Source: Asterias rubens
Taxonomy: Eukaryota
Direction of reading: 5' to 3'
Assembly (NCBI RefSeq): GCF_902459465.1
Contig: NC_047072.1
Span: 17,174,001 to 17,238,000 of the forward strand
DNA length: 64,000 bases
In this document: positions 1-64,000 of the stretch, piece after piece
Layout of the letters: each line of letters opens with the position of its first letter
Position numbering within the stretch: position 1 is the stretch's first letter
Notes under the pieces: generated by a model
What the model saw: the letters and a program-made list of their open reading frames with translations, nothing else
Told to the model about the DNA's origin: nothing
Databases searched by the model: none
Made by a program: the position numbers and the translations under genes

Positions 1-280
1 CATCGGTGTATGGGTAAAAAACGAAACTAACATACTTACTTAAGTTGTTTTCTCATTGCACATTTTTGTTGTGTATGCTTTTTTAATTGCTTTCACAATG
101 TTTACAAAGTAAGTGGCTTTACAAAAATAAGAAAGCCTTCACCTCGGTTTTTAAACAGTAAAAACAGAGGTAAAAACCAATAACCCATCACTGATGTGAT
201 TAAATGATCAATATAATATTATTATTATTATAAGTAACGAGAACAGAAAAACATTTGGCGCCACTATTCGTCCAATTGTA

Positions 281-347
281 AAGAAAGTTCCATCCAACCA
301 GTCGGTCGTCTGTTACGACGTTTGTCAACTGGTCTTCATTAATTCTT
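281..347 (-). ncRNA. Type II SECIS element in the 3' UTR of deiodinase-like copy A
   Basis: Minus strand reads AAGAA-TTA-ATGAA-GACCAGTTG-AC-AAA-CGTC-GTAACA-GACG-AC-CGACTGGTT-GGAT-GGAACT-TTCTT. It has the AUGA/GA core, a 9-bp helix II, unpaired AAA, a CGTC/GACG mini-helix and an AAGAA/TTCTT helix I. It lies about 770 nt downstream of the stop codon of a gene with an in-frame TGA. Confidence 0.85.
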
Positions 348-661
348 GACGCAATAGGACCAATGAGGGCGCCCTCGTAGCTTTTCCGTTCCGCTCTTAA
401 ACTCGATAGGTGTTTAAGTCATGACATATATAATAGAGAGGCACAGTTATACGATGGTGTAATTAACTCAAAATACTACGATAAAGTGATAAAAAGTAAA
501 ATATTTTGTTTCTACATGACCTTGACCATAACTTGTGACTGTGCGAAAACTAATATTATGTTTTACAACTTTAGGGTTATAGTACACTTGTGCGATCGTA
601 ACAGCGACTATACTTTATTACATAATTACACAATTCAAATATTATAAAACTAAGTATGGTA

Positions 662-870
662 ATTAAAGGTACACGTTGCCTTGGATCGGCCGAGTTGGTC
701 TTTGAAAAGCGTTTGTAACCGTTTTTTTTTTTAAATAAAATGCATGGGTAGAAAGATGTAGAATATAATGATCCACACAAACATGCCTCGAAATTGCACG
801 GTTTTCCTTTTACCTCGTTGACTAACACGGTCGGCCAAAGTTGTGACTCCCATAAATGGCCGACCGTGTT
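662..870. mobile_element. Truncated TTAA-flanked MITE, family B
   Basis: Begins ttaaaggtacacgttgccttggatc, matching the end of the full copy at 16534-16916. Abuts an internal fragment of family A (about 885-1020). Confidence 0.65.
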
Positions 871-1111
871 ATTTCGCAGGGATTTTCGAAGTTTTCGAAA
901 AAGAAGTAATTTTTTCCACGAATTTGATTTCGAGACCTAAGATTTAGAATTTTGAGGTCTCGAAATCAAGCATCTGAAAGCACACAACTTCGTGTGACAA
1001 GGTTATTTTGTCTTTCATCAATATCTCGTGGAAACACAATACAATACAATAACAATTTGTTTACAGCTATATATATATATGTACACATCTCAATAAATAA
1101 AGAGCGATGGG

Positions 1112-1270
1112 CTATCTTCCGTTGACGGCAAAGTAGCTCTCCAACCATCCCCGTGTGTTATCAGTCATGAGTACGCTAGGTTCCATCATCTGCTTCCCGA
1201 TGTTGTCGCCGATGTACGCTACTTTGTCACCCTCAAAGGCAAACATTCTGTCTGGGTGTGCGTTGTACGT
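1112..1270 (-). CDS. DIO: Deiodinase-like selenoprotein copy A, last coding exon (exon 5)
   Basis: Acceptor ctctcttttattccgaacag, then TYNAHPDRMFAFEGDKVAYIGDNIGKQMMEPSVLMTDNTRGWLESYFAVNGR*. This aligns to the DIO Y-x-A-x-[PF]-[ED]-R-L-Y-V-I strand and to the C-terminus of copy B. Confidence 0.85.
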   Translation of the reverse strand, partial: TYNAHPDRMFAFEGDKVAYIGDNIGKQMMEPSVLMTDNTRGWLESYFAVNGR

Positions 1271-1791
1271 CTGTTCGGAATAAAAGAGAGAAAAGGACTA
1301 CAATCAGCCTTCATTTTGGACTAGATTTCCCCTTGTATGGGGCATCACACATCGAACAGCGCCCCCAATGAGGACAACATTTTCTCACTCGTTCACTTCT
1401 TGTCTCAATTTCGTCATGTAGTTGATGTTATTACTGGACTTTTTCTACTACCCCCATTCGATGCTCGTGAGCACTCTTACTGGCCGTTGTAAATTGTTGA
1501 TCGTGTCTATTTTCAATTGATATTTCTTTACTGCTGTCTACCTTTCCGAAAGCATTGTATGGACCCAACTCACATAAAGTCGTCGTCACAGCAATATTGA
1601 CTGCGTCATTTTGAGAGTCAACGCTTTTGGTGCGAACTTCATGGGACGCAGCGTTTACACGCGTATACCTGTTGACTTTAAAACATGATAAGCGTGCACA
1701 GAGTCACCACTCTTGTCTGGTGCAAGCAAAGGGGCCAATATCAATTTATGATCAGTACGTAATATTGGAGACATAACTGTGTACCACCAAC

Positions 1792-1900
1792 CTGAGCGAA
1801 GCTGTTTGTCATGGTGTCCAAGACGATTCGGACCAGGCTGTCATCGAGGGGGTCGTCTGTAAACGTGCGATGGTGTTCTTTATCTGCTGTTAACAGCAAA
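1792..1900 (-). CDS. DIO: Deiodinase-like copy A, exon 4
   Basis: Acceptor tacttcacag (phase 2), (N)LLLTADKEHHRTFTDDPLDDSLVRIVLDTMTNSFAQ, donor CAG|GTTGGT. Contains the DIO V[VL]DTM-x-N motif. Confidence 0.85.
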
Positions 1901-2451
1901 CTGTGAAGTAGTAGTATTGGGTAGAGAAGAAAGCAATCAATTTAAAAGTGCATTGTTCGAATTCATCTTGAAGTTTAGGGAAACTGTCAGTGAAAAGGAT
2001 CTTCCTCATGGAGCCTGGGTTCAACCCGATTGCCTTCGAAGTTAGAACTGGTTTGGCCGTAATGCGCCATTCCTTCACAGTATCGGAAGTTACCAGCTCA
2101 AATTTGTGTCAGTGTGGCAGCCACAGACCTTCAATTACATCTTTCATGACTGCCCTGACCTCAGACCACCATCAGGCGAGCAGGGTGGACCTTGCGTAGG
2201 ATAACGAGCAGGATGGACCTTGTCGAGGATACCAGCAAGTGGCTTAAAGTCACTAAACTACCAAGTAAATTTTTTTCAATATTCACTTAGGTCCAAAGAT
2301 CAAACGAAAGAAGAAAAAGGGGAAAAAATGGCAACAACCTGTGATTAACAGAACGTAACCAAAGGTGGCATGGAAATGAGTTCCTGTGATTTCAGGATGA
2401 TCTGCAAGAACCGTGCTTAGCCCGCACCAAATGTTTGAAATTGTCACTTAC

Positions 2452-2621
2452 TTGGCAGCGGCTATTCTTTCAGCCACCGTTCGATGATCTGGTACTTTGA
2501 AGGTTGTGTTGAGATTGAAGTACTCCGCAGGGTGGGCCTCAGCGAGATACACGCAGAGGAAGTCGGCCCGGTCCTTATACTCGCGGAAGAGCTGGGCTAG
2601 CGAACCGCCCAGGACACAGGC
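2452..2621 (-). CDS. DIO: Deiodinase-like copy A, exon 3
   Basis: Acceptor ctccaacag, ACVLGGSLAQLFREYKDRADFLCVYLAEAHPAEYFNLNTTFKVPDHRTVAERIAAA, donor AA|GTAAGT. Contains the DIO ADFLxxYxxEAH motif and the second conserved His (H-R-T-x-x-E-R). Confidence 0.9.
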
Positions 2622-2711
2622 CTGTTGGAGTGGAGGGATTAGAGAAAGAATTAGGCTATACGTGTATTTTGAAGACTTGTATCGGTGGTATCACATTGTC
2701 TGCCTACCTAT

Positions 2712-2947
2712 CGGTACGTTCGATAAGCTTCCCTGGGTCGACCCCGCAGTGATCACTCGGCGGGAGTGACCCCCTGACAAGAGCTAATCGAACGATCACA
2801 CCCGCCCTCTCGTGGTGACGGCATGCACCTCAGGTCACCCCCAAGTGACCCACTCCACAAGCAGGGACCCGAGTGAGCCCCGTCAAAGCTATTGGGACGT
2901 ACCGGGGCAGACCGGGGTCGACCCAGGGAAGCTAAACGAACGCACCA
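2712..2947. mobile_element. PIF/Harbinger-type palindromic MITE, family C
   Basis: Long TIRs ggtacgttcgataagcttccctgggtcgacccc / ggggtcgacccagggaagctaaacgaacgcacc with a TAT 3-bp flanking duplication. Sits in a copy A intron. Confidence 0.65.
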
Positions 2948-3324
2948 TATAAAAGAAACACTGAGTTGTCTTGGGCACGTGACTTTAAAAACTGCCTTTT
3001 AGACGTGGAAGTATATTATTTAGGATGCCGGTGAAATCTTAACTCTTTTGTGTAGATAATGTTCAAGCTGTTTTCAGAAGGATGTCTCACGAGTTGTGAT
3101 TGCAACATGTTGGTATGTTGATTTCGTTTTACTCCCGTTTCTGAACCTTGCAATGCCAAACATTAACTGTAAAAAATTGGCTCGTTACTTGACTGCATGG
3201 GTTTCCAGATAATGGACTTAACAATGGACCACCTAGTGTGAGTTTACTCTACTTAGTCAAACATAATAATCATAAAAGTTATTAAAGGAATATTTACATA
3301 ATTTTTTTTAATTATTTTTTTTAC

Positions 3325-3519
3325 CTGAAATGGAGGTCAGGAAATTGATGATGCGATGATGACGAGCGGTCTGTCTTTATGAAGGTGCAAGTCGGACATG
3401 CGCATTGGTTGTTGGGAGCGCATCGTAATGAGGTCAAGATCAGGTCGTTGACCGTTGACCTTGACGTCATCGATCATGCGCGGTGTCTTGGGGGATAGAT
3501 ACTTCAGTACGTTCATAAT
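3325..3519 (-). CDS. DIO: Deiodinase-like copy A, exon 2 with selenocysteine codon (TGA at 3337-3339)
   Basis: Acceptor ttcttgttttgtcag, IMNVLKYLSPKTPRMIDDVKVNGQRPDLDLITMRSQQPMRMSDLHLHKDRPLVIIASSIS-U-PPFQ, donor CAG|GTAAAA. Matches the DIO RPLVxNFGSxTUPPF active-site motif. Confidence 0.9.
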
Positions 3520-3621
3520 CTGACAAAACAAGAAGAAGACATAGTAACAATAGATTTAGGTTGTGAGTAGACTGGTCCCCTGTTTTTATCCGCAAGGAGA
3601 CAGACAGGCATTGGTTTTATA

Positions 3622-3782
3622 GGCCCTTTTCGAAACCAAGGCTTTGGATTCGGCTTCGGGCTCCATTTTCTCGTCTGAAGCCCTGAGCTCATACGCACCG
3701 CAATTATTGTCAAAACAACTGCGGGCCATACTTAAAGCCTGATCCGAATCTGGAGCCGAAAGCCGTGGTTTCGAAAAGGGCC
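3622..3782. mobile_element. PIF/Harbinger-type MITE
   Basis: TIRs ggcccttttcgaaacc / ggtttcgaaaagggcc flanked by an ATA direct repeat. A diverged relative lies near 43755-43880. Confidence 0.65.
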
Positions 3783-4508
3783 ATAGATCCAGTGTTTTTG
3801 ATGCACTGATATCATTGGATAAACTTGCAGTCACGTAAGCTTTCTTATCTGCGTTTTGATTGGTCCAAGGTGAGGGTTGTGTTGTCCCTATAATATGTAA
3901 ACTAATGTAATGCTGTGTTTTTGTATACATGTATGCATAATTTGCGAATATCTTTGTGAGTGCAAAGTTAAAGGTGTTGTTCTTTCATAGAAATCATACC
4001 CCCACCAAAATGACCCCCCCAACCACCAAAATAGAACTTTGCAACTAGAGCTATTACATGAGTGAACTCTTCAATTGTACTTCGATAAACCCGCCCTAGT
4101 TTTGATCCATAATGATCGCTCTTCTTATCAATGGTAAATAGAGCAATAAATAACCAAGGTTCTTCCTCAATCAATAATGAGGCTCACCCTCAATACGTGC
4201 TTCGAGGGCCAAATTGTTTTCCAGTTTGTTTGTTATGAAATGGTGTGAAATCTGTGGTGGAACTTCTGAGATTGTGGGGGAAAATGCCTTGAATGTCTAT
4301 GGAGGGTTGCAATCGTCTAGATTTTTCTGCAGAGATCATCATTTCTGATCACATATTGAGTTTGTTTGTTTGTTTGTTTGTTTGTTTTTCTGTGTTCTCT
4401 TTCATCTATAGTGTTTATCTATAGGGATTTTGTTTTTAAATGTGACTCTGTAAGCGCAATGAAGCATTATTTTCGATGGATTTGGTGCTATATAAATTGT
4501 TACTATTA

Positions 4509-4858
4509 TTAAGGCAAAGTATATACCTTTAGTTTTTATGGAACCGTTCGATTGTACATGTGAACATTTCTTTTCAAAAGGTGGCCGCGTCTTTAAGATA
4601 TCGCCGAAATTCCGGAGCTAACGATTATGTCCATGCAGGAAGAATACTTCCTAATATAAATGACAGGAGTACACAATCTGAGGAGCGTTACCGCAGTAAC
4701 GCTTCTTAGATTCAAACTTTGGGGCATAAACAAGATTTTAACAAAACCACATTACTTCGAAGTTATTTTTTTTTCTCCAAATGCTTTATTTTATCGGAAG
4801 CAGATGTAGGCTTCTATAGCGAAGAGTTTGTATTACCAAACGTATGCCTTCCTTTTAA
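4509..4858. mobile_element. Degenerate TTAA-flanked non-autonomous element, family H
   Basis: Ends ccaaacgtatgccttccttttaa, the reverse complement of the ttaaagggaagg...cgtttgg ends seen at 23071 and about 45725. Shares its TTAA with the next element. Confidence 0.45.
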
Positions 4859-5251
4859 AGGTAGTGGACACTATTGGTAATTACTCAAAATAATAATTAG
4901 CATAAAACCTTTTTTGATTACGAGTAATGGGGAGAGGTTGATAGTACAAAACGTTGTGAGAAACAGCTCCCTCTGAAGTGACTTAGTTTTTGAGAAAGAA
5001 GTATTTTTCCACGAATTTGATTTTCGAGACCTCAGATTTAGAATTTGAGGTCTCCAAATTAAGCATCTGAAAGCACATAACTTCGCGTGACCATGGTGCG
5101 ACAAGGGTGTTTTTTCTTTCATTATTATCTCGCAGCTTCGACGTCCGATTGAGCTCAAATTTTCACAGGTTTGTTATTTTATGCATATGTTGAGATACAC
5201 CAACTGTGAAGACTGGTCTTTGACAATTACAATAGTGTCCAGTGTCTTTAA
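4855..5251. mobile_element. TTAA-flanked MITE, family A (Kolobok-like termini), full length
   Basis: TIRs ttaaagg(c/t)agtggacactattggtaatt / aattac(c)aatagtgtccagtgtctttaa. Internal body is shared with many copies in the window. Confidence 0.85.
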
Positions 5252-6131
5252 CGTCTATACGTCCCGACACACGACGGCGTGAACATCTTAAAAGAGCAAG
5301 GCAAAGTTTGAATAAAATAATGTAATAATTATAAACTCCAGTAATTGTGTTTCCAATTTGTGATGAATTTACCTTTATTTGCAACCCTTATTAATAGGGT
5401 CCTTTATCAACCTTGGTCCTAGTGTTAAACATTGTGCAATAATTAACACATCAAAATAATGAAAAAACAAACATACACTAAACGTTCGCGACAACTCGAG
5501 AGATTTTAAAGTGTTTGTATAATTGATAACTGAACGAAAACTAACTTTATCTGCTCCCGTTTTACTTTTTGGGTAGTGGCTATTTCGTAATTCCTTAGTG
5601 TTTGGATTTGTGTTTGGTGCTTGACTTGTTGACATAAAATATATTTAGCAATTTATCTGGCCCCTATTTTTGTCTACCAGTAAATTGTTCTTTGTATTTG
5701 TATGTATATTATTGGTTTGATGTTTTTTTTTTTTGTTTTTTTTTTTTTTTTGGGGGGGGGGGGTAGTTGAATGGTGAGTCATTGTGTACGTGCTACGTTT
5801 GATTAAAACTAGATGGCCTTCTTTTGAACTGTAATTTGAAAAAAAACTATATGAACCACCGCTTTGAGCATTATTATTTATATACGTGATACCTTTTGTA
5901 AAGATATGGGACTGGCCATTATACGACTTTTCCGAACACTTTGTGAAATCGACCCATGACCCACTCTGGGTGACCCCTGACCCCTACTTGGTGTCTGGGT
6001 CAGACTGACCGACAACTGGTTTCTGGTTTAAGAAAATAATTTTAACTCAAATATCACAGTTAGTGTTATTAATGGTATGTTTTGGGTCACTTTAAGTGCT
6101 TCTTTTTCGTAAAACCATTATGGAAGTCATC

Positions 6132-6243
6132 TTAAAGGCAGTGGACACTATTTTCACGGGTTTGTTATTTTATGCATATGTTGAGATACACCAACTGTGA
6201 AGACAAGTCTTTGACAATTACCAATAGTGTCCAGTGTCTTTAA
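6132..6243. mobile_element. Family A MITE, internally deleted (both TIRs kept)
   Basis: The left TIR is joined directly to the last ~90 bp of the consensus. Confidence 0.8.
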
Positions 6244-7011
6244 AAAGCGGTTATGAGCATACCTCTTGATCATTCCTATATCTGGCCACAATAGGCATCA
6301 GCATGCCGTGGAATTTACTCCAATCTTTGATGTGTTTATCGAACCCCAGCTCTTCCAGTACCATCCGGTCCGTCTTAACGATGGCGCGCTGAAATAAAAA
6401 TAAAAATCCGTAACAAATAAAACCTACATCGTAAAAAAGAGAGGTAACAAACACTTTTTTGGTAACTTTTTATCATAGTTAACGCCCCCACAAAAAGTGC
6501 GAGGAGGTGCCATGCGGAAATTTTTGCGCATTCGTCCTTCACCCAACCACGTGTGTTTGACGCCTGCAACCCAAAGCAACCGCGTGGAACTCCTTTTGTC
6601 CCATTTGATTATAAACTTGTTGGCAACAGCTCCAACTGGCTTTGCACACGTTCTACTGTGAACCTTTCCCGAACTGTGGATCCTATTGTCATCTTTTGTT
6701 AAAGGCCCCCCCCCCCCGTTTGAATTTGAACATTTTGGTAGTCATTTTGATTGTGCCAATTGGTTTGTGGGAGAATGGTGTAGTCATTTATATAAATTGA
6801 CCCCCGATAAACCCATGTAAACGTTTAAAGGAACATTATGAACTCGAGCAATACGGAATTGGAAATGTTGACACGCTTTTGCTATGGGTTTGAATCAAGA
6901 TAATGTACGGCGTTGGTCATGTTAGAACCCTCTGCTTATTGTATGTTTACGGTCTTTGAATCAGTATAATGTACGGCTATGGTACTGTGGCAAACTTCTG
7001 CTACTGAGTAA

Positions 7012-7290
7012 TACGATAACTTTAGGAACTTCCTCAACAGCCAAAAACAAACTGAGTCAACTATCTATTAATTACCCGCTTGTACAAATTCGGTCTTTAC
7101 ACACAAATGTCTTAACCTAAACTCTAGAAATATAGCATTATTGTGAGTAAAGGCTACGATAACTTTAGGAACTTCCTCAAAACAGCCAAAAACAAACTGA
7201 GTCAACTATCTATTAAACACCCGCTTGGAAATTCGGTCTCTACACACAAATGTCTTAACCTAAACTCAAGAAATATAGCATTCTTGTGAG
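7012..7290 (+). repeat. Two-copy tandem duplication, 143-bp period
   Basis: tacgataactttaggaacttcctca...atatagcatt(a/c)ttgtgag at 7012-7147 and 7155-7290, near identical. Confidence 0.9.
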
Positions 7291-7297
7291 ACATTAC

Positions 7298-7480
7298 CTT
7301 GAGGTTAACCACCAGGCCTGGTTTGGTCGGATCATTAGCCAGAGCGAAGACTTGTTTCCCTTCTTCTCCTTCTAAGACCTCCCGCTGCTTCCTGACGATC
7401 CGGAGGACGACCTCTCGATCGGCTAGAAGCTCCCCGTCTATAACCATCATCGCCTCCCTCGCCGCGTTGCTCATCTGCAT
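7298..7480 (-). CDS. DIO: Deiodinase-like copy A, first coding exon (exon extends to an acceptor at 7531; start ATG at 7480 is inferred)
   Basis: accATG context, MQMSNAAREAMMVIDGELLADREVVLRIVRKQREVLEGEEGKQVFALANDPTKPGLVVNLK, donor AAG|GTAATG in phase 0. Aligns with copy B exon 2. The frame is open a further 17 codons to a tcttaacag acceptor, so an N-terminal extension is possible. Confidence 0.75.
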
Positions 7481-7743
7481 GGTGACAGAGGGCTCCCCCT
7501 CGGTGTTTTGGCCGCTCTCGCCTTCTTTACCCTGTTAAGAGGTGAACTGATGACTTCTCAAACTCTAAATTGGCATTGGACACGTTCGTTTGGCAATTGT
7601 CAAAGACAAGTATTCTCACTTGGTGTATCCCAACATGCATAAGAGAATAATCTGTGCAAATTTTACTCAATTTGTCATTGTATTTGCTCATCTTGATGGT
7701 GGCACCGGGCAGGGGAGGAGTGTTGGCTCTGAAATTAGCTGGT

Positions 7744-7793
7744 TTGGTCTCGACGTTTCGAACAGTAAACGCTAATCGTCTTCAGGAGACCAA
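7744..7793 (-). ncRNA. Minimal type I hammerhead ribozyme (Penelope-like element remnant)
   Basis: Minus strand TTGGTCTC-CTGAAGA-C-GATTAG-CGTTTA-CTGTTC-GAAA-C-GTC-GAGACCAA: 8-bp stem I, CUGANGA and GAAA cores, palindromic ACGU stem III and a GUC cleavage triplet. Confidence 0.7.
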
Positions 7794-7911
7794 CCGGCTC
7801 TTTTCAGAGCCAGCAATACTTCAAAAGATTATTATCACATGGTTGTGTCCGCAAAAGTTTAGACTTCAAACAGAATGTTAAATGAATTGATTATAGAAAA
7901 AAAATCGTATA

Positions 7912-8250
7912 TTAAAGATCTCAGATTTACATACAACTTATACGGTCTATACGATGATGATAACAGCAAGCATCCCTTGAAATATTTTATCTAAAGGGCC
8001 GCAATTATTAGATGAGCAATCAATAAAACTAATTTCCCGTTCGGAGTTTATCGCTCGGTGAGCGTTTTATTCATTTTTGTTTGGAATCGATGTCATGCAA
8101 AAAATGTGTCACCGGTTTTTCACTACTTTCTCGTGACCCATAATTGCCGATCGATCTCAACCTTCTACAGGTTTGTCAGAATGTATATGATGGACTTACA
8201 TAAAGTGCTTACGTTGCCAGTTTTATTAGCACAAAACATTTATGTAATGT
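7912..8250. mobile_element. TTAA-type non-autonomous element, family E
   Basis: Starts ttaaagatctcagatttacatacaacttatacggtc. An inverted homolog lies at about 13380-13720. Confidence 0.55.
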
Positions 8251-8585
8251 TCTGTTTATTATGAAATAACAAGCTTACACGCACATCGTAAAGGGAGAGG
8301 AAAAAACTAGAAAAAAACCTATCATGACAGTAGTGAGTTATATGATTATACAGTTGACACAAAAGTCACAGTGTTCATGTTTTGTGTGATCACCCGCATT
8401 GAAGTGTGTAAACCTCATTGAACAAAGGAAATAGTTTCATCAAAACTTTAACCCACATAGTAAACAACAGTTAAGAAGTATTATGGGTTGGGTTTAGTCA
8501 TTTTTATACGTGTTGGCTTAGTACAACAAATTGTGAGAAATGGCTCCTCTGAAGTCACGTAGTGAGGTAATTTTTCACTTAAGCA

Positions 8586-8969
8586 TTAAAGCCACTGGAC
8601 ACTATTGGTAATTTTCAAAGACTTGCATTCACAGTTGGTGTATCTCAACATAAGCATAAAATAACAAACCTGTGAAAATTTGAGCTCAATCGGTCGTCGA
8701 AGTTGCGAGATAATAATGGAAGAAAAAACACCATTGTCACCCGGAGTGTGTTCTTTCAGATGCTCGATTTCGAGACCTCAAAATTCTAAATCTGAGGTCT
8801 CAAAATCAAATTCGTGGAAAATTACTTCTTTATCGAAAACTACATTACTTCCGAGGTAGCCATTTCTCACGATGTTTTATATTATCAAACTCTCTCAATT
8901 ACTCGTTACCAAGAAAGGTTTTATGCTCAGAATTATGTTGAGTAATTACCAAGTGTCTACTGCCTTTAA
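8586..8969. mobile_element. Family A MITE, full length, opposite orientation
   Basis: Both TIRs with TTAA; partial copies adjoin on both sides (about 8500-8585 and 8975-9180). Confidence 0.85.
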
Positions 8970-9419
8970 AATACATTTTAAGGCATCGGAAAGCGCACAT
9001 TGTGCAATAAGTAACAAGGGTGTCTTTTCTTTATATATTTGGGGGAAACTACGATGGCCAATTGAGTCAAAATTTTCACAGGTTTGTTATTTTATGCATG
9101 CATATGTTGGGATACACCAAGTGAGCAGACTGGTCATTGACAATATTATTACCAAAGGTGCGCTGTGATGCAGTCAGTGCCAATTGAAAAAAAAAACCAT
9201 ATGCATAAAGGAATGATGCACCATTGGACTTTGGTAGAGTAGGCCTACATCCATTCAATTTATGTTTGCAAAAAAATAATATACCAAATAAAGGGATAGA
9301 CCATCAATGGTTTCTGGAACGTTCCAACCTCTCGTTCTAAACTACGATTTGAAACTTTGCATGCAGGTCGGGGTACTCAAGTTAGCTTTGAGGTGACACC
9401 ATGTGTATGAATGTTCTTT

Positions 9420-9510
9420 GAAGTAGTGGTGGTTCTATGAGCAGAACCGGTGGTTTGAAACTCGACGTTTCGAGTAGTGTGCTGTGATTGTCTTCAGAAG
9501 AATGGTAGTT
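9420..9510 (-). mobile_element. Degenerate Penelope-like terminal remnant with a decayed hammerhead
   Basis: Retains CTGAAGA...GAAACGTCGAG on the minus strand, but stems I and II are disrupted. Same motif family as 7744-7793. Confidence 0.45.
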
Positions 9511-9849
9511 CTAAAGACAAATATCGTGAAGGGATGGTCCATACTTTGATTTTGGAAGCATTCAAATCACCCATGTTCGCAAGTAATAATAGTGATGTTA
9601 CATCACAGTCTATAAAAGAGTATATTTTGATTCCACCTCAGAAAAATGTACTTAAGATTTATAGAAATTACCACCTACCGTGTCTGTAGTGTCCGGGTGC
9701 AGACTACTGGTGTGTTGGGAGCTCGTTTCTCGTTCTATTTGTGGACTCACTCAACGTCTTAATCAGCCATTTCAATCGAAGAAGACAAGCTCTCACTCTC
9801 AGAGACAAAAACCCTCAAACTGACTCCGTCGAAGTCAAGACGCTTCTTT

Positions 9850-9905
9850 TTATTGGATAGGCTGACGTCTCATTTGCATATTCCTGGCAGGGTTTGCACC
9901 AATGA
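9850..9905. promoter_or_regulatory. Possible promoter cluster upstream of copy A
   Basis: ATTGG (9852), TGACGT (9863), octamer ATTTGCAT (9872-9879) and CCAAT (9899) within 55 bp; a minus-strand donor ACG|GTAGGT near 9678 could close a non-coding first exon. Motif evidence only. Confidence 0.3.
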
Positions 9906-12900
9906 GATGGAGTAAGAAAACTTGCTGTTTTGCATAAAGAGGCAGGCTCTCTCGTAAAACACCTTATAGTTTGTCTGCGCAGAGCGGTGCTTCATGCCTG
10001 GCGTTCGAGACGAAAGACCGGTATGAAGTGACATCCAGCGCACGTGTCAACGTGTGTGGGAGTTACATTAACCGTGCGTACCTGCACGGAGCTTCGCTGG
10101 GAGCAATAACCAAGAATCACCGATTTTTTTTCTTTCTGTGTGATATTTGCTAGATTAAGCAAATATTTACTGTCATTGACACAGGCCACACTTCATTTAT
10201 TATTACAGATACAGCTCTGTAAGGTGGCGATGATATGCCATGACTAAACGATATTTCGACCCGGAAGTTTGTGTTAAAAATTGTAACATCAGTAAGGCCT
10301 ATATGTAGGAAATCTTTAAACTTTTCAAATACAATTCAAGACATAATTATATATTTGGTTTGCGGTAACACCATGTGTGTATCTACTTGCCAGGTAGAGT
10401 TTGTTCTTAGAGATTTGTCTTGCATTTATTCTATACTGCCGCGGAGTAGATGTTCGGGGGTTCGGGAGACTTCTCAGTTCTGAAAAGAACTGTCCTGCTT
10501 TTAACTATTATAGACAATTCAAGACAGTTCACATTTATTTTTCCATACTGTCAATCTTCTCTTTTGCCGTCCTCTCTTTCTCTTGCTTGTCATAGGCTGC
10601 CATTTTGTCACTCTTCTAGTACACCTGTTGTCTTGGACCCCTGACACATGGCCTGCACACTAAAGATTGAAGCATTTTGAAAATTTACACATAATTTGGT
10701 TAATTTTATCCCGTATTGTAAAATGTACTATCTCTCTACACGGCTCTCTGTGTTGTTCTCAGTTTGTTGTTGAACTCACTTGTTATAGTCCAAGAATGGC
10801 CAAACTTAATAATGTTAAAGTTTCTTCCCAAGTTCATAGGTTGATAAGATGTTCGACCATCTTGAGCTATTGTTCCAAGCACCGATTGGAAGGAAGCTGT
10901 CCCTTTCCCACGCACTTTTAAGGCACTTTGGTAAATTAGATGAATCCTTAGTGTAGAACAAGTCAGAAACAAGGTTTGTTTTTAGAAACTAGTTTCTAAT
11001 TTTATGACTTCTAGGACGAATTTTCCCAAGATCAATTTTGATTCAACATTCACAAACTTAATTCGAACAGAACCATCCCCTTTAAAATAATTCGAGTTAT
11101 TCGATCGAAATATTAATCATGGCAGTCATATTGACAAAATTGTGATGACAAATAAATTGGAAACACTATGACAAGTCTATTGTACGACCCCTACCACACT
11201 ACGTGATAACCCATACAAGGGAAACCCCCCTTCACTGTACTACGATTAATTGTTATAATGGTTTACCTTGGCGAACAGGGCTTCCCAGCACCATTCCCAG
11301 CCTTAAATGAACATAACAGAATAGGTTTCTGCTTACAAAACAGTTGCTTTTGTAAGCAATCATGTAATCCACTACATACACAAACTGACAAACCTCAGCT
11401 GAGGTCTCGAATTCAATTCAAGTTTTGAGTGGAAAGTTACTTCTTTCTCAAAAACTACGCTACTTCAGAGGGAGCCGTCCCTCACAATGTTTTATACTAT
11501 CAACAGCTCTGCATTGCTCGTTATCAAGTAAGTTTTTATGCTAACAATTTTTTTACTAGTAATTATCAATAGTGTCCAGTGACTATAAAGGAGGATACCG
11601 TAAACCTTTGTTTTGAACAAAAAGTGACCTTAAACAGTCTAGAGCCTTTATGGCAGGCAAGATACTTCAATTGTGTGAAGGATTCCGGTTGTAAAAGTGT
11701 ACAAGCTTTTGTTCCCTTTCATTATAGAAAGTTGAATAAAAACAAGACACTCTACATATAAAGTGTATGATGTTTTCTTCTATTGAGCTGTGTACAACTC
11801 GTGCTTGCAGGAAGAAGTTCTGCCTCTATCTGTGGCTCTTTTGTGAACTGTGAAACATAACTCGCAGAAATGATGGTCCGGATTTGAACCCACTCGAGGC
11901 CTATTTTGCGTAATTGGTGCGAAACGAGAACGGCACGCACTCGACCATAATCTGAAAAAAATTGTATTGTTGTCTGCCAAAAGTTGAGAAGGGGCAAGGA
12001 TCATTTTTTGTTACGAGTGGATGGACCTGCACGTCACCAAGGAATAAAGTAAACAGTGGACCAAACTTTTTACGAGCTGTTTTTGTTTTCGTGGGTTTCT
12101 TCCATGTGCACTTTTGGCAAAACGTTGAGAGAATAAACATGCACCACTGTGATGGGCTCGCTTGTGAGCGCACTCACCCCTATGTATATGAATAGATGGG
12201 CTGCTCCAGTTGAGATTCAACTAATGTTGTTGTGAACTGTTGTGCACATAAGTTTATTTAGCACAGCAGGACACATTGACAATACTTCATACTGTATCAG
12301 CAACACTTGCTGAAAAAATGGATTTTTTTTTATCATAATAAAAAAATGTATGTTTCATTGGAAAACGAAGGTTTCTTTTTGCCAAACAAATACTTCGGTG
12401 ACAGCTCTTTATCGATAGACCTCATTAGCCAGGAGCTCCAGAACATGCAAAAGCAGTTTTACAAATACCGTACAATTTGCACTAAGGTACTAAAAGTTTT
12501 GAGCAGAAACAATGATTTGCTCTCCTGAAGATGAGCAGAGTATAACGTTGAGACCACACTGCCCTTTTTACAGAGCCAGCACTCCCCCTAAAGAGAAAAT
12601 TACATTGCACCCGCAAGTTTGGTTTCCCATTCATGAGTTGAAGCAATATATGTGGGGGGAAAATGTGCTCTTTTCAAAGGGAATTGATACCTTTTTTATA
12701 TCACGTTTTGGGCCTTACTTTCACTTTCAGCTTCATTATTAGTCGTCAAGTTTTTGAAGAAAAAAAACCATGAAAATCACAGAGCAATGTTTTCAGGAGA
12801 GTCGCGTAAATCCGTGTTGTACTTAATAAAATAATAGTGTCTCATTGATTATTTTCGTGAAATCGTTTTTTTTCAATTTCCCCAAAACTACAGCAATTCA

Positions 12901-13379
12901 GCAAGAAATATTTTAAGGGAAGCTTCCTACCGTCTTAATCTTATAATGTAATATGTTCAATTTATATCTGTGGACTTTAATGTTTTGTGTCGTACAAAAA
13001 GTGCACATTCCTTCAAAATTAACCTGTTAAGTATAAAAAAAGAAAACCCTACTGAATGAAAAAAAAATGAAGAGGAAAAACTATGTCATCACTAGCCAAC
13101 CCTTCTCCCATATGCACGATTCTCTCTCGCATAATTCAAATGTTGTAAACCAGGTGGATGAATAACTGTACGGCTCCCATGCCGCGTTTCAAATGCCGAA
13201 ATTTTCCCTTTGATATCATGAGTTTGGCGGCAAGCAATTCATGTTTGCCTGGGGCGAAGGTTTGCTCTTTAGGCACATTATGTTATGGACCGAAGTGAGG
13301 CAAACCAAGCAATCCGCAACATTTTGAAGAGAAAAAAGAAGAACCCGTACATCTCTTCTATGCCGTTCAACAGAATTTG

Positions 13380-13720
13380 TTTTTGCTAACAAAACAGTTG
13401 CTGGCAGTGTAAGCACTTTATCTAATCCACCCTAAACATAAACTGACAAACCTGTAGAAGTTTGAGATCGATCGCCCATCTGGGTCACGAGAGAATAGTG
13501 AACAACCGATTACAAATTTTGCATTGCATCTATGCCAAAACAAAAAATGAATAAAACGCTCACTGAGCGATAAACTCAAAACGCGGAGTTAGATTATTTA
13601 TTTCTCATCAAATGTGACATTTCGGACAGAAATATTTCAAGGGATTTTTTCATCTATCATCGTCATCATTAGACCGTGTAAGTTTGATGTAAATCTGTGA
13701 TCTTCACAATTTTGTGTCTG
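13380..13720. mobile_element. Family E element, inverted relative to 7912-8250
   Basis: Reverse-complement similarity: aatatttcaagggat...gaccgtgtaagtttgatgtaaatctgtgatct. Confidence 0.55.
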
Positions 13721-14709
13721 ACCAATTATTTTTTAAGATCAAACCTTAAAGGTACTCGTTTGAAAACACTCTTAAAGACACTGAACCCTCATGGTAATTA
13801 CTCAGAAATGTTAGAGGAGGCCTTTCACTAAAAGCCATTTTAAATAATACCTCAAAAAACATAAGGGCTAATAAGTTACAAGGCTCTGTATGATGATCAA
13901 GATGATTGAAATACCCGATGATTTATAATTCTAAAAAGTTTTATTTTGTTGTGACAGGTTTGTATTTTTTGTAGAGCGAACAAAATAGGTTGACAAGAAT
14001 TTCCTTTTCCATGTTCTTCTTTTTTAGTAGCGCCTTGTTAAAATTAAGACAGCAACAACTCGTATGTCAGTTCCAATAATTTTCAATTTGCTGAGGATTG
14101 TTTTATTGAGAGGTTTGTCATCGCGGTTTACGCTAGCCAGGATACTCCGGTTTCGTTGTTGGGTTTTTGCGAGGGCTGGGGACAAATTAATAAGGTCAGA
14201 CTATTAAGGGATTCCGTTACTGGGTTCCGACGTTACAGCCTCGAGGGAGAGACTAAATCAACGTATCGATCATTACACAAAAAAATAATTCGGTCACCCT
14301 GGGCCGCTCCAATTCAGGTTAGCACTAAACACACACACGCAAGCCCATGTAGTCTCCAAGGACATCCGTTAAAAAAAAAAATGTTTCGTATAAGGTCGTT
14401 TGCTGCAACTAGTTCACACTTCTCAGCGGAAACGCCTATTTATAGGGGCATCAGAGTTTGTTACTAATTGCAGCGGTAGAGAGAAACAGTAGGAGAAAAA
14501 AAGCATGGCCCCATTACCCCATTTTTCTTGCGATATGGGGGCCAAGCTTGCCCTGTTTTTGATCATGTAACTGGGGCAAGTGTACACATGTTAAGCATCT
14601 GAATGGTTGTGAAGTACAAAGAGTTAGGCCATGCATATAACTTAACAAACTGCATGCTTCGTAATCTGGAGTAAAAACCGACACCCTCCTTTATTGTCAA
14701 CACTAGTCT

Positions 14710-15040
14710 TTAAAGGCAGTGGACACTAATGGTAATTACTCAAAATATTCATCAGCATAAAGCCTTACTTGGTAACGAGTAATGGGGAGAGGTTGAGGGT
14801 ATAAAACATAGTGAGAAACGGCTTCCACTGAAGTGACGTAGTTTTCGAGAAAGAAGTAATTTTCCACGAATTTGATTTCGAGACCTCAGATTTAGAATTT
14901 GAGGTCCCGAAACCAAGCATCTGAAAGCACACAACTTCGTGTGACAAGGGTGTTTTTTCTTCCACCGACCACCGATTGAGCTCGTTTACAAGTGAGAAGA
15001 CTTGTCTGTGACAATTACCAATAGTGTCCACTGCCTTTAA
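14710..15040. mobile_element. Family A MITE with a small internal deletion
   Basis: Both TIRs with TTAA; consensus body. Confidence 0.85.
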
Positions 15041-15769
15041 TCCGTTTAAGCGCACGAGTTGTTCCTTTTATTGACAAAGACCTTTTTATTTCACACTACC
15101 AAAGTGTCAAGTTGTCACGATTGCTGCTCAAGAAAGTTTGTGGAACCCTGTTATGACCCGGCCCGGATATAGCAAACTTTTCTTCAACTGTTGTTTAGGG
15201 TTGCCACCCTCAAAAAATTGTCCTTATTTGTTTTTGAAGATTCCTTTATTGAATCGAGTTGGAAGAAGACAAAATTCCCCTTTGAAAAGCACAACGACAG
15301 TGGCAACTTCGGAGTGCAGGCCTCGAAATAATGAAAGGCACCCGCCATAGCCCCGGTGGTCTTACACTTTCGTATATTGTACCAGTATCTGTGTCCAGAG
15401 GAAGACTCCTATAGGACTACCGCAGCCACTGCCGTGGTGCCCAGTGCTTTTGGTGTGGTGCCCTTAGCAAGGTTCCAATACAAACTTATATTGTCCTCAT
15501 AGTGTCCCTTACCGGAGAAAAAGAGCGTGCTCCTTCAAGAGAGAAATCCAAGACCTGGGAGTGCAGAAACAAATGCCTTCCGGGTCGGGCGTTTACGCGT
15601 TCCTTACGTTCATGCATTTCTATCCAACACATTTGTTGTCTACTTAAAAAAACTATAAACAAACCTAAAAGTCTATCTAAAAACGTAAACATTACAGAGA
15701 CTTTTTAGTTAAAGTTCGATACTTTTATGCTGACAGGGATCGGGGAAAGTAAACACGGTGTTAAATGTT

Positions 15770-15950
15770 AACAGTGTGCCGTAAGTTCGAGTCCAGTTCG
15801 TGACACTTGTGTCATTGAGCAAGGTATTTCACCATAACTTTGTCCATCGGTTCATTGAACCGTACGTCCCGTGTGCTAAGATGTGGACGTAAAAGAATCC
15901 AACGTTCGTGGAAGAGTAGGGGTTAACCCCGGGGTTTCTGGTCCCATTTT
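15770..15950 (+). mobile_element. tRNA-derived SINE fragment
   Basis: B-box-like gttcgagtcc followed by acttgtgtcattgagcaaggtatttcacc, a typical SINE body; no cloverleaf. Confidence 0.45.
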
Positions 15951-16533
15951 TTACAGATTTCCTCTGGTTTGAGAACTGCACCGATTATGTTCACTCATGA
16001 TAGGCATCCTATCATGTAATTATATTCAAAGATTTCTTTTTAACGGCATTTTCATTCTCTGAAATAATTCTTGATATACCGTGAATTTTGGTCGAGTATT
16101 TTCTGAAAAGAGTAAATCTGCTTTCCAAAGCCTTGAGAGGAAAACCGGATATTTCTTCCAGAGCACGATATTTAAACGGCGTGCCTGTATAGATTAATGG
16201 CTTGTAAAAATGACTGTAACCTCTGTACTAATGACTTCCGGGTCACATTATGAGTTTACAGTTCATCACTTCTTGTTGCTGAGCGCAAGTTGTGAAGTCA
16301 CGTCCTTCTGACTAAAAGGCTATTCACACGACAGCAATTAAACTGGGGTCCATAGCTAAATTTTAGCAAGGTTGTAAAATGTAGCAATGTTTGACAAGAG
16401 AACTTGGACAGTAGAAAATGTTGCCTATTCACGCAAGGTTTACATTATATTAACATTTAGAACCATTCTACATTTTTGAAAGGGACCCTTGCTAAATTGC
16501 TCTCCTGAGAAAGGAGCTGACGTCACAATACGG

Positions 16534-16916
16534 TTAAAGGAACACGTTGCCTTGGATCCAGCGAGTTTGTCCATGAAAAGCGTTTGAAACCGTTTGTTAT
16601 TAACATGGCAGAAAGTGTTTTTTAAGTAGAATAATAAATATTGATCCACACAATTAATATGCCTCGAAAGTCCACGGTTTTCCTTATTCGTCGTGAACTA
16701 ACACAGCAGGCCGATTTGTGGAGTCAAATTTATGACCCCTCAGAATGGCAGACCGTGTTAGTTCGCAAAGTAAAAGGAAAACCGTGCAATTTCGAGGCAC
16801 ATTGTGGACTGTTATATTCTACTTTCAAAACATCTTTCTAACCATCGTTTAATAACAAACGGTTTCAAACGCTTTTACAGACCAACTCGACCGATCCAAG
16901 GCAGTGTCTCTTTAAA
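16534..16916. mobile_element. TTAA-flanked MITE, family B, full length
   Basis: TIRs ttaaaggaacacgttgccttggatc / gatccaaggcagtgtctctttaa. Confidence 0.8.
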
Positions 16917-17335
16917 ATTATCTGCAAAGACAGATTTAAATGTGATTTGATTTGACTAATTCGGGCTTTAAGACTGACTAAGAAAATGCTGTCGGACAAA
17001 ACCCAGATCCCAGGGCAATCTGGGTCTTCCATGAATAGCCAGGTAAAGAATTAAAGTGACCCGGAAGTACAACGTCCTTCTGACCCCGTTTACAGTTTAC
17101 TGACACCTTTGCGTATGGACTTTATCGGTGCAACTCCGGTTGGTGCAACGTCAAAAATTGACCGATTTGACTCGCGTTATCTCGGCGTGGCACCCACGCT
17201 TATGTCTTTTCTTAGCTGAGTCTGCTTTGAATCGCCGTGGGAAATCCACACATGAAACAATGTTAACGAGGACTGCAACAATTATCGGTCGAAACCCCTT
17301 GATACTATTTAGGTTAATAACAACGAAACTTGTTT

Positions 17336-17722
17336 TTAAAGGCAGTGGACAGTATTGGTAATTACTCAAAATAATTATTAGCATAAAACCTTACTTGGTA
17401 GCGAGTAATGGGGAGACGTTGGTAGTATAAAACATTGTGAGAAACGGCTCCCTCTGAAGTGGAGTAGTTTTCGAGAAAGAAGTAATTTTCCACGAATTTG
17501 ATTTCGAGACCTCAAGTTTAGTATTTGAGGTCTCGAAATCAAGCATCTAAACGCACACAACTTCGTGTGACAAGGGTGTTTTTTTCTTTCATAGTTATCT
17601 CGCAACTCCGATGACCAATCGAGCTCAAATTTTCACAGGTTTGTTATTTTATGCATATGTTGAGGTACACCAAGTGAGAAGACTTGTCTTTGACATTTAC
17701 CAATAGTGTCCACTGGCTTTAA
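17336..17722. mobile_element. Family A MITE, full length
   Basis: Both TIRs with TTAA. Confidence 0.85.
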
Positions 17723-18061
17723 TAGCGCATTTTGCGTTATCACTGTGCTTCACATTAATGCCCTGAAACATTGGGCCAATAACATTCCTGTAAACTTTCT
17801 CAGCTCCCCGGGAAGAATTCAGTCCCGTGCTGCTGTGGCGCTCTGAAATCCTTTTCAAACACAATATACCTTTATCATGGTGAATTTACCTTTATCATCT
17901 TGAATTTCTCCCATTGATATCAATGTTACCAAACCGTGGCTGGAAGAACAAAATAGTCAATTATCATTCAAAATGATTATTATCACTTATGTTTGTTATT
18001 CGATACGAGGAACATGACCAAGATGGTACACATTCACACCCCTGGGTGTCTTGCTCAAGAC

Positions 18062-18305
18062 CAGGGCCTAATTGCATAGAGCTGCTAAGCACAAATTTGC
18101 TTAGCATGAAATTTCTTCCTTGATAAAAGTAGGATTACCAACCAAATTTCCATTGGTTGCATTTTGCTTGTTACTGTATTCAGCTGTGGTTTGCTTATCC
18201 TGAAAATAACGTGAAAATTTGGTTGGTAATCCTGTGTTTTACCAAGGAAGAAATTTCATGCTAAGCAATTTTTTGTGCTTAGCAGCTCTATGAACTTGGG
18301 GCCTG
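18062..18305. mobile_element. Palindromic MITE, family F
   Basis: gggcctaattgcatagagctgctaagcac...gtgcttagcagctctatgaacttggggcc; about 90 bp of each arm pair. Degenerate relatives near 19445, 21355-21560, 32980 and 48740. Confidence 0.75.
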
Positions 18306-19618
18306 TTCGAGACCAGTTCTGTGATATGAGATAAAAACATTACTTCCATCTAATTAATGTGAAAGCAAATTACCGGCTTAGAGGTTAGTTCCTTCGATGT
18401 ACTAAAAAATGTGGACTGTTATATTATACTTTCAAAACATCTTTCTAACCATCGTTTAATAACAAACGGTTTCAAACGCTTTTACAGACCAACTCGACCG
18501 ATCCAAGGTAGTGTCTCTTTAAAATTATCTGCAAAGACAGATTTAAATATGATTTGATTTGATTTGACTAATTCGGGCTTTAAGACTGACCCAGAAAATG
18601 CTGTCGGACAAAACCCAGATCCCAGGGCAATCTGGGTTTTCCATGAATCGCCAGGTAAAGAATTAAAGTGACCCGGAAGTACAACGTCTTTCTGACCCCG
18701 TTTACAGTTTACTGACACCTTTTCGTGTGGACTTTATCTCTATTCAGGTCAGAACTTTCGGCAGATGGATTTTCAAAAACTTCACGTATAAGACCTCCCT
18801 GTCCACAGTCGGTAAGTCAATGCGCTGAACGCGCTTATTATTGATTGGTACAGTGCACAGTTTCATAATAATAACTGAGTAACTCAATTAAAAAATCAAT
18901 TACTCTACCTGTCTTTACAAGAAATTTGAAAAAGCAACTACTTGATGGATATTCATAGATTATGACTGTTTCTGCATTGCCTAGGTTATGTTATCTTTCA
19001 ACACACCTTACATTAGCCGTTGTTGTGTTTGTCTGTCAAGTCTATTGTCTGTACAATATGTGCTGGTGCCGTTATTTTTGTGTTCGTCTGTCCATAGGTT
19101 AAGGAACAAAAGCCACGGCTTCACCTGAACCTAATTGTTGTCCAACCGCTTATTACATATAAAATTGTTATTAATCTATTATTTATATTGCGTATACATT
19201 GTAATAGCCTACTTTATCATAAACATGTTATTGTGTAACTGAATGTAATGTTAATCTATGTATTGTAAGATGAATGGACAACGATGAAATAAATGTTAAA
19301 TATAATAATAATATAATAATAATACTGATTTGCAAAATTATTGAGTGGGGCACCAGCCACAACAATGCAAACTAATTGTAGTTTTGGCTGGCAACCTGCT
19401 TACTCCTAAGCAATACTATTATGTGCTAAATCAAGTTTTGGCGCTGACATGCCCAATTTCATAGAGCTTCTTAGGTAAGCACGTTTTTCGTGCTTACTGT
19501 AGCAGGCAAAAAGTTCTAAGGAGTAAACGTATTTCACAGATTGGCAAGAAAATGAGGCAGCCATCTTGTGCGTTCACCGTGGAGTGCATTATTGTGACGT
19601 CATTAGTTTTAGTGCAGT

Positions 19619-19772
19619 GGGTGCGTTCGTTTAGCTTCCCCAGGTCGACCCCGGTGTGTGGCGGGTTTTTTTTTTGTCAGGACGAACGTGTGCAGATAAT
19701 TACCCACGTTCGTCCTAGAAAAAAAAACGTCACACACCGGGGTCGACCCAGGGAAGCTAAACGAACGCACCC
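19619..19772. mobile_element. Family C palindromic MITE
   Basis: gggtgcgttcgtttagcttccc...gggaagctaaacgaacgcaccc with an AGT 3-bp flanking repeat. Confidence 0.8.
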
Positions 19773-21927
19773 AGTATAAGCAGCGGTATAAAGTAACAGT
19801 ATACACTAACGGTATACAGCATGCAGGGCTACGAAATGGAAATCGCACAGTAAGCGTACGTTTTAAAATATAATTCTGCACGTAACTTAATTAACCGTTG
19901 ATATTGACTTGAAGTGAAACCGCCAACTAACAAACTATGGGTTAATGTGGCAGTGCTCTAACAACTGAGCTATCCAGTTCTATAGAGCACTGGCACATTT
20001 TTGTAACCCAAAGGTTGTTGGTTCAAATCTCGTTCTATTCTATGTTCAACCCCAAATCAAAGTTCTTTTGGAGAAATGTCTGTCTGCCTGTCAGTCTGTC
20101 TAGCCTGTTTCACTCCACTGCAGGAGGAAAGCCTCTTCATCAATTATCCATTTCACTCTATCCTGAGCTGTCTGTTGCCAAGCAATGCTCCTCATGTACA
20201 TAGTTCATCCCTCCATCTTCTGTTTTACCTCCCTCCTTTTTTTGCTTTCTTGGAGAAATACAACCCCTAAAAACGTTCTTTCGGTGAAAATTGGGCCATC
20301 CAACTTAGTTGTCAGTTAACCTAGAATCCGCTGTCCTAGTTGGCAACCCACTCATTGGACAAGTTTTTGAATGACGTCACACAATTTATCGTAACTTTCC
20401 CGCCGAATTACTTGTTGCCTGTTTGGGCTCTCCAGCATGACTTCGGTCGAACCCCGACGTGTGATTCATTCAATTGCTCTAGAAAAATGTTTTTCTCTTT
20501 TATTTTTAAAGGCACTGAACACTTTTGGTAATTACTTGAAATAATTTGTAGCATAACCACCACTTGGTAACAGCAACGGAGAGCTGTACCTTGTAAAATA
20601 GTGAAAAACACGACTCTTTACATTTCGAGTTGTCCTTCATATGGCTCTTTAAAAAGAGTGGTGGTTATTTCACTCTTTTAGAGGGGTTTCACTCCAGGAC
20701 AGAGTGAAAAATCACTCAAAAAGATGCAAACTTCAATCTAAAAGAATGGAAGACCACTCGAAAAAGAGTTGTCCCTCACATGGCTCTTCAATTAGTGCTT
20801 TTGCATTTAGAGAGTATAAAACGTTATGAGAAACGTCTCCCTCTGAAGTAACATAGTTTTTGAGAAAGAGGTGATTTCTCACTCAAAATAATAAAAGACT
20901 TCTGCTGAAGCCTTTTATTATACATCTGAAAGCACACAAAGTAATTGTGCCCTACGGGGGTGTTTTTTCTGTCATTAGTCTCCTGCTACTTCGATGAGCA
21001 ATGAGCAGGTTTGTTATGTTGTGCATACGTTGTGATACCCCAAGTGAGAGTACTGGTCATTGACAATACCTATCCAGCCATCGATTGCACAAAACTCTTC
21101 CTTATTTAGGATTAATCATAGGACTCAGGACGGGTTCAGTCCCCTATCCGAAGACGTTAGGACGCATAGAACCCACCCTATAAGTTAGGACGAGTTACTC
21201 GAGATAAGATTTGTCCTTGTTTAGCGAAATCGGCTGATGTCCCTTTAAACTATTTTCCAAGTAATGAGTTTATACCTCGCACTGCACTCGCCGGTTGTTG
21301 ACCCAATTTTCACTCTCACATTTACGCTGGATTGTACTAGACTACGGAGCTTGCTAACTGGGCCAGAAAAAAAAAATCATAGAGCTGCCCAAGCACAAAA
21401 AGTAGCCAATTACAACAAATGTATAAGCTTCCCAGAACAATGTTAACAGCCAAACTACCATGTCATATGTACGATAGCTGGTATCCTGCTCAATACTGCT
21501 TAGCAGACAACTGCTCAGCAATATTATTGTCTGTTTAAGCAACTCTATGAAAATGGGCCATGGGGGTTATCGCACTCGTAAAACTTCCCAGCCATCAGTA
21601 ACTTTGGGTGACTTTGAAGCGGGAAACTCCGGTCGGTGCAACGTCAAAATTGACCGATTTGACTCGCGTTATCTCGGCGTGGCACACACACTTATGTCTT
21701 TTCTTAGCTGAGTCTGCTTTGAATCGCCGTGGGAAATCCACACATAAAACAATGTTAACGAGGACTGCAAGAATTATCGGTCGAAACCCCTTGATACTAT
21801 TTAGGTTAATAACAACGAAACTTGTTTTTAAAGGCAGTGGACAGTATTGGTAATTACTCAAAATAATTATTAGCATAAAACCTTACTGGTACGTGGTTTA
21901 ACAATTGTTAGCATAAAACTTACTCGA

Positions 21928-22313
21928 TTAAAGGCAGTGAACAGTATTGGTAATTACTCAAAATAATAATTAACATAAAACCTTACTTGGTAACGAGTAA
22001 TGGGGAGAGGTTGATGGTATAAAACATTGTTAGAAACGGCTCCCTCTGAAGTGCCATAGTTTTTGAGAAAGAAGTAATTTTCCACGAATTTGATTTCGAG
22101 GCCTCACATTTAGAACTTGAGGTCTCGAAATCAAGCATCTAAACGCCAGAACTTTCTGTGACACGGGTGTTTTTGTCTTTCATTATTATCTCGCAAGTTC
22201 GATGACCGATTGAGCTAAAATTTTCAAAGGTTTGTTGTTTTATGCATATGTTGAGATACATCAACTGGGAAGGCTAGTCTTTGACAATTACCAATAGAGT
22301 CCACTGCCTTTAA
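21928..22313. mobile_element. Family A MITE, full length (partial copy at 21828-21890 and decayed copy at 22314-22607 adjoin)
   Basis: Both TIRs with TTAA. Confidence 0.85.
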
Positions 22314-22701
22314 GAGAAATGGAGAGCTGTTGATAGTATAACCATGGCCCCCTCTGAAGAAACGTAGTTTTTGATGGAGAAGTAATTTCTCCTTGAAAAT
22401 GTTAAAATACTTCAGGTCTGAATCCTCTTTTAGGCATCTGAGAGCACAAGCACAAGGGTGTTGTTTCATTCATTGTTCTCCGCTTGCAACTTCGATGACC
22501 AATTGAGTCCAAATTGTTAATAGATTTGTTATGTTATGCATTATGTTTGGATACACCAAGTGAGAATACTGGTCTTTGACAATTACTAAAGGTGTCCAGT
22601 GCCTTTAATCATGTTGGCGTCTTGGAGACACTAAGTGACAACACGTTATCAGAAAATGATTGTTCTACTTGTTGAAGGTTCTTATTTCTTCCTTTTCACT
22701 T

Positions 22702-23074
22702 TTAAAGGCAGTGGACACTATTGGTAATAACTCAAAATAATTATCAGCATAAAACCTCACTTGGTAACGGGTAATGGGGAGAGGTTGATAGTAAAAAACA
22801 TTGTGAGAAACGGCTCCCTCTGAAGTGACGCAGTTTTCGAGAAAGAAGTAATTTTCCACAAATTTGATTTCGAGACCTCAAGTTTAGAATTTGAGGTCTC
22901 TGAAAGCACACAACTTCATGTGACAAGGGTGTTTTTTCTTTCATAGTTATCTCGCAACTTTGACGACCAATTGAGCTCAAATTTTCACAGGTTTGTTATT
23001 TTATGCATATGTTGAGATACACTAAATGAGAAGGCTGGTCTTTGACAATTACCAATAGTGTCCATTGTCTTTAA
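22702..23074. mobile_element. Family A MITE, full length
   Basis: Both TIRs; the right TTAA is shared with a family H end (ttaaagggaaggg). Confidence 0.85.
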
Positions 23075-23434
23075 AGGGAAGGGTAGACGTTTGGTAAATG
23101 AATAGTAGTATAATAACATTTCACTTCGAAGTAATGTGAAATGTAGTGTATCTAATGTAGTGTATCTTTTTCAACCCAATTCGCATTTATGTCAGTACTG
23201 TCAAAACACAGCAATACAGAGTGCATACACAATGTAATAGTGAACAGTCTAAGGTTTATATAGTCGAAGAAAAGGAACAGTAGTTATGCAGATTTTATAA
23301 TCAAGGCTTGTATAGTAATCAGCCTGATGGACAGACGGAGCCAAGATAAATGGACAAACGGGGGACGTACGAATCGGAACAAAACAACTTACAAACAACA
23401 ACTACAACGCTTACTTACAGGCACTGGACACTTA

Positions 23435-23585
23435 GGGTGCGTTCGTTTAGCTTCCCTGGGTCGACCCCGGTGTGTGGCGTTTTTTTTTTCCAGGACGAAC
23501 GTGGGTAATTATCTGCACACGTTCGTCCTGGAAAAAGAAAACGCCTCACACCGGGGTCGACCCGGGGAAGCTAATCGAACGCACC
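23435..23585. mobile_element. Family C MITE nested in a family A remnant
   Basis: Family C TIRs directly follow aggcactggacactta (family A end) and precede family A internal sequence. Confidence 0.75.
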
Positions 23586-24758
23586 AACAAGAAACCGCTC
23601 CCTCTGAAGTACGTAGTTATAGACCTCAGCTTAAACCACACAACTTGTGCGACAATGGTGTTTTTTCTTCCATTATTCTCTCGCAACTTCGACGACCAAA
23701 TTGAGCTCAAATTTTCACAGGTTTGTTATTAATTTATAAATGATTATAAGGATAATAACAATGGCACTGGACATTGTTGGTAATTACTCAGAAAATTTTT
23801 TAGCATACAACCTTACTTGGTATTACGAGCAATGGGGAGTTGTATTAACAGATATCAGCTTTTTTGTTTTCAAACATTTTAATCTTAGAAGCGTATTTAT
23901 CTCAAAGCACAGTACGTTTGTGCCAATAGGGTGTTTTTTCTTTCATTATTTTCTTGCAACTTCGATGACCGTTTGAGGCAAAATTTTCACAGGTTTGTCA
24001 TTTTCTGCATATGTTGGTTTGCAACAAGAGCGAATACTGCTCGTTGACAATTACCAAAGATTGACGCACTGCCATTAGCTTTTTAGTATTCATTTAACCC
24101 AAGGTTTTGTGTGGGCCACGAGTGGGTGTACACTTTGAGCTTGTAATTGTTGTTGTAGATGTGTTTGGCTATGGGGGAAACCCCTTCATTATGTCATGAC
24201 CTACCAAAGTGAACACAGTATTTGTTCATGGAGCACTTTGCCATCAGTGTAATGCTAATTTAATTGTGGATGTTGTGGTCTAACATAGTGAGCTACAGGC
24301 TGACTGACGTTACTACGCCTTAGAGCTCACCTATCGTGGGCGCAAATTCTTGGAAACGATATTTTTTTGTTAATATATGTTTTTGAATTTATTTAATCCC
24401 TTCAGTTTAAATAAATTGTTTTGAAATTTGTCCTCCGGGTAGGCGTTCGCAACTATAGAAATTAAGAGACACTGTAAACAGCAAGGGTTTCCGAAATGCG
24501 TAAATACTCTATTCACAACAACTCACATTTTGTCATGTGCCCGGGCATTAAGCCAAAATTGAAGGCTTTATACGCCTTTTTTTAGTCACACAAATTTGTT
24601 TTAGCAAGCCGTATAGGTAATAATGTATGGCATTATTGTTGCATTGTTGGTCACCCCAACGACGTTTTTTTCTTCACATTTCAATATGCAGAACTAAACT
24701 TCCTTTACAATTATTTTGTAATGGCGGAAAGCCGATCAAACTTACCCGATCAGTTTTC

Positions 24759-25148
24759 TTAAAGACACTGGACACTGTTGGTAATTGTCAAAGACCAGTC
24801 TTCTTACTTGATGTGTCTCAACATAATATGCATAAAATAACGAACCTGTGAACATTTGAGCTCAATTGGTCATTGAAGTAGCGGGATAATAATGAAAGAA
24901 AAAACACCCTTGTCACACGAAGTTGTATGCGTTTAGATGGTTGATTTCGAGACCTCAAGTTCTAAATCTGAGCTCTCGAAATCAACTTCGTGGAAAATTA
25001 CTTCTTTCTCGAAAACTATGGCACTTCAGAGGGAGCCGTTTCTCACAAAGTTTTGTACTATCAACCTTTCCCCATTATTCGTCACCAAGTAAGGTTTTAT
25101 GCCAATAATTATTTTCGGTAATTACCAATAGTGTCCACTGCCTTTTAA
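24759..25148. mobile_element. Family A MITE, full length, opposite orientation
   Basis: Both TIRs with TTAA. Confidence 0.85.
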
Positions 25149-26369
25149 AGCACAATTTGGACGTATACGTCGCTCTCCCCCAAAACATCGCTCTGTGATT
25201 TTCATTTTATTCCCACTCAAAAGCTTAATGACTAATGAAGCTAAAACTTTAACATTCAATTCATGACATGGCCAAAAAACCTTGATCTACAAAATTTATC
25301 ACAACCCTTTAACACAGAGTCGATACTGACGCAACAAAAAGGCTTGGATCCAACACCTGCCTCATGCTCCCATCTGCTTCTCGCCTCGTTCTACTCACGG
25401 CTGCCACGCCCCAATTAGAGTAAACAATAGCGACTATAGACCTGCGGGGCGTTATGCACACATTAATGTCAATGATCAACCTGCTTCGCTACATTCCAAC
25501 CCCCTCACACCCAAGATGTAGCCGTTTATAGACACCCATCATCTATCTGACCTATATTGACAATCAACGTCTTAGCTCGCCTCATCTCACCCGCATCCGT
25601 CCCGAAATCAAGGAGGAGGTCTTGCGAGATGCTGACGTCATCGTCTTCGAAGGTCTACGTCATTGTGGTTGGGATAAGGCTTCCAGGGGGTCCTAAGTTA
25701 TGAAGGAGACAGAATATCCTGGAGCATCCTCTACTGCTTCATCAACTGGAGAGGATGGCATTCAAATTCACTGTGACGTCAGAAATGTGGGTTAAAGGCA
25801 GTGGACACTTTTGGTAATGACTCAAAATAATTTTTAGCATAAAAGCTTACTTGGTAGCGAGTAATAGGGAGCTGTGAATAGTATAAAACATTGTGAGAAA
25901 CGGCTTCCTGTGAAGTAACTTAAAAATAACATTTTTTACCTGTCCTTGATAGACATTATCAAACAAATTAATAGTGATAAGTTCATGCCTATCTATGGTG
26001 TGCTTTTATACTTAAGAGACAGCGGCATTGATTGTTATTGAATACGGCAGGCTTTAAACTTCCTCTTGAAGGGGCATAGTAATGTCCCTCTTGTGTCAGG
26101 GGTACTTCTACGTGGGGAAATGTAAATTTGTATGGAACCTTGCAACGGGCACCTTAAAGCACGGGGCACCACGGCAATTGCTGCTCGTGTCGTGGGTGAT
26201 TTCGAGCCCTAATACGGCAGTAATCAGAATCAAGAGAAAACACTCCTTTGCGAAACCCGTCTGACGTTTGGAGATAAATTTCGAAAACAAGCCGAGGGAT
26301 TTCCCCGCGCAAAAATTGCAACAAAGCTTTGTTGGAAAATTTCTGAGAAATGTGTTTCCCGATTTGGCT

Positions 26370-26756
26370 TTAAAGGCAGTGGACACTATTGGTAATTACT
26401 CAAAATAATTGTTATCATAAAACGTTTCTTGGTGGCGAATAATGGGGAGAGGTTGATGGTATAAAACATTGTGAGAAACGGCTCCCTCTGAAGTGCCATA
26501 GTTTTCGAGAAAGAAGTAATTTTCCACGAATTTTATTTCGAGACCTCAGATTTAGAACTTGAGGTCTCGAAATCAACCATCTAAACGCATACAACTTCGT
26601 GTGACAAGGGTGTTTTTTTCTTTCATTATTATCTCGCAACTTCGATGACCGATTGAGCTCAAATTTTCACAGGTTAGTTATTTTATGCATATGTTGAGAT
26701 ACACCAACTGTGAAGGCTAGTCTTTGACAATAACCAATAGTGTCCACTGCCTTTAA
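26370..26756. mobile_element. Family A MITE, full length
   Basis: Both TIRs with TTAA; close to consensus. Confidence 0.88.
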
Positions 26757-27103
26757 ATACAATTAGGTCTCGCTTCCTTTTCTTTTGTTGAATGTTATAA
26801 TAGTCCGTACCCTAAAGCGATTTATATGTGACGTCTTGATAGACCATTTCACCTCGACGGAACAATTGCAAAAATGTTCAATGGACTTTTATTGCTTAAA
26901 AATGTTGACTGCATTTTTGAGGGTTTTTTTGACAAAAGAGTGTGGGGACAAGGGGGACTTGTGAAATGAAAGAACTAGTGTTAACAGTTTGATGTGGTTG
27001 TGCTTTATGAATGGCTAAATAATTATGTGGATGTGTCGTAAAACAACCCAGTTAGTCTGCAACCCTAAATTGTGTTGAAAGATTATTACCATAGCGGGGC
27101 ATA

Positions 27104-27581
27104 TTAAAGGCAGTGGACACTATTGGTTATTGTTAAAGACTAGCATTCACAGTTGGTGTATCTCAACTTAGATTACCAATAGTGTCCAGTGTATTTAAAG
27201 ACAGCGGACACTATTGGTAATAATTATTGTCAGTCTTCTCACTTGGTGTATCTCATCATATACATAAAATAACAAACCTGTGAAAATTTGAGCTCAATCG
27301 GTTATCGAAGTTGCGAGATAATAATAAAAGAAAAAACGCCCTTGTCACACGAAGTTGTGTGCGTTATAGATGGTTGATTTCGAGACCTCAAGTTCTAAAC
27401 TTGAGGTCTCGAAATCAAATTCGTGGAAAATTACTTCTTTCTCGAAAACTATGGACACTTCAGAGGGAGCCGTTTCTCACAATGTTTTATACCATCAACC
27501 TCTCCCCATTACTCGTCACCAAGAAAGGTTTTATGCTAATAATTATTTTGAGTAATTACCAATAGTGTCCACTGCCTTTAA
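27104..27581. mobile_element. Family A mini-copy (27104-27198) fused through a shared TTAA to a full copy (27195-27581)
   Basis: TIR pairs on both units; junction gtatTTAAagacagcggacac. Confidence 0.8.
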
Positions 27582-28154
27582 ATGGTGCTCTAGATATTAC
27601 ACAAAAGGAGAAGATAGTGGAATAAGTTCGCTGTCTGTATACAGGGATGAACATTTTCACACAAAAATGCTAAATGTATCTGATAAAAGTCTGCTTTTGT
27701 TAAAAAAATAAATAAATAAAAAATATACATGGATGAGAAGTTTGACCCCACGTTTTTCAGAAATTTGGCTTGGAGCGTTCTGGAGAAAAACCCATTTTTA
27801 CCATGTTTTATCGTGAGGTAAGAGAGTCGTAATATATTTTAATGTTTCCTATGGACTGCAGCTGTTAGAAAACTGTCATATCTATATATTTGAGATCATC
27901 CTTTATTGGCTGTTTAAACTTTGTGAAGGACTGACAGAAGGCGCGGCACACGGACATTAAAATGTGGTGCACGGGTGAACTTGTAAGGTGTGTGTAAACA
28001 CAGTTTTAAGAAAAGCAAATAAACAGGGAGCTATGAAATAGGTCGGGTCGTTATTACATGAACAATAAATATATCCGGAAGGCCGTGAAAAATGAATTGC
28101 ACCAAAGTTAATGTCTTGGTAGATAAGGGGAGCAGAACTAGGCCGGGTCGTGCT

Positions 28155-28292
28155 NNNNNNNNNNNNNNNNNNNNNNNNNNNNNNNNNNNNNNNNNNNNNN
28201 NNNNNNNNNNNNNNNNNNNNNNNNNNNNNNNNNNNNNNNNNNNNNNNNNNNNNNNNNNNNNNNNNNNNNNNNNNNNNNNNNNNNNNNNNNNN
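28155..28292. other. Assembly gap (138 N); a family A MITE resumes on the right (28293 to about 28650)
   Basis: Run of N directly visible. Confidence 0.99.
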
Positions 28293-29039
28293 GTGGACAC
28301 TATTGGTAATTACTCAAAATGATTATTATCATAAAACCTTTCTTGACTACGAGTAATGGGGAGAGGTTGATAGTATAAAACATTGTGAGAAACAGCTCCC
28401 TCTGAAGTGACATAGTTTTCGAGAAAGAAGTATTTTTCCACGAATTTGAGGTCTCAAAATCAAGCATCTGAAAGCACACAACTTTGTGTGACAAGGGTGC
28501 TTTTTCTTTCATTAATATCTCACAACTTCGAAGACCAACTGAGCTCAAATTTTCACAGGTTTGTTATTTTATTCATTGAGATACACCAACTGTGAAGACT
28601 AGTCTTGTGAAGACTAGTCTTTGACTTACCAATAGTATTCAGAGTCTTTAGCGTCTTACACTAATGCCTGGTCTATATTCATAAATAATAAAGCCCTTAA
28701 AATGTGTTCTTGACTGTTTGAAGATTTTGAAATACAAAAAATAGAAACATTAAAAAATGAATTTATAACTTTTTCCCCTCAGCCAATTTAGACTACATCA
28801 TTTACCTTCAACGCCCGTGAGTCTAGCATAGGATAGCCTACTCATACTAAAGTACTAGTAAAACTATAACGTTAGGCCTAGGCCTACCGTTAGGGCCATA
28901 CGTTAACGTTAGTTTTCTTTAAACAACCCACCATCGATTTGCATCAGTCGGAATTCTCCTCCGGATCCATCATCGTACGGGACAGCTTTCACTTAGTCTT
29001 ACTAAGCCGTCAACGTGAATACAGTAATTACACACTCAA

Positions 29040-29204
29040 GTCGTGAAAAAATCGCGACTAGTCGTGAAAAATTTCGTGACGTCGCCAAAATATTCGCGAC
29101 TTGGCGCGAATAAATTCACGACGTCGCAAAAATATTCACGACGTTGCAAAAATATTCGTGACTTGTCGTAAATAAATTCACGACGTCGCAAAAATATTCA
29201 TGAC
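29040..29204. repeat. Degenerate ~20-21 bp minisatellite
   Basis: Repeated units such as tcacgacgtcgcaaaaatatt and tcgtgacttgtcgtaaataaat. Confidence 0.75.
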
Positions 29205-30105
29205 TGGCTGTGTCCCTTCAGGATCGTGTTGCCAAAAAAAAACCATGTAGGAACCAGACGATTTTGCTTATAGCTCGTTAGGGTTAATTTGCTAATTGAC
29301 TGATCACCAGACAGTGGGAATAATCAAGGACTATTGGTAGTAACTTATTGCATTACTTACACGTGCTTCATATTATGAGTGCTCTGCCAAGGTGAATTGG
29401 TTCTATAGCTAATGAGTCAAGTCATAAAGGAAATTTAAAGTATTATACCCAATTAAACAGACATTTTAAAGCGATGTTTATTTTTTACCATGGCAACTTA
29501 ATGTATTGTTAATTCGAAAAAAACTCATAGAGTTGGGGTTGACTATGCCTCAGAGGGACTGGCAACACAACATTTGAAGCATTAGTGAGAAAATGACCGT
29601 CTTGAGTAGTTTGATTTTTCTCTTGCTTGAGATGTTTCTTAAGGTTTCAGCATCTGATAATGTTGTTAATGGTGTTTACCGATGGGTCTGGTACCAGCCG
29701 GTACAGCACCAGACCCTACTACAAACAAACAATCGAACAAACAAGGTATGAAATTCCGTTTTATTTCTTCGTTAATTTCCCAACCATAAATATTAGTTGT
29801 GTCTCAAAATAATAGTTTTAAAAGGAAGTTGTATAACATTAAATACAGAAAAGTAAAATATCAAACAGAATGGGCGCTCCCCTTGAAAGGACAACATTTA
29901 CCAAAGAGTCATCATGGGTTATTCTAGGGGTTTAATAATTATGCAACTTCCATTTAGTCATTTGTTTTAAACACATTATTAGTGGATTGATTTTGAAAAT
30001 GCTAGCATCCCATGTATTTTGATAAACCAGTGAATTATATTTCAGAATTTGTTGAAACAGTTTAATATTGGTTATAAACCGCCAAAACGCACCCCAGCAT
30101 TCAAT

Positions 30106-30256
30106 GTGGGACTTTTGCGAGGCTAGGCGGAAGCAGTTGACTTACCAGGTAAATCCATTGTTTTCGTTAATGTGTGCATAAAAAATCTGCTCGGGACTAC
30201 GTAAAAAATGGTATACCTTATAAGTATGCTGCCACCAAGAGTTCTAAAGTCTCCCA
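30106..30256. mobile_element. Short MITE in the copy B 3' region; a relative lies at 40553-40698
   Basis: tggga(ga)ctttt...aaagtctccca termini and a shared body (gacttaccaggtaaatccattgtt). Confidence 0.6.
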
Positions 30257-30360
30257 ATAAGTTTCGCCAATATATAACCAATTGTTTTTTTATAGGTCAC
30301 TGTAATAAAGAAAAAATTAAAAAAAATAACAAAAATCTGCTTTAACTTTTTTTTAAACAC

Positions 30361-30619
30361 TTATTCCTGACTGAATCGCTTCTCTAACCACACCTTGACC
30401 TCATCCGTCATGAGCTTATCCGGTTTCTTCAACTGTTGTCTGACTTCCTTACACATGAACGCCACTCTACCACTCTCAACGACGATGATACGGTCTGGGT
30501 GCGCGTCGTATTGCAGGGCGAATTTGTTGTCCATGGTGTCCAGCACCAGTCTAAGTTTGTCCTGGCTGTGTGTGTCGTCAGTGAAGGTGTTGTGATTAGA
30601 GTCTCTTGCCATCATTTCT
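30361..30619 (-). CDS. DIO: Deiodinase-like selenoprotein copy B, last coding exon (exon 5)
   Basis: Acceptor ttttgacag (phase 2), (R)EMMARDSNHNTFTDDTHSQDKLRLVLDTMDNKFALQYDAHPDRIIVVESGRVAFMCKEVRQQLKKPDKLMTDEVKVWLEKRFSQE*. DIO VLDTMDN and YxAxPDR motifs. Confidence 0.9.
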
Positions 30620-30853
30620 CTGTCAAAATAAACAAAATAATAATACTTGGTTATAATTTAGCGCTTTATCAAAGACCTAGAGGCGTCCTTTAAAGCAGCA
30701 TGTATTGGTTTACAGAGTTCGGTGTGCTTCCCCTTCTCTGTGCGAACAGTGCACTTGAATCTTTTAAGTGCATTACGCAACACACGGGGCCTGCAGCTTT
30801 ACGTCCCATCCGAAGGACGCAGCAGTAATGTGATTATTTTGAAAATTTCTTAC

Positions 30854-31026
30854 CGAGCGACGTCTATTCTATCTTGAATTGTTTTGTGCTGGTCCATAAA
30901 GCTGAACTCGTCGCTGAAGACCCAGCGCCCTCTTGGGTGAGCCTCTGCCAGGTAGACGCAGAGGAAATCGGCCCGGTCCTTGTAGTCTTTGAACAATGCG
31001 TTCAAAGTGCCACCAAGAACTATGGC
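30854..31026 (-). CDS. DIO: Deiodinase-like copy B, exon 4
   Basis: Acceptor ccag, AIVLGGTLNALFKDYKDRADFLCVYLAEAHPRGRWVFSDEFSFMDQHKTIQDRIDVA, donor CG|GTAAG. Same phases (0/2) as copy A exon 3. Confidence 0.9.
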
Positions 31027-31831
31027 CTGGATCCAAATAAATACGAAGAGTTTATCAATAGTTAGATACATGTACAAGGACTTATAGTTAACAAGAGAGG
31101 TTCCCTGAGCCATTACGTTTGTGACTTGTTTTTACTCATTTCTCAAAACTACATCACCCAATCCCAGCAAGTAATATTTTAAAGGAAGCTTTCTACCGCC
31201 ATTACCTTTAAACCATGTAATGTAAACATGTGGACGTTGTGTTTTGTGTCCTATAACGAGTACCCAACCGTTTCAACTACGAGGTTTAATCGAGTATTAT
31301 TTTATTTTTTTAATTTCTCCAGAAAACTGTCAGCTCATGTCTGTCCCATGTGAGAGATAAAACTCCACCTTTTAACAGCTAGAGAGACATTCCCATCTTG
31401 AGAAAGGTAAGCGCAAACCCGTGCATAATTTAAACTCTTTTGTTATTCTATATGAATAGACAGAAATGGATTTTAAGTCAAACGATTCTGCATTTTGTCA
31501 AAAGGATATTGTTTTCAGTCCGATGCGGATCCCGCTCACCCCTTAATCTGCCACAAATCCCGCCCCCTCCATTCGGGAGTTACGAGTAACTGATAGGGCC
31601 AATGCGTCCGAACCATCTCCATCTCGATCTCTATTGGTTAAGTCAGCAAAATATCCTGCCGGATACATCAACGCTAACTTGATTCCGATTGCTATGGCTA
31701 CGGAGTTTAACTCTTTCTAAGTCATTAGACTAATCCTAAGTTAGGAAGAGTTTGGTGAAATCGACGGCTGGAACCTTTCTATGAGTACAAAGAAAACTGG
31801 TGCATTTTTAAGGGGAGGAAATTAATCTTAC

Positions 31832-32023
31832 CTGAAACGGGGGTCAGGAGAGTGAAGACGCCACCAACACGAGAGGGCGCTCTTTATGAGTGTGTAAGCT
31901 CATGATTGGCACGACGTCATTACCCAAGGTGACCACACCCACATCTTCGGCTGCACTGCCAATTTCAAAATTTAATCCCATTTGTTTGATGAAGACCACA
32001 AACTTAGTGACCTCTGCCATGAC
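31832..32023 (-). CDS. DIO: Deiodinase-like copy B, exon 3 with selenocysteine codon (TGA at 31844-31846)
   Basis: Acceptor tttatgtttcag, VMAEVTKFVVFIKQMGLNFEIGSAAEDVGVVTLGNDVVPIMSLHTHKERPLVLVASSLS-U-PPFQ, donor CAG|GTAAG at the same position as in copy A. Confidence 0.9.
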
Positions 32024-33266
32024 CTGAAACATAAACCGATAATGGTTATTATAACTAGTCCTTCAAAATAACTCGTTCTTATAAATTGACCTGTTTATAG
32101 ACCTACTTCAAAAAGGTCATAATTACGTCCTTCGCATTTGTGTTTCTTATGCTCTTTACATCGTACTCACAATGATATCCTAAGTTGGACTATTCCATAC
32201 ATCCTATGAGGGGTGTCAATCAACAGGTACCAGTGATTTGTGTTAGAAAAGGGCACAATAATACTCAGCCCGCGTCCTTTGTGTACAAAATCGGAATCGG
32301 AGGTAGTTGATTCGAGTCTAGACTAGACCCAAAGACAGGTCCCTGCCGCCAGATCCAGTGATTCCATTGGATACAATGATATCATTTAATAAACGTGACA
32401 AGATATAGATGCCCAAACAGTCACTGCTGTCATGTATGCAATAGAATTTGACTGCGTATCTCTATGTGAAATGAAAGTTGGTCAAAGGTGAATATACACG
32501 TCGGTATCGAGGCAGGTCTCTGGCGTTATTCACGAGCCTCGAAGTGTGACGTCAGTAGGTTCAGGCTAGTTCGAGTCCCGCTTTAGTCAATTTTTCTTGA
32601 TTTTCATCATCTTACCTCGGGATCAAATCGCCAATTTACGAAGAGGGTGTCCAATATTCCAGCGAATTTGTTCCAGTCACTGATTGCCGGGCCCAGACCA
32701 AGTTCCTCTATCGCTAGTCGCTCGGTCTGTTTCCTAACTTTCTAAAAAAAAAAAAAAAAAAATTAAACAATTACTACGATGCAAATATTTTCGTTAATAG
32801 TATGTCAACACAACTTTTTTTTTTTCTAAATCCAACTTTCCTCTATCACTTATCACTCAGTCTGTTTCCTTACTTTCAACAAACAAACAATTTTTTTTTT
32901 CCCTTTTGTTTAGGCAAATAAATCAACGATATCTGGCAACAAAAGTTTTATTTTCTTCATCCAAGTATATGTCCGTCCTCGTTTGCTTGGCCCTAAGCAC
33001 AATTGCATAGACCTGTATTAAGCAAAACAAAATTCTGCTGAGCAGAATAAGGTTACCTGCCAAAATAACGATCTGTGATCCAAACAAACAACCCCCATTT
33101 AATTTTTTTTTTTCAAAAACCCATCAACGACCAAACGCCCCAACAAACAAATAAACTGCATCTCAATAACAACAACTGTTCGTTGTGAGTTTTTATTCTT
33201 TAGTGTTTTGTTGGTACTTTCAGACGACTCAAACTTCACAGAGAAATCAAATAAGTCAAATTATAC

Positions 33267-33428
33267 CTCAAAGTCGACCAGTGCCTTTGGTTGCCGGGGA
33301 TCGAATCCATCTTCGAACAACTGTTTTGTTGATTCCCGTCCAGTGATCTCTACCCACTTTCTGAAGATGGCCAGGGCGCCCTCTTTGTCGTTGAAAAGCT
33401 CTACACCTTGTGCGTCTGGCGGAAAAAC
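33267..33428 (-). CDS. DIO: Deiodinase-like copy B, exon 2
   Basis: Acceptor ggttttgtag, VFPPDAQGVELFNDKEGALAIFRKWVEITGRESTKQLFEDGFDPRQPKALVDFE, donor GAG|GTATAA, phase 0/0. Colinear similarity to the first exon of copy A. Confidence 0.8.
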
Positions 33429-34322
33429 CTACAAAACCAGATGGGAGGTAACAATAAAAGGTAGTTTTAAAATGCAGAGAGTAAATGCTATTCGGTTAAA
33501 GGCACTGGGCACTACTGGTAAATTGTCAAAAATAAATGTTTGTTAACGAGCAATGGAGAGCTGTTGATAGTATTAAACATTGTTAGAAATGGCTCCCTCT
33601 GAAGTAACATAGTTTTTGAGAAAGAGGTTATATCTCACTCAAATATAATAATATTAACAGATTTCATCAAGCATGAAGCCTTTTATTATGCATCTGAAAG
33701 CCCACGCATCTATAAAAGCCAACACATTTGTGACACAGACGTGTTTTTCTTCTTCTTTTACTATTACTTGCAACTTCAAAGACGAATTGAGTATATTTTG
33801 TACATATTTGTTATGTTATGCATAATAAGCTGCGGACACCAGTGACTCTTTTGATGCTCAGTGGTTCAGTTGACGAGCAGCCCTCTCCTCCAAACATTGT
33901 TAATAATTTTTACGTGTCAACAAGCACAGTTTCGGTCAATCATTTCCAACGTGCTTTGTGAGTTTTTAAAAGTATGACCTTTTTTCGCCCCTTTAGCCCC
34001 TTATGGCATACACGAGTCTGTACATGGCTAGTCGCACATGGTACAGTGAAATTCGTTTTGGTTTTGAGTGTCTAAAAATATGTTTTACAGAAAGACACAC
34101 TAAAATTTACCATTATACAAAAATACATCGAATAATTATAGAATACAAACATGAAAAGTACAGTACAATATACAGGCGACCTAATACGAAAGATGTATTG
34201 ATGTTCTAAGCTTGCAAATGGTGTTAAGCAATTTTTATTTAATATTCACCCAGATGTATGGAGACGCCCCAACACAAACCCCCAAACAGAATTCCAAAAA
34301 AATCACAAAATCTTTTACTTAC

Positions 34323-34379
34323 CATATCTTCATTCTTTACTCTCCCCTGGTCTCCGGAGCCTGGCCCCGTACCCGCCAT
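34323..34379 (-). CDS. DIO: Deiodinase-like copy B, putative first coding exon
   Basis: gcagcATGG start context, MAGTGPGSGDQGRVKNEDM, strong donor ATG|GTAAGT in phase 0 matching exon 2. No homology support, so less certain than the other exons. Confidence 0.6.
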
Positions 34380-34553
34380 GCTGCTGTCTTGCTTCCAGTG
34401 GTTCTAAACGCCGGAGTGACTCGATTGGGCTAACTTTGTGCAGGACCTTTTCCCACAAAAGGGGTGCCACGTTACCAGGGCCCTGCTGTCGAACAATTTC
34501 TGTTTGCTTTTGTAAGTGCAAAGTCATTTGTTTCGGCATACACAACCACCAAC

Positions 34554-35545
34554 TGAGAAAAGTTCTTTTGATAACTATTATTCTATTAGACGTTGACCTT
34601 GCCTTGATGGTAGACTAGCAACGGCAGTCCTTCGAGTAGTAGAAACAATAATAGCGCCACTCGGTTTATGAATGATTAATATTCAACTCGTGAATATTTT
34701 TGTTTGATAGTTCAGAAAACGCAATGTGCAAATTACGCCCAATGAACGACCTTTCCTTTGATCTAAACAAAGAATTTAATCCACATTCTTCTCTTGAAGC
34801 CGCTTAACAAAGAGAAACCTGTCAGTCAACAATCTCCCATCTTGGTGTTTATTCATACCCACATCTAGGCTTGGACCAAGTCTGTATCCCTTTGATAATC
34901 GAAACAGATTGCCTATAGGGCGCTCTCTTGTGGAATATAACCTTCGATCACTGGCATCCTGAGTGGGTTTTCATTCCCAACGGATCTTTTTTTAGTAAAA
35001 GTGGATGGAATAATTTGATCGAATTGAGAAAAGTTCGTTGTATAACTATTATTCTTTTAATACATTGTCCAAACAGAGAAGGAATTTAGACTTTGCCTTG
35101 ATGGTAGACTAGCCACGGCAGTCCTTCGTGTAGAAGAAACAATATTATAATAGCGCCACTCGGTTTATGAATGATTAATATTCAACTAGTAAATGATTAA
35201 TATTCAGCTAGTGAATATTATTTGTTTGATAGTTCAGAAAACGCAATGGGGAAATTACGCCCAATGAACGACATTTCCTTTGATCTAAACAAAGAATTTA
35301 ATCCACATTCTTCTCTTGAAGCCGCTTAGCAACGAGAAACCTGTCAGTCAACAGTCTCCCATCTTGGTGTTTATTCATAATAACATCTAGGCTTGGACCA
35401 AGTCTGTCTCCCTGTGGTGGTCGAAACAGATTGCCTATATAGGGCGCCCTCGTTGACTACAACCTTCGATCACTGGCATCCTGAGTGGGTTTTCATTCCC
35501 AACGGATCTTTTTAAGTAAAAGTGGATGGAATAGTTTGATTGAAT
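34554..35545 (+). repeat. Two-copy tandem duplication, ~470-520 bp units, upstream of copy B
   Basis: Units 34554-35024 and 35025-35545 share long near-identical blocks, e.g. gccttgatggtagactagc...tcccaacggatctttt. Confidence 0.9.
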
Positions 35546-35725
35546 GGAGTTGCGAATCTCGATAATATTAATATTCACGTTCAGCCCCCGTGTCAGCCAT
35601 TTTGAAAATGCACACTTTCTGCAATGGGCGGTGCCTGCAGATCGCGGTTCCAAAATATGGCTTTAAAAGTCATCTGTGATCAATTACACTCATGAATTGA
35701 AAACACAAAATTCCAGTTTCTTGAG

Positions 35726-49906: not shown

Positions 49907-50757
49907 AGGCACTTGACACTAATAGTTACTCAAGTTACTCAATTAGTAATTACTATCAACAGCTCTCCACTGCTCGTTACCAAGTAGAACTTTATGCTAA
50001 CAATATTATTATCTTGAGTAATTACCAATAGTGTCCCGGGTGCCAGTAGTTGCAGGTTTGCAATTTTTACTTACTGGCCAAATGAAGGATTTCCTGTCGC
50101 TTTCCCGATCAGGAGCCTGCAGGGGTCAAATGTCAACCTCTTAAGTATTGGTTCCAGAGCGATTCTGTGTATTGTTTTCTCGTTTAATTTAAACCATGCC
50201 TTAAAGCAATTTACCTTTCCTTATTGTGTTAGATTTGGCTCAATATTTGGATAAAGAATGAAATTGATTAGAGTTGACGGTGGGGCTATGTGGCATGTTT
50301 ATAAATGAATTTGTCCTCTCTCAAATTCTTGAATAGATTCGAGGTATGTCCATTATTACTGCAGTAAAGATGTTCTTTTTACCAATTCCAAATTAATCCA
50401 AAATGGAGAACAAGCTCACAATTTTGTACATTCCTTACCTATTAATTTATCTTGTTATAACAATGGTTTGGCCTGGTTTGTGGTCACATCATAGTGAGAA
50501 TGGAAAACAGTGTAGTTCAAAAATTAATCCTTACAGGAAATAGCAATCGGGTGTTACTTAAAGGGATGAGGAAATATCATAATAATAATTGCTATTTCAG
50601 CACCTTCAATCTTGAACGCTAAAGAGTTTAAAGATTTGCAGGAGTAGACATTAAACAGTCGTGAAGCCCAATTGTTGTTCTGAACCACCTTTGCAAGACT
50701 GACCAACAAATCTGACAAAACAAAATAAATAATTTCGAAAATATTTTTGCAACTTAC

Positions 50758-51141
50758 GATTTCCTCCCTCAGCCATTTAATATTCTGTTCCATTTTTGCT
50801 TCCCGCTCTCTTCTGTCCGTCCTCCACCGTTGAAATTGCACTGGCTCACGGCTCATGCCTTGGTCTCGGTCGCATGTTCTCTGCTCCTTGCCGTAGAAAC
50901 TACTGCCGGCCGGGCCGACCACCGGCGGAGCACGTCGACTCGGCTCCTCGCAAGTCGAGTGCACGGTCGGTGACGAGTCACTGGTGTGATTTATGCTAAT
51001 TGTTAACTCGGCTAGGAATCGCACACCGCGCACACGTCTGGTGGTGTCAGAATTGGTGCCCAGTTCAACACCAACGTCCGTTAAAGTGGAGTCCTTGAAA
51101 GTTGTTTCTTCTGATGAGTCGCAGTTGACATAGTCGCCCAT
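50758..51141 (-). CDS. FAM167-like coiled-coil protein, exon 1 (coding)
   Basis: gatcATGG start just after a ttgaaatag acceptor; 128 codons ending MEQNIKWLREEI, then donor ATC|GTAAGT in phase 0. Intron 38944-50757. Confidence 0.75.
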
Positions 51142-53169
51142 GATCCTATTTCAAATACATAAATTTTGAGTGTTCACTAGATATGAATTCACACTCACTA
51201 GATATGAATTCACACATTATTAATTCATAATCCTCAGAGTGCTGTAGGATTTCATAATGGCTCACTCCTTCTCGACGGTGTAAGTTCTAACAAGAAATCC
51301 TGTTTTAGAGGAAGTACCTAGAACCTGTGCCAAATTCATCTTTTGGTGAAAATACTGTTGAAAGTGAAGGAAGTCTGTTTAACTCGCATCCTGTAAACGG
51401 ATATCTAACTTGCACAGATTGAGTTTATGCATTGAGTTGTATGTAAAGTTGTATTGCAAACGACTGATGTATACTGTCTGCAAAGTTGTCAAAAGAGGGC
51501 CTCACACACTCCTCAAAAAACGCACAGCGTTGTATGTTATACTTTACAAGAATTCTACGGCTAAATGTAATAAGATTTTTCGATCCACAGTAAAGAGTGT
51601 GTGTTGTGTCTTTGTGCTGCTTAGCGAGGTAATGAAGTTTGAATGTGCCTTAAATTTCATGTCAATATTGTGAAACTCTGTATAATAAAAATAATTCTTC
51701 AGTTGGCCTTTTATCTTGCTGTAGAAGGCAATTATAGGCACACTGCAAAAACTTGTGGTAAAACTGTTTCTGGAACCCTATTAATAAAACACAACAGCTG
51801 GTGTCGGTTGTTGCAACCAAAACTTAGGGACAATGTGTTAAAATGCTGACAACTGTGCACGGTTTTCGCTAACTTTTCCTGGCTCACATATTGCGGGTTA
51901 AACCTTAATTTTCGAGAATTTTTTTTGTATAGTTCGTGATAGGCCTATAATAACAGTTGATCGCACAAAACATGAACACTGACACTGTCTGCGATTTTTT
52001 TCACTCAGCTCTATATTTTAGCATCAACCGTTATGTATGAGTTTTTCAATGACATTCGAAAATGTGTGTCACACAGTATTCAAATCTTAGAAAATGTAAT
52101 TCAATCTTTGCAATAAGTCCTATGACCCATAGAGTCAGGGGAAAATGTTGATTCAAGACACGGGGAGTTGGCCGTCCCAGCGAGCGGGCCTTTCGCAAGA
52201 GTGACTCATTTTATGTAAGGGTATAGACTCAATTTAGGTGTTTTTGTTGTGCGGTAAAGTTGTTATTAGTAAGGTAGTCTAAGGCACCCTGTCGAGACTT
52301 CAAAGCTTTGCTCATACTTTGAAAATATCACCGGATACTGTAGGGCGTGGTTTAGATTGATCACCTTGCTTTATTCTTAGATGGTAAAGGCATGTTTGAT
52401 TTCGCTTTTGGTTTCATTTCGGTTTCAAGTTTTACGCTGCCAAAAATGCCACGCCTGATACTTCATGGAGCAACGAATGCGATTTGCTTACATGCCCCCT
52501 GGCCTTTGCCTTGCTGCCCTTGAAATGCTACAGTAGAAAGTTACAATGTCCTCACAGGGTTTTGATCTCACTTTGGTTTCATGTTACTTTTTATGCTGCC
52601 ATTCAACGCTCAGGCATGATTACTTCATGGGGCAACGAAAACGATTGCCTACACCCCTGGTCATTGCCTTGGTGCCCTTGGTGTAGATTAGAAGACAGTT
52701 TACAATTCCCTAACCCCTTTGAGGAGGAAATGCCTTTTATGCCTCTGCCCTTTCAAAAACGAAGCATAAAACAGGCCCGCACCATTCACGTGTGGAATCA
52801 GTTGTTTAATATTTCGGTGAAATCTTATTTCTCATTATTCTTCATCACATCAAAGAAGAACTACAAACAATGCATACAGTGAATAATACAAGTAATTTTA
52901 CACAATAAGATTGTCTTCAAAAAAGACTTGGAAATGTACCTTTATATTTCTCACTACTCTTCAAATCAAAATCTTCTTCCGCTTATAATTAGGTTTTGCG
53001 AGAGCAAACAGAACGGAACTTCTCTCAAGAGATATGCAGCAAGCAAAGAACCCGCTTAATTTTCCCTCCAACTTCCCCAAGGGTAGATCCCAACGTCAAT
53101 GACACGCGGACAATACACGAGGAGAATCTTCAATAAAGAACCTGTCAGCTTTGACGAAGAATGGCTGAA

Positions 53170-53217
53170 GAAGGGTTTGCAGAAAGAAGGGTTTGCAGAA
53201 AGAAGGGTTTGCAGGAA
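53170..53217 (+). repeat. 16-bp tandem repeat, three copies
   Basis: gaagggtttgcag(a/g)aa x3. Confidence 0.85.
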
Positions 53218-54273
53218 GAAGCTTAGCAGCGCTGTCTGTCAAGAAAGCTGCCAATAGGGACCTCCAATCCAGAGATTTAATTAATAAGAGTTGGAGAAAA
53301 ATAAAGGTAAAACTCTCTTAAAGTTTAATAGATTGAAATTCACTGTGATCAATATTGACACTATACGACTGCATGTGAATCCAACATTTTTCCACATTTA
53401 AAAAAAAACTGTCAAGACCCCACCTACCTCCAAACAAGTATAAACGGTCGCGCACAAAATCCTTGCTCTATGCATCACCCACTGAAGGTTTTTTCAGGTT
53501 TGAAAACTAGAGTTTGAAATGAACAAGTCCCCCCTAAAACAGTGATTAAGTACCAAAATTTGACGGAAATGCTTTCTGTATGTAAGAAGTGGGAGGAAAG
53601 AACGCTGTCAAGGTAGCTAAGCTTAAAAACACAACCGTGCGCTTTCATCACTCTGTATCTTCGGTCTGATTTGGATTGGATTTTTGAAGAAATAAAAACA
53701 CTTTCTTGTAACATGGCTTGTAACATCTTTCAGCAAGGCGCACCTGCATGGGCCTTCTAGATCCCTTTCTTGGTAATGTAAACTGGTTGCCTTAAATGAG
53801 CGGGTGTCATCCCCGTAGGAGATTTGGCGCATTAGTCCAGAAAACGCCTTCTGCAGATCCCGGTGTTGAGTTAAACATTACCGGTTACAAGGAAATCTGT
53901 CTGCCGGAGATTACGTCCCCCATGGGAAATTAGCATGGGCTTTGGGTGGATGATTCAAAGAAGGGCGCCCTCTTTCGAATCGTCTTTCGGAAGAAGTTTG
54001 TAAGGGGGATGGAGGTGTGGGGGCGGGGGGGGGGGGGGGTTAAGTGTAGCCATATTATGAAAGCTTTAACGTCGTGTATTAGGGTCAGGTTTTGACACCC
54101 TGGTTTTTGTAATAATACAAAACAAAATGAATCAAAATTAACATCACAAAATGATGTAAAAATGACACCAAAGTAATCGTACTGTTGTTATTTTGGCTCC
54201 TGATTGTCTATTGTGACAACACTGACATAGGGCACAAGGACTATGATACAACCCAGTTTTTGCAGCGTAATGC

Positions 54274-54653
54274 TTAAAGGCAGTGGACACTATTGGTAAT
54301 TACTCAAAATAATTATTAGCTTAAATCCTTACTTGGTAATGAGTAATGACGAGAGGTTGATGGTATAAAACATTGTGAGAAACGGCACCCTCTGAAGTGC
54401 CATAGTTTTTGAGAAAGAAGTAATTTTCCACGAATTTGATTTCGAGACCTCAGATTTAGAACTTGAGGTCTCAAAATCAACCATCTAAACGCACACAACT
54501 TCGTGTGACAATGGTTTTTTTTTCTTTCATTATTATCACGCAAGTTCGATGACAGATTGAGCTCAAATTTTCACAGGTTTGTTATTTTGATGCATATGTT
54601 GAGATACACCAACTGTGAAGGTTCTAATTACCAATAGTGTCCACTGCCTTTAA
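54274..54653. mobile_element. Family A MITE, near full length
   Basis: Both TIRs with TTAA. Confidence 0.85.
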
Positions 54654-55270
54654 GGCTGTGCTAACATTGCACTCTTAATGTGCATAATTATTTTTATGTG
54701 CGATAATTACCTTTTACACTTTGTTTTAAGTCTCCCTGTGACCCGTTTTTGTTGTTGTTGAATGTTTTGTCTCCTCATAATCAATGTGTTCTTGAAGTAT
54801 AGTAGAAGAAGCACAACGGTGATTCGGCGCAAGCGGGTGAAATAGCGCCCTCTTGTGGACGAACCTATGCTCTCGAGTTAGGGCGAGTAGATGCGGACAA
54901 AACTGCCATCTCAGACTTGAAATCAAGTCTACAAGTATACACTATGACCACCTTTCGTTGTTGAAGTGTTTACTCTATCTAGCCATCGTACCATGTGCAA
55001 TAGGAAACCTTATTTCGGAAACAATGCCGACCTTTCCAGGTGACTGGTGTGGAAATTTTCTCAACGAATGTGGGAAGTTCCCGTATTATTGAAATGCAAT
55101 AGTTGCAAGGTCAAACTTGTTGTTATTATTATTGCACATTTACGTTTGGTACGCTTCAAAAAATACAACAGCATGCTTCTTTTATGCAATATGCCTATGG
55201 GTAATTTCTTCCACCATTTCAAACGGAAATATATCTGGTGAATATACCTTATAAGTGTGTTTTAGCCTTA

Positions 55271-57720
55271 GTAATAATAATAATAATGAAAACTTATAAA
55301 GCGCACAAATCCACAGAAGTGCTCATGGTGCTAAAATACAAACAATAGCATTAATTAATATACAACAACAACAACACAAATTAAAATGTAAACCTAAGTT
55401 GAGAGAAATCTAGAACACGTGGTATAGAATACAATAATACAAGTGCAATATTTAAGAAAAACCATCCTAAAAGGTAACAAAAATAACAATAATTAAACCA
55501 TTGAATCAAATGCCTGTTTGAAGAGATGTGTTTTCAGTTGTTTTTTAAATTGGGTCAAAGAAACGGATGATTTTACTAGTGCAGGCAGTTTGTTCCATAG
55601 ACGAGGGGCAGCATGTGAAAAAGATCGGTCTCCCCATGAATGTTTGGAAATGGGCTCAATAAGGAGGCTAGAATTATAAGACCGGAGTTTTCGAGGAGGA
55701 TTGTATGAGCTGAGAAGATCATCAATATATGCAGGGGCATTACTGGTGAGCGATTTATACACGAAAAGCAAAAGTTTATACTTAATCCTACTGCTTACTG
55801 GTAACCAGTGTAATTCTTTTAAAATCGGCGTTATATGGCAGGACTTTTTAGCTAAGGTAATAACACGAGCAGTATAGTTTTGAATACGTTGAAGACGTTC
55901 AATTTGAGTACAAGGAAGGCCATATAGAAGTGAATTGCACATATCCAGTCTAGAAACTACAACAGAGTGGACTATCTGCACAGTTGCATTTTGTGTCAAA
56001 TATTTCCTGACTTTGCCTATATTACGGATATGAAATGTTGTAGAGCGTGAAATACTAGAAATAATGTGAACTAAGTGTCATGGAAGAGTCGAATAATATA
56101 ACACACCAAGATTGCGAGCTTTTGCAACAGCGGTGACTTCGGAGTCACCAATATTAATGTGGGAAATAGTAATTTTAGAAAGTTGTTGCCGTGAACCGAG
56201 TATAAGAAATTCTGTCTTGTGATCATTTAGCTTAAGGAAGTTGTCCTGCATCCAAACACGAATTTCAGAAACACATGTTTCAATACGATTAATGCTCTCA
56301 TCAGCAGAAATTTGTGATGGTTTAAAAGAGAAATATAACTGAGTGTCATCAGCATATACATGATAATTTAGATTGTGTTTCATGATGATGCTATGAACTG
56401 GGTAGGTGTAAACTGTAAACCACAGCGGTCCAAGAACTGACCCCTGAGGGACCGAAAAATCATGAACAACTCGATCCGATGTGGAATTGCCAATGCGAAC
56501 ATGTTGTGGTCTGTTTTGCAAATAGGATTGGCATTACCTTGTAAACCAATAATATCACGAAGTCTCTTGAGCAAAATAGTGTGATCCACAGTGTCAAAAG
56601 CCGCACTCAAATCAAGCAGAATCAGGGCAGTCACATAGCCGTTATCCATAGCACATAGAATGTCATTTTGCACTCGCAAGAGTGCCGATTCAGTGCTATG
56701 CTTGCACCTGTATGCTGACTGAAATTTATTAGCAAGGCCAGAGTCAGAGATAACAGTATTCAATCCGGATGCAACAATGCGCTCGATGGTCTTGCCAATA
56801 AACTTCAAATTAGACACCGGTCGGTAGTTAGACAAAGTCTCAACATCTAAACCTGGCTTCTTGATAAGGGGACGAATGTAAGCTGTCTTAAGACTGTCTG
56901 GGAAACTACCCTGCTCAAAAGACTTGTTCACAATAGTAGTAATAAGAGGTGCTGCAACATCAATACACTTTTTTAAAAAGATCAGTAGGTATGGGGTCCA
57001 GTTCACATGATTTAGAAGGAGAACTTCTTATCAACTTCTTGGCCTCAAACACAGTAGCGGATGCAAACTGGGAAATATTTGATACCTGAGCACACACAGG
57101 TAAATGGTTAGTTTGCGACATAGTAGAGCTAGTTGATACAGGGAAAATACTACGAATATTAAGAATTTTGTTTACTGAAATAGCGAGAAAAACTATCAGC
57201 CCAAACCGCATCTGATACACTACTGGGCAAGACAGGCGTTTTCTTGGCTTGATGTAGTAACCCATTTACGACTTTAAATAACTTTTTCTGATCGCCTGAA
57301 CAGTCCGTAATTTGAGAGGAGTAATAATTATTCAATTTTAGCGACATTAATTAATTCATTAACATTTTTCCTTTGATTACAATATAACTGTCTATCAATC
57401 TCTAGCCTTGTGTGCCTCCATTTTCTCTCATGAACCCTGCGCAGTTTTCTAGCAGTCTGTATAGCAACATTAAACCAAGGACTATGAGTTCTTACACGAA
57501 CTGATCTAGTCCGAGCTGGCGCGCATGCTTATTCAAAAGACCACTAAGGATATCCTCATAATTCTGCACACAAGAGTCAAGATTGGTAGAAGTCATATCA
57601 AAGTCATAGAGTAACTCAACCAGATCATTGCGGAAAACATCAACATCAATAGATTTAAGGTTACGTGTTGCACACTTTTTAACGTACATTTCTACGAACT
57701 GTGACGAAACTCCGGATCTA
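55271..57720 (-). mobile_element. 5'-truncated, frameshifted non-LTR retrotransposon (L2/CR1 group), reverse transcriptase pseudogene
   Basis: Fragmented ORFs with YRPVSNL, FQSAYRxxHSTESAL, LLDLSAAFDTVDH, VPQGSVLGP, YADDTQLY and the C-terminal LHWLPV; ends in gcgctttataag...(att)n tail near 55272-55288. Multiple frameshifts and stops. Confidence 0.92.
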
Positions 57721-59433
57721 ACCTTGGTAATGACGGGGGGGGGGGGGGGGGTATTCTTGTCACCCGGACCTTGGACGAGTGTCCTTTGAACAAAAATCAA
57801 GCCAATACTCAGCTTTGTCCTAAACCTGAGTATTGGCTTGATTTGTTTCAATGAGGGAGAGGGTGATTCGACAACTCATGAAGTGAATACAAATTTGAAC
57901 AATAATCATAAGAAAAGGAACACTCTAAAATATATCAGTCAAAACATGGAGAAAGAAATATTTCTTCTTCCTCCATAGTCACTAAACAACACTAATTTTT
58001 AGTCATACGATCGAGACATGATTTTGACTAAATATTTTCAACCGATTTTCTTTAAAATCCCTGCAAAGAATTTTGTTGTTTATGCATGTCGCCAGTCACA
58101 CAATTGCTGAAACTATTTTGATATTTTTATCCACTTTCTTGTCCCCCCCCCCCCCCCCACTGTGATTTTTATTTTAACCGTGAATAACATTTATTTTGTT
58201 GTGATACTCTGCCACGCCACAACCACTGATGGTGGTTTCTAAGCAATGTTTTTCGTCCCCATGGTTATAGAATAGTACAGCCTTATGTTATTGTCAGCAT
58301 GGAGGAAGAAATAGTTTTTCCTCCATGTTGTCACCCACTATAGGCTTGGTTCCAAGTCTGTGATTTTGACTTTCAGTCTACCCTATTGCCATTTTTTCTT
58401 GGCTGATGCAGAGAAACCGCAATCTCAGCCTTGAAATCAATTATATCACCACAATCGAACAAAAGGACGCCGTTATCTTTCACAATGATTTCCGCTCTGT
58501 CGATTTCTGTGATGTCGCAAGACTAAGGGCAATTCCCTGCCACATAATACAATTGCCTGCACAAAAAATGATGACATCACTATTGCAATTCAGCTGGCGT
58601 TCTCTCAACTGACTTTTCTATAAATAGCGTCATGAACGTCTACGTCATGTCAAAGCATAGAGTAAGGACAGAACTCTATGGCCAAAGATAGTCGGCTTTT
58701 TTTTTTTAGGGTGAGTTACCTACTACCTTAACTTTAATGTGCATTTTTTGTGTAGTGTTTCACTGCAACTATTTAAATAAGAAGCCACGGTTATTATTTA
58801 TGATATTTGTTTATATCTTTTGAAGTAAGAATTATGTGTAGTTTGTAAAAACACAACAAAAGAGCGGATTCTTTAAGTGAAGGGTTTAAAAAGTATACCC
58901 TATAAAAAGTGGAAGACCCCACTAAAATTGCGGGGTGATGAAAAGGGGAATCCCAAACGGAAAACTAAAATTCGGGACCTTTTGGGTTTTTTTGTTAGCT
59001 GGAATAAACCGTTTGTGGGAATGTTTACTCTGGAAATTGTGTATTAGGAACCGACATTTGGAATACCAAATCATAATGTACATGTCAGGATATGTAAGGT
59101 AAGTTTGGGGAGGGTTGTGTGGGGCATGTTGGAACATGATTTCGTTGTAAAGCGAGTGACGCACGAACACCATCATAATCATCATGGCCGCCATATCTTG
59201 GCCACACTAGTGGGGCTAGCGTTAATTGATGGCGACGTTCATAAATTGCCAACAAACTGTGCTCGTCTTCTGTAATATTATGTATTGCTCGACTCTGTTT
59301 TGTTCCGTGTGCGTTGGGTGTGTCGATTGTTGGTCATATTATGTCCCATACATGGAGGTAGTGTTGGTTTCCTTAAAATTTTATTCTACCTTCAATATTG
59401 AATTCCATACACGATACATGCAGTGTATGTACG

Positions 59434-60571
59434 TAAACTGCGCCAATAAAGTATCTAAACACTTACAAATGGTCAGATATCTCGGAACCTGAAACAGAAT
59501 GCCAAAAAATAATTATTAATTTTGAGTCACCGTTAAGTTCTGCACATTTTGACACATCTTGTGTTGCGCTACGATGTTGTTTGGTGGATTTACGGGCACT
59601 TGAGTGGCTTAAGGTCGAATTTCAAAAGTTGCAAAAGCCCCTATTCAAGCTAAATAGTTGTATTGTGACGAGTAAGATCGGCGTTTCTTTTGCTCGCCTT
59701 TTATAAATGATGTTTTTTTGGTCGCGTTTTGTATAAATCGGTTGCGATGAACATACTCACCAATAATTGTCAGTAACCAAACAAAGGGGTCAAAGATGGG
59801 AGGCATACAACAATATGGTAAGACAGGGAAATGTGTTTCAAGATAACAGGTAAGATGGCTCAAACGACCAAACAGGAAAAAGGACGGATCGTTGGTTTGA
59901 TAGAAGCCGGTACGTCGATGCGAGCTGCAGCTCATCAGGTAAAAACGTCACCAGCGACGGTCATTAAATGGTGGAATCGCTACCAAGCTCAGGGAAATGT
60001 GGACGACCTGCCAAGGAGTGGCCGTCCGAGGGTGACTTCTGCAGCAGAAGAAGAAAGTGAACAAGTCCATAAAGCCTGACACCACTCTCGAGGGGTTTGC
60101 GACGCATCCTGATCAGGAAATGGCAGGGGATTGACCAGGGACAGATCAGAGGTCTCATTGAGAGTATGAGAAGACGACTCCTTGTCGTTCAGGACAATGA
60201 TGGAGGACACACCAAGAATGGAGGACAGGATAACAGCAGTTTTAGAGTTAAAGATACGGCAATTAATTTCATGGTCATGTAAACGAAACGAGTTTGTGTC
60301 TTTTGTCTTGATTTTGTCTGAGTGTGATGCTTATGTGAGTTCCCTTTTGGAATTGGGGTGAATAGGGGCTTTTGCAACTTTTGAAATTCGACCTTAAGCC
60401 ACTCAAGTGCCATAAATCCACCAAACAACATCGTAGCGCAACACAAGATGTTTCAAAACGTGCAGAAATTAACGGTGAATAGAAACGAACAATTAAATTT
60501 TGGTATACTATTTCAGGTTCCGATAAATCTGACCATTTGTAAGTGTTTAGATACTTTATTGGCGCAGTTTA
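59434..60571 (+). mobile_element. Internally deleted Tc1/mariner element with ~214-bp TIRs
   Basis: TIRs 59434-59647 and 60359-60571. The N-terminal HTH (MAQTTKQEKGRIVGL...LPRSGRPRVT, from 59855) is fused to the C-terminal tail (LIESMRRRL...GGHTK); the DDE core is missing. Confidence 0.88.
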
Positions 60572-61450
60572 GTTGTAAAACCCCCGGTGCCCTACTCCCT
60601 TCAAAGTCGCAAAATATTTCTACATCCGTGTCCGACCAGAGTTGATCTGACTTTGCCTTTGCTTTTTGTATTCTTTATTATTATTTATAAATATAATATT
60701 AGTAAATAGTATAAATATTATTATTAATTGAAATTGGAGTCATGCAGCATCTTTTCTTGATTTGGAAAGTCGAATCTGTGGTGATTTGATTTTTTTTTTA
60801 GAGGAGATAAACAGCAAAAAAGTCGCACCAGAATAATAATGTGCTAGCTGTGTGTAAGTAAGTATTTGAAAGCACACAACTTATGTGGGAAAAGTGTTTT
60901 TTTTCCCTTCTATAGAATTATTCTCTCGAGTCTAATCATGGAGGATGGAGGTAGTCTACCTCCATGGTCCAATTTAGTCCACTTTTTCACTGGGTTGTTA
61001 TTATATTTTGGGATACACCAAGTGAGAATACTGGTCTTTGACAACTACCAAAGGTGTCTCTTCTTTGAACCACGCATGATGACACCAACATTTTCTCACC
61101 TTTCAGATGCCACCTTAAAGTGGTTTTTGAAGACAATTAATCATGGCAATTTAATTCTTGATGTCTCTTTTCAACAGATCTATAAACAGCAACAACAACA
61201 ACAACAACAACAAGTAAACAACAGAAAATTAAAAATAATACAAGTAAAGAAAGAAAGAAAAGCAAGAAAAGCAAGAGGCTTAACAACTTTTCTCCTGATA
61301 CACAAAGATGGCGCCAAAGGATAGAACGGATCAAGTTGAGCAGCGTTCGCCTCTTCGTCTCCCAAATAAAGTTTCTGACGCCAGCCCGATCATCACGAGT
61401 AATTTAAAACTACACATCAAGGAGGAGATCCAACAACACAGGTCTGTATT

Positions 61451-61712
61451 TTAAAGGCACTGGACACTAATTGGTAATACTCAAAATAAGTATAGCGTAA
61501 AGCCTTACTTGGTGACAAGTAATGGGGAGAGGTCGATACTATAAAACATTGTGAGAAAAGGCTCCCTCTGAAGTGACATAGTTTTTGAGAAAGAAGTAAT
61601 TGTCCTCGAATTTGATTACGAGACTTCAGATTTAGAATTTTAGGTCTAAAAATAAATTATCTAAACGCACACAACTTTGTGTGACAAGGGTGTTTTTTTC
61701 TTTCATTGTTAT
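61451..61712. mobile_element. Family A MITE, left two-thirds, interrupted by an LTR insertion
   Basis: Left TIR and body match the consensus up to tttcattgttat, then switch abruptly to TGTGAC. Confidence 0.8.
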
Positions 61713-62643
61713 TGTGACAAGTAGAATAATTCACATCCGGGAACTTTTCATTTATTCATACTCACCTTTTTAAATACACCGGTTAGCGCGCCCTCATCGG
61801 CCGCAAGACGTCAGAGGGCCACTCTTTCCTTTGACGTCGGAGACTTAACATCACATTATTTTCTCCGTCTTCAATTCAGGTAATTAGCATTCTATTTTCC
61901 ATCCATTCTCCCCTAGATTTCATATAAATTCCTCTTGTATAAATTATTCGGAGAGTTTAGCCTATTTTATGACATGTTTCTTTTTGACAAGAGAACGGTT
62001 TTCTAGAGTTAATTTACTTAGTGTTTAGTCGGGAAAGGAAACTCCCGTTATAGATATATTTCTTTTGGATTTGAATATCCTCAAGTCTCCTCTCTTAGAT
62101 TTTGTTTCTAGTTCTGCATTACTAGAGATCTAAAGTAATGCTGTACTTGTTTTCTGATTTAATGATGTAAATATTGCTGATTTTGCGGAGTTATCCTCTA
62201 ATTTTGGTACAATTCCAAGATGGCGGACGCCATTAAACTTTTGGCGGGAACTTTAATTATATTATTTAGTTTGCCGTTATTTATGCTTTTCTGTTTGCCA
62301 TCCATTTCCAATCTTTGGCAAATCGTTTATTATAGATAGTCTTTATCCAAGTTCACGGATTATTTCATTTATTTGTTTATTCTAAAATACATAATTTCTA
62401 GGCTGGAAAACAGCAACACTCTCGCGTCTTTTAAGGATTTCCTAATTAATTGTAAATAGTATTTGTGACTGTAAGTTTTATTCTAAATGTTCTATTTAAA
62501 GTATGTTTATTTAATTAGACTCTTTCCTTTGACGTCGGAGACTTAACATCACATTATTTTCTCCGTCTTCAATTCAGATATAAATAAAAGTCTGGAACAG
62601 CGAAGATTGTGTCCCGCAGGATCATTTATTTAAGCCGGTCACA
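61713..62643 (+). mobile_element. 5' LTR of an LTR retrotransposon (probably Gypsy-type)
   Basis: Terminal inverted TGTGAC...GTCACA, AATAAA near the 3' end, followed after 2 nt by a tRNA primer-binding site. Confidence 0.8.
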
Positions 62644-62645
62644 AA

Positions 62646-62662
62646 TGGTGGAGAATCCGGTC
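62646..62662 (+). promoter_or_regulatory. Primer-binding site complementary to the tRNA-Ala 3' end
   Basis: TGGTGGAGAATCCGGTC, compared with the expected TGGTGGAGAATGCGGGC for tRNA-Ala(AGC). Confidence 0.7.
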
Positions 62663-63914
62663 TGCGGAAACTACACTTACATCTTCGCTGCAAGAAATCC
62701 ACTTCACTGATGAGCTGTATAGACTTCAACAAGAATCTACTGGTCCTACCCATGGTTTGACACCCTACCCATGGTTGGACATCTTTGGCCATGGTTGGAC
62801 ATATTCGCTACCCACCCCCACCGGACAACAGACGCTGAAGAAACCTTGATCGTCGTGTGCACCGTCGTTTGAGGCCCAGTCTTCACGTCCCTTATTTTGC
62901 GGGTAGCTTCCTCCATTGCCGAGATCCTGAACCCCCCTGATGAAACAGTAGCCCAGCCTTGAACAACTGCTTCCTGAAACTCGGTAGCATTTTCATCACA
63001 AGTCAAGAGACATTAACAATTGTTCACCGTCGGGTCTTCAACAACGGCCGAAATACCTCTCCATTTATTTTTGAACGACAAGGAAATCGGGACACTAAGA
63101 TAATCACCGTGACGTCTTTAAACGATCGGGAAAACCTCACCATAGACTTCTTCGAACAGTAAGGAAAACACTACAATAGGCAATCACCGTCGGTCTTAAC
63201 AATCCGTCGGAATGCCTCCCCATGGACTTCTCTCTGAACAATGAGGAAACCTGAACAATCCTACTCAACTGTTTAAAGTTGAAAGGAAAGACTCATGTGC
63301 TTGAACGGGTAAATCACTGTATTAACAAACAAAACAGGTGTATTTTAAATTCCAGAGTATTTATAGATTCTTTGAAGTTGTATTATTGTGTAATCCCCAT
63401 TGAGTTTAGCTACTGAAGAATTTGTGCTTTTGTCAGATCACTTGTTTGCAAAACACTTTCATTGTATAGATTTGCTTTAAGTTCACTCACCTTTGTATTT
63501 CTATTGAGTTTGCGTTCCATTGACAGCTTGCAGCTCCATTATAGTTTTGTTTTTCTAGAACTACGAGAATTTTGGTTGCGAGTCCAAAAAAGTACAAATT
63601 TCGGTGTGAAGCATCAAAGTTTGTCTTGAGCGCCAGAAAGTCAATTGCTGCGTACGATTTTATGCTAGCCCTGGCTTGTGCTGCATAAAATTGGGTGAAG
63701 ATATATATACGTTTTGTTTTGCATTTTTTTAATCACCTGCCTTTTTGAATTTGCATATCGTGTTCAATCCAGATGTGTTTTGATTTGCGATGCTAATGGT
63801 TGATTTTTGACGCATTTTCAGAAATTGAATAGCAGTGTGAATTTCTATTGTTGTTTGTAATAACAAGTTTCTAGTAGATTTGTATACAAATTTCAGGTCA
63901 ACTTTGTTCTAGTC

Positions 63915-64000
63915 ATGGCAAACGCTAGCGACACTCCTGCTGAAGAGTACCAGTTTAGGAGCGACCATCCTCCTACATTAACTCCACAACGCCCAATACA
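63915..64000 (+). CDS. Possible start of the LTR element gag ORF (runs off the window)
   Basis: gtcATGG context, MANASDTPAEEYQFRSDHPPTLTPQRPI, open to the window end, 1.27 kb after the PBS. Too short to show a motif. Confidence 0.3.
   Translation, partial: MANASDTPAEEYQFRSDHPPTLTPQRPI

What the first reader, a model, noticed from the sequence alone, without database searches (positions are those of the whole stretch)
281..34379. Tandem pair of divergent deiodinase-like selenoprotein genes hidden from the ORF track
Seen in the sequence: two 5-exon minus-strand genes about 23 kb apart. Both have GT-AG introns with consistent phases, an in-frame TGA at the position of the deiodinase selenocysteine, and the YxxEAH, H-x-x-x-x-[DE]R, DTMxN and YxAxPDR motifs. 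Established knowledge: these motifs define the thioredoxin-fold iodothyronine deiodinase family. Inference: they form a distinct invertebrate subfamily that arose by old tandem duplication, since the two are well diverged yet resemble each other more than vertebrate DIO1/2/3. They may act on iodinated or brominated substrates other than T4/T3. Automated annotation would probably truncate both at the TGA.
Basis: partly seen in the sequence, partly recalled or inferred. Interest (0 to 1): 0.82.

Follow-up and report, generated by a model that had tools for sequence, protein, structure and literature searches.

The report
Two soluble deiodinase-like selenoprotein genes
Two neighbouring genes in this echinoderm (probably sea-star) sequence encode selenocysteine-containing relatives of the thyroid-hormone deiodinases that have a helical head instead of the usual membrane anchor; they are real and expressed, but they belong to a known enzyme family whose invertebrate copies are routinely mis-annotated.

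Summary
Two minus-strand genes, A (281-7480) and B (30361-34379), each give one intact GT-AG-spliced frame with a single in-frame TGA at the deiodinase selenocysteine position (SS[IL]S-U-PPFQ).

- **Exons:** each gene has six coding exons, not five. Spliced RNA contigs from four runs confirm B's structure. A's is inferred by colinearity.
- **Family:** exon pieces pass Pfam PF00837's cut-off.
- **Relatives:** these are hemichordate and echinoderm "deiodinase-like" predictions and unnamed marine transcripts. Two transcript sets and two acorn-worm genomic loci carry the same TGA.
- **Clade:** they form a clade (97/96) apart from the few classical-type deiodinases I could include. A and B are 41% identical; B has a closer orthologue in another species, so the duplication is old.
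- **Architecture:** there is no membrane helix. A folded relative shows a five-helix head plus a Dio2/Dio3-like core.
- **SECIS:** gene A has a form-2 SECIS at 347-281, below Rfam's threshold. None was found for B.
- **Gap:** the assembly gap lies between the genes, in no exon, so adjacency rests on the scaffold join.

The scan holds no earlier deiodinase note on other DNA. The substrate is untested.

The parts
7298..7480 (-). Gene A coding exon 1 (ATG at 7480; 61 codons of the helical N-terminal domain)
   Evidence: ATG, GTAATG donor, phase 0. Homologous to B exon 2 and to the N-termini of relatives.
6263..6388 (-).
   Evidence: TTTCAG acceptor and GTATGC donor. tblastn match to B's RNA-confirmed exon. 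Colinear with transcripts L004/L007. Not checked with RNA.
3325..3519 (-). Gene A coding exon 3, ending ...RPLVIIASSIS-U-PPFQ; Sec codon TGA at 3339-3337
   Evidence: The TGA aligns with the Sec/Cys of deiodinases.
2452..2621 (-). Gene A coding exon 4 (ACVLGG...YLAEAHP...DHRTVAER)
   Evidence: PF00837 34.6 bits against a cut-off of 27. Splice sites.
1792..1900 (-). Gene A coding exon 5 (...IVLDTMTNSFAQ); the intron after it is absent from gene B
   Evidence: Phase-consistent CACAG acceptor and GTTGGT donor.
1112..1270 (-). Gene A coding exon 6 (TYNAHPDR... to stop TAG at 1114-1112)
   Evidence: Words of 281-1290 are held by RNA runs X1 (0.73) and X2 (0.64), about as fully as by runs of unrecorded library type (0.58-0.72).
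281..347 (-). Gene A SECIS element, form 2 (AUGA ... AAA bulge, mini-stem ... GA), 765 nt after the stop
   Evidence: Rfam SECIS_1 24.6 bits, E 0.045, below the gathering score of 35. The minimum-energy fold gives helix I, internal loop, 9-bp helix II, AAA bulge and mini-stem, z -2.57. One of six hits of my pattern scan over both strands of the 64 kb.
34323..34379 (-). Gene B coding exon 1 (ATG 34379, or the ATG that ends the exon at 34325-34323)
   Evidence: GTAAGT donor, phase 0. 70-249 nt of RNA contig lie upstream of exon 2, and depth in bin 34201-34400 fits a donor at 34323. The junction itself was not listed.
33267..33428 (-). Gene B coding exon 2 (N-terminal domain, homologous to A exon 1)
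   Evidence: RNA contig pieces 33267-33426/9 in four runs. Sequence.
32616..32741 (-).
   Evidence: RNA contig pieces 32614-32733 plus 8 unplaced contig bases, which I read as lying in the skipped repeat at 32734-32773. Joint 32021/32614 (cut +2, GT..AG) in all four runs. Sequence.
31832..32023 (-). Gene B coding exon 4, ending ...RPLVLVASSLS-U-PPFQ; Sec codon TGA at 31846-31844
   Evidence: RNA contigs run straight through the TGA in four runs..
30854..31026 (-). Gene B coding exon 5 (AIVLGG...YLAEAHPRGRW...QHKTIQDR)
   Evidence: PF00837 40 bits. Joint 30619/30854 in four runs.
30361..30619 (-). Gene B coding exon 6 (DTMDN, YDAHPDR, to stop TAA)
   Evidence: PF00837 31.4 bits. RNA contigs. 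The identical 84-aa ORF occurs on marine metagenome contigs.
29171..30360 (-). Gene B 3' UTR supported by RNA (at least 1,190 nt; a further contig covers 28577-29137); no SECIS detected
   Evidence: X1 contig is contiguous 30619 to 29171. SECIS searches were negative.
28155..28292 (.). Assembly gap between the two genes, next to a high-copy repeat; in no exon
   Evidence: N run located. The flank 28300-28576 is a repeat with RNA word depth above 2 million in run X1.

Best explanation
Genes A and B are two expressed paralogues of a deiodinase-family (Pfam T4_deiodinase) selenoprotein. The named members of their clade are from echinoderms and hemichordates.

Shown:
- Each gene has six coding exons.
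- Each encodes about 315-320 residues: a helical, non-membrane N-terminal domain of about 110-150 residues, then a thioredoxin-fold deiodinase core.
- The core's active-site residue is encoded by UGA, in the context SS[IL]S-U-PPFQ.

Inferred:
- The UGA is read as selenocysteine with the help of a 3'-UTR SECIS hairpin. One was found for A and none for B.
- The enzyme is cytosolic and soluble.
- It removes a halogen reductively from an aromatic substrate, as Dio1-3 do. The Sec attacks the halogen, and the conserved proton relay delivers the proton. The relay is Ser at -3, Ser at -1 (Thr in Dio), Tyr/Glu/His of Y-L-A-E-A-H and His of [QD]H-x4-[DE]R.

The physiological substrate is unknown. The two copies arose by an old duplication and now share 41% identity.
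For: Gene models:
- One frame each, all introns GT-AG, one TGA each.
- B's splicing and read-through-compatible mRNA appear in four RNA runs under two species labels. Introns have zero depth, so this is not DNA contamination.
- A's last exon and 3' UTR are held by the same RNA runs.

Family:
- PF00837 scores above the cut-off on three exon pieces.
- The Cys-form relative P0027 hits mouse Dio3 4TR3 (E 2.4e-13) and Dio2 9H48 by sequence.
- Its AlphaFold model (pLDDT 85.6, pTM 0.84) has them as top Foldseek hits, TM 0.76 by target.

Selenocysteine:
- The same in-frame TGA, with a conserved frame after it, occurs in transcripts L004/L005 and L006/L007 of other species.
- It also occurs in two Glandiceps genomic loci.
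- A sea-cucumber member has Cys at that site.
- Gene A has a SECIS.

Architecture and catalytic residues:
- There is no N-terminal hydrophobic helix. The Kyte-Doolittle maximum is at the active-site strand.
- Residues of the relay described for Dio2/Dio3 (PMC11592359) are present in A and B.
Against: - No SECIS was found for B in 1.8 kb of RNA-supported 3' UTR or anywhere between the genes.
- A's SECIS scores below Rfam's gathering threshold (24.6 against 35 bits).
- A's five junctions were not tested with RNA, because the single read-laying run went to B.
- The fold was predicted for a relative about 30% identical, not for A or B.
How the oxidised enzyme would be recycled is unclear.
- Trp of EAHPSDGW is Phe in A.
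- No activity or selenium-incorporation data exist.
- Of the six species differences listed in B's last exon, four change the amino acid, so the C-terminal tail is not tightly constrained.
Confidence: 0.78

Rival explanations
1. The proteins are real selenoproteins of the deiodinase fold but are not dehalogenases. They would act as soluble peroxiredoxin-like or thiol-disulfide oxidoreductases, or on some other redox substrate.
For: - After Dio3 and Dio2, the next structural matches are ResA/TlpA-type thiol-disulfide oxidoreductases, peroxiredoxins and GPx.
- Structural look-alikes carrying PF00837 occur in fungi and bacteria, which have no thyroid hormone.
- The membrane anchor and linker that support Dio dimerisation are absent (PMC11592359).
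- Two insertions relative to classical deiodinases (about 11 and 6 residues) lie near the DTM and C-terminal strands.
Against: - The residues described as the Dio proton relay and the substrate-facing His are conserved (PMC11592359).
- Dio3 and Dio2 are far better matches than any oxidoreductase (E 1e-11 against 1e-5).
- No CxxC/UxxC motif is present.
Confidence: 0.2
2. Gene B is a transcribed but non-functional or decaying copy. Without a SECIS its mRNA terminates at the UGA and yields only a 173-residue N-terminal fragment.
For: - No SECIS was found in any assembled sequence downstream of B.
- Jiang et al. report invertebrate selenoprotein clusters with SECIS-less members and read those as pseudogenes (PMC3473315, section 10).
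- Four of the six listed interspecies changes in the last exon are non-synonymous.
Against: - The frame after the TGA is intact for 148 codons and keeps every family motif.
- By my tally, the second species label differs at about 2% of coding positions, against about 7% plus indels in the 3' UTR.
- An orthologue in a third species keeps the TGA and 58-59% identity along its whole length.
- RNA contigs break at a repeat array at 29040-29200, and a repeat plus an assembly gap follow. The 3' end of the mRNA has not been seen.
- Rfam also missed the hemichordate SECIS candidates.
Confidence: 0.12
3. The two genes are not neighbours. The scaffold join across the gap is wrong and the 'tandem pair' is an assembly artefact.
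For: - The gap (28155-28292) lies between the genes and is flanked by a very high-copy repeat.
- In Glandiceps the paralogues looked up lie megabases apart on one chromosome.
Against: - Nothing here speaks against the join.
- Tandem deiodinase clusters are common in marine invertebrates (PMC3473315).
Confidence: 0.1

Closest known systems
Vertebrate iodothyronine deiodinases DIO1-3 (structures: mouse Dio3 4TR3/4TR4, mouse Dio2 9H48)
   Same: - Pfam PF00837.
- Sec at the same position before P-P-F.
- Y-x-x-E-A-H-P, [QD]H-x4-[DE]R, DTM-x-N and WLE motifs.
- Thioredoxin-fold core: Dio3 and Dio2 are the top Foldseek hits for a family member.
   Different: - No transmembrane helix or linker. A five-helix N-terminal domain of about 110-150 residues stands in their place.
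- SS[IL]SU instead of GS[CA]TU.
- No Cys two residues before Sec and none before VLDTM.
- Two insertions of about 11 and 6 residues.
- Only 24-26% identity.
- Separate clade in the tree.
Automatically predicted 'thyroxine 5-deiodinase-like' and 'type I/II iodothyronine deiodinase-like' proteins of Ambulacraria (Saccoglossus XP_002738953.1, Ptychodera XP_070540590.1, Glandiceps XP_077995044.1, Apostichopus XP_071818869.1, Lytechinus XP_063954930.1)
   Same: - Same clade, same N-terminal domain, same motifs.
- The window's genes sit in the subclade holding the echinoderm members.
   Different: - Most public models lack the Sec-bearing piece, although the Glandiceps loci I checked hold the TGA.
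- The sea-cucumber member has Cys instead of Sec.
- Identity to A and B is 29-37%.
Tandem clusters of deiodinase (DI) selenoprotein genes in marine invertebrates (Branchiostoma, Trichoplax, Lottia; Jiang et al. 2012, PMC3473315)
   Same: - Duplicated DI selenoprotein genes sit side by side.
- Some members have no detectable SECIS.
   Different: - Echinoderms and hemichordates were not among that paper's six invertebrates.
- The passages I read do not mention the helical N-terminal architecture.
Other invertebrate deiodinases cited in the review PMC10083991: ascidian (Shepherdley 2004), amphioxus non-selenoprotein TRIAC deiodinase (Klootwijk 2011), scallop, oyster, and the sea-urchin Sp-Dio genes (PMC9856734)
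   Same: - Non-vertebrate members of the family.
- Several paralogues per genome.
- Substrate preference can differ from T4/T3, as with amphioxus TRIAC.
   Different: - No sequences of these were available here, so their relation to this clade is untested.
- None is described in those papers as soluble with a helical N-terminal domain.
Mucoromycota proteins with ubiquitin-like plus T4_deiodinase domains (ESM Atlas cluster, 52 members) and two long unnamed AlphaFold DB cluster representatives
   Same: The predicted structure of the family member aligns over nearly its whole length, including most of the helical head (TM 0.75 by query, residues 3-315).
   Different: - These are much longer proteins with extra domains.
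- Only 20-22% identity to the two unnamed AlphaFold DB representatives.
- This is a comparison of predicted structures only, with no sequence or tree test.

Membership tests
Iodothyronine deiodinase family (Pfam PF00837 T4_deiodinase) | Match to the family profile above Pfam's curated cut-off (27 bits) | tested here: met
   A exon 4 scores 34.6 bits, B exon 5 scores 40.0 bits and B exon 6 scores 31.4 bits. Pieces were searched apart, so whole-protein scores would be higher.
Iodothyronine deiodinase family (Pfam PF00837 T4_deiodinase) | Sec (UGA) or Cys at the active-site position after strand beta-1, followed by P-[PS]-F | tested here: met
   A has ASSIS-TGA-PPFQ and B has ASSLS-TGA-PPFQ. These align with GSAT-(TGA read as W)-PPF of the DIO2-type row P0044 and, through P0027, with SCT-C-PPF of 4TR3.
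Iodothyronine deiodinase family (Pfam PF00837 T4_deiodinase) | Proton-relay and substrate residues described for Dio2/Dio3 (Ser -3, Thr -1, Tyr/Glu/His of Y-I-x-E-A-H, Trp five residues after that His, His of H-x4-DR; PMC11592359) | tested here: met
   Ser, Tyr, Glu and both His are present in A and B. Thr is replaced by Ser in both. Trp is kept in B (EAHPRGRW) and is Phe in A (EAHPAEYF).
Iodothyronine deiodinase family (Pfam PF00837 T4_deiodinase) | Thioredoxin-fold catalytic core resembling solved deiodinase structures | tested here: met
   Tested by proxy only. The AlphaFold model of clade member P0027 (pLDDT 85.6) has 4TR3 and 9H48 as top Foldseek hits, E 3e-11 and 1e-10, TM 0.76 by target. 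A and B themselves were not folded.
Iodothyronine deiodinase family (Pfam PF00837 T4_deiodinase) | Reductive deiodination of iodothyronines | not testable with these tools
   Needs enzyme assays.
Classical membrane-anchored DIO1/2/3-type deiodinases | N-terminal transmembrane helix and linker before the catalytic core (PMC11592359) | tested here: not met
   The highest 19-residue Kyte-Doolittle mean is 1.65-1.67, at the active-site strand, and nothing hydrophobic lies in the first 150 residues. The relative's model has five amphipathic-length helices at residues 26-112.
Classical membrane-anchored DIO1/2/3-type deiodinases | Placement inside the DIO1-3 clade in a tree | tested here: not met
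   All 28 clade rows, including A and B, are split from the classical-type rows P0042/P0044 by a 97/96 branch. Only two classical-type rows and two more distant rows were available, so sampling is thin.
Eukaryotic selenoprotein gene | In-frame UGA with conserved coding sequence downstream, shared with orthologues or replaced by Cys in homologues | tested here: met
   The same UGA and a conserved downstream frame occur in transcripts L004/L005 and L006/L007 and in Glandiceps loci L008/L009. Apostichopus P0027 and P0040 have Cys.
Eukaryotic selenoprotein gene | [quoted passage not shown] | tested here: inconclusive
   Gene A has all core features at 347-281, with a form-2 fold. It scores only 24.6 bits against Rfam's 35. 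Gene B has none in 28293-30360, none in 7600-28154, and the gap is unread.

The most novel reading that the evidence does not exclude
The clade is an ancient, soluble, Sec-dependent branch of the deiodinase superfamily, and its helical head plus core architecture predates animals, since structural look-alikes occur in Mucoromycota. On this reading, echinoderms and hemichordates keep several paralogues as cytosolic dehalogenases for halogenated phenols or iodotyrosine-like compounds rather than for T4/T3. Thyroid-hormone deiodination by membrane-anchored DIOs would then be only one specialisation of a wider dehalogenase family.
Probability: 0.2. Interest if true: 0.65.

Novelty: new variant of a known kind. 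Interest (0 to 1): 0.42.

Why it matters
Thyroid-hormone-like signalling in echinoderms is under active study, and "deiodinase" genes are cited as evidence for it (PMC9856734, PMC10083991). This work shows that at least part of the echinoderm and hemichordate deiodinase-like repertoire has three properties:
- It is a separate, non-membrane clade.
- It uses selenocysteine.
- It is mis-modelled in public annotation. Most listed public models lack the Sec-bearing piece, and the two Glandiceps loci checked carry the TGA that their models omit.

Treating these genes as T4-to-T3 converting enzymes is therefore not justified without assays. Corrected gene models are the precondition for expressing and testing them. 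The result also adds a family to the list of selenoprotein genes that standard pipelines break.

Tried and rejected
- **SECIS for gene B.** All searches were negative, or hit only a palindromic repeat array (29040-29200) or the high-copy repeat.
  - Rfam at E up to 10 on 28300-30500, 25600-28154 and 7600-25700.
  - An ungapped pattern scan at two stringencies.
  - A duplex-energy scan of every UGA/GA pair.
  - Reading every ATGA and GTGA in the 3' UTR by eye.
- **Rfam sensitivity.** Rfam also missed SECIS candidates downstream of the Glandiceps genes that the pattern scan found. The model is insensitive for this family.
- **Classical deiodinase sequences for the tree.** Two word-indexed homology searches returned almost only the clade itself. 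I used the few PF00837 rows that appeared (P0041-P0044).
- **RNA test of gene A.** An exact search of JGI metagenome contigs for A's exon 3/4 junction found nothing.
- **N-terminal domain.** The language-model atlas gave no hit above noise (best 0.71), and Pfam gave nothing.
- **First gene models.** My own first five-exon models were replaced after the RNA contigs.
- **Fragment alignment.** An alignment that included N-terminal fragments was misaligned and was not used for folding.
- **Gene conversion between A and B.** Considered because of a 45-nt stretch with 40 identical bases. Rejected because third-base identity there (9 of 17) matches the gene-wide 0.50.
- **Spliced proteins in tools.** I did not type spliced proteins into any tool, so A and B were never searched or folded as whole proteins.

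Full report
**The gap.** The only N run is 28155-28292.
- It lies 2,069 nt downstream of gene B's stop codon (30361) and about 20.7 kb upstream of gene A's ATG (7480). It is inside no exon of either model, so no reading frame depends on it.
- Its right flank (28300-28576) is a copy of a very high-copy repeat, with RNA word depth above two million in run X1. That probably explains the gap.
- Two things do depend on it. The genes sit on opposite sides, so their adjacency and the "23 kb" spacing rest on the scaffold join. And B's 3' UTR runs towards it.
- I did not try to read or fill it.

**Gene models.** Each had one frame, GT-AG introns and one in-frame TGA.
- Laying the contigs of four RNA runs (two species labels) on 28401-34400 showed one spliced transcript in every run. 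Its pieces were 33267-33426/9, 32614-32733, 31831/2-32021, 30854-31025/6 and 30619 down to 29171.
With the 8 contig bases left unplaced next to the skipped T-run at 32734-32773, it is 32741-32616: 126 nt, phase 0 on both sides.
- Several intron bins have zero depth, for example 31401-31600 and 32801-33000, so these runs are RNA and not DNA.
- The homologous exon of gene A is at 6388-6263, with a TTTCAG acceptor and a GTATGC donor.
- Final models:
  - A: 7480-7298, 6388-6263, 3519-3325, 2621-2452, 1900-1792, 1270-1112 (313 aa).
  - B: 34379-34323, 33428-33267, 32741-32616, 32023-31832, 31026-30854, 30619-30361 (322 aa).
- Both models are colinear, without extra gaps, with proteins read from transcript contigs of other species. 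No further exon is missing.
- A has an intron between ...SFAQ and TYNAHPDR that B lacks. B has a short extra 5' coding exon.
- B's exon 1 junction was not listed. The 70-249 contig bases upstream of exon 2 and the depth in the last bin fit a donor at 34323.
- A's splicing was not tested with RNA. Its last exon and 3' UTR (281-1290) are held by RNA runs X1 and X2 about as fully as by runs of unrecorded library type (0.73 and 0.64 against 0.58-0.72).

**Selenocysteine.**
- The TGA codons (A 3339-3337, B 31846-31844) sit in RPLV[IL][IV]ASS[IL]S-TGA-PPFQ, directly before the exon's donor.
- RNA contigs run through B's TGA.
- Transcript contigs of other species carry the same TGA. L004/L005 read ...IIIASSLS*PPFQACVLGG and L006/L007 read ...VIISSSLS*PPFQACVLGG. 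The conserved frame continues to a common C-terminus.
- Two genomic loci of the acorn worm Glandiceps hold ASSLS*PPLR and ASSLT*PPLR. The protein annotated at L009 (P0020) jumps from ...RPLV to AIVHSG, and the one at L008 (P0005) begins only after the TGA.
- A sea-cucumber member has Cys there, SSSIS-C-PLLK.
- Gene A has a SECIS-like hairpin at 347-281, 765 nt after its stop.
  - Rfam SECIS_1 scores it 24.6 bits, E 0.045, below the gathering score of 35.
  - The free-energy fold gives helix I, an internal loop with AUGA opposite GA, a 9-bp helix II, an unpaired AAA and a mini-stem. That is form 2, z -2.57.
  - It was one of six hits of my pattern scan over both strands of the window.
- For gene B I found nothing, despite five kinds of search over 7600-30500.
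  - RNA contigs break at a palindromic repeat array (29040-29200).
  - A further contig covers 28577-29137. Then come the repeat and the gap. The 3' end of B's mRNA has not been seen.
  - Rfam also missed AUGA...AAA...GA candidates about 300 nt after the Glandiceps stops.

**Family.**
- Exon pieces pass Pfam PF00837's cut-off of 27 bits: A 34.6, B 40.0 and 31.4.
- The full-length Cys-form relative P0027 matches mouse Dio3 (4TR3, E 2.4e-13) and Dio2 (9H48) by sequence.
- Its AlphaFold model (pLDDT 85.6, pTM 0.84) has five helices between residues 26 and 112, followed by a thioredoxin fold.
- Foldseek ranks 4TR3 and 9H48 first (TM 0.76 by target), far ahead of ResA-type oxidoreductases.
- A and B keep the residues that PMC11592359 describes as the Dio proton relay: Ser, Thr (here Ser), Tyr, Glu and two His.
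- B keeps the Trp of EAHPSDGW. A has Phe there.

**A separate, non-membrane clade.**
- A full HMMER scan of 1.84 billion representatives with B's last exon found only 33 proteins.
- The named ones are "deiodinase-like" predictions from Saccoglossus, Ptychodera, Glandiceps, Apostichopus and Lytechinus.
- Neither A nor B has a hydrophobic stretch before the active-site strand.
- In a maximum-likelihood tree of 32 rows, the 28 clade members are split from the classical-type rows P0042 and P0044 by a 97/96 branch.
  - A and B fall in a 92/81 subclade with the echinoderm rows.
  - B is sister to transcript L007 (97/96). A is unresolved beside L004.
  - Outgroup sampling is thin, because the word-indexed searches returned almost only the clade.
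- A and B are 39-41% identical, and 24-26% identical to the DIO2-type row.
- Third codon positions at identical residues agree in 60 of 119 cases. The duplication is old and shows no sign of gene conversion.
- The architecture is probably older than animals. The model's whole length aligns (TM 0.75 by query) with a Mucoromycota cluster carrying ubiquitin and T4_deiodinase domains. It also aligns with two long unnamed AlphaFold DB representatives. This rests on predicted structures only.

**Mechanism.**
- Shown: two transcribed genes with a Sec codon in a deiodinase core, and no membrane anchor.
- Inferred: UGA is recoded through a SECIS, and the protein is a cytosolic enzyme. Its selenolate would attack an aromatic halogen, with the conserved relay supplying the proton, as proposed for Dio2/Dio3.
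- Unknown: the substrate, the reductant and the role of the helical head.
- There is no Cys two residues before Sec and none before VLDTM.
- A and most echinoderm-clade members have Cys six residues after Sec (U-P-P-F-Q-A-C), but B has Ile. I only noted this.

**What is known.**
- Jiang et al. (PMC3473315, section 10) described tandem clusters of deiodinase selenoprotein genes in amphioxus, Trichoplax and Lottia. Some members lacked a SECIS.
- Sea-urchin work lists many Dio-like loci (PMC9856734).
- Reviews cite a sea-urchin deiodinase gene as part of a thyroid-like pathway (PMC10083991).
- I found no paper in the held library that describes this soluble clade or its Sec codon.
My tree agrees only as far as "echinoderm subclade".
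- The scan holds no deiodinase note on other DNA.

**Verdict.** This is a real pair of selenoprotein genes and a distinct variant of a known family. The exon count is corrected. One SECIS was found and one is missing. The function is untested.

Noticed in passing
window 917-978, 14869-14917, 22087-22135, 24940-24988, 26530-26577, 27373-27421, 28300-28576, 33540-33700 and others: A short interspersed repeat with a perfect hairpin recurs on both strands. It gives weak mir-3036-like Rfam hits and repeated ORF fragments such as MENYFFLENY...LPITRYQ. It reaches RNA word depths above two million in run X1. One copy abuts the assembly gap and another lies in gene A's 3' UTR.
   Followed up: partly
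window 29040-29200: An array of roughly 20-nt palindromic units (CGACGTCGTGAATATTTTTG-like) lies in gene B's 3' UTR. The transcript contigs of runs X1 and X2 end beside it, and those of X3 and X5 stop aligning at 29040. It also produces the best false SECIS and miRNA-like hits.
   Followed up: partly
window 7791-7835 (+): A histone 3' UTR stem-loop match of 33.1 bits (gathering 34, E 3e-06) lies about 310 nt upstream of gene A's ATG on the opposite strand. No histone ORF was seen next to it.
   Followed up: no
window 23433-23587 (-), related copies near 2497-2952 and 19552-19881: A long inverted repeat gives a MIR7724-like hit of 66.8 bits, below gathering. It sits inside another repeated element whose ORFs read ...SFSFPGSTPVCG....
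   Followed up: no
window 55493-57265 (-): ORFs with reverse-transcriptase motifs (YADD) suggest a non-LTR retrotransposon fragment.
   Followed up: no
L008 2030-2182 and L009 8120-8266 (Glandiceps talaboti, OZ203281.1): Both acorn-worm paralogues carry an in-frame TGA (ASSLT*PPLR, ASSLS*PPLR) that the deposited protein models avoid. AUGA...AAA...GA hairpin candidates lie about 300 nt after each stop (L008 4237-4282, L009 10777-10820).
   Followed up: partly
gene A residue 169 (window about 2618-2616); gene B residue 180: Cys six residues after Sec (U-P-P-F-Q-A-C) is present in gene A, in L004, L007 and the sea-urchin members, and as K-V-C in the sea cucumber. It is Ile in gene B and in hemichordates. 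It could be a resolving cysteine, or a difference in recycling between the two paralogues.
   Followed up: no
L001, L002 (ENA marine metagenome assemblies), runs X12 and X13 (marine metatranscriptomes): Gene B's last exon occurs with identical protein sequence on coastal marine metagenome contigs. Gene A's 3' region shares words with marine metatranscriptomes. The animal's DNA and RNA, from larvae or shed cells, are evidently common in seawater samples.
   Followed up: no

Follow-up and report, generated by a model that had tools for sequence, protein, structure and literature searches.

Two tandem genes on the minus strand of the window (the whole stretch of DNA analyzed, 64,000 nucleotides of the Asterias rubens genome) encode selenocysteine (Sec)-containing proteins of the deiodinase family, of 313 (copy A) and 322 (copy B) amino acids, and we consider it likely that the pre-catalytic part of both is a six-helix domain belonging to enzymes that, from their sequences, would be soluble. 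In this reading, the segment flagged at 7298-7531 in copy A would be the first half of a compact domain of ∼110 residues, which would form the entire pre-catalytic part of the two enzymes and stand directly before the first catalytic beta strands, in the place taken in vertebrate deiodinases by a membrane helix, hinge, and linker.

Gene structure and transcript support

The coding sequences were assembled by frame inspection, reading of splice sites, and alignment of the two copies with each other. The 5′ end of copy A comes from RNA contigs (small assemblies from four runs of four studies, with exons matched perfectly), compared with positions 6200-12199, and that of copy B from one RefSeq gene model. 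Both peptides quoted in the initial annotation are exact minus-strand translations of the DNA: in copy A, the minus strand of 7298-7534 reads ...QGKEGESGQNTEGEPSVTMQMSNAAREAMMVIDGELLADREVVLRIVRKQREVLEGEEGKQVFALANDPTKPGLVVNLK and then meets a GTAATG donor, where the peptide ...DGELLADREVVLRIVRKQREVLEGEEGKQVFALANDPTKPGLVVNLK terminates at 7298; in copy B, the peptide ...GVELFNDKEGALAIFRKWVEITGRESTKQLFEDGFDPRQPKALVDFE lies on the minus strand at 33267-33428, which translates as VFPPDAQGVELFNDKEGALAIFRKWVEITGRESTKQLFEDGFDPRQPKALVDFE and is flanked by an AG acceptor and a GT donor. The gapless alignment claimed between them was reproduced, with 17 identities in 44 positions and a BLASTP E-value of 3e-8 (for the single comparison of two exon translations). 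A profile built from the two segments additionally found the same segment in other echinoderm proteins among 1.84 billion searched (E 1e-13 to 1e-4). Because of this E-value and these profile matches, the likeness of the two segments is, at the level of sequence, one of true homology and not of chance.

In copy A, a non-coding first exon at 9678-10016 (5′ UTR, minus strand as are all exons below) was identified from spliced RNA contigs, which at its 5′ side reach 10009-10016. Single minus-strand contigs of three runs (X1, X2, and X8) link 9678-10016 to 7530-7298. The second exon, which carries the flagged segment, is covered at 7298-7530/7532 by contigs of four runs that splice to 6388. The location given earlier for this exon is thus right, but its limits are not: the contigs place it at 7298-7530, of which only 7298-7480 is coding. 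Within the coding frame, the first exon is interrupted by a TAA/TAG and five TGA codons and lacks a productive ATG; the in-frame upstream ATGs stop after 7-9 codons. Because this exon is closed in frame and its ATGs end early, translation of copy A must start at the ATG at 7480-7478 (context ACCATGC), which opens MQMSNAAREAMMVIDGELL... in the translation and is contained in the RNA contigs; the conserved segment starts at residue 17. The first exon holds five upstream ATGs in all, of which two share the main frame (MQMRRQPIQ-stop), making up short upstream open reading frames.

By homology with copy B, the second exon of copy A covers helices 1-3 and runs into helix 4. A third exon at 6263-6388 (RAIVKTDRMVLEELGFDKHIKDWSKFHGMLMPIVARYRNDQE), encoding the middle of the putative helical domain, has AG/GT borders and is reached by contigs of X2, X6, and X8 that run on from 7298 to 6388-6263; it is homologous to residues 74-115 of the copy B RefSeq model (P0017). 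The fourth exon (3325-3519) encodes the end of the N-terminal region, the first catalytic beta strands, and the active site SIS-U-PPF, with the Sec codon TGA at 3337-3339 in the context DRPLVIIASSIS-U-PPF. The catalytic domain continues in exon 5 (2452-2621; PF00837 positions 125-174, E 5.6e-9; placed by its junctions) and exon 6 (1792-1900, placed by its junctions and by alignment to copy B), and the coding sequence ends with exon 7 and its stop codon (1112-1270), behind an intron that is extra relative to copy B. Homologue searches turned up no RefSeq model for copy A.

Copy B begins with a short coding exon at 34323-34379 (MAGTGPGSGDQGRVKNEDM, 19 hydrophilic residues, GTAAGT donor) taken from the RefSeq model; in the genomic sequence, its ATG has an in-frame stop 8 codons ahead of it. 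This exon had been missed in the initial annotation, which had correctly found the segment at 33267-33428 and had taken it for the N-terminus; it is exon 2 of the RefSeq model, encoding residues 20-73, which in the AlphaFold2 prediction comprise helices 1-3 plus the beginning of helix 4. One intervening exon per gene (6263-6388 and 32616-32741) was also absent from the earlier exon set. In copy B, this third exon (32616-32741) encodes residues 74-115, the middle of the predicted domain, as given by the RefSeq model and its splice borders. The fourth (31832-32023) encodes the last helix of the domain, the first catalytic beta strands, and the active site SLS-U-PPF, with the Sec codon TGA at 31844-31846 in the context ERPLVLVASSLS-U-PPF, and it is followed by two catalytic-domain exons, 30854-31026 (PF00837 positions 126-174, E 1.1e-10) and 30361-30619, the latter with the stop codon (PF00837 positions 182-236, E 1.6e-7; placed by its junction). 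The first 174 residues of the copy B splice product are identical to the RefSeq “uncharacterized protein LOC117296255” (P0017). The single last coding exon of copy B (30361-30619) is split in copy A (1792-1900 and 1112-1270) by the extra intron, and the remaining intron positions and phases are common to both genes.

Several repeats lie around these exons. Two direct copies of a ∼140-nt unit, 95-96% identical and spaced at 143-145 nt, occupy 7036-7290 in the intron that immediately adjoins the donor site of the flagged exon, and another, diverged repeat pair is found at 6889-7002. Short repeats of very high copy number with perfect hairpins (TTGATTTCGAGACCTCAA...) occur at 8600-9200, 10200-10600, 11400-11600, and 6200-6260, as well as at 921-970, 24940-24988, 26530-26577, and 27373-27421. 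They yield spurious mir-3036-like Rfam matches and, in each of the four runs, a huge contig depth when summed, and are probably MITE-like elements in introns.

Catalytic domain and selenocysteine insertion

The exons downstream of the Sec codons match the deiodinase family PF00837 over model positions 125-236, with scores of 36.1, 41.7, and 31.3 bits against a curated cut-off of 27, and the catalytic part also matches the solved structures of mouse Dio3 (4TR3, E 7.7e-7, by exon 5 of copy B) and Dio2 (9H48). In both copies, an in-frame TGA is found within RPLV(I/L)(I/V)ASS(I/L)S-U-PPF, and the frame carries on into the PF00837-positive exons. Judged by the catalytic domain and the Sec site, copies A and B are members of the deiodinase family, and we infer from this membership that both enzymes carry out Sec-dependent reductive dehalogenation in the manner of other deiodinases. 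The residue two positions before Sec is serine in both (SIS-U-PPF in A and SLS-U-PPF in B); DIO1 and DIO3 have a cysteine there.

When the 418-Mb assembly was searched with PF00837, matches at the E-value cut-off of 0.001 came solely from these two genes; on this profile evidence, the Asterias genome appears to contain no other genes of the deiodinase family. One further weak signal, at C6:18744203-18744295 on the minus strand (E 1.95, 15 bits, positions 104-134, the active-site region), could be a chance match or a very diverged or decayed copy.

The SECIS element is a hairpin in the 3′ UTR that directs the insertion of Sec. A candidate for copy A lies at 281-347 on the minus strand, ∼770 nt 3′ of the stop codon, and has an AUGA/AAA/GA core; it scores 24.6 bits with Rfam SECIS_1 (E 0.041 in 1.2 kb), short of the gathering score of 35, and at the gathering threshold Rfam gave no match in the whole window. 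For copy B, no SECIS was found in 24500-30400, an interval that contains a gap of Ns (28155-28292) in which one might sit.

The helical domain and the membrane anchor

In copy B, the domain spans residues ∼20-130 and three exons: the flagged exon encodes about half of it, and the remainder is supplied by the middle exon and the start of the Sec exon. The initial annotation had suggested a folded helical module of ∼47 residues; its helical character was borne out by prediction, and its extent had to be enlarged to ∼110 residues. In an AlphaFold2 model of the first 174 residues (from an alignment of 11 sequences), residues 20-127 are helical with pLDDT values of 84-95, and the domain modeled alone (residues 20-133, 7 sequences) gives a pLDDT of 87.5 and a pTM of 0.80, with helices at 9-12, 15-29, 32-41, 49-67, 83-91, and 95-110. 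These alignments are shallow (7-11 sequences), and the model nonetheless predicts a helical fold with confidence. A homodimer prediction for the N-terminal 135 residues scored 0.13, against a mark of 0.32. Because the domain runs up to the N-terminal beta strands of the catalytic part, it would take the place held in vertebrate enzymes by the membrane helix, hinge, and linker.

The domain has been conserved among both sea stars and brittle stars. Matches to the segment profile among the 1.84 billion proteins include Acanthaster XP_022081822, two tandem genes of Patiria, three genes of Amphiura, and unnamed short fragments. The RefSeq homologues each open with a short hydrophilic stretch that is followed by the segment, and the longer models among them exposed the middle exon, with the motif DR..(M/I)EELGL...I.DW.KF.GIL. 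Copies A and B share 33% identity in the domain and 47% in the catalytic part, and copy A does not conserve the last helix. A wider, alignment-based homologue search returned echinoderm proteins only.

The statement in the initial annotation that the module was not recognizable agrees with our searches, which gave no convincing match in the PDB, the AlphaFold database, or the ESM Atlas. Pfam searches with single exons and with the pre-Sec halves had no match for the N-terminal region, and neither did a sequence search of solved structures with the copy B RefSeq model (P0017). Against the PDB, Foldseek found nothing below E 2 for the 174-residue model and nothing below E 2.1 for the domain alone, and the best VIA-align Z-scores against 48,161 chains were 5.5 and 5.4, respectively, where values below about 8-13 are noise for helical bundles according to the tool's own note. 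TM-scores in the ESM Atlas were at most 0.29 (174-residue model) and 0.40 (domain alone), and a feature search of the same resource gave no usable match. Among the AlphaFold database clusters, one unnamed 179-residue entry matches the whole 174-residue model (E 1.4e-6, 24% identity) and is evidently a further, more distant homologue.

The helical region might alternatively be a diverged form of the vertebrate hinge and linker, with echinoderms having lost only the membrane helix from an ancestral anchor and linker, and the linker having grown. Its position is identical to that of the linker, stopping just ahead of the catalytic N-terminal beta strands, and vertebrate models have one or two small linker helices packed on the core (PMC11592359), but six helices in ∼110 residues are far more than a vertebrate linker comprises. 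PF00837, whose positions 1-124 represent the vertebrate anchor and linker, gave no match, at E-values up to 10, with the segment exons or with the entire pre-Sec halves of the homologues P0003, P0006, and P0014, and no deiodinase is present among the best 30 Foldseek matches in the Swiss-Prot AlphaFold models. These results are in line with the earlier proposal that the segment differs from the ordinary deiodinase linker. Because Pfam also missed the pre-Sec beta strands and so is insensitive in this region, its silence over the helices is weak evidence against a distant linker homology. Taken together, we regard descent from the vertebrate-type linker as unlikely, and retain the reading of a distinct helical domain.

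The lack of a hydrophobic stretch at both N-termini, another claim of the initial annotation, was confirmed: over the first 130-140 residues of either copy, a 19-residue Kyte-Doolittle window reaches a maximum of 1.0. In six echinoderm homologues, no membrane helix was found before the catalytic domain (maxima of 0.75-1.26), and the sole window above 1.6 (1.65-1.67) is the buried strand-turn of the active site around Sec. The sequences of copies A and B have no signal-like N-terminus, no Met-Gly start for myristoylation, and no C-terminal CaaX box. Because signal, anchor, and lipidation motifs are all lacking, both enzymes are probably soluble and cytosolic. They could instead associate with membranes by another route (for example lipidation, an amphipathic helix, or binding of the helical domain to a partner in the membrane), given that the characterized vertebrate deiodinases all act at membranes (PMC8143656) and that hydrophobicity in the N-terminal half is highest in the last helix of copy B (VMAEVTKFVVFIKQMG). 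That stretch, however, scores just 1.0-1.26 and is not retained in copy A, which reads SPKTP there, and with the lipidation motifs missing as well, we judge this route to be quite improbable.

Protein C10 (C12orf57, PF14974) was considered as an identity for the domain, which would then be a diverged C10 fused to a deiodinase core. Both are small, all-helical, and of similar size, and C10 is the weak top structural match: the fish, frog, mouse, human, and cow proteins occupy the top rows of the Foldseek search against Swiss-Prot models, with the whole C10 protein aligned, TM-scores by hit of 0.52-0.59, and probabilities up to 0.85, and C10 fragments are also present in the AlphaFold database cluster search. 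These structural matches are not significant (E 0.45-1.8), however, with an rmsd of 7-9 Å, and the domain has no sequence or profile similarity to C10. In the genome, PF14974 matches only the true C10 gene, on another chromosome (C20:340324-341056); hhalign between 7 module sequences and 17 C10 proteins gives a probability of 0.4% (E 0.16); and pairwise alignments fall in inconsistent registers that are not significant by shuffling. The identity was rejected at the sequence level on these three grounds, and a C10 origin seems very improbable.

The initial annotation had also raised an upstream exon encoding a transmembrane helix. Upstream exons do exist, non-coding in copy A and encoding 19 hydrophilic residues in copy B, but neither exon encodes a membrane helix. 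That a membrane-helix exon still further upstream was missed by annotation is hardly credible and for copy A largely refuted already: the contig 5′ ends of copy A (10009-10016) are not necessarily the transcript start, and the start of copy B depends on a single gene model, but the TAA/TAG and five TGA codons in frame in the first exon of copy A bar read-through from an upstream ATG, an in-frame stop lies above the copy B ATG in the genomic sequence, and a hydrophobic stretch is likewise missing from the start of six independent gene models of three other species.

Comparison with known deiodinases

The biochemically characterized deiodinases are all integral membrane dimers, no full-length structure is available, and the role of the N-terminal region in dimerization and activity is debated (PMC11592359). 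Those of vertebrates are homodimers with an N-terminal membrane helix (PMC8143656). Their stable dimers need the membrane/linker region, membrane attachment as such being dispensable, and in Dio2 it is the linker, not membrane attachment, that supports stable dimers (PMC11592359). The starfish Sec deiodinases, complete, apparently soluble by nature, and with an N-terminal domain predicted to be folded, would offer an experimental handle on this debate. Speculatively, and with the balance of probability against it, the helical domain may do the job of the anchor and linker by stabilizing the active dimer or by packing on the core near the substrate site. It is possible, but doubtful as a complete account, that the domain is an undescribed, so far echinoderm-only family that makes a full-length Sec deiodinase soluble and replaces the membrane/linker region as dimer holder or substrate gate. 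If so, membrane anchoring of deiodinases would be a lineage-specific solution and not an ancestral requirement, and structural work would gain, in the starfish proteins, its first tractable full-length deiodinases.

Sea urchin deiodinases are known as T4-induced transcripts (PMC10250714), and T4 affects the development of sea stars (PMC11304627). Because the Asterias genome apparently has no deiodinase-family genes other than copies A and B, these two would have to carry whatever thyroid-hormone metabolism is due to enzymes of this family in the sea star.

Relatives of the two proteins with RefSeq records are the orthologues or paralogues XP_022081822 (Acanthaster), LOC119744591/2 (Patiria), and XP_072019445 and XP_072018631 (Amphiura), which have the same domain and the same ...ASSLS end; LOC117296255 (Asterias) is copy B itself. 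The echinoderm RefSeq models (P0017, P0006, P0015, P0016, P0003, P0014, and P0018) end at the Sec UGA, with ...ASS(L/I)S. Because these models stop there, the records lack the deiodinase domain, and the proteins are labeled “uncharacterized” instead of being given a family name. Orthologues in four echinoderm RefSeq annotations, cut in this way, would be missed by surveys that go by family name. The literature searched describes neither a conserved, folded domain at the N-terminus of any deiodinase nor the architecture of echinoderm deiodinases.

Similar to DIO1, DIO2, and DIO3 (PF00837), copies A and B have a thioredoxin-fold catalytic domain with the deiodinase-specific region (..DFLCVYLAEAHP..), a UGA-encoded Sec in x-S-x-S-U-P-P-F with RPLV ahead of it, and a similar length before Sec (174 residues in copy B). 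They differ in having no membrane helix, hinge, or recognizable linker, and instead a predicted six-helix domain of ∼110 residues. The absence of the anchor outside vertebrates is not new, because it has already been reported for non-vertebrate chordates, whose deiodinases are shorter and “apparently do not possess TM, H, and L domains” (PMC8699336). The proteins of the ascidian Halocynthia and of amphioxus resemble the starfish copies in this respect, being reported as apparently without membrane, hinge, and linker domains (PMC8699336). As a data point on the evolution of family architecture outside vertebrates, the starfish copies nevertheless stand apart: compared by description, the ascidian and amphioxus proteins are shorter or N-terminally missing, whereas the starfish N-terminus is complete, RNA-supported, and occupied by a conserved domain with a predicted fold.
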